Origin: Candidatus Poribacteria bacterium
GTDB lineage: Bacteria; Poribacteria; WGA-4E; WGA-3G
Assembly: GCA_965242965.1 (NCBI GenBank)
Contig: OZ251518.1
Span: 4,960,001 to 5,024,000 of the forward strand
Direction of reading: 5' to 3'
Length of the DNA: 64,000 nt
Shown here: positions 1 through 64,000 of the stretch, one piece after another
How positions within the stretch are numbered: position 1 is the stretch's first letter
Layout: each line of letters starts with the position of its first letter
Notes under the pieces: generated by a model
What the model was told of the DNA's origin: nothing
Database searches by the model: none
Seen by the model: the letters and a program-made list of their open reading frames with translations, nothing else
Position numbers and translations under genes: made by a program

Positions 1-345
1 GTATCGTGGAACCATAAGCACCTCGTGAATGAAAATCAACTTCGGCAGATTAACAGCGTGTGTGAAGCGGCTGGGTTTCAACCTGTTACTATCTGCACAC
101 CGACAGCACTCATGGAGGCATTTACCGTGAAAGAAACTCCCGACGTTGTCCCTGGCACCGAGACAGATCCGATTCTTGAGGAATGCTATCGCATCAAGAG
201 GGAGATCAGCGCGGAACGGGCACGATTCACCCCAGAGGAATACGAAGCGTACGTCAAGGCGCGAGAGGAGGAGTTGGAAAAGCAGGGTTGGAAATTTATC
301 CCAGCTCCCCCTCCCCGCACCAACACGGCCGCGAAGAAGGACTAA
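1..345 (+). CDS. 3' part of a PIN-domain (VapC-like) protein, in frame with a small C-terminal 'DPILEECYR' domain
   Basis: Frame 1 is open from base 1. VSWNHKHLVN...ICTPTALME resembles the C-terminus of PIN proteins (WNxKHxxN...ICTPxxL) and reads without a stop into KETPDVV...AAKKD. GGAGG precedes an internal GTG at 127. Confidence 0.6.
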   Translation, partial: VSWNHKHLVNENQLRQINSVCEAAGFQPVTICTPTALMEAFTVKETPDVVPGTETDPILEECYRIKREISAERARFTPEEYEAYVKAREEELEKQGWKFIPAPPPRTNTAAKKD

Positions 346-722
346 CCTTGAACGGGTCTGCACAAATTACGAGTGCAGGCCCGTTACCTCGCTAAAATGC
401 GTTGAATACCGGCACAGGAGGCATTTACCGTGAAAGAAACTCCCGACGTTGTCCCTGACACCGAGACAGATCCGATTCTTGAGGAATGCTATCGCCTCAA
501 GAGGAAGATCCGCGCGGAAAGGGCACATCTCACCCCAGAGGAACGCGAAGCGTACGTCAAGGCGCGAGAGGCGGAATTGAAAAAGCAAGGCTGGAAATTT
601 ATCCCAGCTCCACCTCCCCGCGCCAACACGGATGCGAAGAAGGACTAACCTCGACCGGGTCTGCACGAATTACGAGTGCAGGCCCGTTATCTCGCTAAAA
701 TGCGTTGAATACCGGCACAGGA
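114..722 (+). repeat. 303-bp tandem duplication (114-416 / 417-719)
   Basis: Direct alignment with offset 303; GGA microhomology at 114, 417 and 720. Confidence 0.95.
430..648 (+). CDS. Small protein (72 aa), stand-alone duplicate of the C-terminal domain above; putative antitoxin
   Basis: GGAGG RBS at 417-421 and GTG start; near-identical to 127..345. Confidence 0.6.
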   Translation: MKETPDVVPDTETDPILEECYRLKRKIRAERAHLTPEEREAYVKAREAELKKQGWKFIPAPPPRANTDAKKD

Positions 723-1747
723 TGCCCAGTTTCAATGGATTCCCACGCCGCTACGCCGACAGCGATGGACTTCGCACCGTCAACCACTCCCGGCGACGGT
801 TCCACGTCTCTTTCAATACACTCCTGAAAATGGCGCATATAGCGGATGACCGTCTGTCCGTGCCCATACACACTCGTATCCACTTCCGCGGGGCACGTCA
901 TTTCAAATGGCTCTCTCGCCGCCATCTTATCAAGCATCAATTTCACCTGTCCACCTTTGTTATCGGTAAAGTCGCCTATTATCGTGCCTTTGCTGCCGTA
1001 GATCGACACCTGCATCATCGGCATCGGCGGGTGGACGATGTCGTAAAGCCCCATCGCCCGCGCAATTTGTCCGCTTTTAAACTTCAGGTTCAGGGAAAAG
1101 TTGTTCCGAAGCGGGTATCCCGGTGTCAGCGAACCTTTCGTCCCGTAGGCGTGCACCTCCTCAACATCGCCGAGGAAACTGCGTAGGATGTCAACGGGAT
1201 GCACCACGCCGCCAAACATCAGATCTTGCGGGACATGAAGCCGCCACGGTGTGAAATCGTAAACCTCCCGCATGTCGTGGACATAGTAAGCGTCCGCTAC
1301 CATGATGTCGCCCAAGTCACCGTCGTCGTAGAGTTTCTTCATCGTCAGAAATTGCAAGTCAAACCGCATCGTCTGTCCGACGAGAAACTTGACGTTGTGT
1401 TGCCGCACCAAATCGACGAGATGCTGCGCGTCTGCCAGCGTCGTCACCATCGGTTTCGTGCAGACGACGTGCTTGCCTGCCTCTATCGCGGCCACACAAT
1501 GTTCTGCATGAAGATGATCTGGGGAATAGACAGCGATGACTTCAATATCGTCGCGCTGGACGAGTTCGCGGTAATCTGTCGTCCAAAAAGCCACACCGAG
1601 TTGTTGTGCGTAGGGTTCCAGAATCTCCGCGCGCCGTGAACAGATACCGCGGAGTTCATACTTCAAATCTGGCACATCTTTGAGCAGTGCTGCGGTTGAA
1701 CCCATGTTAGTAGGATTCATTCCGATGACACCGAGTCCGATTGTCAT
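695..1747 (-). CDS. Gfo/Idh/MocA family oxidoreductase
   Basis: N-terminal Rossmann fold; AGKHVVCTKPM motif; GGVVHPVD. Confidence 0.9.
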   Translation of the reverse strand: MTIGLGVIGMNPTNMGSTAALLKDVPDLKYELRGICSRRAEILEPYAQQLGVAFWTTDYRELVQRDDIEVIAVYSPDHLHAEHCVAAIEAGKHVVCTKPMVTTLADAQHLVDLVRQHNVKFLVGQTMRFDLQFLTMKKLYDDGDLGDIMVADAYYVHDMREVYDFTPWRLHVPQDLMFGGVVHPVDILRSFLGDVEEVHAYGTKGSLTPGYPLRNNFSLNLKFKSGQIARAMGLYDIVHPPMPMMQVSIYGSKGTIIGDFTDNKGGQVKLMLDKMAAREPFEMTCPAEVDTSVYGHGQTVIRYMRHFQECIERDVEPSPGVVDGAKSIAVGVAAWESIETGHPVPVFNAF

Positions 1748-1863
1748 AGTTGTCGCTCCTTTACAATAGGGTGGGTTTCCATTTTCGTTTCATGATACAC
1801 GATGTAATGAAGACTATCCACGGCCCTGCAAGACGCAAGAGTTTTTGGTAGGTGTTCATCGCG

Positions 1864-3129
1864 TTATGTCTCCGTGCGAAGTGCCGCTATCGGAGAAAGT
1901 TGTGCCGCCCGCATCGCCGGGTAAACCCCGAAAACGATGCCCATCAAGACAGAAAACCCCACGGAAATGCCTATCCACGGTAACGAAAGCACCGCGGGCC
2001 ACTCAGGGACAATCGGAACGATATGCACCGCTAACCGTGCCATCCCCTGCGCCGCCAGCCAGCCGCCACCAATCCCAAGGACACCACCACAGAAACAGAG
2101 GCAAACGGACTCCGCTAAGAATTGCCAGAAAATATCACGATGTGTCGCGCCTACCGATTTGCGCAAACCTATCTCCCGCGTCTTTTCGCCGACAGAAACG
2201 AGACAGATATTCATGATGCCGATGCCGCTCACAAATAGCGAAAAACCCGCAATGCCGCCCAACGCGATTTTTATCACCTTTTCAATACGTTCCAACCGAC
2301 GAAAGGAGCGTTGCGGAATCCAATAGCCGATAAAATCATCGGTGCCCCGATGTCTTTTCCGCAGCACATCCGTGACGCTGTCAATCACACGGTAGACATC
2401 TGCCGTTTTGTCAAAAAAGACGGTGAGACTTTGAATATGACGGACACCTGACAGGCGTTGCTGGTGCGTTGTCAACGGCACACAGACAATGTCATCCAGA
2501 GACGTGGCACTGCGAAGACTCCTGCCTTTGGGGGCCATGATGCCGATGACGCGACAGCGGACCGGCGGTTGCCGCCAGCGAATCTTAAGTTTCACTTCTT
2601 GTCCCAGAGCAGCGGTGTCGCCAAACAACTCATCAACGATGTCTGCGCCGAGGACGCACACCTGCGCAGCCTTTTCAATATCCGCCGCCGAGAAAAAGCG
2701 GCCCTGTTGCACCTCCCACCGCAGACCCTGGGCATAGTCTGCTGTCACGCCTTCCACGTAGGGGCGCGCGTGGCCGCCGGTAGGGCTTGTCACAACCCCG
2801 CGGTATCTATCATTTTTCGGCAAGACAAAGAGGACATCGGGGCATTCCGCCTCAATGGCATAAGCATCTGCCAGGGTGTAGCGTTCGGTAGTCCACCGTA
2901 AGACGCGTCGCTTCCGGAAGATGGCCCGGCGTGTCCAGAATTGCACTTGGTTTGCGCCACCAAGTTTCTCTATGTCTAAGGCAACGAGTTCTTTTGCGCC
3001 ATCGCCAAGGGCCATCATGCAGAGCACACTCGCGATGCCGATGAGGATGCCGAGGATGGACAACCCAGCACGGAGGCGATTTTGAGAGAGGTGCGCGAGA
3101 CCCGCGGCAATCGCGTCATGGAGTTTCAT
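1864..3129 (-). CDS. MacB/FtsX-family ABC transporter permease
   Basis: LRAGLSILGILIGIASV, GIGIMNICLVSVGEKTREIGLRKSVGA, YPAMRAAQLSPIAALR. Confidence 0.92.
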   Translation of the reverse strand: MKLHDAIAAGLAHLSQNRLRAGLSILGILIGIASVLCMMALGDGAKELVALDIEKLGGANQVQFWTRRAIFRKRRVLRWTTERYTLADAYAIEAECPDVLFVLPKNDRYRGVVTSPTGGHARPYVEGVTADYAQGLRWEVQQGRFFSAADIEKAAQVCVLGADIVDELFGDTAALGQEVKLKIRWRQPPVRCRVIGIMAPKGRSLRSATSLDDIVCVPLTTHQQRLSGVRHIQSLTVFFDKTADVYRVIDSVTDVLRKRHRGTDDFIGYWIPQRSFRRLERIEKVIKIALGGIAGFSLFVSGIGIMNICLVSVGEKTREIGLRKSVGATHRDIFWQFLAESVCLCFCGGVLGIGGGWLAAQGMARLAVHIVPIVPEWPAVLSLPWIGISVGFSVLMGIVFGVYPAMRAAQLSPIAALRTET

Positions 3130-5053
3130 TCTTCAAATAAGGCTTCATATCCCACAAAAGAATAGTGCCGTCAAAACTCCCACTTGCTAACAGTTCTCCA
3201 TCTGGGGAGAAAGCGAGCGTTTGGACATCGGTGGGGTGTCCCCGGAAAGTCACGAGATTTTCACCACTAGCAACATCCCACAACCGAATTGCAACCTGCT
3301 TTATACCCATCCCCCGGTGCCACCACGCGCCAGAAACCAGATACCGGCCACACGGCGAAAAGACTAGGGCAAACGGCCACCAACTGTCCTGTGCATGGGG
3401 AAGCGTCATAAACGTTTCACGCCGTTTGACATCCCACAACAGAATTTTCTTTGCCATGCCGCAGGCAATCACGTCACTACCAGGCGAAAACGCTATCGCA
3501 TCAATTCTATCCGGAAACTCGCTAAATTCTTTCCCGCTTTCAACATCCCATAGCCGGGATACAGGACCGTCTCGCCGAATACTTACGAGGCACTTTTCAT
3601 CCGGGCTAAATGCCACCGAATGAATCCAACCATCATGTGCGGGGAGGACGTGTAAATGTGCCTTGCCGCGCACATCCCACACAGCTAGTGTGCCGTTGCT
3701 ATCGCCGTATGCAAGCAGATTCTTCGTAGGCGAGAGTGCCGCCGTGGATACCGTCACATCTATCTCTGCCACATCTATCTCTGAAGATGTGAACGTAAGG
3801 CGCGGCGCGGTTTCTCCAATCTCCCATACCTTAATGGTATTTTCGTCAATACTCGTCGCGTGGCATTTTCCGCACGCCGCGACAAAAACCGCCTGAATCT
3901 TCCCTATTATATTGAAACTGCGTGGCTGCTGCGCAGGTGCCGCAATGTCCCATAACTTCACACCCTCATTCCAGGTCCCGGCCGCCAGCGTTCTTCCATC
4001 GGGTGAGAACGCCAAAGAATCAGGGAAGGCGGTATGTGAGTGAAGGCACTTGCGCGGTTGTGGGTTCCCAGTTGTCCACACCGTCCACTCATGTGCGCCG
4101 GCAACGACGAACTGTGCATCTCGTGAAAAATGCGCGCCGGGGCGGCTCCCCGCCGCTTCAACGTATGAATAGCGTTTTTCATCATGTTCAACATCCCAGA
4201 CGACAGCGGTGTCTTTTGAAACCGTCGTCGCATGCAGAACACCCTGTGACGAATATGTGACACTCACGCGAGAATCACCATAATCAGAAACCCGGTGCTG
4301 TGCCCAGGTCTTCACATTCCACACCCGCACCGTGCCTTGAGACTCTCCAGCAGCGAGGTATCTACCGCACGGAGAAAAGCAGAGGCTCTGGATAACATCA
4401 GTGGGTTCGGTGAGGCAGGCGATGCATTCACCTGCCTCTAAATCCCACACCGAGATAGAGTTTGCTGTGCCGGGGGCACCTTCGGAATTCGTGCAGGCTA
4501 GCCAGCAACTGTCGGGGGAAAAGGCGACAGGACGAGTGAGATTCCCCCATTCTACTTGGGCATCGTAGAATTTTGCGAGCCGTTCGCCGGTTTCTGGCTG
4601 CCATATTTCGACCCTATTGTCGCGGACACCGGTTCCGGTTGCGGCGAGCCGTTGGGCATCTGGCGAGAAGGCGAGTTGGGACACCCCCTGTTGTTTCGCC
4701 TTTGTCTGTCGTGCCATCTCGGCGATGCACACACCTTGCGCCAGATGCCATACCTTGACAATTCCATCGTCGTTGCCGACAGCAACCCAGTGTCCATCGT
4801 GGGAAAAGGAGATGGCCGAGACCATCCCCCGTTCGGTTTCCCACAAAGCCACGGGTTGCATCGTGGCGAGTTCATACCACCACAGCCCGATTTTCGTCGC
4901 GACAGCGAGAAGACGGCCATCGGGCGAAACCGCCATGCGGCGCACGCCGCCGCGGCCTAATCGGGCAATCGCCCCCTCTGGTAAAGCCCAGAGAGGAGGT
5001 TTTTCAGTCACAGGAATCATTGCATTTAGAACTGATACCGCAGATTCTTTCAT
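3116..5053 (-). CDS. WD40-repeat protein (probably two propellers)
   Basis: Many 'AFSPDG..LA.G..DG.I.LWD' repeats and an LPEGAIARLGRG N-motif. Start moved to ATG 5053 because the upstream extension is repeat DNA. Confidence 0.9.
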   Translation of the reverse strand: MKESAVSVLNAMIPVTEKPPLWALPEGAIARLGRGGVRRMAVSPDGRLLAVATKIGLWWYELATMQPVALWETERGMVSAISFSHDGHWVAVGNDDGIVKVWHLAQGVCIAEMARQTKAKQQGVSQLAFSPDAQRLAATGTGVRDNRVEIWQPETGERLAKFYDAQVEWGNLTRPVAFSPDSCWLACTNSEGAPGTANSISVWDLEAGECIACLTEPTDVIQSLCFSPCGRYLAAGESQGTVRVWNVKTWAQHRVSDYGDSRVSVTYSSQGVLHATTVSKDTAVVWDVEHDEKRYSYVEAAGSRPGAHFSRDAQFVVAGAHEWTVWTTGNPQPRKCLHSHTAFPDSLAFSPDGRTLAAGTWNEGVKLWDIAAPAQQPRSFNIIGKIQAVFVAACGKCHATSIDENTIKVWEIGETAPRLTFTSSEIDVAEIDVTVSTAALSPTKNLLAYGDSNGTLAVWDVRGKAHLHVLPAHDGWIHSVAFSPDEKCLVSIRRDGPVSRLWDVESGKEFSEFPDRIDAIAFSPGSDVIACGMAKKILLWDVKRRETFMTLPHAQDSWWPFALVFSPCGRYLVSGAWWHRGMGIKQVAIRLWDVASGENLVTFRGHPTDVQTLAFSPDGELLASGSFDGTILLWDMKPYLKNETP

Positions 5054-5087
5054 AGTTACATTCTCCACATCCGGTCTTGATACAATT

Positions 5088-5492
5088 GAGGGTGTTTCAT
5101 ATCTCAATGCCTTCCCGGTAGGAGAGACCTCCCGGTCTCGATGCCTCTGGGTAGGAGAGCCCTCCTGGTCTTGATTTCGTCCTGTTGACGCGCCGTCCCG
5201 GTTTCGATGCGCGCGATGTCCCCGTAGGAGAGACCTCCCGGTCTCGATGCAGCCCCGTCTGATCACAAACAGTTCAGGAGCAGGTGCTCCTGAACTACAG
5301 GCGGCGCGTCTCTGAGCTCTGTAGTTCGGGTGCGCCTGCACCCGAACGGATCAAAATTGGGCACGCCTTCCCTCATCGAGACCAGGAGGGCTCTCCTACC
5401 CGACGCGCCCCTGAGCTCTGTAGTTCGGGTGCGCCTGCACCCGAACGGATCAAGCGTCTATTGCATCGAGACCAGGAGGGCTCTCCTACCGG
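5088..5492. repeat. REP cluster with one TIR end (GAGGGTGTTTCAT at 5088-5100)
   Basis: Copies of GTAGGAGAGACCTCCCGGTCTCGAT and GTAGTTCGGGTGCGCCTGCACCCGAAC in both orientations. Confidence 0.85.
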
Positions 5493-5506
5493 CACAGAAA
5501 TTGCGA

Positions 5507-6739
5507 TCAGGGTGCAATAACTTGGTGCAACTGAATCACCCCATCGGTTATCGTGTTGATAACGCCGCTTTTAATCGCATAACGGTTTTCGTCGTAACGC
5601 GCAATTTCTGAGGCACCGCTGTAGTTCATCGTTGCGGCGAGTTGGGCGCGAATGGCAGAGCCTGTCAAAGTTTCGGCGCGCTGCATCGCTTGCACCAGAA
5701 TCCGAACGGCATCGTATCCTAATGACGCAGGACCGTCCGGCGGCGCGCCAAACATCGCCGTATACGCTGTCACAAATTGCCGCGCCTCTTCTGTCGTCAA
5801 ATTCTCAGCTGGCTGTGCAGCGAAGTGATTGACGAAGAAGCTGCCCTCCAGTGCCTCGCCGCCGACAGGAATCAACGCAGGATTATCCCATCCATCGCCG
5901 CCGAGGAAGGTGGCAGTTATGCCGAGTTCCGCTTTCCCTTGCCGAATAATTCGCGCGACTTCTGGCATAAAGCCTGGCACAAAGACGACATCGGGCGACG
6001 CTGCGGCGATAGTTGTCAATTGCGACATAAAATCGGTAGCGTCTTTCTCGTAAAATTGCTGCGCGACGATAGTGCCGCCGCCCGCTGTAAAGTCATTCGT
6101 GAAGAACTCCTTGAGGCCCTCCGCGTAAATGCCCGTGTAAGCCGTGCTTTGTTCGCTCAGAATCGCCGCGGTCGTCGCCTCTAACGATTCAAGCGCGAAC
6201 TTGGCAATTAATTCGCCTTGGTAGTTATCGGTGTAGGCACTCATAAAGATAAAATCACCGGCATCCGGGTTATTCGGGTTCGTCGGATACGTCGTCACCA
6301 TCGGAATTTGCGCGCTTTGTGCCAGCGGCCCCACTGCCCAAGACTGCGGATCCCAGTCAGGCCCGATGATGCCTATCACCCCTTCAGCGATAAGTTCCCT
6401 TGCCAATTCTGCGCTGCGTTCCGCATCATTGCCATCATCCTTCGCGATGAGAGTTATCGGCACGCCGTTAATGCCGCCCGCAGCGTTGAACTCACTGACA
6501 GCTAATTCCGCACCGGACAGCGTCGTCCCCGGGGCGGGTAAGGAATAAAGCATACCGATTTTGATTGTTACGTCAGTGTCACTGGGAGCAACCGTCGGTT
6601 GTTCATCGGGGACAACGACTTGTTGGATGCGCTCACACGCCGAAAACGTGAGACACATCAGAAAAAGCGATGCCAACGCGCCGTAAACCGCCACATGATG
6701 GATAACAGCAAGTGCTGGCATATTTCGTTGAGTATTCAT
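5507..6739 (-). CDS. LivJ-like (branched-chain amino acid family) substrate-binding lipoprotein 1
   Basis: Lipobox FSAC; GAELAVSEFNAAGGING; FLGGDGWD; GYDAV. Confidence 0.9.
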   Translation of the reverse strand: MNTQRNMPALAVIHHVAVYGALASLFLMCLTFSACERIQQVVVPDEQPTVAPSDTDVTIKIGMLYSLPAPGTTLSGAELAVSEFNAAGGINGVPITLIAKDDGNDAERSAELARELIAEGVIGIIGPDWDPQSWAVGPLAQSAQIPMVTTYPTNPNNPDAGDFIFMSAYTDNYQGELIAKFALESLEATTAAILSEQSTAYTGIYAEGLKEFFTNDFTAGGGTIVAQQFYEKDATDFMSQLTTIAAASPDVVFVPGFMPEVARIIRQGKAELGITATFLGGDGWDNPALIPVGGEALEGSFFVNHFAAQPAENLTTEEARQFVTAYTAMFGAPPDGPASLGYDAVRILVQAMQRAETLTGSAIRAQLAATMNYSGASEIARYDENRYAIKSGVINTITDGVIQLHQVIAP

Positions 6740-6831
6740 TGAAAACCTCCATTTGGGGTGTTGAAAAGGGGCTCGTTACGGTGTTATTGCAAGAAGAGGT
6801 CAGAGTCCTATGAAAAGGAAAATCCGAAGAG

Positions 6832-6857
6832 AGGCGGGACAAGAATGCCCCGCCTAG
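6832..6857 (-). terminator. Hairpin after SBP2 (related copy at 8091-8114 after SBP3)
   Basis: AGGCGGGAC-AAGAAT-GCCCCGCCT and TAGGCGGACAGGAATGCCCGCCTA inverted repeats just past the stop codons. Confidence 0.5.
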
Positions 6858-6867
6858 CGAAAAGCAG

Positions 6868-8070
6868 TTAGGGTGCGATGACCTGGAATTGCTGGATCTG
6901 CCCATCTTTGACGATATGAATAGCCCCTCTCTTAATCGGATGCCGGTTTTCATCATAACTTGAGAGTCCTATCGCCCCGCGGTAATCTGTCGTTGCGGCG
7001 ATTTGTTCCCGAATTGCGGGACCGGTCAGGTTCTCAGCACGTTCTATCGCCTGCGCCAAGATCATGAACGCGTCATACGCCATGGCGGCACCTATTTTGG
7101 GGTTCGTCCCGAACATTTCGTTGTAAGCGGCCACAAATTGCTTGGCTTCTTCCGGTGTATGTTCGGTGATAGGCAGTGCCCAAAATTGGCTGACAAAGTA
7201 GGTGTCTTCAACCGCCGCGCCGCCCTTTGTAATCAGGTCTGGATGATCCCATCCATCGCCGCCGAGGAAGGTGGCAGTCATCCCGAGCGTCTCTTTTCCT
7301 TGTCGAACGGCCTCCGAGACTTCGGCTATGAAGCCTGGGATAAAAACGACATCGGGCGCGGCTTCGTTGATGGCTGTCAATTGCGTCGTGAAATCGGTAT
7401 CGCCTGGGACGTAAAATTGCTGTGCTACGACTTCACCGCCGAGCGCGGTAAAGTTCTCGGAGAAGAAGCGCGATAAGCCCGCCGAGTAAGCCTCACCGGG
7501 TTCATGCCGTTCTTCAGTCAGCAGTGCTGCTGTTTTTGCCTTTAATGTTTCCGTAGCAAACTTGGCCAGCAATTTGGCCTGGTAGGCATCGGTCAGCGCG
7601 CTCAGAAACACAAAATCTCCCGCTTCCGTGACTCGCGGGTTGGTAGGATAAGCTGTCACCATCGGAATCTGGTGCTGTTGCGCACGCGGTCCGACGTGCA
7701 CCGCATGCCGGGCCCAGTCCGGTCCGACGAGCCCCACTATCCCTTCCGCAACCAATTCCTCAAACAGTTCAAGGCTGCGTTGGGTGTCGTTGCCATCCTC
7801 TTTTGTGATGAGCGTTACCGGCTTCCCTTTGATGCCGCCTGCTGCGTTAATCTGGCTGACTGCCAATTCCACTCCGGACACGGTGGTGCCGGGCAGGGGT
7901 GCTGTCCAGATCATGCCGATTTTGATCGTTTCCTCACTGTCACTAGGCGCAACCGTCGGTTGTTCACCGGGGACAACAACTTGTTGGATGCGCTCACACG
8001 CCGAAAACATGAGGCACATCAGAAAAAGCGATACCAACACGCCGTATGCCATCACGCGTTGAGAGTTCAT
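6868..8070 (-). CDS. LivJ-like substrate-binding lipoprotein 2
   Basis: Same motifs; lipobox FSAC. Confidence 0.9.
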   Translation of the reverse strand: MNSQRVMAYGVLVSLFLMCLMFSACERIQQVVVPGEQPTVAPSDSEETIKIGMIWTAPLPGTTVSGVELAVSQINAAGGIKGKPVTLITKEDGNDTQRSLELFEELVAEGIVGLVGPDWARHAVHVGPRAQQHQIPMVTAYPTNPRVTEAGDFVFLSALTDAYQAKLLAKFATETLKAKTAALLTEERHEPGEAYSAGLSRFFSENFTALGGEVVAQQFYVPGDTDFTTQLTAINEAAPDVVFIPGFIAEVSEAVRQGKETLGMTATFLGGDGWDHPDLITKGGAAVEDTYFVSQFWALPITEHTPEEAKQFVAAYNEMFGTNPKIGAAMAYDAFMILAQAIERAENLTGPAIREQIAATTDYRGAIGLSSYDENRHPIKRGAIHIVKDGQIQQFQVIAP

Positions 8071-8127
8071 TGGAATCCTCCGTGAGAAATTAGGCGGACA
8101 GGAATGCCCGCCTAGCAGAAAGCGAAG

Positions 8128-9333
8128 TTAAGGCGCGATAACCTGATGTGTCCGTAATTCGCCGTTTGAAATAGTGATGATGACACCACTCTTAATAGCG
8201 TGGCGGTTTTCGTCAAACTTGGAGAGCATCGTCGCGCCGCTGTAATCCATCGTTGCGGCGATCTGGTCCCGAATGGCAGCACCGCTCATATCTGCTGCAC
8301 CCTGAATCGCCTGGACCATTATCCGAACGGCATCGTATCCGAGCGCGGCGGGGCCATCCGGTGGCATCCCGTATTCTGCCGTGTAAGCCTCTACGAAGTG
8401 ACTCGCGGCTTCACCGAGGTCTGCACCGGATAGTGCAGAGAAGTGATTGACGAAGAAGCTGCCTTCAAGCGCGTCGCCGCCCATCTCCAGCAGGTTTGGC
8501 TGATCCCAGCCATCGCCGCCGAGGAAGGTGGCAGTGATGCCTGCCGCTTTTGCCTGCTGAATCGCTGTCGGCACCTCTGGCACGAAGCCGGACATGAAGA
8601 CGACATCGGGTTCCATCGCGGCAATCTCAGTGAGTTGCGCTGTGAAATCGGTATCCCCTTTATCGTAGAAAACTTCCAGCACTTCAACGCCTTCGGCGGA
8701 TTTCATCAAGTTGTCTCTGAAGTATTCCGATAACCCTTCCGAATAGGCGAGGCCGCTTTGTGTCAGGATAGCCGCTTTCTTGGCATTCAGCGATTCAGCG
8801 GCAAACTTGGCAATCAGTTCACCTTGGTAATTATCGGTGAACGCGCCCATGAACACGAAGTCCCCCGCGTCGGGAACGGTAGGGTTCGTCGGATACGTCG
8901 TTATCATGGGAATGCCGGCGGCTTGCACAACTGGCCCGACTTCAAGAGCATGCGCAGACCAGTCCGGTCCGATGATGCCCACCGCGCCATCTGCAATCAA
9001 TTCCTTGACGCGAGCGACGCTGTTTTGAGTGTTGTTTTCATCGTCTTGCGTTTCAAGGACTAAAAGTTTTCCGTTAATACCGCCTGCTTCGTTGACCTCG
9101 CTGACGGCTAATCTCGCGCCGTTCCGCGTGGTGCCGGGAAGCGGTGAGGAATAGAGCATGCCGATTTTGACGGTTTCCGACTCCACCGCGTCATCAACAG
9201 CATCAATCACACCGATAACGTCTTCCACGTCACAAGCAGAGAACATGAGGCTCATGAGCAAAAGCACTGCAACAACGCCACACGCCATGATGCAGCTGTG
9301 TGCAGTTCTCTCGGTTTTCTGTTGAAAGTTCAT
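8128..9333 (-). CDS. LivJ-like substrate-binding lipoprotein 3
   Basis: Same motifs; lipobox FSAC. Confidence 0.9.
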   Translation of the reverse strand: MNFQQKTERTAHSCIMACGVVAVLLLMSLMFSACDVEDVIGVIDAVDDAVESETVKIGMLYSSPLPGTTRNGARLAVSEVNEAGGINGKLLVLETQDDENNTQNSVARVKELIADGAVGIIGPDWSAHALEVGPVVQAAGIPMITTYPTNPTVPDAGDFVFMGAFTDNYQGELIAKFAAESLNAKKAAILTQSGLAYSEGLSEYFRDNLMKSAEGVEVLEVFYDKGDTDFTAQLTEIAAMEPDVVFMSGFVPEVPTAIQQAKAAGITATFLGGDGWDQPNLLEMGGDALEGSFFVNHFSALSGADLGEAASHFVEAYTAEYGMPPDGPAALGYDAVRIMVQAIQGAADMSGAAIRDQIAATMDYSGATMLSKFDENRHAIKSGVIITISNGELRTHQVIAP

Positions 9334-9475
9334 GAAAAGTCTCCTTTTAAATCGGTTGGCACAAGTGCCAGACCTGGTGAGGGTTTTGTTTTATTAGGGA
9401 TACCGCGGTGAACCCATGCACTCGCGATGTCCCGTTGTCAATACGTTGGTAGAGTTTAGCACATTTGATAAGAAA

Positions 9476-9760
9476 ATGTCAAATGTGTTGGCATTGCGGG
9501 GGACAGGCCCCGCGCTACGGTGATAAGAAAAATCAAATATCGTGGCATCGCGGGGTAGGAGAGACCTCCTGGTCTCGATTATCCCCGGTAGGAGAACATG
9601 TCAAATGTGTTGGCATCGCGGGGGACAGGCCCCCGCGCTACGGTGAAAAAATGTAATGGCATCGCGGGGGACAGGCCCCCGCGCTACGGTGAAAAAATGT
9701 GATGGCATCGCGGGGGATAGGCCCCCGCGCTACGGTGAAAGCAGTGCTACGGTGAAAAAC
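9476..9760. repeat. Tandem REP array
   Basis: Four copies of GGCATCGCGGGGGACAGGCCCCCGCGCTACGGTG with near-identical linkers. Confidence 0.9.
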
Positions 9761-9772
9761 GGATGCCCACCA

Positions 9773-12373
9773 CTAAAAATCGTAATTCACCTTAGCATAC
9801 CAAAACGCGCCGCCAAACCCATAAGGACTATACTCGCCGAAAGGTCTGCCAACGCTATCCGCTGGGAGCTCACCTTCGGTAACGTTGTCAGGTTCAACGT
9901 TGAGGACATTTTGGACACCGACGGTGAGAGACATGTTCTCAATAAACGCGTAGTTTGCCTCAAGATCGACGAGAAACGCGCCGCCATAAACCTGTTCACC
10001 GACAGCATTTTCATACCACGGGCCATAGTAATTGACACGTCCAAGCACGCCCAAGTTATCGAGAATTTCTTGTGTCAAAGTGACATTCCCGCGGTGCCGC
10101 GGCAGTCCTTCTTCCAAGAGTCTGACGCGCTTGTCGTCCAGAATGTCTGCATTCCGCTCGGTAACTTCGGTGCTTGTCCAGTTGTAGGCGAGACTTACTG
10201 CCCCTTCAAGCATCGGGATAGTGAGCACGACATCAATGCCTTGCGTGCTGGTTTCAAATTCGTTGGTAAAGAACCGAAATTCCTGCAGGTTGCCCGCGCT
10301 CGTGATTCCTTCGGCGACGAGTTTCTGAATATCTGATTCGCTAATATCCTCGCCGCGTGTGAAATCCTTTGAGGGAGCAAGCCGGTCTTCCACGCGGATA
10401 TTGAAATAGTCCACCGTGACGCTGACGCTGTCGTGGTTGATAACCGTTCCAAGCGTGATGTTGGTAGACGTTTCTGGCTCAAGTGCCGTGCCTCCCACTA
10501 ACCCCGCGGCGGCGTGCGTGGAGGGAATCGTGCCTTTATTGACAAGTTTCCCATCTGCACCGAATTCGGTTGTGACGTTAAAGGCGTTCTGCTGTCCGGG
10601 TGTCGGTGCCCGGAACCCGGTGTTATAGCTGCCGCGCACGCGCCAATCAACAGGCATATCCATCGCGGCGAGTGCCATCAGCGAATCAGTAATCCCGAAA
10701 TTCGTTGCCACCTTGTAGTTGAGGGTGCTCCCGAAATCGTCAAAGTATTCGCCGCGGAGCGCAAGCCCCAGCAGCCAGTAGTCAACCGGTCTTAACTCCG
10801 TTTCCACATAACCTGCGTAGTTGGCGCGAGTCCAACTGCCCTCGGCGATATCGCTGAAACCGGGAAACCCGTTGGAACCAGAACTAAAGCCTTGGCTCGC
10901 TAATGGACCGATTTCCCAAGACTCCGACTGTCCCGCCACAATTTCAAAACTTTCTATCCGATATTCCGCACCCGCGGCGAGGAAAACCTTGTCATGTAGC
11001 GGATAGGTGAGATCGAGGTTGATGTTCACCTGGTCTTGGATATAATCGCCCGGGTCAAATTCGGTCGGTGTATCGGGACCGAGGGAGGCGTTCACCGTGT
11101 TTTTGATAAAGAAATCGGATTGATGTCCGCCGCAAGAACCACTCAGATCCCACCCCAGTTTCTCTGCCAACGTGCCTCTGAGGCCAAGGAGACCTGAGGC
11201 ATCAATGGTATTCGCGCCGAAGCGTGGCGTGAAACCGCCGGGGAAAAGTTCCTGGAAAGTGAAAAGATTCGGATCGGAGAGAACCTGCTGCAAAGCGGCG
11301 GACTCGGGACGATTGTTCACTATTGCGACTGTTGGGACTTCGCCCGTGCCGGATAACCGCCCAACGAGCAAGGTTTCGCCACCGTCTTTACTATAGACAG
11401 CACCGCGCGTATTAGGATTCCGGAAATAGAAGCCGCCTTCTACTTCTTTCTGCGCGAAGTTTCCGTGTCCATAGAGTTGGACAGTCTCCGTGATGTCCGC
11501 GCCGTAGTTGGCGAAAAATTTCAGGTCATTCCGGACAATAGGCAAGCCCCACGGTTGCGCCGGGTCTGCCACATCGGTATTGCCAGCTGCTATGAGTGCC
11601 AGTGCATCGGCACGCTGCACGGACCGGTCAGTCTCATCAGCGTTCCCGTATTCCAGGCTGAGATTCGCCCAGAGTTCTTCGCGTCCGAGTCCGATATTTC
11701 CGGCGAAAGAATAGGCGAGTCCATCACCGGCTTGGAAAATACTCGGCTTGATTTGGAAGGAACCGCCGCTGTAATTGTCTTTCAGTTTCAGATTCATCAC
11801 GCCAGCGATGGCATCGGAGCCGTATTGTGCCGATGCGCCGTCACGGAGCACTTCCACCTGTTTCAAAGCGATGGAGGGGATAGGCGAGAGGTCTGCGCCT
11901 TGTGCGCCATCAGAAATCCCGTTGCCAAGCCAATAAATGACAGAGGCGCGATGACGGCGTTTGCCGTTAACGAGGAGTAACGTGTGGTCTGGCGCGAGTC
12001 CGCGAAGGTTCGCTGGACGCACGACAGTCGCCGCATCGCTAATCGGCTGCGCGTTCACGTTGTAAGAGGGAACGACATTTCTCAGCAGGTCTGGTAAGTC
12101 TGTCCCGGCTTGCTTAACAAATTCTTCACCGCCGAGGACATCAATCGGCACGGCGGATTCAATTACGGAGCGCGGTTGCGCGCGGGAACCGACGGTGACA
12201 ACACCTTCAATCTGCACGACATCTGCGCCTGCAGGTTGTTCTATCGCCTCTTGGGTTTGGGCGGTAGCTTCTTCCTCGCTTTCATGTCCCTCAGCCTGTG
12301 CTATTGAAGGGAAAAAGGCAGCAAGAACGCCTAGAACAAGCATCATTTTCAACATGATGGTGTGCTTCATCAT
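9773..12373 (-). CDS. TonB-dependent receptor 1
   Basis: Signal peptide; plug NLRGL...LVNGKR and VEVLRDGASAQYGSDAIAGV; C-terminal Phe. Confidence 0.95.
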   Translation of the reverse strand: MMKHTIMLKMMLVLGVLAAFFPSIAQAEGHESEEEATAQTQEAIEQPAGADVVQIEGVVTVGSRAQPRSVIESAVPIDVLGGEEFVKQAGTDLPDLLRNVVPSYNVNAQPISDAATVVRPANLRGLAPDHTLLLVNGKRRHRASVIYWLGNGISDGAQGADLSPIPSIALKQVEVLRDGASAQYGSDAIAGVMNLKLKDNYSGGSFQIKPSIFQAGDGLAYSFAGNIGLGREELWANLSLEYGNADETDRSVQRADALALIAAGNTDVADPAQPWGLPIVRNDLKFFANYGADITETVQLYGHGNFAQKEVEGGFYFRNPNTRGAVYSKDGGETLLVGRLSGTGEVPTVAIVNNRPESAALQQVLSDPNLFTFQELFPGGFTPRFGANTIDASGLLGLRGTLAEKLGWDLSGSCGGHQSDFFIKNTVNASLGPDTPTEFDPGDYIQDQVNINLDLTYPLHDKVFLAAGAEYRIESFEIVAGQSESWEIGPLASQGFSSGSNGFPGFSDIAEGSWTRANYAGYVETELRPVDYWLLGLALRGEYFDDFGSTLNYKVATNFGITDSLMALAAMDMPVDWRVRGSYNTGFRAPTPGQQNAFNVTTEFGADGKLVNKGTIPSTHAAAGLVGGTALEPETSTNITLGTVINHDSVSVTVDYFNIRVEDRLAPSKDFTRGEDISESDIQKLVAEGITSAGNLQEFRFFTNEFETSTQGIDVVLTIPMLEGAVSLAYNWTSTEVTERNADILDDKRVRLLEEGLPRHRGNVTLTQEILDNLGVLGRVNYYGPWYENAVGEQVYGGAFLVDLEANYAFIENMSLTVGVQNVLNVEPDNVTEGELPADSVGRPFGEYSPYGFGGAFWYAKVNYDF

Positions 12374-12547
12374 TCAGAACTCCTTTTAATTTTTAAGTAT
12401 TACGTTTGGTAGATTGTTTTGGATAGGACTTAGGCAGCCTCAACACCGTAGGTTCGCGTTGTCCGCACACACGCGCGACTTCGCCGGTGCATGGTTGAAA
12501 ACCGCGCCTACCGGTGAGGTGCATAAGTTTCGCTAGGATAGGAAAAA

Positions 12548-12570
12548 GGGCGGATATGTCATACCCGCCC
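12548..12570 (-). terminator. Intrinsic terminator after TBDR2
   Basis: GGGCGG...CCGCCC stem followed by a T-run on the minus strand. Confidence 0.6.
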
Positions 12571-12581
12571 TGCCGACAACC

Positions 12582-15146
12582 CTAGAAGTTGTAGTTCGCT
12601 TTGGCATACCAGAACGCGCCGGCAAAACCAAACGGGCTGTATTCGCCGTAGAGGTTCCCGAATCGATAGGGTTGTAGAATTTTATCGGGATAGTTGTTCA
12701 AGATATTCTGCGCACCGACGGTAAGCGAGATGCCGGTGTCGGTGAATGCGTAGGTGGTTTCAACATCAAAAACCATCTCGCTGCTGAATGTATGTTCAAC
12801 GAGTGTGCCTTCCCACCAACCGCCGAAGTAGCTCGCGCGTCCGAGGACATCCCAGTTCGCGTTCACGGGTTGCCGCATGGTAAGACTCCATCGGTTTTTC
12901 GGAACGCCTTCTTCGAGGAGCCGGATACGCAGTTCACCGGTAAGATCCGTGGAATCGGTGACTTCGGTATCGGTATAGTTATAGGCGAGACTGACATCGC
13001 CTTTTCCTACCGGCGCGGTGAGGACGACATCAATACCCTGTGTCCGGGTAGTAAAGTCGTTGACAAAGAACCGGAATCTTTGCAGATTGCCCGCGCTCGT
13101 GATGCCAGCGGCGAGAAGTTGCTGCCGCTCCGCGTCTGTCAACTCAAAATTCTTTGAAAGCGACAGCCGGTCTTTTACCTCAATATTGAAATAGTCAAGG
13201 GTAACGTTGACTTCAGAGAGCAACACGATGATGCCCGCTGTGATATTGATAGACGTTTCCGGCTGCAGTGCTTCGCCGCCTTTGAGTTCGGCAGCGGCGT
13301 TGGTTGACGGAATCGTGCCGTTGTTCACCAGGTCATTGTTCTCAACGTCAAATTCAGTTGTGACGTTAAAGGCGTTCTGTTGCCCGGGTGTCGGTGCTCT
13401 GAATCCGGTACTGAAACTGCCACGCAACTTCAGTTCATCCGTAACGCCGAAGTTCGTCGCGAGTTTGTAGTTAAGCGTGCTGCCGAAGTCATCGAAGTTT
13501 TCACCGCGGACAGCGGCACCCAGCAGCCAGTTTTGCACCGGCCGGAATTCGGCTTCAACATAACCTGCGACGTTGGCGCGGTCCCACGTGCCGGAGGCAA
13601 CTTCGCTGAACCCCGGAAAACCGTTGGAAGCCGCACTAAACCCTTGTCCAGCCAGCGGACCGATTTCAAAGGATTCTTTTTGGCCCTGCACAATCTCAAA
13701 GCGTTCTATCCGATATTCAGCCCCGCCCGCGAGGAATAACTCGTTCATGACAGGATACGTGAAGTCGGCGTTAAAGTTGAGATCCCACTGAATGTAATCA
13801 CCGGGATTGAATTCGGTTGGCGTATCAGGTCCTAGAGAGGCATTGACGGTATTGTTGATAAAAAAGTCCGACACATGTTCACCATGAGACGCACTGATGT
13901 CCCAGCCCAATTTTTCTGCAACCGTCCCGCGCACGCCGAGGACGACAGATCTATCCTTGGTATCCGCGCCGAAGCGGGGGGTGAAACCCCCAGGGAACAT
14001 TTCTTGGAATGAGAACAAGTTATCGTCATCTTTGACGGTGGCTAGTGCCGCTGAGTCAGGAACGTTGTTAGTGACTGCAACAACCGGCACTTCGCCTGCT
14101 CCACTCAGATTTCCGATAAGAAGCGTGCTTCCACCATCGTTGCTGAATACGCTGCCGCGGGTGTTTGGATTACGGAAGAAGAACCCACCCTCAACGCGCT
14201 TTTGAGCGTAGTTAGCGTGCCCATAGAAATTGGCCACGTCTTCAACGAGGGTCGCGCCGTAATTCGCGAAGAGTTTCAAGTCATCTGCAATTTCGGGCTG
14301 CCCCCAAATCTGTGCAGGATCGTTCACACGGGTATTGCCTGCGGCAATCAGTCCCTCGGCATCAATACGTTGGACAGAACGGATAGTGTCACCGGAATAA
14401 CCGTATTCAAGGCTCAGGTTCGTCCAAAGGTCTTTCCTACCGAGGCCGAGATTCGCGGCGATAGAATACAATTCACCGTCGCCATCTTGGAATGCCCCGG
14501 CTTTGGTTTCGATGGCGATGCCTTCGTAGTTATCACGCAACTGGAAGTTCATCACACCGGCGATGGCATCGGAGCCATACTGTGCCGATGCGCCATCACG
14601 GAGCACTTCCACCTGTTTCAGCGCGATGGCCGGAATAGCGGAAAGATCTGGCCCTTGCGCGCCATCGGAGATACCGTTGCCGAGCCAATAAATGACAGAG
14701 GCACGGTGGCGGCGTTTGCCGTTGACAAGCACCAACGTGTGGTCTGGGGCAAGTCCCCGTAAGTTCGCCGGCCGCACGACAGTCGCCGCATCGCTGATAG
14801 GCTGCGTGTTGATATTGTAAGAGGGAACGACGTTTCGCAAAAGGTCATTCAAGTCGGTTCCACCCTGCTTGACGAATTCCCCACTGCCGAGGACATCAAT
14901 CGGCACAGTCGAGTCGATAACGGAGCGCGGTTGCGCGCGAGAACCGACGGTGACGATACCTTCAATCTGCACTACGTCTGCGGTTAAGGTTTGTTCCGCT
15001 GCTTCTTCAGGTTCCGTTTCAGCGGCAACCTCTTCGGTGCTTTCGTGTCCTTCAGCTTGCACAAGCACCGGGAACAGTGCGAAAAGCACTGCAATCATGC
15101 TAAATACAAAAACGATATGGCGAGAATTTACCGTTCGTTTCATCAT
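12582..15146 (-). CDS. TonB-dependent receptor 2 (paralog of receptor 1)
   Basis: Same plug motifs; C-terminal YNF. Confidence 0.95.
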   Translation of the reverse strand: MMKRTVNSRHIVFVFSMIAVLFALFPVLVQAEGHESTEEVAAETEPEEAAEQTLTADVVQIEGIVTVGSRAQPRSVIDSTVPIDVLGSGEFVKQGGTDLNDLLRNVVPSYNINTQPISDAATVVRPANLRGLAPDHTLVLVNGKRRHRASVIYWLGNGISDGAQGPDLSAIPAIALKQVEVLRDGASAQYGSDAIAGVMNFQLRDNYEGIAIETKAGAFQDGDGELYSIAANLGLGRKDLWTNLSLEYGYSGDTIRSVQRIDAEGLIAAGNTRVNDPAQIWGQPEIADDLKLFANYGATLVEDVANFYGHANYAQKRVEGGFFFRNPNTRGSVFSNDGGSTLLIGNLSGAGEVPVVAVTNNVPDSAALATVKDDDNLFSFQEMFPGGFTPRFGADTKDRSVVLGVRGTVAEKLGWDISASHGEHVSDFFINNTVNASLGPDTPTEFNPGDYIQWDLNFNADFTYPVMNELFLAGGAEYRIERFEIVQGQKESFEIGPLAGQGFSAASNGFPGFSEVASGTWDRANVAGYVEAEFRPVQNWLLGAAVRGENFDDFGSTLNYKLATNFGVTDELKLRGSFSTGFRAPTPGQQNAFNVTTEFDVENNDLVNNGTIPSTNAAAELKGGEALQPETSINITAGIIVLLSEVNVTLDYFNIEVKDRLSLSKNFELTDAERQQLLAAGITSAGNLQRFRFFVNDFTTRTQGIDVVLTAPVGKGDVSLAYNYTDTEVTDSTDLTGELRIRLLEEGVPKNRWSLTMRQPVNANWDVLGRASYFGGWWEGTLVEHTFSSEMVFDVETTYAFTDTGISLTVGAQNILNNYPDKILQPYRFGNLYGEYSPFGFAGAFWYAKANYNF

Positions 15147-15480
15147 TCTGTATTCTCCTTAATTGGATAAATTTCAGAGTCATTTACCGTTTTAAATGAC
15201 AAAAGGGTCCTGTCAAACTTATGTTCAGGGCACAACCGGTGCGACAAGGCGCGTAGAGCGGCGCGACCTTCGCTGGCGCGCCACGCAGACAGGCTTAAAT
15301 AGAATTGCCTGTTACCCTCATATTTCGCATTTCAGTAGCCACATGTTACACAGTTAGACAGTACCCTCAAATAGTTCTGCAAAATTTCTATGCGTCGCTC
15401 GCCGACAGAAAGCCACGTTATTCCACACGTCCTTCCAAAGGACAGTAGACGCTTACGCTTATCCGTGCGAGCCGTTATAT

Positions 15481-15509
15481 AGTATACCACAAACAAGGCG
15501 GTTTGTCAA
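15481..15509 (-). promoter_or_regulatory. Sigma70-type promoter for the TBDR genes
   Basis: TTGACA-17 bp-TATACT with extended -10 TG. Confidence 0.75.
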
Positions 15510-15592
15510 ATTTATTTTTACAAAGCAGGGAATTTGCTGAATTTTCGTTGCTATTTGTAAAAAAGATGGTATAATAGAGGAAGAATTAATAT

Positions 15593-16013
15593 GAGGGTGT
15601 TTCATATTTTTTTCGATGTGTTCGGTAGGAGAGACCTCGGGGCTCGATTTCCGGTAGGAGAGACCTCCTGGTCTCGATGCAATAGGCGGCAGAAAGCCCC
15701 CTTGCAAAAACGTCTCTTAGGTCCTAAAGGACCTAAAACGCCACCGCTTGACGATGGAGTTCGCGGGGGACAGGCCCCCGCGCTACGGTAAAAAACAGTC
15801 CCCTTCAGCGTAGGGTGAGGGCCTGTCCCTCGCCATGCGTTTGGTTGGCAGACTGCATCACCCCTGTAGGTCAGGATCGTCCGATCCTGACCCGTTTTAC
15901 CGCCCGCAGGCGATCCCGAACTACAGAGGTGGGCCCGATGTCTTCCAGTAGGAGAAATCTCAAGACCAGGAGGTCTCTCCTACCGGGAAGCCATCGATTT
16001 ATGAAACACCCTC
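15593..16013. mobile_element. TIR-bounded REP cassette (MITE-like)
   Basis: GAGGGTGTTTCAT at 15593 and ATGAAACACCCTC at 16001-16013 enclose several REPs. Confidence 0.75.
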
Positions 16014-16089
16014 ACTTAAAGGGAAGCCCAGCCTACAAGCGAAAAGGACGTGCTTATCAAAAACTGCATTACGATACTTGGAGAACCTT

Positions 16090-17325
16090 GTGAATATTGA
16101 TACTTTAAAAGGAAAAACAATCGGTGCCGCCGTGTCGGGCGGCTTAGATAGCTGCACTATCACCAAATGGTTAGTCGATAACGGCGTCAACGTCGTCTGT
16201 TTTACGGCAGACCTCGGGCAGCCCGATGAGCGCGACGTTTCTGAAATTCGGGAACGGATGTTAGCGTGCGGTGCTGAAGAAGCCGTTATCGTGGATGCCA
16301 AAGCCGCGCTCGCCGAAGAAGGCATCCGGCTTATCCAATCTCAAGCAATGTATGAAGGTGGATATTGGAATACCACCGGCATTGCGCGGCATGTCACGGT
16401 AAAGGCACTTTTGCCGGAGATGGAGAAGCGCGGCATCACCATTTTAACGCACGGCGCGACCGGCCGTGGAAATGACCAGGTGCGGTTTCAACTCGCCACG
16501 AATATGCTCAATCCGCACTTCTCTGTCTATGCCCCGTGGCGCGATGCCAAGTTTCTTGAAATCTTCGGCGGCAGAAAAGAGATGATAGACTTCTGTGAAG
16601 CGCGCGGCTTGCCTATCACTGCGACACACGAGAAACCTTACTCAACCGATGCCAATTTATTGGGCTTAACACACGAAGCGGGGAGGTTAGAATCGCTCAA
16701 GACACCGGCAGGATTTATCACGCCGGGAATGGGGGTTCATCCGAAAGACGCGCCTGATGCAGCGGAACACGTCACCGTCACCTTTTCACGGGGCATCCCG
16801 GTTGAAGTGAACGGCAGTCCTGTCACGCCGTTGCAAAGTTTGCTAGAGGCGAACCGCATCGGCGGCAGAAACGGGGTTGGCATCGGCATCCACACGGTGG
16901 AGAACCGGTTCGTTGGCATCAAGAGCCGCGGTGTTTATGAATCGCCGGGGATGGAACTGCTCGGGAAGTGCTACGAATATCTGCTGCAGCTGATTTTAGA
17001 TAGAAGGGCGCGCCGACATTTCAACGACGTTGCCGCCACTATCGCGGAACAAGTTTATCAGGGATACGGATTTGACGCGGCGACGCAGGCGTTGCATGCC
17101 TCTATTGCGCACTTAACCCGCTTGGCAACCGGCACCATCACCGTCGCGCTTTACAAAGGGAATGTTGCGTTCCATGCTGCGGGCGGTGCGCCGCATTCAC
17201 TCTACTCTGAAGAAACCGCCTCTATGGAAGCAATCGGCGATTTTGACCACGGTGATTCGGAAGGCTTTTTAGGCGTGCTTGGCGTTGGCGCGCGTGCATC
17301 CGCTGTCGCTGGACAAACCCGGTAG
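16090..17325 (+). CDS. argG: Argininosuccinate synthase
   Basis: AVSGGLDS, HGATGRGNDQVRF, YSTDANLLG, ENRFVGIKSRGVYESPG. Confidence 0.95.
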   Translation: MNIDTLKGKTIGAAVSGGLDSCTITKWLVDNGVNVVCFTADLGQPDERDVSEIRERMLACGAEEAVIVDAKAALAEEGIRLIQSQAMYEGGYWNTTGIARHVTVKALLPEMEKRGITILTHGATGRGNDQVRFQLATNMLNPHFSVYAPWRDAKFLEIFGGRKEMIDFCEARGLPITATHEKPYSTDANLLGLTHEAGRLESLKTPAGFITPGMGVHPKDAPDAAEHVTVTFSRGIPVEVNGSPVTPLQSLLEANRIGGRNGVGIGIHTVENRFVGIKSRGVYESPGMELLGKCYEYLLQLILDRRARRHFNDVAATIAEQVYQGYGFDAATQALHASIAHLTRLATGTITVALYKGNVAFHAAGGAPHSLYSEETASMEAIGDFDHGDSEGFLGVLGVGARASAVAGQTR

Positions 17326-17495
17326 GAGAGACCTCCTGGTCTCGATGGAGCGATGTTCCCGTAGGAGAGACCTCCCGGTCGCGATGGAAGCGATGTTCCA
17401 GTAGGAGAGACCGGGAGGCCACCGGCAATTCCCTATTTTTCACGGCAGCGCGGGGGCCTGTCCTCGCGCTGCTGAGCTATTTATGAAACACCCTC
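17321..17495. repeat. REP cluster with one TIR end (17483-17495)
   Basis: Three GTAGGAGAGACC REPs followed by ATGAAACACCCTC. Confidence 0.85.
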
Positions 17496-17501
17496 ACTGA
17501 C

Positions 17502-18494
17502 TTAGGGTACCTCAATCTTCGCGAACACCTGCTCAACGATACTTTCCACATCACGTCCTTCCGCCTCAGCTTCATAACTGATACTCACGCGATGCCGCAG
17601 CACATCCATGCCGACGGCGTGAATATCTTCCGGTGTGACGTAGCCGCGTTGCGAGAGAAACGCCCGTGCCCGCGCTGCAAGCGCGAGGAAGATGGTGGCG
17701 CGCGGCGACGCGCCGTATTCAATCAGTGGACTCAGCTCGGATAACTGATATGTCTCCGGGGCGCGCGTCGCGCAGACTAAATCGACGATGTAGGTTTCCA
17801 ACTGCGCCGCCATGTAGATGTTGCACACTATCTCTCGGAAACGGATGATGTCTTCGGGGGAAATTACGCGCTGAATGTCAGGAATCTCTTCGGTTGTCAT
17901 GCGCCGCAGGATTTGCAATTCCTCTGCGTGCGTCGGGTAATCCACCCGAATTTTTAGCATAAACCTATCCACCTGCGCTTCGGGGAGGGGGTAGGTGCCT
18001 TCTTGCTCGATGGGATTCTGCGTCGCCAAAACGAGGAACGGTTCATCAAGCGGATAAGTCGTGCCGCCGATGGTGACTTGTCGTTCCTGCATCGCTTCGA
18101 GTAGCGCGCTTTGCACTTTGGCGGGCGCGCGGTTAATCTCATCGGCGAGGATGACGTTTGCGAAAACCGGTCCCTTTTTGGTGTAGAAATCGCCGCGCCC
18201 CTGGTCATAGATGAGTGTGCCAACCAGGTCTGCCGGGAGCAAATCGGGTGTAAATTGGATGCGATTGAAGGAGGCATCGATAGTCCGAGCCAGCGCGCTC
18301 ACGGCGGTAGTTTTGGCGAGTCCGGGCACGCCTTCCAGCAGGATGTGTCCGTTGCAAAGCAGTCCGATGATGAGTCCCTCTAGCAAATCGCGCTGCCCGA
18401 CAATCATCTTCCCTGTCTCGGCGAGAATTTGTTGGATGAGCCCGCTGTCTGCTTCAATGCGAGCGTTCATTGCGTCTAAGTCGTATTGTTGCAT
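17502..18494 (-). CDS. MoxR-family AAA+ ATPase
   Basis: LEGVPGLAKT, RIQFTPDLLPAD, LADEINRAPAKVQSALLEAMQE. Confidence 0.95.
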   Translation of the reverse strand: MQQYDLDAMNARIEADSGLIQQILAETGKMIVGQRDLLEGLIIGLLCNGHILLEGVPGLAKTTAVSALARTIDASFNRIQFTPDLLPADLVGTLIYDQGRGDFYTKKGPVFANVILADEINRAPAKVQSALLEAMQERQVTIGGTTYPLDEPFLVLATQNPIEQEGTYPLPEAQVDRFMLKIRVDYPTHAEELQILRRMTTEEIPDIQRVISPEDIIRFREIVCNIYMAAQLETYIVDLVCATRAPETYQLSELSPLIEYGASPRATIFLALAARARAFLSQRGYVTPEDIHAVGMDVLRHRVSISYEAEAEGRDVESIVEQVFAKIEVP

Positions 18495-18585
18495 TTTTTT
18501 TGTTGGAAACGCTGATGCAAAACGGCAACGGCTAAACCCGAAAAGGCGCGGGCTCCGTAACGCCCGCGCTATTCGCTATTTAAGT

Positions 18586-19332
18586 GAGAGTGTTTCATAT
18601 CTCGATGTCTTCCCGGTAGGAGAGACCTCCTGGTCTCGATGTTCCCGTAGCGCGGGGGCCCTCGGAGGTTTCCATACGCGCATCCGAGCGGGTTTCCCCC
18701 GCGATGGCTCAAGAACCGTTTTTTATCGTAGCGCGGGGGCCTGTCCCCCGCGAACTCCATCGGCAAGAGTGGCGTTTTAGGTCCTTTAGGACCTACATGT
18801 CTATAGAAAAACGTGCCGTGCCGTTTTCAAGGGCCTTTAGGTCCTTAATAAAACCCGCGTGGCCCTGGCAAAATCCATTAAGGACCTAAAGGACCTTAGC
18901 GTTCTTCGCAGCCGCACGTGCTATAGACATTAAGGTCCTACGGACCTAAGAGACGTTTTTCCATAGCGCGGACGATGGCGAGGGACAGGCCCCCGCCCTA
19001 CGGTGAAAGGGAGGGCTTTCCTCTTACCGTAGCGCGGGGGCCTGTCCCCCGCGATTGTTGGATTGCGCGTGCATGCACGATGCGAGGGAAACCCTCTCGC
19101 ATGCGCGTGTGGCATCCGAGGGCCCTCGCCCTACGTAAAGGGGTGGCGTTTTTTTATCACCGTAGCGCGGGGGCCTGTCCCCCGCGAGTTTCCAGTAGAG
19201 CGCAGCATAGCGAGGGACAGGCCCTCGCCCTACGTAAAGGGGCGGCGTTTTTTATCGTAGCGCGGGGGCCTGTCCCCCGCGAGCGTTGGATTGCGCGGAC
19301 GATGACAGGGTGGCGATTTATGAAACACCCGC
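18586..19332. mobile_element. TIR-bounded REP cassette with 8-bp flanking direct repeat ATTTAAGT
   Basis: GAGAGTGTTTCAT...ATGAAACACCCGC; ATTTAAGT at 18578-18585 and 19333-19340. Confidence 0.8.
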
Positions 19333-19334
19333 AT

Positions 19335-20687
19335 TTAAGTGAAAAATGCCGCCGTTTCTCCCTCCTGAAAAGACTGCTCCAGCCACGGGTCTTCCGTTTT
19401 TTCCCGGAAGGCGACGACTTTCCCGCGCATCTCGTTAAGCATCGCCTGCAACGCTGGCTCGTCAATGAGATTGGTGGACTCCGCCGGATCCTGCTGCATA
19501 TCAAAGAGTGCCTCCCTGTTCTGCTGTAAGAAGTGCTCCCGCTGCCGCTCGCCGAGCTGCTGGACGTTGTCATCTCGTACCGCTGTCCACGAAATAGAAC
19601 GAAACAGATCACTCGGTAGCGGGGTTTCCAGTTGATACGCCAAATTGCGGACATACTTATACCGCCGTCCTCGCAATACACGATACGGATAGTAGTTCGT
19701 CACTTCGTGGAAGCAGTGCGAGAAATAGGTTTCCTCCCACGTGCCATCGCCGGGGTGCGGGCTGTCGTCTTCAAGGATGGAGAGCAGTGAGCGGCCCGGC
19801 AGCGCGTCTGAACCGTCGGGATGCGCAACGCCGCACCAATCTAACATCGTCGGGCAGAAATCCACCCAGTTGACAAGTGCCTGATTGCGGAGTCCCCGTC
19901 GCCGTTGCGTTGGGCTCGCGATGAGCAACGGACAGTGGTGCCCGCTATCAAAACTTGATGCCTTCGCGCCCGGGAACGGCATGGCGTGGTCCGTCGTAAC
20001 AAAGACGAGGGTTTCATCAGCGCGCCCGGATGCCTCCAGGGCACCTAACACTGCGCCGACGACAGCATCCCAGCGCGTGACGCTCTCGTAATAGTCTGCC
20101 AAGTCTTCACGGACAGCGGGTATATCCGGCAGGAAATTCGGCACGAGTATTTCATCGGGAGAGTAGGGGTTCGGTTTGATGCCTGCATGCGTCCGTTCAT
20201 TGCCGAAGCCTTTGCCAGCACGATGCGGATAACTACTGCCGATATGCAGGTAGAACGGGTTATCCGCGTTCTCATTGAGGAATTGTGTCACCTTTGCTGC
20301 CATGTCTACCGGGCTTCTGCCATCAACGCGCGGCTCGTAGTCAAACGGATAGACGCTGGCAGGTTCGACGTGTTTTTTGCCGATGCACGCCGTAGCGAAC
20401 CCGTGCGCCTTCAGGATTTTAGGCACGGACTGCATGTTTTCGTGCGTGCGAAACCCGTGAATGCCGTGGCAGTGCCCGTATTGCCCGTGCGTGTGGCTAT
20501 GCTGCCCGGTGAGAATACAGGCGCGGCTCACCGCACACGAGGGGCTCGTGCAAAATCCGTAATCAAACACGACACCGCGCTCCGCAAACGCATCGATGTG
20601 TGGCGTGCGGATTACCTCGTTGCCGTAGCACTTCGCGATGCGGCTCCAGTCGTCCGCAATGACGAACATAACGCTTTGATAGTTCAT
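19335..20687 (-). CDS. Sulfatase (N-sulfoglucosamine sulfohydrolase-like)
   Basis: IADD, CAVSRACILTG, GKKH, TTDH, DPAE motifs. Confidence 0.9.
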   Translation of the reverse strand: MNYQSVMFVIADDWSRIAKCYGNEVIRTPHIDAFAERGVVFDYGFCTSPSCAVSRACILTGQHSHTHGQYGHCHGIHGFRTHENMQSVPKILKAHGFATACIGKKHVEPASVYPFDYEPRVDGRSPVDMAAKVTQFLNENADNPFYLHIGSSYPHRAGKGFGNERTHAGIKPNPYSPDEILVPNFLPDIPAVREDLADYYESVTRWDAVVGAVLGALEASGRADETLVFVTTDHAMPFPGAKASSFDSGHHCPLLIASPTQRRRGLRNQALVNWVDFCPTMLDWCGVAHPDGSDALPGRSLLSILEDDSPHPGDGTWEETYFSHCFHEVTNYYPYRVLRGRRYKYVRNLAYQLETPLPSDLFRSISWTAVRDDNVQQLGERQREHFLQQNREALFDMQQDPAESTNLIDEPALQAMLNEMRGKVVAFREKTEDPWLEQSFQEGETAAFFT

Positions 20688-20703
20688 AATTCTGTTCCTT
20701 TTC

Positions 20704-21378
20704 CTAATCCTGCTTTACCTGCGCGACAATCAAATCAACTACCTCGTCAATTGTTTTGTGCGTTGTATCCACGACGATTGCATCTTCCGCTTCGCGGAGT
20801 GGGCTGTGTTCGCGCGATCTGTCCTTCTCATCGCGGGTGCGGATTTCCGCCGCCACTTCCTCAAGCGTCGTTTGAACATTCTGTGAACGGAGTTCTGCCA
20901 GCCGCCGCCTCGCGCGTTCCGTAACAGAGGCATCAAGGTAGAATTTGAAATCGGCATCCGGAAAAACGATTGTCGTCAGATCTCGGCCTTCTGCCACGAT
21001 ACTTCCAGCTGCGCCGATGCGCTGTTGGTGCTTAACAATCTCCTTCCGAATCTCCGGAATTTTCGCCACGTCTGCTACCCGTTTGTTCACCGCCGGGGTG
21101 CGGATGCAGGTAGTGACATCCTCACTGTCAAGCAGAACAATCTTGCCGTTATCGGCAAATTCGATCTGACACTCTTGAACACGGGATAGCAGTTTCGGCG
21201 AGTTTGCGGATAGTTTATGCCGGATTGCCAACACGGTAACCGCCCGATACATCGCGCCGGAATCAAGATAGAGGCATCCTAATTTTTCGGCGACGTGGCG
21301 CGCAACGGTGCTTTTCCCAGAACCGGCGGGGCCATCTATTGCAATTTTTCTGTTGTTCGCAATGCGTTCAATAGACAT
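20704..21378 (-). CDS. cmk: Cytidylate kinase
   Basis: IAIDGPAGSGKST, LDSGAMYRA, VAEGRD. Confidence 0.95.
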   Translation of the reverse strand: MSIERIANNRKIAIDGPAGSGKSTVARHVAEKLGCLYLDSGAMYRAVTVLAIRHKLSANSPKLLSRVQECQIEFADNGKIVLLDSEDVTTCIRTPAVNKRVADVAKIPEIRKEIVKHQQRIGAAGSIVAEGRDLTTIVFPDADFKFYLDASVTERARRRLAELRSQNVQTTLEEVAAEIRTRDEKDRSREHSPLREAEDAIVVDTTHKTIDEVVDLIVAQVKQD

Positions 21379-21515
21379 AGTTTGTGAGGGAGGGCATCGA
21401 GACCAGGAGGACTCTCCTACCCACCATTGTTTGCATAGGGAAACGCAATCTTGGAAATCCTATAATCTTGGAAATCCTGTGAAATCCTGCTAATCTTGTA
21501 AATCCTGCTCTGGTT

Positions 21516-22412
21516 TCACGTCAGGGTTTCCCGCTGTTTTTTCGCTTCGGTTAGCACGCGTTCAATTTCAACGTGGTTATCGGTTTGGAGTAGGTTTTTG
21601 AATGCAGTCAAGTTATCCACCATGCCATCGATGAGTGCGGCGAGGACTTCGGCGTTCTGCGTGAAAATCCCTGTCCACATCTCCGGTGAACCCGCGGCGA
21701 TGCGCGTCGTATCCCGAAATCCTGTCGCGGTGTAATCCAACGCTTTTTCGCAACCTGCCTCCACTTCGGCGACGCTGTTCGTCAGCAGACTGGCGATGAG
21801 ATGCGGCAGGTGACTCGCTGCGCCAATGAGGGTATCGTGCGTTTCTGGCGAGAGGCGATACGGCACCGCGCCGACAAACCTCCACAAGTTTTCAATGCGT
21901 TGCAGCGCATCGCTGTCCGTATTTTCAGTAGGAGTCAGGATGCATGTCGCGTTCTCGAAAAGCGTCGCCCGCGCCGCGCCTACGCCGGTTTCATGTGAAC
22001 CTGCCATCGGATGCCCACCGACAAAGGCGACACCTTCCCGGTGACGTGGGATAAGCCGTTCTTCAACCGCCTTCACCATCGCGCCTTTTGTGCTGCCGAC
22101 ATCGGTGACCACGATGGGATTTCGGGACGTGACTGAAACGCATTCGGCGATGCGTTCTACAAACCCCGGAACGTGTTCCACCGGCATGCCGAGAACAACC
22201 ATGTCTGCATCACGGATGCCTTCGGCGATGTCTGTCGTTATTATGTCTACTGCATCGCGCGCAAGTGCCTGCTTCAGGGTGGAGAGCCGCCTGCCGAGCC
22301 CGACGCGCTCGCCCGTGAAGCCGTTCGCTTTCAACGCCAGTCCAAGCGAACCCCCGATTAAACCGACACCCCAGATGGTTAGCCGTTGAAGTTGCTGCAA
22401 ATCGGTAAACAT
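21516..22412 (-). CDS. tyrA: Prephenate/arogenate dehydrogenase
   Basis: GVGLIGGS, TDVGSTK, GGHPMAGS, SHLPH, GFRDTTRIA. Confidence 0.92.
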   Translation of the reverse strand: MFTDLQQLQRLTIWGVGLIGGSLGLALKANGFTGERVGLGRRLSTLKQALARDAVDIITTDIAEGIRDADMVVLGMPVEHVPGFVERIAECVSVTSRNPIVVTDVGSTKGAMVKAVEERLIPRHREGVAFVGGHPMAGSHETGVGAARATLFENATCILTPTENTDSDALQRIENLWRFVGAVPYRLSPETHDTLIGAASHLPHLIASLLTNSVAEVEAGCEKALDYTATGFRDTTRIAAGSPEMWTGIFTQNAEVLAALIDGMVDNLTAFKNLLQTDNHVEIERVLTEAKKQRETLT

Positions 22413-22481
22413 ATCGCGCGATATCCTGTGATTTGTCCTTTCGGGTAGGCGCGGTTTGCAACCGCGCCTACGGCGTGCCTC

Positions 22482-23228
22482 CTATTCCATCAATGCTATC
22501 ACACCACAAGCGAGACGCGCGCCGCCGCCTGTCACGATAGGTGCAAGTGCCGGATCATCGCCCGGTTCAGCCATTTTCGTAACCAGCACCAGTTGCGGCA
22601 CTTCCACCCTCTCAATCGGTTCGTCCGGACCAGGGATGACAATGACAGGCGTTTCCTCTACCGGTGGCGCGATGTCGGCATCTACCACAGGCGGCGTTTC
22701 AAAGGTATCGCCTTTTTCATGAATCATGACGAGTTTGCCGAGGATGTCGGTGCCCGGGTCACCGCCGAGAGTCCAGAGTGAGGTGGTAAATTCAAGCGTG
22801 CCGGTGCCGTCCTCGCCGACTTGGATGTTCCCAATTTCGCCTCTCCCAACGGGCGGCATCTCCGGTGTTGCCTCCACGACAGGGACACCGATAGTGCCGA
22901 TGGGAATGTGAGTCGGGTGCCAATGCCCTTCGGCGTTCGCGCAATCAGCACCGTTGTGGAGGTGCGCGGCGTGCGGTCCCGGGGCAGCCCCTTGAATCTC
23001 AATGCGGACGTGCAACGTTCCCGCGGATTCCATAAATACGGCTGTGCCGGTGATACCGCTATCGGTGCCCGGTTTATCGGTGATGGTTGCCATCGCTGTT
23101 TTTCCTTCGGGACTGGGCGGCATCACCTGTGTCGGAATTCTCTCACAACTGACAATGAGGCACGTCACGAAGATGATGGCTATTGACAGGAACTGAAGCT
23201 GAAGTGTTGAGTCTTTAGATTTAAACAC
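22482..23228 (-). CDS. Cu/Zn-SOD-family lipoprotein (atypical)
   Basis: Lipobox IVSC; HAAHLH, GHWHP, MIHEKGD, GARLACGVI. Confidence 0.85.
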   Translation of the reverse strand: MFKSKDSTLQLQFLSIAIIFVTCLIVSCERIPTQVMPPSPEGKTAMATITDKPGTDSGITGTAVFMESAGTLHVRIEIQGAAPGPHAAHLHNGADCANAEGHWHPTHIPIGTIGVPVVEATPEMPPVGRGEIGNIQVGEDGTGTLEFTTSLWTLGGDPGTDILGKLVMIHEKGDTFETPPVVDADIAPPVEETPVIVIPGPDEPIERVEVPQLVLVTKMAEPGDDPALAPIVTGGGARLACGVIALME

Positions 23229-23426
23229 GGCTAGTTTCTCCTTATAGGGTTTAAAATATTTTAAGACAATTCGCCATTTTTGTCAAGCGAAAATTTTTCA
23301 CCAGCAGAACTTTTCAGTTCTTCTTCCATGTAGGCGAGACCTCCCGGTCTCGATGGTTAGGGAAAACCCATCTACCGGGTAGGCGAGACCTCCCGGTCTC
23401 GATGGTTAGGGAAAACTGTTCTGTTT

Positions 23427-26003
23427 TCACCCGCGTGCATCCGCTAACGCCTCTTCAAGAGCCGCCCGGAATTCGTTCTCATTTTCGTTGTTATAGAACG
23501 GCACGCCGAGGAGGCGATAGTCCTTATCCTCTGTCAGTCTTCGACTCCCGAATTGGGCACGAATCTGCTTCAAAAAGCCCACTTTCCACGCGTCATGCGC
23601 TTGGAGGTGCTTCCCTTTGGGTTCAATGAAGAGTTGGTAACTTGCCTCATCGCCGTTTTTGTCTCGGAGGAACAGCACGAAGTCAGGTTGGAAGGCTTGC
23701 CCATCGGGGAAGTGATAGATGGCAAAATGCCCTTCGTTGCGGAGCAGATAGATGTCCTCGTGGGTTTGTTCTAATGCGGGAATCATCCTGTCCAGCATCC
23801 GCACGAACGCCTTTTCCTCGCTGGTGCCGTGGAGCGTGTTGAAGGCGTACCAGTTTTTGGCGGAGACGAAATGTGTAAATTGCGCGGTGTCAGCAACACG
23901 TTGCGTATTCGCGCCTAATTTCAGGCGTTTATCGGTGAAAATGGCGCGCACTTGTTGCTCCCGGAACCGCGTGGTGCCTTCGTATTCGGTGCTTTGCGTG
24001 CGAATTTCTGTCTCAAGCTGCCGCAGTAACCCGCGACAGCCAGCCAACTTCGCCGCCGGATTCACCGCGAGTTCACTGACATTCCCTTCAAAGGTGATTG
24101 CCAAGCCGCCGAGGTAGTTCTCTGCAGTGATAAATTCGCGTATTGACGCGAGTTGTGGAAAATACCGCTTGAGGGACGCGAACGTGAAAAACGGATTGCG
24201 CGCGATGGCACCTTGGACGATATTGCGCGCCATATCTGCCACCTGCACATCTTGCCGATTTTCTTCATGCACGAGAGGTGTCGCACCGTTCTCCAGCACG
24301 CGGCTCCCCCCGCCTTGTCCGGTTGCAACGGTATGGACATAGTTTTTCTTCTGCACGCCTAAGTCTGCGAAGGAGCGCACGTTCTGATAACTCTTCTCCA
24401 CCCGTTCGTTCAGCCAGACGACACCGTGTTTGTAAAAATCTGTCTGCTTGAACTTGTCTTTCAGTTTGAGTTCGCGCGTCACCGTGCTTTCGTCCAGCAT
24501 GCCTTGTTCCACCAAGGCGGTACGGATTTCGGAGATGTAACGCGAATCGTTGATGCTATGATAGTGGAGTTCTTCCAAGACGCGGCGTTCGTTATCGAGT
24601 TCCGTATCAAACTTGCGGCGGAACCTGTCCGAGTGCCCTGGTCCGACGAACGGGAAATAGCGTGCCCCGCGCCCGATGAGTTGCGCTTCGGATATCGTCG
24701 TCTTCCCGATTTTGCCTTGTCCCGAATCGCGCTGCTCATAACAGCGGACAATGTCAAAGAGATTCAGCACATCCCATCCTTCGTTCAGTTTCTGCACGGC
24801 GAAAATGGCGCGGAGGGGATTCCCCGCATCCTCAAGCGTGTTCACCCGAAGTTGGTAGGTGTCCTTTTCCTTCTCGCTGTTGACTGAAAGACAATTCGTC
24901 TCCCGGAACCCGTGTTTGAGGCGTTGTGCCAGCTGCGCATCTGATACCGAATTTTCCGCGAAGAAGTGGAACGCCTGCTGAACAATGGGAACGGTTGAAG
25001 CCTGGCGCATCTCAGCAATTTGTGCCTCCGTGAGTCCATCAATCAACCGATGGAAGTTCGCCTTATTCTCTTCCGATTGCGCAATCGTGCGCTGCGCTTT
25101 GAAGAGGATGACAGGTTTCAGGTTAATGCCGTGTTTCGCCGCCACCGCCTGTTTATACTCGCTGAGAATTAACGCTTGCAGAATGCGTTGCGGCAGTTCA
25201 AAATCGGATTGAACGATGACGACATCTTTGGAAAACCGGTCGTTCCGGAAATCCTTCAGCGCGTAGCGATTGATAACCTTGTTCCGATACTTCGTTATCA
25301 TCGCGGGCGTTTCATAATCGTGCGTCGCGGTGAATTCCAACAGCAGGTTTTCTGCGTTTGCGTTGAAGATACGCTCCACCGTGTTCTCCCAGTTGTTAAA
25401 CAACTCCTGCTGTGCCTTCGTCTGGACGTTGATGTGGTGCGCCTCATCTGCGAGAAGCACAATCTTCTTCTCGGCGAAATCCTCAAAGGTGAGCGCGTTC
25501 TCCTTCACTGTCGTCAAATCGGTGTGCAGTTTCTGAATCGTCGTGAAGCAGATGTTGATGGCGTGTTCATTGACACCCTCAAAATTAGCCACCTCTGTCA
25601 CCTCAACGCGTTTGCCATCAAAAAAGATGTTTTCGCTGAAGAGGTATTTGGAGGCGAGCGGGTTGAGGAAGTTGTCCTTTGTCTTCTCAATGATATTGGT
25701 GGAATTGACGAAGAAGAGGAAGTTGCGGTGCCCGTGCTCATAGAGGTAGAGCATCAACCCTGCCATGATAAGCGTTTTGCCGCTGCCTGTCGCCATGTTA
25801 AAGAGGAGGTGCAGCGGTTTTTCCTTGCCATCAAATTCCTCGTTAAAGCAAAGGAAGAACCGCGCAAACGCCTCTTTCTGATAGGGACGGAGTTCAAACG
25901 CCGGATTGAGGTTCTCGGTGAGATAAGTGGGGATTTCGGTGGCTTGGAGAGTGCGCCTCCCGAATTCCTCAACGATGGTTTCGTATAAGAATTTTTCAGG
26001 CAT
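23427..26003 (-). CDS. res: Type III restriction-modification Res subunit
   Basis: MATGSGKT, DEAHH, LNEGWDV, QLIGRGAR and C-terminal PD...EPK nuclease motif. Confidence 0.9.
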   Translation of the reverse strand: MPEKFLYETIVEEFGRRTLQATEIPTYLTENLNPAFELRPYQKEAFARFFLCFNEEFDGKEKPLHLLFNMATGSGKTLIMAGLMLYLYEHGHRNFLFFVNSTNIIEKTKDNFLNPLASKYLFSENIFFDGKRVEVTEVANFEGVNEHAINICFTTIQKLHTDLTTVKENALTFEDFAEKKIVLLADEAHHINVQTKAQQELFNNWENTVERIFNANAENLLLEFTATHDYETPAMITKYRNKVINRYALKDFRNDRFSKDVVIVQSDFELPQRILQALILSEYKQAVAAKHGINLKPVILFKAQRTIAQSEENKANFHRLIDGLTEAQIAEMRQASTVPIVQQAFHFFAENSVSDAQLAQRLKHGFRETNCLSVNSEKEKDTYQLRVNTLEDAGNPLRAIFAVQKLNEGWDVLNLFDIVRCYEQRDSGQGKIGKTTISEAQLIGRGARYFPFVGPGHSDRFRRKFDTELDNERRVLEELHYHSINDSRYISEIRTALVEQGMLDESTVTRELKLKDKFKQTDFYKHGVVWLNERVEKSYQNVRSFADLGVQKKNYVHTVATGQGGGSRVLENGATPLVHEENRQDVQVADMARNIVQGAIARNPFFTFASLKRYFPQLASIREFITAENYLGGLAITFEGNVSELAVNPAAKLAGCRGLLRQLETEIRTQSTEYEGTTRFREQQVRAIFTDKRLKLGANTQRVADTAQFTHFVSAKNWYAFNTLHGTSEEKAFVRMLDRMIPALEQTHEDIYLLRNEGHFAIYHFPDGQAFQPDFVLFLRDKNGDEASYQLFIEPKGKHLQAHDAWKVGFLKQIRAQFGSRRLTEDKDYRLLGVPFYNNENENEFRAALEEALADARG

Positions 26004-26025
26004 CTCGGTTTCCTTTCAACGATTT

Positions 26026-26337
26026 CTATCTTTCTTCGCACTGGCCGTCCCGAAAATCCGCGAGAGCTTCCGCTGCAAACCGGGCCAACTTCCCGGCTTT
26101 CACGTCTGCTGCGAACTGTTTATCCCATGCCGCTGCTTCCTCATCATACTTGACTAAGGTTTCCTGAAGCATCGTTTCTAGGGTTTTCAGCAAGATTTCT
26201 TTCGTTTTCGCTGCGCAGCTGACTTCGGGAAGTTCTTGGATACAACCGAGCCATCCCGCGCCGTTGCGTTCCACTTTGGCGGTATAAGTTTCACCGCGTT
26301 CCTGTTCCAGAATTTTGGCGATATAGACTCGTGCCAT
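26026..26337 (-). CDS. HicB-like antitoxin-domain protein
   Basis: YTAKVERNGAGWLGCIQELPEV..AKTKE resembles the HicB fold; GGAG RBS. Confidence 0.65.
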   Translation of the reverse strand: MARVYIAKILEQERGETYTAKVERNGAGWLGCIQELPEVSCAAKTKEILLKTLETMLQETLVKYDEEAAAWDKQFAADVKAGKLARFAAEALADFRDGQCEER

Positions 26338-26502
26338 CTGGGACTCCTTTGATGATTAGGGATGATAGAATAAATAATAGCCTATCACCCGCCAAATTGT
26401 CAAGACAATTGACTTCAGATTTAGATTGTGTTACAATGACGAGACAAGCCGGGGATGAACGGCTCCATGCCACGTGATTGCCGGGCCGCGGTCTGCGCAA
26501 AC

Positions 26503-28463
26503 CTATATCCCTGGCTTCTTTTCGTCTCGATAAAATGCGCGATTCAACGCCTTATCTTCATCGCTGACGCAGAACGTCGCATCCTCCATCTCCGAGAGGT
26601 TAACGTAGAGCTGATTCTTATCCAGCAGCTCCATCAACAGCGACTGCTGCTTTTCCACGTCGCCGATAGCGATGAAATCCTCCACCGCGTCTGCCGGCAC
26701 CTCAGGATTGATATACCAATTGAGGAATGACCCCCCCTTGCCATTTCGCGCCAGAGTACCACGAGTTCGTCGGTGTTGTGCGCCGCTTGGATGCGTTCCA
26801 CGAAGGCGGCGTTATAGGGCATCAGTTCACAGGAAATGAAATCGCCGCCGCCCTGCCAGTTGACTGATTTGGAAATGCCGCCCTGTTCGCCCGTGAGCAC
26901 CTTCTCCAAACGAGGAAGCGTCACCGTTTCTATGTAGTCCATCTGCTCAACTCCAATCCACTGCCGCCCCATCTTGTGTGCGACGGTTGCGGTTGTACCA
27001 CTACCGAGGTGGAAGTCTAGCACGATGTCTCCTGCATCGGATGCCAGTTCAATAACCCGCGCAATGAGATGTTCGGATTTCGGGTAGTCGAACACTTTTT
27101 GAGCAAATAACGCTTTTATGTGTCCAGTGCCCCGTGCGTTCACAAATTCCTTCTCGTCCCAAACGCTCCGCTGTCGTTTTGAGGATTTCCGGTGTTTTTG
27201 AACGATGGTATATCCACCGTCACGTTTCGCCTTCCCTTTTATCTCGGTGTTTAAGTTCTGGCGCGCCTTTTCCTTGCCCCATCGCCAAACTGTCTGCACG
27301 CCCTGCGATTTTAACGGCATCACTTCGACAAAACCCGTTTGCTTTTCTAGGGACACTTCCAGTAAATCATCGGCATCCGCGGATGACGGATTCACATAGA
27401 ATGGATAACAGAGATTCGGACGATTCTTAACGTTGAACCGAATGTTGCCATTTCTTAAATTCATCAAGTTAAAACCGCCGCGTTCATCTGCGTAGTTAAA
27501 CGCCTTACCCTTCTGTTCCAACTGATTCAATTCTGTCCCCGGGATTTTTGAATAGATCAGTAGGTATTCGTGGGTTCTCGCGATGCTACCGTAGTCTCTG
27601 CCGCCTCGATTAATCACAACGATGGAATTGGAGACAAAATTTTCCCTGCCAAAAATCTCATCCATCAAAACCTTCAGGTATGCCTGTTCGTTGTCATCGC
27701 ACTGAGCAAAAATCACGCCGGCGTTGCTCAACAATTCGCGCGCTACCTCCAGCCGATTTCGCATAAACGTCAGCCAACTGGAATGATTGAAACTGTCGTT
27801 ATAGCCGAACGAATCGTTCCCGGTGTTATAGGGCGCATCGATGTAGACACACTTTACCTTACTCCGGAACTGCAACTTCAGACTATGAAGTGCCAACAGA
27901 TTGTTCCCTTTGACAAGCAGGTTCTCCCGAATCGTGCCATCATCAGCGCGTTTGAGGGCAACTACCGGCTGTTCGCCTGTGCCCGTATGTCGTTTCCAGT
28001 TCGTCAGCACCTTCGGCGCGAGGAGCCGGTTAATCTCATCCGGCGCGAGGAGCTCGTTGAAGAATATCTCGGTGCGTTTCTCTTCTTCGTGCGTCTGGCC
28101 GCCTTCCAAGACGCAGTCTTTGTAGGGCCAGACGAGTGCGACTTCGTCGCGTTCGGGGAGGAACTTTTCGTTGATGTTCAACCCGATTTTGTTTCGGAAT
28201 CGAGTGTATGCATCGGCGAGGAAGTTTTTGTCGGAGAGGTAGGTAATGAAGGCGTTGTAATCGAAAATCCAATGTCCCTCAATTTCGGTGAAAAACTTCG
28301 CCTTGAGTTCGGGTTCGCTGAGGAGTGACTTGATGAGCGCGGTATCCAGTTGCCACGCGCTATCTTTAGCGGCGGCGGGGATGAATTCGCCGGCGTTATC
28401 GACGAAGCGCGCGTCTGTTTTGAGTAGGCGAATGAGTTTTTGGTTGAAGTTATCTGTTGGCAT
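26503..28463 (-). pseudogene. mod: Type III R-M Mod (N6-adenine methyltransferase), frameshifted at a G7 tract near the 3' end
   Basis: IDAPYNTG and LDFHLGSGTT motifs. ORF 26634..28463 shifts frame at 26731-26737, and the C-terminal tail continues in ORF 26503..26700. Confidence 0.85.
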
Positions 28464-28493
28464 CCGGGGTTTCCTTATGTGCGTTTGTTAGTC

Positions 28494-28522
28494 AGTATAC
28501 CTGAAACCATCTGGCATGTCAA
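28494..28522 (-). promoter_or_regulatory. Sigma70-type promoter for mod
   Basis: TTGACA-17-TATACT. Confidence 0.7.
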
Positions 28523-28567
28523 GAAAAACCGGCCTTTTCCAGAACGATGCGGTTTTTGGTTTCAGGG

Positions 28568-28596
28568 TTGACATTGCAAGACGTTTGTGCTAGAAT
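28568..28596 (+). promoter_or_regulatory. Sigma70-type promoter for the MBL hydrolase/dppBC genes
   Basis: TTGACA-17-TAGAAT with extended TG. Confidence 0.7.
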
Positions 28597-28649
28597 TAAT
28601 GATACCATGTTCGGCGCATATTTTCAAATCTAAAATAGGAGAAATCATC

Positions 28650-29477
28650 ATGGCATACACTCTTGAAGACGAATTCGGCGATATTATCGGAAAGGCGCGC
28701 CGCGGGCAACGTCTCACTCTCGCGCAAACGGCAACCGCTGCAGGCATCCCCGAATCGCAACTCTCTAGCATGGAGCAGTATACCGTCCAACCGACAGAAA
28801 CGCAAGTCTACCGACTCGCAGAGGTGCTGAATTTAGACGGTGCCAAACTGCTGGACATCGCGATGGAACGCTGGATTCCGAATCCAGCCGAGTCGTCCGG
28901 TAATCCTGTTCTTGATGTCGTTACCATCAGCGCGCCTGTCGGCGGATGGCCCGTCAACGCCTATCTCTTAATCTGCAAGGCGACAGAAGAGGCGGCGATT
29001 GTTGACACGGCGGCGCACCCGCATCTCATCCTTGAACAACTAGACGCGCGCAACGTCCAACCCACTGCGATTTTGTTGACGCATGCACACGGAGACCACG
29101 CCGATGGACTCCCGCAGCTCCAACAGGCCACCGGTGCCCCGGCTTACATCCACAAGAACGAACCAAAGCCGCAAAGCGCGCAGCCGCTCAAACAGGTCGA
29201 ACACGGCGATGTCCTCACCGTCGGTGAACTCATGGTAACCGTCGTGGATACGCCCGGGCACACTCCGGGGGGCTGCAGTTTCCTGACGCAAACGGCTGCG
29301 TTCGTGGGCGATGCGATTTTCGCGGGCTCCGTAGGCGGTCCCAACATTTCTTATGACGATGAGCTTAATAGCGTTCGCGATAACCTGCTCACGCTTGCAG
29401 ATGACGTGAGGCTATTTCCGGGCCACGGGCCCGCGACAACCGTCGGTGAAGAGAAAGCGCATAACCCGTTTTTCTAA
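28650..29477 (+). CDS. MBL-fold hydrolase (glyoxalase II-like) with N-terminal XRE-like HTH
   Basis: THAHGDH, TPGHTPGG, GDAIF, PGHG; N-terminal KARRGQRLTLAQTATAAGI; AGGAG RBS. Confidence 0.88.
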   Translation: MAYTLEDEFGDIIGKARRGQRLTLAQTATAAGIPESQLSSMEQYTVQPTETQVYRLAEVLNLDGAKLLDIAMERWIPNPAESSGNPVLDVVTISAPVGGWPVNAYLLICKATEEAAIVDTAAHPHLILEQLDARNVQPTAILLTHAHGDHADGLPQLQQATGAPAYIHKNEPKPQSAQPLKQVEHGDVLTVGELMVTVVDTPGHTPGGCSFLTQTAAFVGDAIFAGSVGGPNISYDDELNSVRDNLLTLADDVRLFPGHGPATTVGEEKAHNPFF

Positions 29478-29516
29478 CATGGAAATCCGCTCGGAAAATA
29501 AAGGAAATTTGAGACT

Positions 29517-30539
29517 TTGCTTTCGTATCTCATTCAACGTTTTCTCTCCATCGGTTTATCGCTGTTAGGCGTGTCGCTGCTCGTCTTCTTCATGGTGCAT
29601 CTCATTCCCGGCGATGCCGCGCTCGCCATTTTGGGGGAACGCGCCACGGAAGCATCACTCGCTGAACTCCGCCGGGAGATGGGGCTTGACAAACCGCTGT
29701 ATCAGCAATACGCGAAGTTCCTCTGGGACATCGCGCACCTTGACTTCGGCCGTTCGTTCAAAACGAAGCAGCCTGTTATAGAGGAGATTCAACGCTATTT
29801 CCCGGCAACGGTGGAATTAACCTTCGCCGCGATGGCGTTTTCAATCCTGTTCGGCATCAGTGCAGGCATCGTCGCCGCCATCTATCGCGGCAAGTTTTTG
29901 GACTACTTCTCCATGTCTATCTCGCTCGCGGGCATCTCGATGCCGATTTTTTGGCTCGGGCTGATGCTGATTTTGCTTTTTTCGCATGTCTGGCCCATCC
30001 TGCCGAGCACGCAACGTCTGGATGCCATACTCGATTTGGACATTGAACACCGCACCGGTTTCTACCTCATCGATACGCTCCTCATGGGGAATTTCGCCGC
30101 CTTTCGGAACGCCATCGCGCACCTCATCCTGCCAGCGATTACCTTAGGCACGATTCCACTCGCCATCATCGCACGGATGACCCGGGCCAGTCTGCTGGAT
30201 GTGCTGAATCAACCTTATATTACCACGGCGTATGCGAAAGGCTTGTCGCGCTGGAAGGTCATCGGCAAACACGCGATGAAAAATAGCATGGTGCCGGTGC
30301 TGACTATCATCGGATTGGAATTCGGGTATCTGATGGGCGGCGCGATTTTGACGGAATATATTTTCTCTTGGCCCGGGCTCGGTTCGTGGCTGCGCGATGC
30401 AGTCGAGGCTCGCGACATTCGTCCCATCCAAGGCGGCGTGCTTTTCGTCGCGACGATTTTCATGTTGGTGAACCTTTGCGTCGATCTCCTCTACGCCTAC
30501 TTCGATCCGCGCATCCGAATCGGAGGTGAAACGACATGA
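29517..30539 (+). CDS. dppB: Peptide ABC transporter permease, DppB/OppB family
   Basis: IPGD, GLDKPLYQQY, YITTAYAKGL, FSWPGLG, YFDPRI. Confidence 0.9.
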   Translation: MLSYLIQRFLSIGLSLLGVSLLVFFMVHLIPGDAALAILGERATEASLAELRREMGLDKPLYQQYAKFLWDIAHLDFGRSFKTKQPVIEEIQRYFPATVELTFAAMAFSILFGISAGIVAAIYRGKFLDYFSMSISLAGISMPIFWLGLMLILLFSHVWPILPSTQRLDAILDLDIEHRTGFYLIDTLLMGNFAAFRNAIAHLILPAITLGTIPLAIIARMTRASLLDVLNQPYITTAYAKGLSRWKVIGKHAMKNSMVPVLTIIGLEFGYLMGGAILTEYIFSWPGLGSWLRDAVEARDIRPIQGGVLFVATIFMLVNLCVDLLYAYFDPRIRIGGETT

Positions 30540-31402
30540 AGCACGAAACAGCCGCCAACAGCCACCTCTCGCGTTTTCGGAAAGCACGCTTGCGAGCGGC
30601 GCGCTATCCCTCTGCTATCATCGGTTTATCAATTATCCTGTTTTTCGTGAGTGTCGCCATTTTTGCGCCGCTGATTGCAACGCACGACCCGAGGCAAGCG
30701 AACGTCGTTGAACGTCTACAAGGCAGTTCCGCTGAACACTATCTCGGCACCGATGGCGTTGGACGAGATCTGTTCAGCCGGATTGTCCACGGCACGAGAA
30801 TTTCTCTCAAGGTGGGCTTTATGGCGACAGCATTTTCGCTAGGGTTCGGCACCTTTTTCGGGGCGATTGCCGGCTATTACGGGGGTTGGTGGGACAACGT
30901 TATCATGCGCGCGATGGACATTATGCTTGTGATGCCAAGCATCCTGCTCGCCATGGTAATCGTGACGATTTTAGGACAGAGCCTCACCAATGCGATTATT
31001 GCGGTTTCCATCGTCTATATCCCGCAGTATGCACGCATCCTCCGCGCCTCTGTGCTGAAAGTGCGGCAATTGGATTACGTCATGGCCGCCAAAGTCATCG
31101 GTGCTAGCGATTTTCGGATTTTGACACGGACGGTCCTACCGAATTGCATCGCGCCCTTGATTGTGCAGGCGACGCTCGGTATCGGTGCCGCCATTTTAGA
31201 TGCCGCGGGCCTGAGTTTCCTCGGGCTCGGCGCGGAAATCGGGGAACCAGAGTGGGGCGCGATGCTCAACGAAAACCGAAACTTCATTCGGCGCGCGCCG
31301 CTGACAGTGACTGCTCCCGGCCTGGCGATTTTCTTTATTGTGTTAGCGTTTAATCTGCTCGGCGATGCGCTGCGTGATGCGTTGGATCCGCAGATAGACT
31401 GA
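30536..31402 (+). CDS. dppC: Peptide ABC transporter permease, DppC/OppC family
   Basis: HYLGTDGVGRDLFSR, LSFLGLG, FNLLGDALRDALDP. Confidence 0.92.
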   Translation: MKHETAANSHLSRFRKARLRAARYPSAIIGLSIILFFVSVAIFAPLIATHDPRQANVVERLQGSSAEHYLGTDGVGRDLFSRIVHGTRISLKVGFMATAFSLGFGTFFGAIAGYYGGWWDNVIMRAMDIMLVMPSILLAMVIVTILGQSLTNAIIAVSIVYIPQYARILRASVLKVRQLDYVMAAKVIGASDFRILTRTVLPNCIAPLIVQATLGIGAAILDAAGLSFLGLGAEIGEPEWGAMLNENRNFIRRAPLTVTAPGLAIFFIVLAFNLLGDALRDALDPQID

Positions 31403-31440
31403 CCTGTCTCGATGCGTGCGGTATCGGGCACCGAATAACA

Positions 31441-34185
31441 TCACTCCGCCTGCTCCACAACGCGAATCTCCTCCTCGCTGAGCCCATACAACGCGTAAAC
31501 GTGCCTGTCAATCTCCCATTCAAGTTCAGCAGTATCCTCTCCTTTCGCCGAGAGAATTTTGTCAACGAGTGCCACAATCGGCCGCTGCGCCGCTTCCGCC
31601 GGGACAACCACAGGCAGCTTCCTGACAACAGCAACCTTCACCTGTGCCTGACTTTTTCCGGACTCTTGCGAAACAAAATGGTAGACAAAGTTCAACAGTC
31701 GGCTATTGAACAACGCCAAAAAATACTTGAGGTTCACGCTTGGCGATTTCGGGAGGATGGTATGGAGCGTGTTATCCGTGTAAAAACGCCCCAATTCCGC
31801 CTCGCTGTGATATGCGACAATCAAATCGTCGTCCGTTTGCCGCATGAGGAGCCGCTCAGGTTGATGATGATTTTCAACGGCCCCGCCGAAACCCCAGTGC
31901 TCGTTTCGTCGGCTCGGTTTGCCGCCGCGGCCAATGCCGGGAATCGGCAAAGGTTCATAGTCAATGTCGCAGAACCGATACTTCGCCTTCGGCGAATCCC
32001 ATTGCACAGAAAATCGTTGAATCTGCCGTCCTTGTAATAGGCGATGTCTGTGCCCATTGTCTTCCTTAAAGAAGAGTTTTCTCCTCACGTTGCCGGAATG
32101 AATGCCAGTGTCCAAAACGCGACAAAACTTCTCCATTTTTTCAAACGAAAGGAGCCGCGTCATCAACCCGTCCTCTTTTGCTAATAGGAACTTCCTGTCA
32201 GGCATTTGATGAATTGTCGCGTATGCGACTTCGTCGTTTTGCCGATAGTGGAAATCAGGGAAGTCAATTTCACCGCTCATATAGGCGTGCGAAGCGGCGG
32301 CTTTCTGTTTGGATAGGATAAAAATCGCCGTATAAACAGCTGCACCGAACGTTTCGGCGGGTGCCTTGACAAGATGAAGGAGTTGGTTCTCCAAAAATAG
32401 GGCTCTGATTCGCCGTTTTGTGGAAAACGCGACATAACTATCGTTAGCAATATATGCGAGAATCCCGTTTTCCGCGACGCGCTTGAACCCGGCAAAGATA
32501 AAGTAGTCGCATAAATCGCCTGCCCACCCGTAGTGCTGTTTCAGTTGTGCGCGCAGCGTAGGACCCAGATGCTCACCTTTCGCATACGGCGGGTTGCCGA
32601 TAACGATGTCAAACTTGGGGAGCGTTGTCATGCCGAGAAGTGTGTCCGCGCAGAAAAATTTTGAATCCAAATCAGGCAAGGCATCCCCCTCATCGGCGAT
32701 GAGAGAGAGAGAAAGCCGAAACTTGGCAATCTCTATCGCCATGGGTTGGATGTCAACGCCGTAGATGCAATTTTTGATGAGATAGAATTTTCGGTTGTAG
32801 TCGGGAGTATTTTTCTCAAACGCTTCTTCAGGTTCCGCTTGCAACTGCCCCCACTGCGTATTGTGAAAATCGAGTTTGCGGAGGAGGAAGACGAGTTTAT
32901 GCAAAATACCCATCAGGAAAGCACCGGTGCCGCAGGCTGGCTCAAGAATTTTGAGCGAGGCGATTCTCTGAACCAACAGTGTTGCTTCCGTTTCGGTGAA
33001 CTGATGCTGTTCATCGTTGTCTGCAAACAGGTGGCGGAGTTTAGTCTCTACGTCAGGCTCTTCTCTCAACGTTTCCTTGAGACAGGCGATGAGCGATGCC
33101 TCTACCATGAAATTGACAATCTCGCGAGGTGTATAGAACGCCCCGGTCTGCTTGCGCGCAGTTGTCGGGGTTTCACTCTTATCAACGGCGAGTAAGTTTT
33201 CAAAAACTTTACCGAGCACCTCCGCATCAAGCGCGACTTCCTCTTCAATCAGCGTATTCTCTGCAATTGTGAATTTGTAGCGGTTGAGGATTTTGTCGAG
33301 TTCTTTTTGCGCCTGGTAGACACAGGACTCACTTTCAATGTGAAGGCGAAGTCTGTCTAACCCCTTTTCATCACAACGTGCCCCTTTTTCCTTCAGAAAT
33401 CGGGCTATAATCAGCCAGACGATGTGCGCTGCATCAGCCGGAAACCGCACCTGTTCCACCGCCCAGAAATACCAATCGGCAATCTCATTGTAGAAGCGTT
33501 TGTTGAGGATGGAGATATCCAGCGTTTTTTGCCACGCCTGATGCAACTCCAAGAAATTGCTGAACTTGTGTTCGCTATGGAGGGGAGCAACGGATAACTC
33601 CGCCAAGATTTCAACGTGTGCCCGATGCGGGGAAACAACATCAATATCCTTGATGAGACTCACCTTCTCAAGGACATAGCGTTCCCTCTCGCGCCGATTC
33701 GGTCTTCGGTGAATAATCGCGAAGGTAAGGGAGTGCCCGTGCTGAAAAATGAGCAGTGCTGGCATGGCGAACACTTTGTTAATTTCGCGCGTGATGTTCG
33801 CCAGCGCGGCGCGGCTATAATCCTTCCCACGCAACTTCACGGCGAGGAAAAGATAAGACTGATAGATGCTCGCGTCAAAGAGCTCCTCGGTACCGAAGTT
33901 GGTATCCTGTCCTATTCCTTTGATGATTTCGTCATCGGTAATCTGGAAAAGGAAATCGACGGTGTTCCATTCATGGAGTAGTGCTTTTTCAGGGTTCAGC
34001 TGCCCGTAGTTATTGAACATCTCCATAAACCGCTCGGCGGTATTCGGTTCAATTTTGAGGGTTCTGCCGCTTCTATACCCCAATACACGGAGAAGAGCTT
34101 GAGTGTTTTCTGCGAGGTTACCGGCAGTGAAACGGCTGAGCGCGCACCGAATATCGTGTTGATGCTGTGTATCGTTCATATTCAC
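31441..34185 (-). CDS. Eco57I-like (type IIG-related) N6-adenine methyltransferase with TaqI-like C-terminal specificity domain
   Basis: RKQTGAFYTPREIV, EPACGTGAFL, DIVIGNPPY, LALFNSRLLNF, EIDRHVYALYGLSEEEI. Confidence 0.85.
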   Translation of the reverse strand: MNMNDTQHQHDIRCALSRFTAGNLAENTQALLRVLGYRSGRTLKIEPNTAERFMEMFNNYGQLNPEKALLHEWNTVDFLFQITDDEIIKGIGQDTNFGTEELFDASIYQSYLFLAVKLRGKDYSRAALANITREINKVFAMPALLIFQHGHSLTFAIIHRRPNRRERERYVLEKVSLIKDIDVVSPHRAHVEILAELSVAPLHSEHKFSNFLELHQAWQKTLDISILNKRFYNEIADWYFWAVEQVRFPADAAHIVWLIIARFLKEKGARCDEKGLDRLRLHIESESCVYQAQKELDKILNRYKFTIAENTLIEEEVALDAEVLGKVFENLLAVDKSETPTTARKQTGAFYTPREIVNFMVEASLIACLKETLREEPDVETKLRHLFADNDEQHQFTETEATLLVQRIASLKILEPACGTGAFLMGILHKLVFLLRKLDFHNTQWGQLQAEPEEAFEKNTPDYNRKFYLIKNCIYGVDIQPMAIEIAKFRLSLSLIADEGDALPDLDSKFFCADTLLGMTTLPKFDIVIGNPPYAKGEHLGPTLRAQLKQHYGWAGDLCDYFIFAGFKRVAENGILAYIANDSYVAFSTKRRIRALFLENQLLHLVKAPAETFGAAVYTAIFILSKQKAAASHAYMSGEIDFPDFHYRQNDEVAYATIHQMPDRKFLLAKEDGLMTRLLSFEKMEKFCRVLDTGIHSGNVRRKLFFKEDNGHRHRLLQGRQIQRFSVQWDSPKAKYRFCDIDYEPLPIPGIGRGGKPSRRNEHWGFGGAVENHHQPERLLMRQTDDDLIVAYHSEAELGRFYTDNTLHTILPKSPSVNLKYFLALFNSRLLNFVYHFVSQESGKSQAQVKVAVVRKLPVVVPAEAAQRPIVALVDKILSAKGEDTAELEWEIDRHVYALYGLSEEEIRVVEQAE

Positions 34186-34457
34186 TCCTCCTGGGTTTCT
34201 GTTGGGTGCTCATCAGCAGTTTGACTCAAGCGCGAGTGATGCATTGCCCAATAGATGCCTGCCGTTATCACGCCGCCAACGAGGGTGGCCAGGAACCACA
34301 TCTCGGGTCCCACAAAAATCGTGGAACGTCCGGCGGCGAATTTGTCTGCATCCTTATAGACTACCCATGCAAAGATGATATGCACGATAATCTTCAAAAC
34401 TCCAAGAACAATGCTCGGCAGCATAAAAATAGTCACGTTGACAAAACTCAAGTCCAT
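34182..34457 (-). CDS. Small membrane protein
   Basis: GGAG RBS; two hydrophobic helices; WVYKDA motif. Confidence 0.7.
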   Translation of the reverse strand: MDLSFVNVTIFMLPSIVLGVLKIIVHIIFAWVVYKDADKFAAGRSTIFVGPEMWFLATLVGGVITAGIYWAMHHSRLSQTADEHPTETQEE

Positions 34458-34497
34458 TTTGCTCCTCCGTCTTGTATCAGCGCGCCTACCCGATTTT

Positions 34498-35538
34498 TCA
34501 AACGACAACACCAATCTGCTCTCGCCACGTATCTAGGAGTTGCATGTTACCGAGTGTGTCATCCCACGACATCGCCGGTGCCTGCCTCGCCGCGATATGG
34601 TTCGCCACCATCTCCGCTTCGTAGGTAAAGAGATCTTTGTCAACAGGGACAAATCTTTCGTAAGCGGTTCCTGTCGGGTGGATATCGACGTAGAAACTGG
34701 CGGTTGGGAATTCCGTATCGGGCGGCAACGGTTGTTTCGCTTGGCGGCAAGCGGATGAAGGTAGCCACGGTTGCGGAATCGTTATCGTGCCTTCCGAACC
34801 ATAGAGCGTCACAGTACTGCCGACGCGGCATTCTACCGCACAAAATATCTCACCGATGATGCCGTTATCAAACTTCAGCGTCGCCGATGCGATGCCATCT
34901 ACACTCGTGGTTGTCAATTTCCCGTTCGCTTTCACCGAAACCGGGTTCAGAAACTGTCTATTATCAGCAGCACCCGCCATTTTCCGCACCATGGAGGCGG
35001 TGTAACATCCCAGGTCGAGAATACCGCCGCCGCCCATCTTACGGTTGAAAATTCGGCTGTCGGGATTGAAATTCACCCGGTGACTGAACGTCGCGCGAAC
35101 GACGAGGAGTTCGCCGATTTCCCCCTCCTGTATCATCTGCACCACCGTTTCGATTTGCGGGTGGCACCGATACATAAACGCCTCCATCAGAAACACATCG
35201 TTCGCGCGTGCGGCTTCTACCATCGCAGATGCCTCCGCGTGGTTCATGCTGATAGGTTTTTCTACCAAGATGTGCTTTTTCGCTTCTGCCGCCTTGATTG
35301 CCCACTCGGCGTGAAGCGGATGAATCGTTGAGATATAGACGACATCGACATCCTCGTCCGCCAAGAGTGCCTCGTAACTGTCGTATTGCCGGGGGATATT
35401 GAAATCGCTGGCAAGTTTTTCTCTGCGTGCCGGCGTGCGGCTGGCGACAGCGAAAATCTGTCCCGTGTCCGTAAAACGCATGCCGTTGCAGAACACGTAG
35501 GCGATGCCGCCTGCACCTATGATTCCCCAGTTTAACAT
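34498..35538 (-). CDS. Gfo/Idh/MocA family oxidoreductase
   Basis: WGIIGAGGIA, KHILVEKP, GGGILDLGCY. Confidence 0.92.
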   Translation of the reverse strand: MLNWGIIGAGGIAYVFCNGMRFTDTGQIFAVASRTPARREKLASDFNIPRQYDSYEALLADEDVDVVYISTIHPLHAEWAIKAAEAKKHILVEKPISMNHAEASAMVEAARANDVFLMEAFMYRCHPQIETVVQMIQEGEIGELLVVRATFSHRVNFNPDSRIFNRKMGGGGILDLGCYTASMVRKMAGAADNRQFLNPVSVKANGKLTTTSVDGIASATLKFDNGIIGEIFCAVECRVGSTVTLYGSEGTITIPQPWLPSSACRQAKQPLPPDTEFPTASFYVDIHPTGTAYERFVPVDKDLFTYEAEMVANHIAARQAPAMSWDDTLGNMQLLDTWREQIGVVV

Positions 35539-35721
35539 GGGTTGTTTCCTCCTTTGTGGTTTTTTAGGGTGATTGTGTTGGCGAGGGACAGGCCCTCGCC
35601 CTACGTTAAGAGGGGTCGTTCTGGATACCGTAGTGCGGGGGCCTGTCCCCCGCGATCTCTGGTGATATCCAACATTGGGGAGGGACAGGCCCTCGCCCTA
35701 CGGTATCGTTGCGCAGCGGTA

Positions 35722-36918
35722 TCATCGCGATGCTGCCGCTGCGCGCTGACTTGCAAGCGGATGCATGATACCCGCACCGGCGGGCCAACCCCCCGGTTCC
35801 GCCTTAATCCATTCGCATAACTTTTGTGCGTATGGAGTTAAAGTCTCCCAAATCTCGTGCGGCATCACTTTGCTAAAGCCGTGTGGTGTGCGCCACGGGG
35901 CGGCATACTCAACGTTCGGCAATGCCCGGATCTCCCTTGACAAATTCGGGGTTGCACCGTGCCATGCGCGGTTATCTCGGAATACGCCGGAGCCCGCGGT
36001 TGCACCGACGAGCGTGGAATGCCGCATCCAGTCAGGCTCATCACCGGGCGGCGGCGGAGCCTGTTGCAACGTATGCGTCCCCGGAATCTGCCGAATCGGC
36101 CCGTTTTCCCACGTCAGATCGCACATAACAAAATTGATAGTCACCGTCGGCGGTGTCATCTCCATAATCAACTTTTGTGTCGGCACGTCAAGATTTCCCT
36201 CGCTGTCCCTTTCTAACTTTACACCGACGCGTTCTGCCTGAGCAATCCGCGATTCCGTGAGATGCTGCGGGTCGCGGCCATCAGGATGCAGGTGTTGATA
36301 CTCAATAGCACCGGGAAGACAGAGGTCTCCGCCGGAACCCCAAACGTGATAATCAGCCGAGCCAAAGATTTCAGTGACGATAGGGGTTGTCGTCGGCAGA
36401 TCAATCATGCTTGCCCAAGCCGAGTCGTGTAGCATCTGCCGTGATGCAGAGGAGGTGCCGTAACTATAACGGTGCGGCAAGCGTCCCGTCTCGGTGACAT
36501 ATTTTCGGTTGCCGCGTCCCGGAATCGAGAGAATATCCCGGAGCACGCGGGCGCATCCTTCGCGCCACTGTGCGAGTTGCGCCGAATTCAGCAGATCTCG
36601 CACGACAACGAACCCATCCCGATGGAAGATGCGCGCGGCGCGCTTGACTTCGTGCGGCTCACAGATTTCAAGCCCACGGATGCCGTTGTGCTCCTGCAAA
36701 TGCGCGCGGAGTGCCTGAACACCCGGGTCATCGTAAACCCGATGGCTCGGCGAACTCGGGTCTGCCACGCCGAACCCGCGGTGACTCGGAAAGACGTTGC
36801 CCTCTGCATCTACCGTCTCATTCGGCGGCGTATTCTCGTCCCATCCGACAAGCGTTTCGCCGAAAACCTGCATGCTTTCCAGTTCAGCGAGAATCTCTTT
36901 TCGATTGATGTCCTTCAT
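35722..36918 (-). CDS. Phytanoyl-CoA dioxygenase (PhyH) family protein
   Basis: FHRDGFVVV, HxD (HPD), NGP..IPGTH, distal WHG. Confidence 0.85.
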   Translation of the reverse strand: MKDINRKEILAELESMQVFGETLVGWDENTPPNETVDAEGNVFPSHRGFGVADPSSPSHRVYDDPGVQALRAHLQEHNGIRGLEICEPHEVKRAARIFHRDGFVVVRDLLNSAQLAQWREGCARVLRDILSIPGRGNRKYVTETGRLPHRYSYGTSSASRQMLHDSAWASMIDLPTTTPIVTEIFGSADYHVWGSGGDLCLPGAIEYQHLHPDGRDPQHLTESRIAQAERVGVKLERDSEGNLDVPTQKLIMEMTPPTVTINFVMCDLTWENGPIRQIPGTHTLQQAPPPPGDEPDWMRHSTLVGATAGSGVFRDNRAWHGATPNLSREIRALPNVEYAAPWRTPHGFSKVMPHEIWETLTPYAQKLCEWIKAEPGGWPAGAGIMHPLASQRAAAASR

Positions 36919-36964
36919 AACGCGTCCCTCCTTAGGCGAGAAAAATCATTTGATGGCAATTTCT

Positions 36965-37425
36965 AGCGCGCCCTCCCGGTCTTGATGCAAGCGATGTTCC
37001 CGTAGGCGAGACCTCCTGGTCTCGATGCTTCCAGACTGTAGTTCGGGATCGCCCGATCCCGAACGGATCAGGATCAGGCGATCCTGATCTACAGGGGGAA
37101 TGCAGTCTGACAGCAAGACGCTTGGCGAGGGAAACCCGCTCGCCTGCGCGTGTGAAAACCTGCGAGGGACAGGCCCTCGCCCTACGGGGAAGGGGGCCGT
37201 TTTTTCGGCTAAGAACCCTCCCAGTACCGTAGCGCGGGGGCCTGTCCCCCGCGAATGTCCGATAGACCGAAGCACGGCGAGGGACAGGCCCTCGCCCTAC
37301 GAGGAAGGGGGGCCGTTTTTCGACCAAGAACCCCTCCTGTTGCCGTAGCGCGGGGGCCCTCGGATGCCACACGCGCATCCGAGCGGGTTTCCCCCGCGAC
37401 GTTGAGCCACTTATGAAACACCCTC
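36965..37425. repeat. REP cluster with one TIR end (37413-37425)
   Basis: Multiple REP families, ending ATGAAACACCCTC. Confidence 0.85.
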
Positions 37426-37430
37426 ACTTA

Positions 37431-37459
37431 ATTCTAACAGCTCCCTCTTTTTTTTGCAA
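37431..37459 (-). promoter_or_regulatory. Putative promoter for phyH
   Basis: TTGCAA-17-TAGAAT with extended TG. Confidence 0.55.
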
Positions 37460-37668
37460 CAATTTTTCCCTTGAAAAATTAATCACAATCTGTTATCATA
37501 AACACTTTAGAGGGTAAGCGAATCAGGAATCCACCTCCTCTGCATCTTTTGTAACTTTTTCGTCCATACCGGCGTTTAAAAAGACAGACGAGGCGAACCT
37601 CTTTGCGCGATGCAAGAGGATTTGCCTAACAACATCCGAATTGAAAACCACGAGGGTCCTGACAAAAT

Positions 37669-38847
37669 ATGCGCATATTACACACCGCCGATTGGCACAT
37701 CGGGCAGCGGCTCTATGAACGGCGGCGGATCGACGAACACAAACAATTTTTAGAGTGGCTTCTCAAAACGATTAAATGCGAGAAGGTGGAACTTCTGCTC
37801 GTTTCGGGAGACATCTTTGACACGTCGCTTCCTTCTGGGGGTGCCGTGAGGCTCTATTACGAGTTTCTCCACCGGTTTTCCGAAGAGACGGAGGCGTATG
37901 CGGTAATTACCGCGGGCAACCACGATTCGCCGCTACACCTGGCTGCTCCGAAAGAGCTTCTCAAGAGATTGAGAATTTGCGTCGTTGGGCACACCGCTAA
38001 TGCAGATGAGTGCATCTTCAAATTTCCCTCACTGGACAACCCGCGCGTTGCTGTCGCAGCCGTGCCGTATCTTTCCGCAAACGAGTTGTCGCGCATCTCG
38101 TTTGAAACCGAAGTGAAGAAAGCCAGCTATCGCGAGCAACTGAAAAAGTTCTATCAGCAGTGCGTTGACGCGATGCCGGCGGAACTCCCGAAGATTTTGA
38201 TGGGACACCTCTTCGTCCAAGGAGGTGAAGAGATTGGTTCGGAACGCCACATCCAGATCGGCGGAGCCACCGCTATCCATGTCACCGATTTTCCTAAAGG
38301 CGTGGATTACGTTGCCTTAGGGCATTTGCATCGGCCGCAGGAGATTAGCGGTGCGAGTTATCCTGTCCGCTATTCCGGCTCGCCGCTGCCGTTGCGATTT
38401 GACGAAGCCACTTATCGCAAGAAGGTCTGTTTGTTAGAGGTTTCCGGTGACGGTAATTCTCCTTCCGTGGAAGAGATTGAGATTCCTGTCTTCAGGGAGC
38501 TCTGCACCGTGAAGGGAGATCTCAACACGGTTTTGAAACGGGCTCGGGAAGAGGATTGGGAGGGAAAGTTTATCCGGGTCGAACTGACATTTGATACGCA
38601 CGAAATCGCCACCAGATACATGATTCAAGACGAGTTTCAACAACGCGGAGGCCATGTGCTGGATGTGTTGCGGGTTGAACGGGAATCCAATGGCAATGGG
38701 TCAAAAAACGGAGATCTGCCTTCTTTAGAGGAGCCCCTTGCGATCTTTAAGCAGTTCTATATGGAAAAATTTAGCACAGAACCTGATGATCGGCTCATAC
38801 AGACGTTCGTTGAACTATGGGAGTCGGTGAAGAATAATCAGTCCTAA
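37669..38847 (+). CDS. sbcD: SbcD nuclease subunit
   Basis: HTADWHIG, GDIFD, GNHD, ALGHLH, YSGSPL. Confidence 0.95.
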   Translation: MRILHTADWHIGQRLYERRRIDEHKQFLEWLLKTIKCEKVELLLVSGDIFDTSLPSGGAVRLYYEFLHRFSEETEAYAVITAGNHDSPLHLAAPKELLKRLRICVVGHTANADECIFKFPSLDNPRVAVAAVPYLSANELSRISFETEVKKASYREQLKKFYQQCVDAMPAELPKILMGHLFVQGGEEIGSERHIQIGGATAIHVTDFPKGVDYVALGHLHRPQEISGASYPVRYSGSPLPLRFDEATYRKKVCLLEVSGDGNSPSVEEIEIPVFRELCTVKGDLNTVLKRAREEDWEGKFIRVELTFDTHEIATRYMIQDEFQQRGGHVLDVLRVERESNGNGSKNGDLPSLEEPLAIFKQFYMEKFSTEPDDRLIQTFVELWESVKNNQS

Positions 38848-38894
38848 GGACGGATCACCGTATACGTCTATGCGATTTCATACGGAGACATCTG

Positions 38895-41800
38895 ATGAAG
38901 TTATACGAATTGAAACTGAAGAACCTCAACAGTTTCCGCGAAGAGATTACACTTGATTTTGAAAACGGGTCGTTGGCAGGAACTTCACTCGTAGCGATTA
39001 CGGGGCCAACGGGATCCGGGAAGACGACGCTGTTCGATGCAATCTGCGTCGCGCTCTACGGCAAAACGCCGCGCTTATCAGGGGATGGCGAGGCAAAGGC
39101 CCTCCTCAGTCTAGGGGAAACCGAAGGGTCTGCCGAGGTGATTTTTGAGACAAACGGTATCCGGTACCGCGCCAAGTGGTCCGTAAAACAGGGTGACTCA
39201 CCAAGTGGGTGGTTAACCAACGTTGATACCGGCGCGGTAATCACCGAAAGGTTATCCCGTCGTGGTAAACGCGTCGGTGCTAGCGAGAATACGGTGAGCG
39301 AAGAGATCGAGTCTGTCTTGGGGCTTGATTTTGATGCGTTCAGGCGTTCGGTTATGCTGGCGCAAGGAGATTTTACAGCGTTTTTGAAGGCCGGAAATAA
39401 AAAGCGGCTGGAGATTTTGGAGACAGTCGCAGATACCGGTATTTACAACGACTTAGCAGAAGCGTTAAGGGAAAGGGTGCAGGCCGTTAACGCTGTCTAC
39501 GATGAGGCTCAGAGGCAACTCCCTAACGTTCCCATGCCCTCTGATGAGGAAATCGCGGCGGCAGTATTGACGTTGTCTCAGTTGCAGGAACAGGCGAAAT
39601 TACGCGCTGATGAAAGGATGCAGTGGATACTCATAAAAGAGGCAGCAACCGGGCGGAGAACTGCGTTTGCAAATCTCCGATGTTCAGCAACTGACGTGAG
39701 CAAAGCCGAGACTGCGCTTAACGAGGCGCAAAAGCATTGCGATGAACGGCACTCCTGTTTTGTTAGCATTGACGAGGACTACCAGAAAGCCGTAATTGAA
39801 CATCAGGAAAAAAGGGATGCGCACATCTCGGCGATATCTGATGTGCAACAGGCGCAATCTCGGTTTGCGCTGGCGGATAACCTCATTCCTGGTCTGCAAG
39901 AATTGGATGAACAAATTCAGGGCTTGTCCAACCAGTTAACTGAAGATGAGTCTTGCCAACAGAAATTGGAGGGACAGATTCAAGCCGCAGTGAAGTTCAT
40001 TGCTGAAAATCCGCTTCCGGCAGACCGGCAACCTAGGTTTACGAGGGTAAACGGGCTCTTGGTGGAGCACAATGGCCAACAGCGTCGATTGGAAGATCTA
40101 TTGACGAGTCAGCGGGAATACGCATCCACAGTATCATCGTTGAAGGATGAAGTGGCGGAGTTATCCCAGGAACGCGAAAAACTCGTTGCGGAAAAGGCAG
40201 CAGCGGATGCCGCACTTGTCGACGCACGCAAAGCCTTAAAGACGCTGGAAGAGAAGGGTAACCTTGAAGAATGGCAAACCCGGAAAATCATCGCGCAGCA
40301 GGCGTTTCCAATCGCGCAAGATTACGAAACTGCTCATCGTCAATTAGCCGAGACAGAGGGCGAGGCGGCGAAATTAAAGGAACGCCTCACCGCGCTTGAT
40401 GCATCCCTTAAGGAAGTTGAGGGACAATTAGAGGTTCAGACGCAGCAATGCAAACACGCCGATGCGAAAGTCAGCCAATTGGAGGCAGAACAAGCATTGG
40501 CGGTTTTAGCAGCCCCTGTGAATCAGTTAAAGCACGAACTTGAGCCGGGCGAACCGTGTCGCGTATGTGGTGCGACAGAACATCCGCATGCCGATACCCT
40601 AGAACCTGCAGGCGAGGCACTGTTGAAAGCCGCCGAAGACGCATTGACTGCCGCGAGAGCCGACGCGCACTCTAAACGAGAGCAGCTGCACAGTTTGCAA
40701 ACGGACAAGGCTGCGGATGAGAAGGCGAAAAAGATTCTTACTGCACAACTTGGGGCATCCCTAGCGGAAGTAGAGAAACTGACGCGTGATGAGGAAATTC
40801 TTTCTGGGCAGTGGCAGGAGATTTATCCCGATATTGAGATTTCTTCTCAGGGGGCATCGCAACAAGTTCGTGACGCGGACGAGGCCATAGACGCTCTCCA
40901 AAAAGCCGAGACATTGCTTACGCAGGCAACGAACGATTGCAAAACTGCGTCGATCCAACTTGCTAGTTATGAAGAGCGGGTGAGAAGTAAACAGACGCAG
41001 TTGACAGACGCTGAACAGCAGTTGCAAGAGGCAAACGAAGCAATTGAAAATCAGAAGGTGGCCATCAAGGCCACTGAAACCCGTTTTTGGGAAACGATGT
41101 CGGATGCCTTCCACGATCTCACACTTGAGGAAGCTGTCTCTCAATTTGAGAAACGGATAGAGGAAGTTGAAAAGCGCGAGGATGAACTCCAGACGAAACG
41201 GAATCAGTTGATACCGCTGGCCTCGGATATCAGAGCAAACCGAGATAGTCTTGAAGGCGCGAAGGAACAGAGGAAATCGATCCACGCCAGCATTGAAGGC
41301 TACCAACGCGAAGGCAAGGACTTTTTGGCTGCCGCTAGTGAGAAAACTGGCGGATTGACAACCGAAAAGGAGATTGATGCCGCTATTGAAAGTTTGGACG
41401 CGGAACTCCAGGAATTGGGAAGTCAGCGTGCTAAAGCCGAGCAACTACTGCAGCGTAGCAAAACATTGCTCACACAGGCACAAACCATCTACGATCAGAG
41501 CGTTTCCTGCCTCAAGGAACATGCGGTGAACCTTGAAACTGCGCACGAGACTTATCTAAAGAAGTCACGCGATGCCGGGTTTGACGCGCCTGGATCCCAC
41601 GATAACGCGTTCCGTACGTGGATGCAAGAGGTAAGGGACGCGATCGATGCCTATACCCAGGAAACGCGCGCACTTGAGGTAGATATCGCCAATCTGCCTC
41701 AAATTGAGGAAACCCCGTTTGATTCATTGGAATCGAAACGGATTGCCGCGGAATTGGCAAAAATTGACGATGAAGCCCGGGAGGTGGAGCGAAACATCGG

Positions 41801-42404
41801 TGCGCAAGAACCGAGAATTGCGGCACTGAAAAAGGCACGTTCCGCGCACAAGGCACATGAGGATGAAATCCAGAAAGCCAAACGCGAAATGGAACGATGG
41901 AGCAGCTTGCAAAATGTCTTCCTCCACAATTCTAAGCGCGCCAGTACTAATGATTTGCGGAGTTTTGCTGCGGAAATTATGTTGCAGCAGGTAAGTCAGC
42001 TTGCCAATGCACAATTGAAATCCCTGACATCCGGTCGGTATCAACTCAAGGTCGAAAACATCGGCAAACTCTCGGTTATCGATCGGTGGAACGCGAACGA
42101 GGAACGTCCTGTTGAAACGCTCTCCGGCGGCGAATCCTTCCTCACTAGCCTTGCGTTGGCACTCGCGTTATCGGAGCTCAGCCGCGGCCGCGCGGAAATC
42201 GGAGCACTCTTTCTCGACGAAGGCTTCGGCACATTGGATGCCGAAACGCTGGATGTTGCCATCTCCGCATTGGAAGGACTACGCCTGCAGGGACGTAGCA
42301 TCTTCCTCATCAGCCATATTCAGGAACTGACGCGGCGGTTGCCTGTCAAAATCAACGTTCGGAAACGGGGGAACGGGAGTTCAACGGTTCGCGTTCAAGG
42401 TTAA
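38895..42404 (+). CDS. sbcC: SbcC SMC-family ATPase
   Basis: GPTGSGKT, central zinc hook CRVC, LSGGE, LFLDEGFG; long coiled coil. Confidence 0.95.
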   Translation: MKLYELKLKNLNSFREEITLDFENGSLAGTSLVAITGPTGSGKTTLFDAICVALYGKTPRLSGDGEAKALLSLGETEGSAEVIFETNGIRYRAKWSVKQGDSPSGWLTNVDTGAVITERLSRRGKRVGASENTVSEEIESVLGLDFDAFRRSVMLAQGDFTAFLKAGNKKRLEILETVADTGIYNDLAEALRERVQAVNAVYDEAQRQLPNVPMPSDEEIAAAVLTLSQLQEQAKLRADERMQWILIKEAATGRRTAFANLRCSATDVSKAETALNEAQKHCDERHSCFVSIDEDYQKAVIEHQEKRDAHISAISDVQQAQSRFALADNLIPGLQELDEQIQGLSNQLTEDESCQQKLEGQIQAAVKFIAENPLPADRQPRFTRVNGLLVEHNGQQRRLEDLLTSQREYASTVSSLKDEVAELSQEREKLVAEKAAADAALVDARKALKTLEEKGNLEEWQTRKIIAQQAFPIAQDYETAHRQLAETEGEAAKLKERLTALDASLKEVEGQLEVQTQQCKHADAKVSQLEAEQALAVLAAPVNQLKHELEPGEPCRVCGATEHPHADTLEPAGEALLKAAEDALTAARADAHSKREQLHSLQTDKAADEKAKKILTAQLGASLAEVEKLTRDEEILSGQWQEIYPDIEISSQGASQQVRDADEAIDALQKAETLLTQATNDCKTASIQLASYEERVRSKQTQLTDAEQQLQEANEAIENQKVAIKATETRFWETMSDAFHDLTLEEAVSQFEKRIEEVEKREDELQTKRNQLIPLASDIRANRDSLEGAKEQRKSIHASIEGYQREGKDFLAAASEKTGGLTTEKEIDAAIESLDAELQELGSQRAKAEQLLQRSKTLLTQAQTIYDQSVSCLKEHAVNLETAHETYLKKSRDAGFDAPGSHDNAFRTWMQEVRDAIDAYTQETRALEVDIANLPQIEETPFDSLESKRIAAELAKIDDEAREVERNIGAQEPRIAALKKARSAHKAHEDEIQKAKREMERWSSLQNVFLHNSKRASTNDLRSFAAEIMLQQVSQLANAQLKSLTSGRYQLKVENIGKLSVIDRWNANEERPVETLSGGESFLTSLALALALSELSRGRAEIGALFLDEGFGTLDAETLDVAISALEGLRLQGRSIFLISHIQELTRRLPVKINVRKRGNGSSTVRVQG

Positions 42405-42487
42405 CTGAGGAATGGGCGGCTATAGAATCCGCCCCTTACACAATATAAAAGGCGCGCTTGCAAAGCGCGCCTAAATGGAGGATTTAC

Positions 42488-43246
42488 ATGCAATTTGGCT
42501 TCATGTCATCCGTCTGTCCGCCGCTAACGCTGGCGGAACTCATTGACAAAGCGAAACACTATAACTATCAACACCTCGAACTCCGAGTGGAATGGGACCA
42601 CGGACACGGCGTTGAACTAGCCGCAACACCGGAACAACTACGCGAGGCAAAGGCGCGTTTTGCCGATAGCGGCATCGCGCTCTCCTGCATCGCAACCGGT
42701 TGCAGATTCGTCAGTGCGGATGCACAGGAACGCGCCGCGCAGGTGGAATTGCTTAAACGTTACATCGGGTTATCCAAAACGATGGGCGCGCAGAATATCC
42801 GTATCTTCGGAGATCCGGTGCCGAAAACACCGGTCGAAGTCGCAGAAACGCTTGATTGGGAGGCGGAAGGCATCCACGCTTGCGATGCACTCGCCGGCGA
42901 AGCAGGAGTCGCGCTCTGTTTGGAGACGCACGGCAATCTTATCGCCAGTTACGTTTCCGAGGTGTTGCACCGCGCCGAAGCGGAGCATACCTTTGTGAAT
43001 TGGCATGCGGCGCATCATGTCCGTCACGAGCAGTCGGTGGACGTGGCATATGCGCATCTGCGTGGGAAGATCCGGCACGCGCACGTCAACTTCGGCAGCG
43101 ATGGCCCAATGCCTGACACGGAGAGGGATTCTCTCACGCTCCTCGCGCAAGATGGATATACTGGATTCGTCTCTATAGAGGTGATTAACCCGCCGGATTC
43201 GGATGCGGTGTTGCAACGGCATGCGGAGCTATACAAGACGCTATAA
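42488..43246 (+). CDS. Sugar phosphate isomerase/epimerase (xylose isomerase-like TIM barrel)
   Basis: LELR, LETHG, HAHV, GYTGFVSIE; GGAGG RBS. Confidence 0.85.
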   Translation: MQFGFMSSVCPPLTLAELIDKAKHYNYQHLELRVEWDHGHGVELAATPEQLREAKARFADSGIALSCIATGCRFVSADAQERAAQVELLKRYIGLSKTMGAQNIRIFGDPVPKTPVEVAETLDWEAEGIHACDALAGEAGVALCLETHGNLIASYVSEVLHRAEAEHTFVNWHAAHHVRHEQSVDVAYAHLRGKIRHAHVNFGSDGPMPDTERDSLTLLAQDGYTGFVSIEVINPPDSDAVLQRHAELYKTL

Positions 43247-43266
43247 TATCCAAAATGCCTCAGGCC

Positions 43267-43552
43267 CGTAGCGCGGGGGCCTGTCCCCCGCGAACCCGTG
43301 AATCCCCGTTACCGTAGCGCGGGGGCCTGTCCCCCGCGATCGTTGTATAACGAGAGACATGTCAAATGCAGGGCATCGAGACCAGGAGGTCTCTCCTACC
43401 TCGCGATTGCAGCATGGCGCGGGACATGTCAAATGCAGGGCATCGAGACCGGGAGGTCTCTCCTACCTCGCGATTGCAGCATGGCGAGGGACAGGCCCTC
43501 GCCCTACGTGTGAACGTAGCGCGGGGGCCTGTCCCCCGCGATCGTTGTCCTA
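43267..43552. repeat. REP cluster with an internal ~67-bp tandem duplication
   Basis: ACATGTCAAATGCAGGGCATCGAGACC...GCAGCATGGCG twice, plus GTAGCGCGGGGGCCTGTCCCCCGCG copies. Confidence 0.9.
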
Positions 43553-43576
43553 CGTGAGGCGGGAAACAGTTCCCCC

Positions 43577-43906
43577 TCAAACGCTAAACGACTCGCCGCA
43601 GCCGCACGTGTTTTTAGCGTTCGGATTCGTAATCTTGAACCCGGAATCCATCAGCCCATCGTTATAGTCTAGCACCGAACCGGCGAGGTAGAGGGTGCTG
43701 CGCGGGTCGATGAACACTTTCAACCCGTGGAATTCAAACACCTTGTCGGTGCCTTTCGCTTCGCCAAATTCGAGGTTATATTGGAAGCCGGAGCATCCGC
43801 CGCCGACAACTTGCATCCGCAAGCCGAGTTCATCGGCAGGTGTCTCGCTATTGCTGCCGATTAATATCATCGCTTTTTGTGCCGCAGATTCTGTAACGGT
43901 AATCAT
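43577..43906 (-). CDS. A-type Fe-S carrier (IscA/ErpA/HesB)
   Basis: GGGCSGFQY and CGCGESF. Confidence 0.95.
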   Translation of the reverse strand: MITVTESAAQKAMILIGSNSETPADELGLRMQVVGGGCSGFQYNLEFGEAKGTDKVFEFHGLKVFIDPRSTLYLAGSVLDYNDGLMDSGFKITNPNAKNTCGCGESFSV

Positions 43907-44062
43907 AATCGTTTTTCTCCTATCACTAGGGTGTTTTGCCCGTTCAGGCTCCCCGAAGTCGCTAACATCCGAGGGTTGCGAGCCCGAATTTGCTTGTTCG
44001 GGCTCAGGCGAGCCCGAACTACAGATGGCCAGGATTGGGCAATCCCGAACCCTAAACCAACA

Positions 44063-44431
44063 TCATTTCTTACAAGCCAACGCATCGGCAATCGCTGTTT
44101 TGAGGACATCTTCCGCGTAGACAGCGTATCGGTGTTTATCTGAAGGTAGCCCACCTAACGCTTCGGATACCTCGTCCGCCGTGATTTTCTGGGCATCCGA
44201 AATCGGGAGCCCAATAATCATCTCGGTTAAGATGGAGCCGCTCGCAATCGCGGCTGGGCATCCGAATGCTCGGAATTTTGCCGCAACAATCAATTCATCT
44301 GCCAGGTTGAGCGTCAGTTTGAGCATCTCCCCCTTAGCAGCAGACCCGACGGTGGCAGTGCCATTTGCATTGGCGATGGTGCCGATGTTGCGCGGGTTTT
44401 CACAATGTTCTCTCACTAGGTGCGTCAACAT
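44063..44431 (-). CDS. IscU/NifU-N-like protein, degenerate
   Basis: HCENPRNIG, AKFRAFGCPAAIASGS, ALGGLP. Confidence 0.85.
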   Translation of the reverse strand: MLTHLVREHCENPRNIGTIANANGTATVGSAAKGEMLKLTLNLADELIVAAKFRAFGCPAAIASGSILTEMIIGLPISDAQKITADEVSEALGGLPSDKHRYAVYAEDVLKTAIADALACKK

Positions 44432-44469
44432 AGCGTTTCCTGTCCGTGCATCCTACAAATCATATTTTA

Positions 44470-44498
44470 ATTATACCCTATTCTACAATGAATGTCAA
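44470..44498 (-). promoter_or_regulatory. Consensus sigma70 promoter for the iscU-like/iscA-like genes
   Basis: TTGACA-17-TATAAT. Confidence 0.8.
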
Positions 44499-44507
44499 AT
44501 TTTAACT

Positions 44508-44665
44508 GAGGATGTTTCATATCTTGATGTCTTCCCGGTAGGAAGGACATCCTTGTCCCGATACGAAAAATCGAGAGTCCCGATACGAAAAATCGAGACC
44601 GGGAGGTCTCTCCTACGGTGTTGCATCGAGACCAGGAGGTCTCTCCTACCGGGGAAGCCATCGAG
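44508..44665. repeat. REP cluster with one TIR end (44508-44520)
   Basis: GAGGATGTTTCATATCTTGATGTCTTCCCGGTAG followed by REPs. Confidence 0.8.
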
Positions 44666-44749
44666 ACTAGACTGAATGCTCTGGAAAATTTGACAAATCC
44701 CAGGTCCTGTGGTATTTTAAGGCAGTATAATCCAATGGAGGAAAATTCC

Positions 44750-45451
44750 ATGATTCAGAAAATTCAATTCACGTGCGCTGTGACATGCATGCTGGTGCTA
44801 CTCGGCGCGCTCCCTAGTTTCGCCGTGGAACAGTTCAAAGTGTCCAAATACGGCAAAGGGATGCAGGTTTGGTTTGAAGCGGAGGCTTTTGACGAAAGGG
44901 ACTCCGACGATGTCTATCAACTCGGTAAAGCCGAAAAGGCGGTAGATCCGGCGGATGATGCCTACGGGGATATTATCACCAACGCGGGAGCCGGCAAGAA
45001 AGGCTGGATCCTCTATCGGTTTGACATCAGCCGAGCCGTTGGGAAAGCCGGGGACTGGCGGTTCATCGGAAGAGTCATTAATCCGAGCAACCATTCAGAC
45101 TGGCTGTGGGTGTTGGGCGACGATGGAGACAAAATTCCGGAGAATGAGCCCGTTTTTGTCCGCCCAGATCACATCATTTTTGAAGAAAACGTCCCGGCCT
45201 GGGAGTGGAAGCGGACCGGCGATTTCGGACAAGATGGCGGCACCATCAATGAATTGCAAGACGGCGAGAACGTCATGATGATCTGGACGCGGCAGAGTTC
45301 GCTTCAGGTGCAATACGACGTTTTCGTCTGGTCCAGCGATCTGGAGTATCAACCGACAGACGAGGATTATGAAAAAGCGGAGGACAAAACGCTGCCTGTC
45401 CAACCGGAAGGGTTGCTCACCACGACGTGGTGCCGGTTGAAACAGAACTAA
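44750..45451 (+). CDS. Secreted hypothetical protein with C-terminal LPVQPEGLLTTTWCRLK motif
   Basis: GGAGG RBS; signal peptide; WFEAEAF (CBM-like start). Confidence 0.8.
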   Translation: MIQKIQFTCAVTCMLVLLGALPSFAVEQFKVSKYGKGMQVWFEAEAFDERDSDDVYQLGKAEKAVDPADDAYGDIITNAGAGKKGWILYRFDISRAVGKAGDWRFIGRVINPSNHSDWLWVLGDDGDKIPENEPVFVRPDHIIFEENVPAWEWKRTGDFGQDGGTINELQDGENVMMIWTRQSSLQVQYDVFVWSSDLEYQPTDEDYEKAEDKTLPVQPEGLLTTTWCRLKQN

Positions 45452-45476
45452 AGTCTCTTCAAGCACCGGCTTTCAC

Positions 45477-45905
45477 CGTAGGGCGGGGGCCTGTCCCTCG
45501 TCAGGGTTATCGCGCGCGTTAGAGATCGCGGGGGAAACCCGCTCGGATGCGCGGATGGCATCCGAGGGCCCCCGCGCTACGGTAACGGGTCATCTTCTTC
45601 ACAGAACGGCCCCCCGGCTCGTAGGGCGAGGGCCTGTCCCTCGCCAGCGTCCGCGCATCCCAACGATCGCGGGGGACAGGCCCCCGCGCTACGGTAGGCG
45701 GACCATCTTCTTCACAGAACGCTCCCCCCTCATCGTAGGGCGGGGGCCTGTCCCTCGCCATGCTGGGTTAATCGGAAGATCGCGGGGGACAGGCCCCCGC
45801 GCTACGAGGAAAAAAAACGCTCCCCTCACCGTAGGGCGAGGGACAGGCCCTCGCCATGCCGCGGTCTACCGGAAGATCGCGGGGGACAGGCCCCCGCGCG
45901 ACGGT
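45477..45905. repeat. REP/REPIN cluster
   Basis: Alternating GTAGGGCG(A/G)GGGCCTGTCCCTCGCC and inverted GTAGCGCGGGGGCCTGTCCCCCGCG. Confidence 0.9.
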
Positions 45906-45916
45906 ACTGAGCACGG

Positions 45917-48900
45917 CTATTCCCGCCGTTTCACTTCCCCAAACGTCCGCAACTGCCGATTCGCCGCGGAGACGGGACCGCGCAAGAAACGCATTGATAA
46001 CAGCTGCGGCTTACCCGCAAACGAAACCTCCTCCAACTGATAGTAATACTCAACACCCGGCTTCGCAGACGTATTCGTGAACGTATACGTTTGACGCTCC
46101 CCTGTCGTGCCTGCACCGGCTATCAAAACAGAATTGACGAGCGTGAAACTGCCATCGCGGCGTTCACTACGGCGCAGATTGAAACCAGCGTTATCCACTT
46201 CCGACTCGGTTGCCCATGTCAAGACAACCGCACCTGCATCGGTGCGAGACACGGCGAAACGGGATAACTCCACCGGCAACGCGCCACCCGCACGCCAACC
46301 TGGCGTGCCCAAGTCTTTCGCATGTCCGTAGTAGAGTTGACCATCAATGGCCTTAATGTTCGCGGCGAGGACCCAACTGGCGCGCTTCTTCCCATCCAAC
46401 GCAACGCCGTTGTCATAACGCCGAATCAGCGAACTCCGCGCGCCTTCAACGTCACTCAGCGGCAATGCCCACGCCGGCGCATCGTCGGTGCGACGATTGC
46501 CATCGGTGTTCCCTACTTCATCTACTAACTCACCTTCCCTATCGGTGAGTTTCAGATAGAGCCCCTCAGTGCTCAGGAACGTATCGCGCGGCGTTTTCAC
46601 GCGCAGATTCTTCTGATGCAACTCAAATAGGTTGTAAATCCTGTCTGCCGGCAGATGCGCACGTGACGAAGCACGCGCCTCCCCCGCGACTATCAGCAAC
46701 GTTTGATTCGGCTGAAGCAGTTTTTCACCTAGCGTCAACGTCACAATCGGGCGGCCGATGAGGTCTGCCGAATCCACGTTCTGGATCTCCAACTTCCAAC
46801 GGTTGAGATTCAATACCTCAGTCTTGGACTTATTATACAACTCTATCCACTGCGGCAGCGTGCCACCTGCGGAATCCACCATGATTTCACTGATGGTGAC
46901 ACTCCCTTTCGGCGTGGCGACTGTCTCTTTCGCTGCGCCATTCGGATACCCCGGCGTGCCGGCAGTCGCCGCCGATTTGGAGACCTGCCTGTCATACCCG
47001 AGTCCTGTGAACGCTGCTTCTATCCACGCATCCTTGTGGTAACCCACAATATCCGCCTTGGCGCGCTGCCAGACTTTACCTGAGCCGAGGGCATCTTCAG
47101 TGTCACCGCCGGGTGCCTGCAGCACTTGCAATGGCCAGACGTATGTATCATATTTGCCTTCCTGCTCGCGGATGAACGCATCCGTGCCGCTGCCGCCGCC
47201 ACCGGCGACATCGACGAACGCCTCATTCTTACCCAGTTTCTCCTTCGCGTTCCGGAGAATCAATAGGAACTTCCCATCATCCGGCAATGTCAACCCCGAA
47301 TTGACGAGAGTCAGATGCGCCAACCCGCCGTTCTTTCCATCACTGGCAATGTCATCCCCAGCGGCGAGCCGGGTATCGTCCGGTGCGCTGTGGGTTATCA
47401 ACAGCAGGCCGTTGGCCGGCACACTCACATCCGGAAAGACGATGAGCGAGACATCTTTCTTCTCGCCATTCTGCACGACACTGAGCTCCCAGTCTTTTAA
47501 CGATACCGCGGTCCCGGTGACGTTGCGGAGCTCCAACCAATCATCGCTAGCATCTGCGCCGTTGCCGAATTCGTTGAAGATGAGCGGCGTTCGCGGCACC
47601 GTTGATGCAGCGAACTTCTCGTCAACTGTCTCCGGAATAAGTAGCGGCACACCGACGAAGATATCTTGCGTCAGCCCCGGCGACGGTGCCGGCTGCGCAC
47701 CTCCGCCTGTCTGACGCGCGGGCTGCGACACCGGGAAATCGAGACGAGACTGCCCTTCCGGTGCCCCCGGGTCTTCTTCACGAACCGGTGTTGTCGCCGC
47801 AGCAGCACCCGCACCATTCCGAATCTGCACACCCAGCGGCACCGTGATGCCCAGCTCTTCGTCCACAGTGATAGCCGTCGCGAAATCCTCCGCCTGCACC
47901 TCATAAGCGAAAGTGACGATGGTGGAATTCCCATCGCGCCGTTCTTTCCAATAAGCGCGCCGACGATTCGCCGCTGTCCTCTCGCCTAAATAGAACGTGA
48001 GAAACGGACGATTTTCCCGCGCCAAGTTCGCCGGAATATCAACCCCATCATCGTCAAACGTGACCTCAAAGCGGATCTCACTCCCCGGTGTCCATATCCC
48101 CGAAGGCGGCGGCACCAACGCAAACCGCTCAACTAGCGGTTCCTTCACATCGGCGACGGTGATAGTCAGCCACTGCGTTTTTTCCAACAGCCGTTCCTCC
48201 GCGCCACTCGTCGCCGTGACAGCCACGATATACACGTTGTCTCCCGCGGGACTGTTTCGTGCCGGGTCTATCATATTTTCAACAGCCTGATCTGCCGGAT
48301 TCTCAAAGTCAGGCACGGCTTTGAAACGCAGTTCGTCGGTATCTTCATCAATCTCAAACGCCTCTTTATCTGCCGTGTCACCGAGGGTGTAAGTGACAGT
48401 ATCGGGCTCATCCTCATCGGTGGGAGGCTCATCCTCAGCCGCATCGGTGGGAGGCTCATCCTCATCGGTAGCCTCAAGAGTCGTTACCAGCGTGGTGTTT
48501 TCGTTAACGGTGAACGTCGTCCGATGGGCTGTGAACGTGGGCGCGGCGTTGTTGGCAGTCATCGCGGTAACTGCGCCTGAAAAGCCACTGGTAAGCTGTT
48601 GTCCACCGTCTTCGTTTTCTGCCTGCACCCGGACTTGATAGTTGGAGCCCGCTGTCAACCCGGTAATCATGGCTGTCGTGTCAGTGCCGGTTTCAACATT
48701 CATGGTTTCCCATTCGGAGCTCTCCACTTCCCGATACTGAATATTGTGGCTCGTTGTCGGGGGAGGGGTGGTTAAGTTGTCGGCGGCATTCTTAGGAGCA
48801 TCACCTTTCATCCATGTTACTCTCAGTAGATTCGGTGTCTTCCATGGACCCAACACCTTCAGATGTTTGGGTATCCCCGGCGGCTCAGGATCGACAGCAT

Positions 48901-49378
48901 TCTCAACGTGGACCTTCCACGTTGCTTGATTAGATTTTTTCCGAACTCCCGTGCCGCTCGTCACCGTGATGGTAAAGACATATACGTTATCCCCTGCAGG
49001 ACTATTATTTCTCGGATCAACAGTGTCCGTGTGCTCCTTATCCACGGGCCTCTCGAAATCTGGGTTGAAGCCATCGGCTACGTGCAACGTCCAAGCAACA
49101 TCAGCAGCTATGTAGGTAATCTCAAAAAACTCAGAATCTGTCCCACTGAGGATAGGAGGAAGTTGAACTGAGTCTTGTGAATCTGCATCGGTTAGTAAGG
49201 GGGCCACATTTTCCCGGACCGACCACTCATTTTCCCTTATTGACAAGTCTGGGATCTGGATACTCGGCGGGCTGTTCTGGGCTTCTGCGCTTGGCACCCA
49301 GCAGGCAAAGCACGCGAGTAGCACTAACACGTGAATCGCGAGGCAGGGCGGTTTGCCGAGGCGTAATAATAATTTCAT
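45917..49378 (-). CDS. Large secreted protein: cadherin-like x2, FN3, lamin-tail-like domains x2
   Basis: Signal peptide; PDFE.P.D...GDNVY twice; ITGLTAGSNYQVRVQAEN; IFNE...DWLELRN and ISEIM...QWIELYN; LPVELSRF tail. Confidence 0.85.
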   Translation of the reverse strand: MKLLLRLGKPPCLAIHVLVLLACFACWVPSAEAQNSPPSIQIPDLSIRENEWSVRENVAPLLTDADSQDSVQLPPILSGTDSEFFEITYIAADVAWTLHVADGFNPDFERPVDKEHTDTVDPRNNSPAGDNVYVFTITVTSGTGVRKKSNQATWKVHVENAVDPEPPGIPKHLKVLGPWKTPNLLRVTWMKGDAPKNAADNLTTPPPTTSHNIQYREVESSEWETMNVETGTDTTAMITGLTAGSNYQVRVQAENEDGGQQLTSGFSGAVTAMTANNAAPTFTAHRTTFTVNENTTLVTTLEATDEDEPPTDAAEDEPPTDEDEPDTVTYTLGDTADKEAFEIDEDTDELRFKAVPDFENPADQAVENMIDPARNSPAGDNVYIVAVTATSGAEERLLEKTQWLTITVADVKEPLVERFALVPPPSGIWTPGSEIRFEVTFDDDGVDIPANLARENRPFLTFYLGERTAANRRRAYWKERRDGNSTIVTFAYEVQAEDFATAITVDEELGITVPLGVQIRNGAGAAAATTPVREEDPGAPEGQSRLDFPVSQPARQTGGGAQPAPSPGLTQDIFVGVPLLIPETVDEKFAASTVPRTPLIFNEFGNGADASDDWLELRNVTGTAVSLKDWELSVVQNGEKKDVSLIVFPDVSVPANGLLLITHSAPDDTRLAAGDDIASDGKNGGLAHLTLVNSGLTLPDDGKFLLILRNAKEKLGKNEAFVDVAGGGGSGTDAFIREQEGKYDTYVWPLQVLQAPGGDTEDALGSGKVWQRAKADIVGYHKDAWIEAAFTGLGYDRQVSKSAATAGTPGYPNGAAKETVATPKGSVTISEIMVDSAGGTLPQWIELYNKSKTEVLNLNRWKLEIQNVDSADLIGRPIVTLTLGEKLLQPNQTLLIVAGEARASSRAHLPADRIYNLFELHQKNLRVKTPRDTFLSTEGLYLKLTDREGELVDEVGNTDGNRRTDDAPAWALPLSDVEGARSSLIRRYDNGVALDGKKRASWVLAANIKAIDGQLYYGHAKDLGTPGWRAGGALPVELSRFAVSRTDAGAVVLTWATESEVDNAGFNLRRSERRDGSFTLVNSVLIAGAGTTGERQTYTFTNTSAKPGVEYYYQLEEVSFAGKPQLLSMRFLRGPVSAANRQLRTFGEVKRRE

Positions 49379-49458
49379 GAAACATTTCTCCTTTTGACTT
49401 CAGGGACTGACGCAGCCCCTGGCGGCGCGGTTTGCAATCGCGCTGTCATCGTCATTTT

Positions 49459-49577
49459 GGTGCAACGCGAATAGCCCTTTGGAGGCTCTTTTGCGAGAGC
49501 GATGTCCAAGAGGGTATGCAGTGCAACACAAATAGCCCCTTGGGGGCTCTTTTGCGGGAGCGTTGTCCAAGAGGGTG
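49459..49577. repeat. Two ~60-bp tandem hairpin-rich repeats in the 5' leader of the large secreted protein gene
   Basis: GTGCAAC.C.AATAGCCCYTTGGRGGCTCTTTTGCGRGAGCG.TGTCCAAGAGGGT twice. Confidence 0.85.
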
Positions 49578-49837
49578 TTCGGTTTGTCTGCGCGTGCAGA
49601 TAAACGTAATTGTTAACGTTTGTGTAGGGGGGGGGTAATCCTTATCTCTGGCGCATCAGCATCGGCAGCGCGCCATCGCGGTCTCGATGCAAGACTCCCC
49701 CTGCACGGATGCGGCGCGTGTGATCGGCGCGGCGGCGGTGCCGCGGTTATGAAAATGTTGGGAGCACACGTTAGAATTTCCATATTCTTGTCCTCAACCG
49801 GGTCGAGTTGACAGATTTTTGCACCAGATACATTAAT

Positions 49838-49866
49838 AGTATACCACATTTTCTGCGGAATGTCAA
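49838..49866 (-). promoter_or_regulatory. Sigma70-type promoter
   Basis: TTGACA-17-TATACT with extended TG. Confidence 0.75.
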
Positions 49867-49939
49867 ATTAAAATCACATGTCGCAGGATGTTTTTAATGT
49901 TAATTTATTTTGACGTTTTTATCAAGCGTTTTTTTTCGG

Positions 49940-50170
49940 GTAGAGATCTCGGGGGACAAGCCCCCGCGCTACGGTGAAAAAACGTCTCCCCGGCCCGTAG
50001 GGCGAGGGACAGGCCCTCGCCGTGGTTATCGCGCGCGTGAGAGATAGCGGGGGACAGGCCCCCGCGCTACGGTGTAAGAGACCTTTTTTATCATCGTAGG
50101 GCGAGGGCCTGTCCCTCGCCATGCTGCGGTCTACCGGAAGATCGCGGGGGACAGGCCCCCGCGCTACGGT
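49940..50170. repeat. REP cluster
   Basis: Same REP families as elsewhere in the window. Confidence 0.9.
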
Positions 50171-50197
50171 AAGTGAGACGCACGCGGGTGCGGCGGC

Positions 50198-51106
50198 TTA
50201 ACTTTGCCCTGCCGCACCGTTCCCCGCGCCATCCCTGGTCGTCTCCAGCAGATGCCGGAACTCTTCAACAGAGTCAATCCGGAGCGAGGCATCAAATAAC
50301 GCCTCTAGCCGCTGCGTGTTTTCAATCGACTCCAACGCCGGCTTAAACGCACTCGCAACATCCGGATGCAACCGGGCACCTAGCACTTTCAGGATGTCCT
50401 CGCGGCGTGTATCCCTGATAGCATACCCCGCCAGGTATTCAACAATCGGTGCTACGTCCATCGTTATCCTCCTTATCATCTCTAAAATCGTCGCAGTGTC
50501 GTAAATCGCACTGGCCAATGTCGCCAAGTTACCTAACAGGTCCAACTTGTGCGGCACAGACAGCCCATCAACCGCTTCAATGCATCGCTGAAGCCAAGCA
50601 TCAGCAGAGACATCCGCCGGCGGCCGCATCAACGGCGTGAACGGCAACAACCCAGGCAGCTGCGCATCCAGAATCGCCTGCCCTTCCAAATCAGCCAAGC
50701 GGATAACTTCGTATTCTATCAACACCTGATGCCCGACAATCTCCTGAGCAAAGAAACCCACATCCTGCACACCGGCATCCGGCCGCAGATAAATCACATG
50801 CGAATACACATCCATCCGGTATTTCTCTATCAGCCGGATGATATATCCTGCCATTCGCAGGGCCATCGGCGGATCGAAACTATCTGTCGTCTGAATCTCA
50901 AAATGCACCAAAACGTCTGTCCCGCGCAGGTTGACTTTGATGAGCACATCCGCTTGGCGCATATCCACGGCGGGAAGTTCCGGGGTGATGAGTTCTACAT
51001 CAGAGAACTCATCGGGGCGAATGCCTCGTAGGTTGAAGGCGAAGGCCACGAAGTCGCGGGGATGCAGTTGCATGACGCGCTTCGAGGCACTGTCAAAAGA
51101 TACCAT
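50198..51106 (-). CDS. Rpn/YhgA-like PD-(D/E)XK nuclease (recombination-promoting nuclease/putative transposase)
   Basis: FDSASK, ADVL...VHFEIQT, MALRMAGY; GGAGG RBS. Confidence 0.75.
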   Translation of the reverse strand: MVSFDSASKRVMQLHPRDFVAFAFNLRGIRPDEFSDVELITPELPAVDMRQADVLIKVNLRGTDVLVHFEIQTTDSFDPPMALRMAGYIIRLIEKYRMDVYSHVIYLRPDAGVQDVGFFAQEIVGHQVLIEYEVIRLADLEGQAILDAQLPGLLPFTPLMRPPADVSADAWLQRCIEAVDGLSVPHKLDLLGNLATLASAIYDTATILEMIRRITMDVAPIVEYLAGYAIRDTRREDILKVLGARLHPDVASAFKPALESIENTQRLEALFDASLRIDSVEEFRHLLETTRDGAGNGAAGQS

Positions 51107-51216
51107 AAACCCTCCTGTTGAAAAATGGATTAAATACATGCCGCCCGCGTTTGGGACGGCTGCTATTAATAGGATACCTTATCCAAATAAAATTGTCAAG
51201 GAGAAAGTGATTTAGG

Positions 51217-51607
51217 GTAGAGATCGCGAGGGACAGGCCCTCGCGCTACGATGAAAAGAACGCCGCCCCTCACCGTAGGGCGAGGGCCTGTCCCTCGCCA
51301 GCGTCCGCGCATCCCAACGATCGCGGGGGACAGGCCCCCGCGCTACGATGAAAAGAACGCCGCCCTCACCGTAGGGCGAGGGCCTGTCCCCCGCGATGCG
51401 TTTGGCCGTCAGACCTTCTCACCTCTGTAGGTCAGGATCGCCTGATCCTGACCCGTTCGGGAGCAGGCGCTCCCGAACTACAGAGGGGGCTTGCCATCCC
51501 CCGGCATGGCGAGGGACAGGCCCTCGCCCTACGGTAAAACAGGCCGCTCCGGTTACCGTAGCGCGGGGGCCTGTCCCCCGCGATCGTTTTAGGCCCCGTA
51601 GCGCGCG
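51217..51607. repeat. REP cluster
   Basis: Same REP families with an internal tandem duplication. Confidence 0.9.
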
Positions 51608-51627
51608 GGTGGATAGAGACATCCGCA

Positions 51628-54003
51628 CTACCGCTGCCGCTTATCCAACCATTTCACCGAAAAGTGAAGCAAGTTTTCCATCAGTCTCGCATTGGCGGCT
51701 ACGTCTTCTTCGGTTTCGTTTTTGAGGCTGGTGACGATGTAGAGTCCCTGCTGAAACGGCAACAGGAGCAGCGCGGAGGCATCGTTAACGTCGCTTTTCG
51801 CGAGCGATGTCCATTTGCTCAGCGGGTCCAACCACATATCATCAAGACGAATAGGAGCAGATTCGCCACCGGGATGTGTGCCGTTGACAGCGTTCGGGGA
51901 ATGGAAAATGCCGCTCCGCTTGCCGCGCGCTGTCGGCGTTAGTTCATAAGTCTCCTCGCATTCAACGCCGGTGAGAGGTTCGGGGATCCAACCGGTGCCG
52001 CGGCGCTGTTTATAGTTCGCTTTCACGTCCTGTCCGGAGACGATGACTACCCCGCCTTGGCTGACGAAATTCTTGATGCGATGTTCAGCGTCAATAGTGA
52101 GCCGGTAACCGGCTTTGTAGATTTCACCGTTGCCTATCCACAAAATATTGTTCTTCGCGAGTCTGTCAGTCCGTAAATCTTGCACTGCGTTGTAAAGCAG
52201 GTGATGCTCGCGAACGTATTCAAAACTTTCCAGCACCGGGAACTCGGCTGTAGTGCCATTGCCGGTGAGTGCCATGACTTTCAGCGGCAGAGGGGTATGC
52301 ACGTGCGAAGGCATTTTTCGGCGCATTAGGCTAGGTTGTTGCAAAAATTGACGTGCTTTTGCGACGTAACGTTCGCGCTTTTCTTGTCGGCGTAACCCCT
52401 TCCTGTAAACAACGGGTGCAAGAATCGTGTGCTGCGCGGGCTGGCGATGCGTCTGTTCCACCAGCGACGCGAACGTCACTATCCGCGATGCCCGAAATAA
52501 CCGCTGCAGAAGCGGGAATCCGCGGCGCAATGCCGCATCAAAACGCCCGAAAGCACTTTCAACATCCCAACGTCTACCGTAACTGACATCAATAGTCTTG
52601 AGATCGATGCGCTCCTCATTGACGTTAGTGACATATCCGTGAACGACATTCATCCCGTGGACAGGTTTGCCCTCTTTGTCGGTAATAGCGATGTTTTCAG
52701 CATCGCGCCGCGCCAAGATGGCATCGGTAAGCCCAGTCAGACTGAAAAGTTCAGGTTGATACTTCTCCGCACTTTCGACAATCGTGCAGGAGCTGCGCGG
52801 AAAGACGATGTCGGCATCGCGGAAGGAGCGGAACCGGAACCCGATTTTTTTGTAGTGATTCGGATTCAATGGGACACGCACCGCGACCTTCTCAAACGGC
52901 TCCAACCGGCGTGTTGACTGTGATGGCAGGCGCAGTCTTTGCACACTGAAGGCTTGGATATGATACTTAAATTCATAATCCTTCTCCCATTTCGGTGCAT
53001 CGTCTTGGAGGATAATGCGGCCGAGTTGGATGGGATAAGGCGCGTTGTTCTCGAATATCACGTCATAACCCGCTTTATCGTTTCCCGCCATGCGACAGCG
53101 AAGCCCTCTGTCATCGCGGAAGTTCACGCCTTCCACCTTGTGGCCATGCTCACGCATATAGTCCCATTCGTCCTTGTAGCCGTTGTTATCCTTGTCCTTG
53201 ACATCCATCAAGACGATGTGTTTTTCGTTGTAATCCTTGAGGATAGCGGTGTATTCGCCTGCATGGGTTCGGACTTTGACACGGGTGCCGATGAGGCGTT
53301 CGATGAGGCGTTCATAACTTTCCTGCTCCAGATACGCTGTTGATTCATCGCCGAGGCTGCCGAGTCGCTTATCAATGCCTTCCACGCCTTGGTCTTGGAG
53401 GATTTGGTTATAACGTCCCATGCGCGGCTTAACGCTTTGCCGAATGCTCGTCCATGCCATGCTGATTGCGTCTTCAACGGCTCCTCGCAGCGCGATAAAC
53501 GTGTTTCGGATTTTCCTGCCTATCCGATAGATAAGTGGTGGATGATGGACGCGTTCCAACTCCCAAACCCGTTCGCGCAGTTCGCGTTCATTCATCGCAT
53601 CGTGATAACGTATGTATGCGACGATACCCTGGTCGCGTTCGGCATTGGAGAAGATATAACTGGGTGCATGCCCGCGCTGGCGCGATTCTTCGGAGATAAT
53701 TTCAAGCCCGGTGAATTCAAGCCGCATCGTGCCACGGTATCGCCGGCCGTCTTTCATCTCAAAAACGACGTATTTATCCAGCAACTTCTTGAGCAGCGTA
53801 TCCTTTTTAAAGAGTTTTATGAGATACCCGATGCTGGCGACAAGAAACACGATGAGGATGGAAACAACGTAGAGTTGCGCGTTTGCCCAAAGACTTTTCC
53901 CTTGTTTCACTGCTTCATCAACGACGTTCGACTCCTGTCCCATCGCGGTGGGGAGGAGGATAAAGAGTAGCATCCAGAGGGAAATCAGATATTTTCGTCG
54001 CAT
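51628..54003 (-). CDS. Hypothetical membrane-anchored protein (791 aa)
   Basis: Long ORF with two N-terminal hydrophobic segments and a GAGG RBS. Confidence 0.8.
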   Translation of the reverse strand: MRRKYLISLWMLLFILLPTAMGQESNVVDEAVKQGKSLWANAQLYVVSILIVFLVASIGYLIKLFKKDTLLKKLLDKYVVFEMKDGRRYRGTMRLEFTGLEIISEESRQRGHAPSYIFSNAERDQGIVAYIRYHDAMNERELRERVWELERVHHPPLIYRIGRKIRNTFIALRGAVEDAISMAWTSIRQSVKPRMGRYNQILQDQGVEGIDKRLGSLGDESTAYLEQESYERLIERLIGTRVKVRTHAGEYTAILKDYNEKHIVLMDVKDKDNNGYKDEWDYMREHGHKVEGVNFRDDRGLRCRMAGNDKAGYDVIFENNAPYPIQLGRIILQDDAPKWEKDYEFKYHIQAFSVQRLRLPSQSTRRLEPFEKVAVRVPLNPNHYKKIGFRFRSFRDADIVFPRSSCTIVESAEKYQPELFSLTGLTDAILARRDAENIAITDKEGKPVHGMNVVHGYVTNVNEERIDLKTIDVSYGRRWDVESAFGRFDAALRRGFPLLQRLFRASRIVTFASLVEQTHRQPAQHTILAPVVYRKGLRRQEKRERYVAKARQFLQQPSLMRRKMPSHVHTPLPLKVMALTGNGTTAEFPVLESFEYVREHHLLYNAVQDLRTDRLAKNNILWIGNGEIYKAGYRLTIDAEHRIKNFVSQGGVVIVSGQDVKANYKQRRGTGWIPEPLTGVECEETYELTPTARGKRSGIFHSPNAVNGTHPGGESAPIRLDDMWLDPLSKWTSLAKSDVNDASALLLLPFQQGLYIVTSLKNETEEDVAANARLMENLLHFSVKWLDKRQR

Positions 54004-54055
54004 AGGAAACCTCTTTTGATCTTATGAATGCGCGCGGGGACAGGCCCCTGCGCTA

Positions 54056-54916
54056 TCAATGAATTTGCACGTCGTTTTCGGCGGCAATCCGCCGCACATT
54101 CGCCGCAGCAAGCGGGATTTTCTCCACCGGCAGATGTTCTATCAACCCGTAGCCGTCCGGATACATCATGTCAAACCGTTTTAAGGCGACCCCGAGTTCA
54201 AGTTCGCCTTCACCCGGCACCTCTTCGTCCAAATGGAGGACAAGTCCGTTTTGAACGCGGATGTCCTTGATATGCGCCATCGGCGCGACAGGGCCCATCA
54301 CATCAAAAATGTGGTTGAGCCGCTCCTCGCTGTAATAAACCTGCCGCAATGTCTGGAAATGGTTGACAAAATCCATGACGATGCGGAGCCTATCAGAACC
54401 AACGTGTTCAACGACAGCCCGGCATGTCTCCGGTGAATCCATGATAGATACGGCGTGCGTTTCCATGACAAGCGTGAGCGCGTGGCGTTCCGCCTGTTCG
54501 GCTATCGGTTTGAGTGTTTCAATGAGCCGCGGCATTGATTCAGGCAAATAGTTGTCGCGATGCGATGTCCACGCGCCATCAGGGTTCAGGCTGCCGGGCC
54601 GGAACAGATAATACTGCGCGCCGAGGGCGGCTGCTGTCGGCATGCCGCGCACGACGCTGGTAACGGCGGCTTCGCGAACCGCCGCATCCGGATGAAAGAG
54701 GCACTCATCGTAAGTGATACCGAATTGGACTAAGTCAAGCTGAACCGATGCAAACAATTCGACACATCGTGGCACAGCATCCCTAGAAACGTTCGGGATG
54801 TCCGCGCTGCGAAAATGGAAACTCGCGCCTGTAAAATCTAGTGCCTTGATTTGTGATAGTTCTTCAGCGGTAACGGTGCGGAAGTCGCCGCACATCCCGA
54901 CAATGCCAAGTCTCAT
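54056..54916 (-). CDS. Sugar phosphate isomerase/epimerase family protein
   Basis: METH, MDFVN, AHIKD, PGEG, LIEH. Confidence 0.85.
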   Translation of the reverse strand: MRLGIVGMCGDFRTVTAEELSQIKALDFTGASFHFRSADIPNVSRDAVPRCVELFASVQLDLVQFGITYDECLFHPDAAVREAAVTSVVRGMPTAAALGAQYYLFRPGSLNPDGAWTSHRDNYLPESMPRLIETLKPIAEQAERHALTLVMETHAVSIMDSPETCRAVVEHVGSDRLRIVMDFVNHFQTLRQVYYSEERLNHIFDVMGPVAPMAHIKDIRVQNGLVLHLDEEVPGEGELELGVALKRFDMMYPDGYGLIEHLPVEKIPLAAANVRRIAAENDVQIH

Positions 54917-54936
54917 TTTTTTGATTCCTAGTAGTT

Positions 54937-55254
54937 GAGGGTGTTTCGTATCTTAATGTTTTCCCGGTAGGAGAGACCTCCTAGTCTCGATGCAATAGGG
55001 CGGTGCGCCTACCGGAGCGGCGGCAAAAAGCCCCTTCATCGTAGGGCGAGGACAGGCCCTCGCCATTGTCCGCGCGCTCCAACGATCGCGGGGGACAGGC
55101 CCCCGCGCTACGATAAAAAACGTCTCTTAGGTCCGTAGGACCTAAAACGCCCCCGCTTGACGATGGCCAACGCGAGGGACAGGCCCCCCGCGCTACGGAA
55201 AAATCGAGATCTGGAGGTCTCTCCTACCGAACACATCGAAATATGAAACCCCTC
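54937..55254. mobile_element. TIR-bounded REP cassette
   Basis: GAGGGTGTTTCGT...ATGAAACCCCTC enclosing REPs. Confidence 0.7.
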
Positions 55255-55269
55255 ATATAAGTCTTGTTT

Positions 55270-55704
55270 TCAATCAATTTCCGGCGGATGCTCACCGAGA
55301 GCTCTTAGGGCTCTTCTCAGATTTACCCGCTCAGGACGGTTGAGCTTCAGGGCAGCGACTGTTGCCCTGCCGGTCTGCGTTCGTCCCAGAATCGTTAGAA
55401 AGTTCCCACTCCATGTGAAATGCCGTTTCCATCGCTTTTGTCGCGGGTTAAAGAGCGGAACATCCCTTCCTGTCTGCGGGTCGCGGGCATGAGTTTTGGT
55501 ATGTTTATGCGCGTTGCACCAGGGACATGCCCACGCCAAATTGTCCAATGCCGTTTCACCACCCACTTTTTGAGGGAGAATGTGTTCGCAATGGAAAGAG
55601 GAATTTCCGATATTATCGGGTGCTCGGCAATATTCACAAAATCCCTTGGCGCGTGCCCGCACTTGATAGCGGAGAGAGCGAGACACCCGTTCAGCAAGCA
55701 TCAT
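55270..55704 (-). CDS. HNH endonuclease
   Basis: CEYC, EHILP..GG...DNLAWACPWCN..K, LFNPR, GRATVAALKLN. Confidence 0.9.
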   Translation of the reverse strand: MMLAERVSRSLRYQVRARAKGFCEYCRAPDNIGNSSFHCEHILPQKVGGETALDNLAWACPWCNAHKHTKTHARDPQTGRDVPLFNPRQKRWKRHFTWSGNFLTILGRTQTGRATVAALKLNRPERVNLRRALRALGEHPPEID

Positions 55705-56011
55705 GTTCTGAGCCCAATCCGAATTCTGTGACAACTTCCCGGACGGTTTTCCCGCGACGTTGCGCCAAGAGGGAAAGCCCCTCAATACGTTTGACGTTCA
55801 GCACCTCCAACTGACGCACGAGCTCTTGATACTCGGTGAGTTCGCTCGGCGATAACGTCTCGGTATCACACTTGCGGCGTAACTGCAAATAACGCCGCTG
55901 TTTTCGTTCGGGCAACCGTGAATTTTCTTGGATAACGGTTAACAGTGATGCCTCCGAAATATCGGAAACCCCCGGAAGCGCGTTGATAGGAATTGTAATG
56001 CTAGCCATCAT
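55691..56011 (-). CDS. Small helical protein overlapping the HNH gene (putative partner or antitoxin)
   Basis: GGAGG RBS; 106 aa; overlaps the HNH start. Confidence 0.7.
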   Translation of the reverse strand: MMASITIPINALPGVSDISEASLLTVIQENSRLPERKQRRYLQLRRKCDTETLSPSELTEYQELVRQLEVLNVKRIEGLSLLAQRRGKTVREVVTEFGLGSEHDAC

Positions 56012-56040
56012 TATTCCTCCTTGAGTGACGTAAGTTTAAC

Positions 56041-56323
56041 GAGGGTGTTTCATAAATCGCTCAACGTCGCGGTGACAGGCCCCGCGCTACGGAAAAAACG
56101 CCGCCCCTTCATCGTAGGGCGAGGGGCTGTCCCTCGCCATGCGTTTTGGTGTCAGACTGCATCACCCCTGTAGGTCAGGAGCACCTGATCCTGACCCGTT
56201 CGAGATCGGGAGATCTCGAACTACAGAGGTGGACCCGATGCGCGGCACACACTCGCTTTTCTATCGGTATTCGCCCTCCGCCCAAGGGGGATAAATACCG
56301 AAACGGAGTTATGAAACACACTC
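56041..56323. mobile_element. TIR-bounded REP cassette with 13-bp flanking direct repeat ACGTAAGTTTAAC
   Basis: GAGGGTGTTTCAT...ATGAAACACACTC; direct repeat at 56028-56040 and 56324-56336. Confidence 0.85.
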
Positions 56324-56328
56324 ACGTA

Positions 56329-56357
56329 AGTTTAACAGAAATTCCCGCGCATTGCAA
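56329..56357 (-). promoter_or_regulatory. Putative promoter for the HNH operon
   Basis: TTGCAA-17-TAAACT with extended TG. Confidence 0.55.
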
Positions 56358-56387
56358 GAAAAGTTGACACAAACAGCGGCATTCAAA

Positions 56388-59300
56388 TTAGCACTGCGCT
56401 AACAGCTGCGTGGCAATCTTGAAATCCGACGTATCCACGCCTTCGGTGAACCAGTCAACTATCGGTTTCAGGAGGACATGGATTTCCTCGGCGGATTTCC
56501 CCTGCGCTTGATACAATTGACTGAAATCGGTAGCCGCCCGTAACTCCCAAGATTTCGCGCCTTGCGCGCGGGCGACAGTCAACGCTTGCTGAAAGTCAGC
56601 CGCCGCCGATGTAAAGTCCCCTTTTGTGCGATACACCCCTCCCCTGCGCCTGTAAAGTTCAGCGAGATAGGCGCGCTCGCCTGTCTTCGTGACAACGTCT
56701 ATCGCCGAATTAAGCGTCTGCAGTGCAGCATCGGGCTGTCCGGCGCGTTCAGACACATCGGACAGTAAGGCGAGGAAGAAAGGCAATTGCACCGCCGCGC
56801 GCATCTCCTTCCACGCCGTGATGCCTTTTCGTATCATCGCTACGCCCTTTTCAGAACAGTGTGTATCCTCCATCGCGAGAGCCCAGCCTTTCATCACGGT
56901 GGCACCAGCCTCCCAGACAGCGAAGCCGTGCTCCTGACATACCTCCAACAAGCGTGTGGCGTAGGCATTGACTTTCTCCACTTCGCCGCGGTACTGGTAA
57001 ATCACCGTTGCGAAATAGAGCCGCACCGCTTCACTGAACGGATGCTTTCGGGCAGAGGAGATTTTCTCTGCCTGCCGAATACGCTGCACGGCTTGTTCAG
57101 GATAGCCGATACCCCACAGCAACGGGGCAGAATAAGAGAGCAGCGTCATTCCCGGGTCGGCGACATAGTGCAAGAAAGCGTGTTGCGGTTGATAGCGCGC
57201 GAGGCCGGCTTCAAGGTGCGCGAGTGCCGTTCTGAATTCGCTTAGATAGTAAAACGTCGCGCCGAGGGCACGGTGTGCTTCTACCTCAAATGCCGCGTTC
57301 TGCTGTTGTTTCGCGATGACGAGGCACTGTTCCCCCAATTCTCGCGCGGAAAGCAACCGTCCGCGAACCAATGTGGAGAGCCACAATCCAAACAGCACGG
57401 GAAACCGCAGATTTTCATATTGGCGTGCTTCCGAAGCCGCGTCCAATCTATCCAATCTATCCAAAAGTTCGCGTGCGCGCGAATAGGCAGTTTCTACTTC
57501 AACAGAGGCATACCCTTTTGTCGCGATAAGCGCGGGACCGAGTGTCGTTTGGAGGACGAGTTCCCGTCCCGCACGTTCCGGGGTTGCAGGTTGCGTTTCA
57601 AGTGCGGCGAGCCCCTGCGTCATAAAGCGAATGCCTTCCACATTGGCAGAACGTTCTAGCGCGCGCTGCCCCGCCTGCTGCCAATAGTCGGCGGCTCTTT
57701 CGGGTAGCCCCGCCTCTGTCCAATGGTGCGCAACCAACTCAGGTTGCGCTTGCGCAATCATCGGGAACACAAGCGTCAATACCGTCGCAATCTGTTCATG
57801 ATAGTGCTGCCGTGTGCTTTTGAGCAGCGACTGATACGCTGTCTCCCGAATCAGCGGATGCCTGAAAGTATAGAGCGTCGCGCCATCACGAGTTTCCTGC
57901 TGATTGAGAATATGTCCCCTTACCAGAGCATCCAACTGCGCCGCTAGCGTCTCAGGCGTTTCAGCGTATCCCATTTGCCGAAGGAGCTGCTGCAGCAATT
58001 CGCCTGTCCACTCACGGCCAAGCGTTGCACCGAGTTGGACGATATTTTTCGCAGGGCCCAGGCTATCCAAACGCGCAGTGAGGAGTGCCTGGAGAGTTGC
58101 AGGAATCTCTATAGAGACTACTGCGACTGGCGATAACTCCTCGGACAGCACCATCCGGGTGAGTTCTTCGACAAACAGCGGCACGCCTTCTGTCATCCGA
58201 ACAATCTGTCTTAATTCGGTTGCAGGCACCTGCGTATCGGCGGTAAGGCTAGCAATCATCTCCTTCACTTGGCCCGGTGTCAAGGGCTTCAGCAGGACGG
58301 TAGTCGTCCATTCGGGAGAGAGGAGCGTATCGAGTGCCTCCCTATCTAGCGCGTAAGGTTGTGTTGCATCTTGCGCCGCAGGGTGGAGAGTGCGGCACGT
58401 GAGCACCGTCAAAATCCGCGCGTTTTCAAGCTGCGCGATGAATAGAGTGAGCCACGCCGTGCTGGACGGATCGATCCAGTGCAAATCTTCAATGATAAAG
58501 AGGAGAGGCGTGTGTTCAGCTACATTGCGGAACACTTGCACGAGGACTTCCAACGTTTGCTGTCGCCGCTGTTCTGGATCGCCGTCAAATGCGGGGGATG
58601 TTCCGGTATCTAGTGATACGTCAAAGAGTTCAGCGAGCAGGTGCCGGTGCTGATTCAGTTCCTCATAGTCACTCAAGAAACTCTCCAATTTCCCCCGTAG
58701 AATTTCGGGTGTATCCGTGCTCGCGAAGTGCAAAAGGCTTTGCTGTAACAACGCCTTAATCGGATAGAGTGGGCTGTTTTGATAATAGGGTGAACCTCGG
58801 CACTCTAGGATGAGCGCGTCGGCATCAACGTATTCCTTCAGCAGTTGCACGCATCGCGATTTCCCAATGCCTGCCTCACCTTCAATGAGGATAACCTGGC
58901 CTTGCCCGTTGACGCTTTGCTGCCAGCGTTGCTTAAGGAGTTCCACTTCCTGTTCCCGGCCGATGAAAGGCGTTAACCCACTCTCGCGTGCGACATCCAA
59001 TCGGCTTTGGAGCGGAGTTTCGCCGGAGACTTCGTAGAGCTCCACCGGCTGTGAAATGCCCCGGAGCGTGGAAGTGCCGAGTGATTCGCAGGTAAAAAAC
59101 CCTTGGACGAGTTGATGCGTCGTTGCCCCAATGACGATGCTGTTCGGGGCCGCCAAGTTTTGCACCTTCGCGGCGAGGTTCGGGGCTTGCCCGACAATAT
59201 CTATGGGCTCCGGTGCATCTTCGCCTGTCATCTGCCACACAACGACGAGCCCTGTTTCGATGCTGAGACGCGCCCGGATTTCTACACCGAAAGTCGCGTG

Positions 59301-59705
59301 AAGATAGGGGTTGAGCGTGTCTATGGCGGCCACGATTCCCAATGCCGCTCTGACAGCACGATGTGCCGCATCTTCGTGGGCAATCGGGTAACCAAAGTAG
59401 ACAAGGATACCGTCCCCGAAATAACGGGCGATGTGCCCCTCTTGCGCCAGCACCACTTCCATGACGCACGCGCGATACGCCGTTAACAGGTTGCGGAGTT
59501 CCTCGGGGTCTAACTGTTCGTTGAACGCCGTGGAATTGACAATATCACAGAAGAGAACAGTGAGCTGCCTGCGTTCCGCCTCTCCTGTCTGAGGAGCGGC
59601 AATCGCTTTCGCCGGTTGTTCGACAGGTGCTAGCGGACTCCCGCATTCGCCACAAAATTTGAACGGTGGATTGACAAAGCCGCAATTGGCGCATCTTGTG
59701 CTCAT
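56388..59705 (-). CDS. Adenylate/guanylate cyclase with zinc ribbon, AAA ATPase and TPR-like domains
   Basis: CANC/CGEC, ERRQLTVLFCD, YFGDG, GEAGIGKS, EDLHW, AKSWELRAA. Confidence 0.92.
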   Translation of the reverse strand: MSTRCANCGFVNPPFKFCGECGSPLAPVEQPAKAIAAPQTGEAERRQLTVLFCDIVNSTAFNEQLDPEELRNLLTAYRACVMEVVLAQEGHIARYFGDGILVYFGYPIAHEDAAHRAVRAALGIVAAIDTLNPYLHATFGVEIRARLSIETGLVVVWQMTGEDAPEPIDIVGQAPNLAAKVQNLAAPNSIVIGATTHQLVQGFFTCESLGTSTLRGISQPVELYEVSGETPLQSRLDVARESGLTPFIGREQEVELLKQRWQQSVNGQGQVILIEGEAGIGKSRCVQLLKEYVDADALILECRGSPYYQNSPLYPIKALLQQSLLHFASTDTPEILRGKLESFLSDYEELNQHRHLLAELFDVSLDTGTSPAFDGDPEQRRQQTLEVLVQVFRNVAEHTPLLFIIEDLHWIDPSSTAWLTLFIAQLENARILTVLTCRTLHPAAQDATQPYALDREALDTLLSPEWTTTVLLKPLTPGQVKEMIASLTADTQVPATELRQIVRMTEGVPLFVEELTRMVLSEELSPVAVVSIEIPATLQALLTARLDSLGPAKNIVQLGATLGREWTGELLQQLLRQMGYAETPETLAAQLDALVRGHILNQQETRDGATLYTFRHPLIRETAYQSLLKSTRQHYHEQIATVLTLVFPMIAQAQPELVAHHWTEAGLPERAADYWQQAGQRALERSANVEGIRFMTQGLAALETQPATPERAGRELVLQTTLGPALIATKGYASVEVETAYSRARELLDRLDRLDAASEARQYENLRFPVLFGLWLSTLVRGRLLSARELGEQCLVIAKQQQNAAFEVEAHRALGATFYYLSEFRTALAHLEAGLARYQPQHAFLHYVADPGMTLLSYSAPLLWGIGYPEQAVQRIRQAEKISSARKHPFSEAVRLYFATVIYQYRGEVEKVNAYATRLLEVCQEHGFAVWEAGATVMKGWALAMEDTHCSEKGVAMIRKGITAWKEMRAAVQLPFFLALLSDVSERAGQPDAALQTLNSAIDVVTKTGERAYLAELYRRRGGVYRTKGDFTSAAADFQQALTVARAQGAKSWELRAATDFSQLYQAQGKSAEEIHVLLKPIVDWFTEGVDTSDFKIATQLLAQC

Positions 59706-59820
59706 GTTGCTATTTTCCAAATCCTTATCCTTCACCGGCACCGGTAGACGCGGTTTCACTTCTCACGGTTTTGGGCGCACGGTTGCAAGCCGTGCGCACC
59801 AGATTCGTGCTGCGTCCAGC

Positions 59821-60537
59821 CTATTTTTTGAACTGATTCAGATATTCCTCAAGTTCTGCATCACGCGGGTCGAGTTTATATGCCTCTTGGTAGAAATCAA
59901 CCGCTTTGTCTGTCCTGCCGACTTTCATGTAAAAAGAACCGAGGTTGCGATAGGCGACACTATGCGTCGGTTTCAGATCCAAGGCGCGCAAATAGTGGTC
60001 CCGTGCCTTCAGCAGATAGTCTTTCGTCTGCCCGAGCAGGATATTAAGGGAGATTTCATTCTCCCACCGTTCTTGATAGACTTCACCGCCGCGCGCCTTC
60101 GCTTCTTCCACTAGCGCGCTCGCGATGGCCGCCTTACGCGTTTTGAGGTGAATGATGCCGGAGCCGGTCTGCTCAAAGGCAGCATGGAGTTCAGCAAGCG
60201 CGGCCTCAACGGAACTACCGAGGATATCTTTCTGCCACGAGGGCCACTCCGGTCCGGCGAACTCAATTCCCTGCTCGTAGTAGACTGCCCCGAGGTCATT
60301 GTAAACTTCGGCGTTTTCGGGGCGCATCTTGAGAGCCTCGGTGTAAAGTTCAATGGCTTGCGTATACTTGCCGGCGTTGAAAGCGTCCTGTGCATCGGAG
60401 CGGAGCTGCTTGAACTCCTCGCTCTCTAAGTTAACAGCGATGCCGAGTTCTGGTTTATCTCTGCCGAAAAAATAGATGCCGCCGATGAACAAAATGGCGA
60501 TGCAGACAGCGATGAGTGTCGGTAATTGCAATTTCAT
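59821..60537 (-). CDS. TPR protein with N-terminal membrane anchor
   Basis: AIELYTEALKMRPENAEVYNDLG and AYRNLG...AYKLDP repeats. Confidence 0.85.
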   Translation of the reverse strand: MKLQLPTLIAVCIAILFIGGIYFFGRDKPELGIAVNLESEEFKQLRSDAQDAFNAGKYTQAIELYTEALKMRPENAEVYNDLGAVYYEQGIEFAGPEWPSWQKDILGSSVEAALAELHAAFEQTGSGIIHLKTRKAAIASALVEEAKARGGEVYQERWENEISLNILLGQTKDYLLKARDHYLRALDLKPTHSVAYRNLGSFYMKVGRTDKAVDFYQEAYKLDPRDAELEEYLNQFKK

Positions 60538-60657
60538 TTTCCTAATTCCCTTTTCTATCAGAACGGACGCGGCATGCCTCATTGCCACCGGTAGGCGCGC
60601 CTTCCGCGCGTTTTGCGTCCATTCTATTATTTCTCAATAGGTTTGATGACGAAACAC

Positions 60658-62067
60658 CTATCTCCGTCGATAGTTGCGATTAAAAGTGACGACAAGGGTT
60701 TGCTGTTCCCCATTCCGTTCAAAATAGAGTCGAATCCTGCGTTGTGAGCGAATTTGCTTGTCTAGCCGCTTAAACATCTCAAGCGAGTGAATTTTCCTGT
60801 CCCCAATCTGATAGAGAAAATCGCCGCGCTGCAGCGCGTCCGCCAATCCACTGTTTTTGTCAACGTTAGTAATGATAATCCCCGGCTGTTGATACTGCCT
60901 TGCGAGTGCTAAGTCGGGTTGCTCCAGTGTGAGTCCCCAGCCCCTAGGTTTCCAGTGAAACTGCCGATTTTTCAAGTGCAATGTGGTTTGCCGCGTTTTT
61001 CCCTTTCGGATGAGTTCACACGGGATATCTTGGTTAAGTGGGAGCAGGCGCGCTATCGCCTGAAAACTGCCTTCGTCGCGGATGCGATGTCCTGAAATCG
61101 TGAGGAGAACATCGCCGCGCTGGATGCCCGCCTTCGCCGCTGGGCTCCGCTTTTCTACTGCCGATACCAGAACGCCAACCGCTCCTGACACAGCCGCATT
61201 CTCCAAGAGTTTTTCTGCCAATTCCTCCGTTACAGATTGGACTTCTATGCCAACGTGCGGCGGAATTACGGTGCCGTGATTAGTAATTTGCTGGATAACC
61301 TTTTTCGCCTTGTTGGCAGGAATGGCGAATCCGATGCCTTGCGAACCCCCGCTCGTTGAGCGAATAGCGGTGTTGATACCGATGAGTTTCCCGTGCATAT
61401 TGACAAGCGCGCCGCCGCTGTTGCCCGGATTAATGGACGCGTCTGTCTGAATCAGGTTTTCATGGAACCTGTTGTCAATAGTCAGCGTCCGTTGCGTTGC
61501 ACTGATAATCCCAATCGTCACCGTCGGTTGCGCGTCGCCACTCGCCAATCTAAATGGATTGCCAATGGCGACGGCCCACTCGCCGATGAGCAGATTATCG
61601 GAATCGCCCCACTCAATCGGTTGGAGTGGTTGGAGCGGCGTGCTTCGCCTGCTTTTGTCTATCGGGACAGCGTCAATTTCTAACACCGCCAGGTCGGACA
61701 GGTAGTCGTAGCCGAGCAGGGATGCCTCAAATTCACGTCCATCGGAGACAGCGACTCGGATGCTATCGGCATCTTCGATAACGTGGTGGTTCGTCAAGAT
61801 GGTTTTTTCATCAATCACGATGCCGGAGCCTACCTCCCGCAAAGTGCGCCGCCGCGGATAGCGCGTCATCTCTTGCCAGAGAAACCACTCGTCAAAGTAG
61901 GTTTGTTGTTCAACAACGGAAGTCGCACTGATGTTAACAACGGCGGGACTCGCGCGCTCAACTGCGTTGACGATGGTGGTTCGCCGCGAGGCGGCAAGAT
62001 CTGCCCGCGCCACTCCCGAAGCGAACCAAACAAGCAACAGAGAGAGGAGTGCTATAATTTTTTTCAT
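60658..62067 (-). CDS. HtrA/DegP-family serine protease with two PDZ domains
   Basis: TNHHVI, DLAVL, INPGNSGG. Confidence 0.95.
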   Translation of the reverse strand: MKKIIALLSLLLVWFASGVARADLAASRRTTIVNAVERASPAVVNISATSVVEQQTYFDEWFLWQEMTRYPRRRTLREVGSGIVIDEKTILTNHHVIEDADSIRVAVSDGREFEASLLGYDYLSDLAVLEIDAVPIDKSRRSTPLQPLQPIEWGDSDNLLIGEWAVAIGNPFRLASGDAQPTVTIGIISATQRTLTIDNRFHENLIQTDASINPGNSGGALVNMHGKLIGINTAIRSTSGGSQGIGFAIPANKAKKVIQQITNHGTVIPPHVGIEVQSVTEELAEKLLENAAVSGAVGVLVSAVEKRSPAAKAGIQRGDVLLTISGHRIRDEGSFQAIARLLPLNQDIPCELIRKGKTRQTTLHLKNRQFHWKPRGWGLTLEQPDLALARQYQQPGIIITNVDKNSGLADALQRGDFLYQIGDRKIHSLEMFKRLDKQIRSQRRIRLYFERNGEQQTLVVTFNRNYRRR

Positions 62068-62143
62068 AAGCCTTCGCTTGAAATCGTGCTGTTATGCCAA
62101 AGCGAACCAGTCTCTGCAATGCGAAACTGAATCCCTCTGGTTG

Positions 62144-63535
62144 TTATCCATCCGGATTTTGCGTTAATTTCAGTGAAATGCGATAGCCTTCTAACCCCGG
62201 GTCGGTGTCAACAATGTTTTGGACTTCTTCAGGGTTCCGCCGTTTTGCGGGGAAGTTATCCGCATTCGCGCACCGGAGCCCGATGCGTGCGCCGACAGCA
62301 CTCGCGGCGCGTAAGTTTTCCAATTTGACTTTCTCCAACGTATCATAGGCGGTATGCCCGAATCCCCTGCCGGAGGGTGGTGCCTCCGCATCGCCGATAT
62401 GGGCAGAGGGGACACCTTTCAGGAAAAACGGAAAGTGATCTGAGTAAGAATGCACCTTCTGTCCTACCGGCATTTCCGCGTGGCATTGCGCCGCTGCTTC
62501 CTCAAAAAAGGATTGAAGCGACTGCCATTGATGCAGGACAATGCCTTTGCGGCTCGCGCCGCCAGCGGCATCCATATTCAGCATAAACCGCACGTTATCT
62601 AACTCGGCGGCGTGCGCGTCAACATACCGAAACGCGCCGGTGAGCCCAATCTCTTCCGTGCCGAAAGCGATAAACCGGACGGTGCGGTTGAGTGAACCGG
62701 CGGTATAGGCAGACAGCACTCGCGCCGCTTCCATCACCGATACCATGCCGGAGGCCGGATCATGCGCGCCTTGCGAGATGTCGTGGCCATCGTAATGGCA
62801 TCCTAAAATGACCTGCTCATTGCGATGGCGGCCGCGCCCCGGCAATTCGGCGACGACGTTCCACGAAGTGCGCGGTTCGTTGATGTCTGTCGTGCGGAGT
62901 TTCAACGTCACTTTCCCGTGCCGTGCGAGTGAACGGAGTAAAAACTCGCCGTCCTCTTTGCAAACGGAGATGCCGGGAATGGGTGCGGCTCTGTCATTCT
63001 GCAGGCTGCCTGTCTCAGGGCCAACGCCGGGGTGTTCGCTGACGAAAATAAAGGCACCCGCGCCCCCGAGCACGGCGCGCTCAAACTTCTCCTTCCGATG
63101 CACCCATCTGCCTAAATCTGGCGGCGAAGAGCTCTGCGCCATTACCAGTTTTCCGGCGAGGGTGCCCCCGAGCGCGCTGTATTCCGCGGGGCTTCCACAG
63201 CCGGCGGAGACGAGTTCACCGGTGATGTCGCCTGCGGGACAATAGGGCAGCGAGATGCAGTGCAAAGCGCGTTGCATCGGCGCAATCATCTCTAGCGTCG
63301 CTGCGCCGCGCGTCCAACCTGCATAAGGATACTCTTCTAATTTGACGTTTTGGAGTCCGTAGCGTTTAAAGCATTCGGCGATGAAGTTTGCGGCGGCGTA
63401 TTCTTCCGGCGTTCCGGCGAATCGGGAGCCGTAGTCGTCGCATAACACCGTCAAATTCTGCATGACTTCTGGGGAAGTATAAATGTCGCCGATTATCTGC
63501 CGGTCCAACTGTAAATAGGGATTTGTTTTGCTCAT
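62144..63535 (-). CDS. M28 family metallopeptidase with PA domain
   Basis: CHYD, HDPASG, EEIGLTG, NMD, SDHFPF, HTAYD. Confidence 0.9.
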   Translation of the reverse strand: MSKTNPYLQLDRQIIGDIYTSPEVMQNLTVLCDDYGSRFAGTPEEYAAANFIAECFKRYGLQNVKLEEYPYAGWTRGAATLEMIAPMQRALHCISLPYCPAGDITGELVSAGCGSPAEYSALGGTLAGKLVMAQSSSPPDLGRWVHRKEKFERAVLGGAGAFIFVSEHPGVGPETGSLQNDRAAPIPGISVCKEDGEFLLRSLARHGKVTLKLRTTDINEPRTSWNVVAELPGRGRHRNEQVILGCHYDGHDISQGAHDPASGMVSVMEAARVLSAYTAGSLNRTVRFIAFGTEEIGLTGAFRYVDAHAAELDNVRFMLNMDAAGGASRKGIVLHQWQSLQSFFEEAAAQCHAEMPVGQKVHSYSDHFPFFLKGVPSAHIGDAEAPPSGRGFGHTAYDTLEKVKLENLRAASAVGARIGLRCANADNFPAKRRNPEEVQNIVDTDPGLEGYRISLKLTQNPDG

Positions 63536-63539
63536 TTTT

Positions 63540-63825
63540 TCGTTGTTCGCGAGGCGTTCGATAACGTGCGTTTTTGCAATAACCTGCGTTTGCGTAATCC
63601 GTCTTCGCCGTTGGCGAAGACTACGTTTTTGAGGCTAGCGCGGCTGTTGTTATTCGCGAGGCGTTTGATAATGTGCGTTTTTTCAATAGCGTGCGTTTGC
63701 GTAACCCGTCTTCGCCGTTTTTTCGTTATTCGCGAGGCGTTCAATAACGTGCGTTTTTGCGATGACGTGCGTTTGCGTAATCCATCTTCGCCGTTGGCGA
63801 AGACTACGTTTTTGGCTAGCGCGGC
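63540..63825. repeat. Three imperfect ~75-105-bp tandem units containing the REP-like GTAGTCTTCGCCAACGGCGAAGA (minus strand)
   Basis: TTCGCGAGGCGTT..ATAA.GTGCGTTTTT...TGCGTTTGCGTAA.CC.TCTTCGCCGTT three times. Confidence 0.9.
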
Positions 63826-64000
63826 TTAGACACCTTGCATCGTCTCGCTAGGAGTTCGCTCGCCTTGTGGCATCACTTCTGCTTGCTCGGTGGAAGGAAC
63901 TTGCGGTGTTCGCGGCAAGGTGCTCATCCGTGAGTTCGCAATCTTTTTGAGTTGCCACATATCCAGTATTTGGATGCGCCGAAACCGCTTTTTAATGAGA
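63826..64000 (-). CDS. 3' end of a gene, possibly a Crp/Fnr-family regulator (partial)
   Basis: Minus frame LIKKRFRRIQILDMWQLKKIAN...MQGV* resembles the end of a Crp winged helix. Confidence 0.45.
   Translation of the reverse strand, partial: LIKKRFRRIQILDMWQLKKIANSRMSTLPRTPQVPSTEQAEVMPQGERTPSETMQGV

Follow-up and report, generated by a model that had tools for sequence, protein, structure and literature searches.

Insertion sequences of the IS982 family carry one DDE transposase gene, have inverted repeats (IR) of 14-17 bp, measure 845-1,282 bp and duplicate 2-10 bp of their target; the IRs of 57 of 69 members start 5'-AC, and the longest transposase in the family table has 326 aa (Fayad et al. 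2020, PMC7335449; this and the other papers cited are represented by their accessible parts). In Cardinium cOegib, MITECca01/02 derive from ISCca4 of this family, are about 240 bp long and reach 169 copies in the same genome as their intact parents (PMC9769881); the body of bacterial MITEs is given as 70-300 bp (PMC3733652). REP arrays differ at a locus between strains, and TnpA-REP has been proposed to diversify them (PMC3333891, PMC3733652); their route to new sites is poorly understood (PMC8266576).

The window analysed here is a stretch of 64,000 nucleotides from a Candidatus Poribacteria bacterium (contig OZ251518.1, positions 4,960,001 to 5,024,000). G000 is its source genome, G001 and G002 are genomes of the same genus, and G001 is the sister genome at shared junctions. 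The window contains TIR-bounded shells around REP arrays. Both parts, MITE shell and GTAG REP/RAYT system, are of known kinds; in the literature searched, we found no REP-filled MITE. We consider the shells to be, probably, IS982-like-ended miniature transposons with REP interiors, moved in trans by a DDE transposase, whose interiors were later rebuilt by REP recombination.

The shells resemble MITECca01/02 in being high-copy, non-autonomous and mostly intergenic, with an IS982-type parent and intermediates that keep a longer IS left end, but differ in their length of 69-1,400 bp, their 217 module orders among 301 shells, their decayed parent, their GAGG ends and their REP cargo, which the accessible part of that report does not describe (PMC9769881). 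GTAG hairpin arrays and a RAYT flanked by one family are shared with REP/BIME/REPIN and RAYT systems, whereas BIMEs and REPINs are described without an IS-type TIR or an 8-9-bp duplication (PMC3333891, PMC3733652), and in TIRtrons the ends enclose a tyrosine transposase, where here they enclose REPs (PMC3733652). In the BrickBuilt MITE of Porphyromonas gingivalis, too, a MITE shell surrounds repeats that vary in total length, but these form one 23-nt minisatellite (19 copies) and not an independently mobile REP system (PMC4596501). TIME composites are alike in that non-autonomous ends mobilise host DNA in trans, yet their 38-bp IRs are Tn3-derived, their duplications are 5-6 bp, and the text available mentions no REP arrays (PMC4133298). 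IS and REP systems are nested in IS1397, IS621 and ISPpu9 as well (PMC3184786, PMC12288879), in the reverse geometry: there the IS targets the REP, whereas here REPs lie inside an IS-derived shell with an AT-rich target. Two unrelated mobile-DNA systems would have interacted, the DDE transposon spreading REP arrays and the arrays, it appears, reworking the transposon; hitch-hiking in a MITE offers a testable route for REPs to new sites.

Shells and REP arrays in the window and the genome

The first-pass annotation of the window had reported a 13-bp end occurring twelve times. All twelve positions stand, but the ends are not identical: the window holds six exact copies (5088, 15593, 16001, 17483, 37413 and 56041) and five with a single substitution (18586, 19320, 44508, 54937 and 56311), and at 55254 the right end lacks one base pair and escapes a substitution search. 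By chance, a shuffled window would hold 0.00 exact copies and, at two mismatches, 1.13, and the two-mismatch matches at 25303 and 33958 are at chance level. The conserved end is 14 bp long, GAGGGTGTTTCATA, with mostly TC at positions 17-18. As had been described, exact direct repeats flank two elements, the interiors consist of GTAG-tagged hairpins, and the flanks, first read as A-N-T-T-A-A-like, have the consensus ANTTAANT; target duplication is absent at elements 15593 and 54937. A comparison of the window with Rfam gave no match.

Features of the window (coordinates, strand, description, basis):
5088..5495, plus: solo end without partner, TIR 5088-5101, with an array of family-A and C-type hairpin REPs inward (end and array searches)
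9555..9733, unstranded: REP array without shell end, same REP families (array search)
15593..16013, unstranded: complete shell of 421 bp, REP modules A, D, B, C, no target duplication (exact ends)
17320..17495, minus: solo end, TIR 17482-17495; array begins at a family-A REP also in G001 and G002 (exact end)
18578..18585, plus: left copy of the 8-bp target duplication ATTTAAGT (exact repeat)
18586..19332, unstranded: complete shell of 747 bp, modules A, B, D, one substitution per TIR (end and empty-site comparison)
19333..19340, plus: right copy of the 8-bp target duplication ATTTAAGT (exact repeat)
23330..23403, unstranded: REP array without shell end (array search)
35592..35701, unstranded: REP array without shell end (array search)
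36967..37425, minus: solo end, TIR 37412-37425, B-type sub-terminus, A, C, B REP array inward (exact end)
43268..43528, unstranded: REP array without shell end (array search)
44508..44665, plus: solo end with one substitution, family-A REP array (one-mismatch search)
45478..45843, unstranded: REP array without shell end (array search)
49960..50167, unstranded: REP array without shell end (array search)
51237..51570, unstranded: REP array without shell end (array search)
54937..55254, unstranded: complete shell of 318 bp, 1-bp deletion in right TIR, no target duplication (end searches)
56028..56040, plus: left copy of the 13-bp target duplication ACGTAAGTTTAAC (exact repeat)
56041..56323, unstranded: complete shell of 283 bp, B-C-E layout as in the main 266-bp subfamily (likeness read from sequence)
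56324..56336, plus: right copy of the 13-bp target duplication ACGTAAGTTTAAC (exact repeat)

The two flanks of solo 5088 map to separate places in G002. G001 lacks shell 15593 at the syntenic position, where the gap is 83 for an expected 81 and the intergenic DNA does not align. The left junction of this shell is crossed by contigs from other sequencing runs. The solo at 17320..17495 likely lost its other end by recombination with the resident family-A REP that G001 and G002 also have. For the solo at 37412-37425 no orthologous flank was found within the relatives' DNA compared. The predicted fold of shell 56041 pairs both TIRs (z = -7.9).

The genome-wide search suggested at first pass returned 1,025 ends in G000, with 301 inward pairs below 1.5 kb; the paired shells make up 2.2% of the chromosome and have a median length of about 370-380 bp. 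Their target is AT-rich, and 171 of the 301 are flanked by a 7-14-bp target duplication (5.8 by shuffling), exact over 8 bp in 64 and over 9 bp in 27 (0.3 for shuffled 8-mers), while 130 have none. Of these shells, 298 contain an A, B or C REP, and the remaining three contain degenerate REP or E-module pieces. These pairs and duplications, with a DDE partner of identical ends, bear out the earlier reading of a non-autonomous MITE-like shell around REP arrays: inward TIRs, target duplication, lack of an internal transposase gene, ends in common with an autonomous IS and empty sites are all present. The homogeneous short body of a MITE is not, the only colinear bodies being those of a 63-copy subfamily of about 266 bp. 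In place of the two sub-terminal types first proposed, there are 16 seeds genome-wide in about four main groups. The TIR varies at 4-13% at outer positions 1-7 and mostly at 0-2% at inner positions, a pattern that the reading preferred here leaves unexplained; hairpin correction between both TIRs was rejected, with only 5 of 305 variant positions shared.

The cargo has the marks of a GTAG REP/RAYT system, with GTAG before the hairpin, high copy number and a RAYT gene flanked by the same REPs. The commonest GTAG 16-mers have 1,722, 1,526 and 585 copies, family B has 3,813, and REP arrays occupy 7.7% of the chromosome. The RAYT of G000 is intact (NF047646, 117 bits against a cut-off of 80) and flanked by family-C hairpins, and one G002 RAYT is flanked by family A; among the loci inspected, no RAYT had family B or D at its sides. 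The claim that the shell disperses REP arrays survives in part. Some such dispersal is real, because the 266-bp subfamily spread as a unit, but the shell is not the main REP carrier, since 1,043 of 1,683 REP arrays have no shell end nearby and G002 has 407 family-B REPs but one exact shell end.

An IS982-like partner and insertion sites in relatives

The transposase-bearing copy sought for these ends is a DDE element of related genomes and not a RAYT. G022 has seven identical IS982-like elements of 1,107 bp with the same TIR, six of them between exact 8-9-bp duplications of the same target type, and G024 has a 1,108-bp element with the same ends. The partner transposase matches PF13612 (39.3 bits, cut-off 27), and D121, D213 and E269 are invariant in nine of nine aligned proteins. 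Its length of about 1.1 kb, single DDE gene, IR length, PF13612 match and 8-9-bp duplication agree with the IS982 family, whereas its IR starts GAGG (in G022, G024, G016, G023 and G032) and not 5'-AC, and its protein has 332 aa against 326 (PMC7335449). NCBIfam NF033520 (IS982), the best of its seven matches, scores 55.2 bits against a cut-off of 130, and we file the partner as IS982-like only. It defines a GAGG-ended IS982-like group; the protein has 1,329 relatives, nearly all without a name among the 120 of them listed.

An 8-9-bp duplication is a trait of IS256-type elements, and for this reason IS256 was considered first; PF00872 has no match in G000 and is not among the Pfam matches of the partner transposase. 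Seven G000 ends begin with 131-139 bp of IS left-end sequence; beyond it, six lead into REP arrays and the seventh into a transposase remnant with a deletion. Judging from sequence, the shells were likely moved in trans by the DDE transposase of an IS982-like element; we infer this from the relatives, because G000 has no intact transposase of the partner type, tblastn with four related transposases having found one decayed remnant locus.

Empty sites, which the first-pass annotation had proposed to seek in relatives, are present in both same-genus genomes and lack the REPs. They occur in G002 (window 18586, where a single target copy stands without any REP, C1:2416411 and C1:2745447) and in G001 (C1:4102407), with further ones for C1:3019427 and 3020976; window shell 56041 corresponds to one target-like copy at the orthologous site on G001 C8, and conversely G000 is empty at the site of one G001 shell. 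The G002 gap is REP-free for 31 of 43 duplication-bearing pairs and 43 of 52 solos. Synteny is retained at 43 of 46 pairs with a duplication, 25 of 28 without, 52 of 59 solos and 226 of 249 TIR-less arrays, and we therefore reject large rearrangements as an explanation for solos and for the duplications that are missing, window solo 5088 being one exception. That solos are pairs with a slightly decayed partner is a partial account only: their own target 8-mer lies inward in 27 of 354 against 5 in controls, and a loose search for decayed partners gave no excess over random. Long duplications in the flanks, seen at 16 of 354 solos where 0.9 would be expected, are a minority route to solos. Contigs from four sequencing runs break at the repeats, and none of the matches listed among them is a join that skips a whole element, a result without bearing on excision. 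Metagenome scans, whose set may lack near-identical genomes, gave 0 matches to the shell-REP junction and 73 to an 18-mer, none with these REPs, consistent with chance.

We propose that internal deletions first fused IS ends to REP arrays, of which the left-end remnants are intermediates; in some cases, the joining may have used a short GC-rich stretch that the transposase gene has in common with REP family B. The transposase, presumably of the partner type, would then have made the insertions seen at ANTTAANT, placing REP-containing shells between duplications of 8-9 bp (up to 14 bp) and seeding arrays at new intergenic sites. In a third step, REP-to-REP recombination or conversion, possibly triggered by RAYT nicks, would swap interiors and remove whole ends, an outcome visible at four sites, and leave solo ends and TIR-less arrays. 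Finally, a copied tract with a gene between two arrays could yield a shell that encloses a host gene, as in one clean case. The transposase gene has decayed in G000 since then.

Gene-bearing shells

In the clean case, C1:54311-57212, an ankyrin/dockerin gene lies between two exact TIRs, with an exact 8-bp duplication; G001 has a one-target empty site, and the unit is absent in G002. A paralogue of its gene is resident in G000, syntenic with G001, and shares with the unit a REP spacer found at six places in the genome. Three other gene-bearing units are less clean. For this sub-question, the view that such units are ordinary composite transposons from two neighbouring shells, and not products of REP-guided copying, is a serious contender that we place somewhat short of an even chance. 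MITE-bounded composites are known, the TIMEs being examples (PMC4133298), and the exact duplication and empty site of the ankyrin unit fit them, but each unit has two ends and not four, and resident and truncated paralogues have REP arrays without TIRs at the gene boundaries. The final structure fits both the composite and the REP-copying route. Exact duplications are not enriched among long inward pairs (2/713 against 0.96 expected); near matches give 3/46 with a duplication against about 0.9. Two candidate composite units, C1:1114859 and C1:692692, were discarded, their genes being resident in G001 and lying between unrelated solos.

The ankyrin unit, the three less clean units and the excess of dispersed paralogues among REP-flanked genes (47/495 against 15/398, p = 0.0008, confounded in that accessory genes tolerate REPs) lead us to a tentative and rather doubtful proposal of two-tier gene shuffling, in which the DDE shell would plant arrays at new AT-rich sites and the arrays would serve as portable homology for copying interiors and sometimes host genes. 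The host genes concerned encode repeat-type exported proteins (ankyrin, leucine-rich-repeat-like). If true, such shuffling would give a sponge-associated lineage a way to expand its eukaryote-like protein families, and gene copying via REP arrays, if general, would bear on how ankyrin and other repeat-protein genes multiply in sponge-associated bacteria. With a matched control, REP-array-flanked genes are not significantly more often absent in relatives (9/107 against 3/70, p = 0.37); the first comparison (16/180 against 1/104) had a poorly matched control, and its effect is gone with the matched one.

Origin of the variable interiors

Four junctions are common to G000 and G001 C102, all in one 14-kb stretch on one contig, from a genome that is fragmented and 5% contaminated; the interiors are different or rearranged, and ends are lost in one lineage. 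What was first described as packaging is therefore partly rebuilding in place, and because shared junctions in the sister genome hold different interiors, much of the interior variety likely arose after insertion. These junctions may also be independent insertions at preferred targets.

Repeated packaging, the strong form of the first-pass reading, in which each of the differing arrays was taken up and mobilised separately during an active phase and not rebuilt later, would suit the at least 16 sub-terminal types in many pairings, the several subfamilies of 2-6 copies and the shell association of family C and D arrays (494/905, against 158/778 for A/B-only arrays). We think it improbable, given that 210 of 301 shells are singletons at 80% identity, no two match at 98% and shared junctions hold different interiors. 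Even less probable is that empty or short shells inserted first and RAYT added REPs later, the shell never having carried them. Most REP arrays are indeed without a shell end, G002 has REPs without shells and an intact RAYT is present in G000; but nearly every shell contains REPs, one colinear REP-built body recurs in 63 copies, a 266-bp body that had already weakened this view, hundreds of copies have a REP-derived sub-terminus joined to the TIR, and the same layout is found in a G001 shell. That RAYT or another HUH enzyme moves the shell in TIRtron fashion is scarcely credible, for although RAYT is the sole intact candidate in G000 among the families searched and TIR-flanked RAYT-like genes have been described (PMC3733652), the shell TIR is absent, unlike in a TIRtron or TIRYT, from both Y1 loci of G000 (L001 and the RAYT locus L002), a DDE element has the identical TIR and target, and IS left-end remnants are joined to arrays.

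The proposed rebuilding of REP-filled miniature transposons would extend to their ends. The TIR is retained by 242 of 254 B sub-termini and 124 of 128 E sub-termini, so that an end, when lost, goes as one block. The target-like 8-mers next to arrays without a TIR (144/350 and 219/583, against 32/142 in G002, with base composition uncontrolled) are suggestive.

The end repeat and its insertion sites

The first-pass annotation counted the same 13-bp end 12 times in the window; 12 ends are indeed present, yet only six are exact (0.00 in shuffles), five carry one substitution and one, at 55254, has a 1-bp deletion. The four elements, four solo ends and both direct repeats were all confirmed where they had been placed. 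Genome-wide there are 534 exact copies of the 13-mer, and a 14-bp version (the TIR), allowing two mismatches, occurs 1,025 times, where shuffled sequence gives 14 per 2 Mb. These ends are distributed evenly over the chromosome and are almost all intergenic, and an open frame crosses the joined flanks of 25/301 elements compared with 195/301 random sites.

Adjacent inward pairs of less than 1.5 kb, here called shells, number 301. Exact duplications at their flanks peak at 8 bp (64/301) and 9 bp (27/301), compared with 0.3 in shuffled pairing, and if one or two mismatches are allowed, 171 of the 301 pairs have a duplication of 7-14 bp, compared with 5.8. The target consensus ANTTAANT is the same in solos (single TIRs lacking a partner) and in pairs, whether or not these have a duplication. 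The end repeat is a transposon end. Empty sites in relatives, which the first-pass annotation had proposed looking for, were found with a single target copy in both same-genus genomes (G001 and G002), in a comparison that took in 1.94 of 5.2 Mb in G002 and about 0.37 of 4.4 Mb in G001, and hence part of the family only.

Elements with a one-target empty site in same-genus genomes (C1, contig OZ251518.1)
Window element 18586
Window element 56041
C1:2416411
C1:2745447
C1:3019427
C1:3020976
C1:4102407

The reverse was also seen, one G001 shell corresponding to an empty site in this genome. The syntenic G002 gap is REP-free for 31/43 pairs with a duplication, 20/25 without and 43/52 solos.

Genome-wide, TIR positions 1-7 vary by 4-13% and positions 8-14 mostly by 0-2% (position 12, 5%), a difference that persists when copies are gathered by an inner anchor. 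Neutral decay would not produce this excess of outer variation, and so nothing is said on the family's age except that near-identical copies are absent. Many target duplications contain mismatches as well.

Several local arrangements were observed. At 16/354 solos a 13-60-bp copy of the outer flank lies further inward, often at the array's far end (C1:240195, C1:1185404 and others). Two TIRs can lie very close, back-to-back around one target in another genome (G010, contig C31) or in tandem with the flank duplicated (C1:4866249-4866293), and a 91-bp element in an unrelated low-GC metagenome contig has an inverted end that is almost the same, with a palindromic AT-rich interior. At window 15570-15593 a shell lies immediately downstream of a TATAAT-like box, itself upstream of an argininosuccinate synthase gene (16078-17325), and many other shell flanks resemble promoters. 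The small gene pair between two shells at window 55270-56011, one member an HNH endonuclease, is not at the orthologous place in G002 and has a different left neighbour in G001. The G002 locus orthologous to window 18500 (C1:about 316.6-317.6k) has an additional gene, about 1 kb long, missing from G001 and from the genome studied here.

An IS982-like partner and REP cargo

The exact 14-mer is present in 10 of 41 genomes. The transposase-bearing copy that the first-pass annotation had suggested searching for was found in one of these, G022, as a DDE element: seven identical 1,107-bp copies have the 14-mer at both bounds, duplications of 8-9 bp (six exact, one with a single mismatch) and, in all seven, the same target type as the shells. 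The product is a 332-aa protein which passes PF13612, has NCBIfam IS982 as its best match although below cut-off (55 vs 130), and in which D121, D213 and E269 are invariant. IS982 ends are mostly 5'-AC (57/69 members in an extract of the family review, PMC7335449), whereas the partner and related elements of three further genomes (G016, G023 and G032) begin GAGG; because of these ends and the score below cut-off we term it IS982-like. The transposase has 1,329 protein relatives, and two of the best 120 are named Candidatus Poribacteria.

No intact copy of the partner was found in the genome under study. Seven ends keep the first 131-139 bp of its left end, a stretch that takes in the beginning of the transposase gene. 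Beyond it, six lead into REP arrays and the seventh into a transposase remnant with a deletion; by eye, some of the fusion points coincide with a short GC-rich stretch in which the transposase gene and REP family B match. Elsewhere (C1:3123891-3127127) lies an IS200/IS605-type locus with a broken Y1 tnpA and, after it, an open frame of 408 aa that by eye resembles TnpB.

The association of the end with REPs holds genome-wide, as the first-pass reading needed: 298/301 shells contain a GTAG REP of family A, B or C, and a repeat module lies within 100 bp inward at 896/1,025 ends but outward at only 86/1,025. An intact RAYT (REP-associated tyrosine transposase), above cut-off, is flanked by family C; in G002, family A flanks a RAYT. 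The shell family is the smaller of the two systems: 1,043/1,683 REP arrays lie away from any end, and family B counts 3,813 copies here, 716 in G001 and 407 in G002 but none in 38 further genomes. Families C and D and the E module, a further interior component, are nearly missing from the G002 sample, and association with shells is seen for 494/905 arrays containing C or D, compared with 158/778 A/B-only arrays.

The family is thus a real and abundant IS982-like MITE with REP interiors, now transposase-less. Going by extracts of their descriptions, the closest known systems include an IS982-derived MITE of Cardinium (PMC9769881), BrickBuilt (PMC4596501), TIME composites (PMC4133298) and REP/RAYT systems (PMC3333891, PMC3733652, PMC3184786). 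No description of a MITE made of RAYT-type REP arrays was found in the literature searched, a scope that took in few subscription papers. REP-guided rebuilding and gene capture are the aspect most worth following.

Spread as units and probable rebuilding of interiors

The earlier proposal that the shell carries and disperses REP arrays stands in part. One subfamily of 63 copies is colinear over a body of about 266 bp, so a REP-containing unit did spread; the proposal does not account for the end-less arrays or for interiors that differ at shared junctions. No pair among the 301 shells reaches 98% identity, 210 are singletons at 80% identity, and 217 module orders occur. G001 has only eight ends within one mismatch, five of them on contig C102, where four junctions match positions in the present genome to within a base.

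Junctions shared with G001 contig C102
Complete 863-bp shell; truncated left end with a different interior (about 470 bp)
Complete 263-bp shell; solo in this genome with another interior
G001 solo; TIR-less array in this genome with a related interior
Solo in this genome; TIR-less G001 array

All four lie on one contig of a fragmented genome, and they may instead reflect repeated insertion at favoured targets. Contig C102 differs from the other G001 contigs viewed in sharing junctions; it might have been acquired by transfer, or the contig might belong to a closer relative. For local rebuilding, synteny is mostly kept, which makes interior changes and end losses local events, and the TIR is retained at 242/254 B sub-termini (the sequence just inside it) and 124/128 E sub-termini, which indicates that ends are lost as whole blocks. 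The array at window 17483 begins at a family-A REP also found in both relatives, and this solo would fit a deletion that joined a REP of the shell to a resident one. An extract of work on E. coli proposes RAYT-driven array diversification (PMC3333891); the RAYT may be a candidate for array rebuilding here.

Gene-bearing units

The clearest gene-bearing unit, C1:54311-57212, is bounded by two exact TIRs with an 8-bp duplication, also exact, and has REP arrays at both ends; its cargo is an ankyrin/dockerin gene of 588 aa together with the region upstream of it. It has a one-target empty site in G001 and is missing from G002 too. A paralogue at C1:1710.2-1712.1k (81-85% nucleotide identity), syntenic with G001, has a spacer in common with the unit; this spacer has six occurrences in the genome. 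A truncated copy lies at C1:4369.9k, and both copies have related REP arrays alongside, without TIRs. Three further units are less clean and are missing at orthologous sites.

Less clean gene-bearing units
C1:1404312, 1,381-aa gene, leucine-rich-repeat-like by eye; 9-bp duplication with one mismatch
C1:1621407, 1,298-aa gene (C1:1622907-1626800); 8-bp duplication with one mismatch; compared with G001 only
C1:2606399, no duplication

The gene at C1:1622907-1626800 has eight near full-length paralogues in a family of proteins of about 1,300 aa, 69-76% identical. Two other candidate units were rejected, their enclosed genes being resident. Of the 46 long inward pairs, most enclose resident genes or fell outside the comparison, and long pairs show no enrichment for duplications. 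Dispersed paralogues were found for 47/495 REP-flanked genes compared with 15/398, while absence in relatives (9/107 compared with 3/70) did not differ significantly.

Other repeated genes and segments in the window comprise a tandem duplication at 114-716 (303-bp repeat at 92%), a tandem set of three genes at 5507-9333 that are related and encode about 400 aa each, and two related genes of about 860 aa, likewise in tandem, at 9773-15146.
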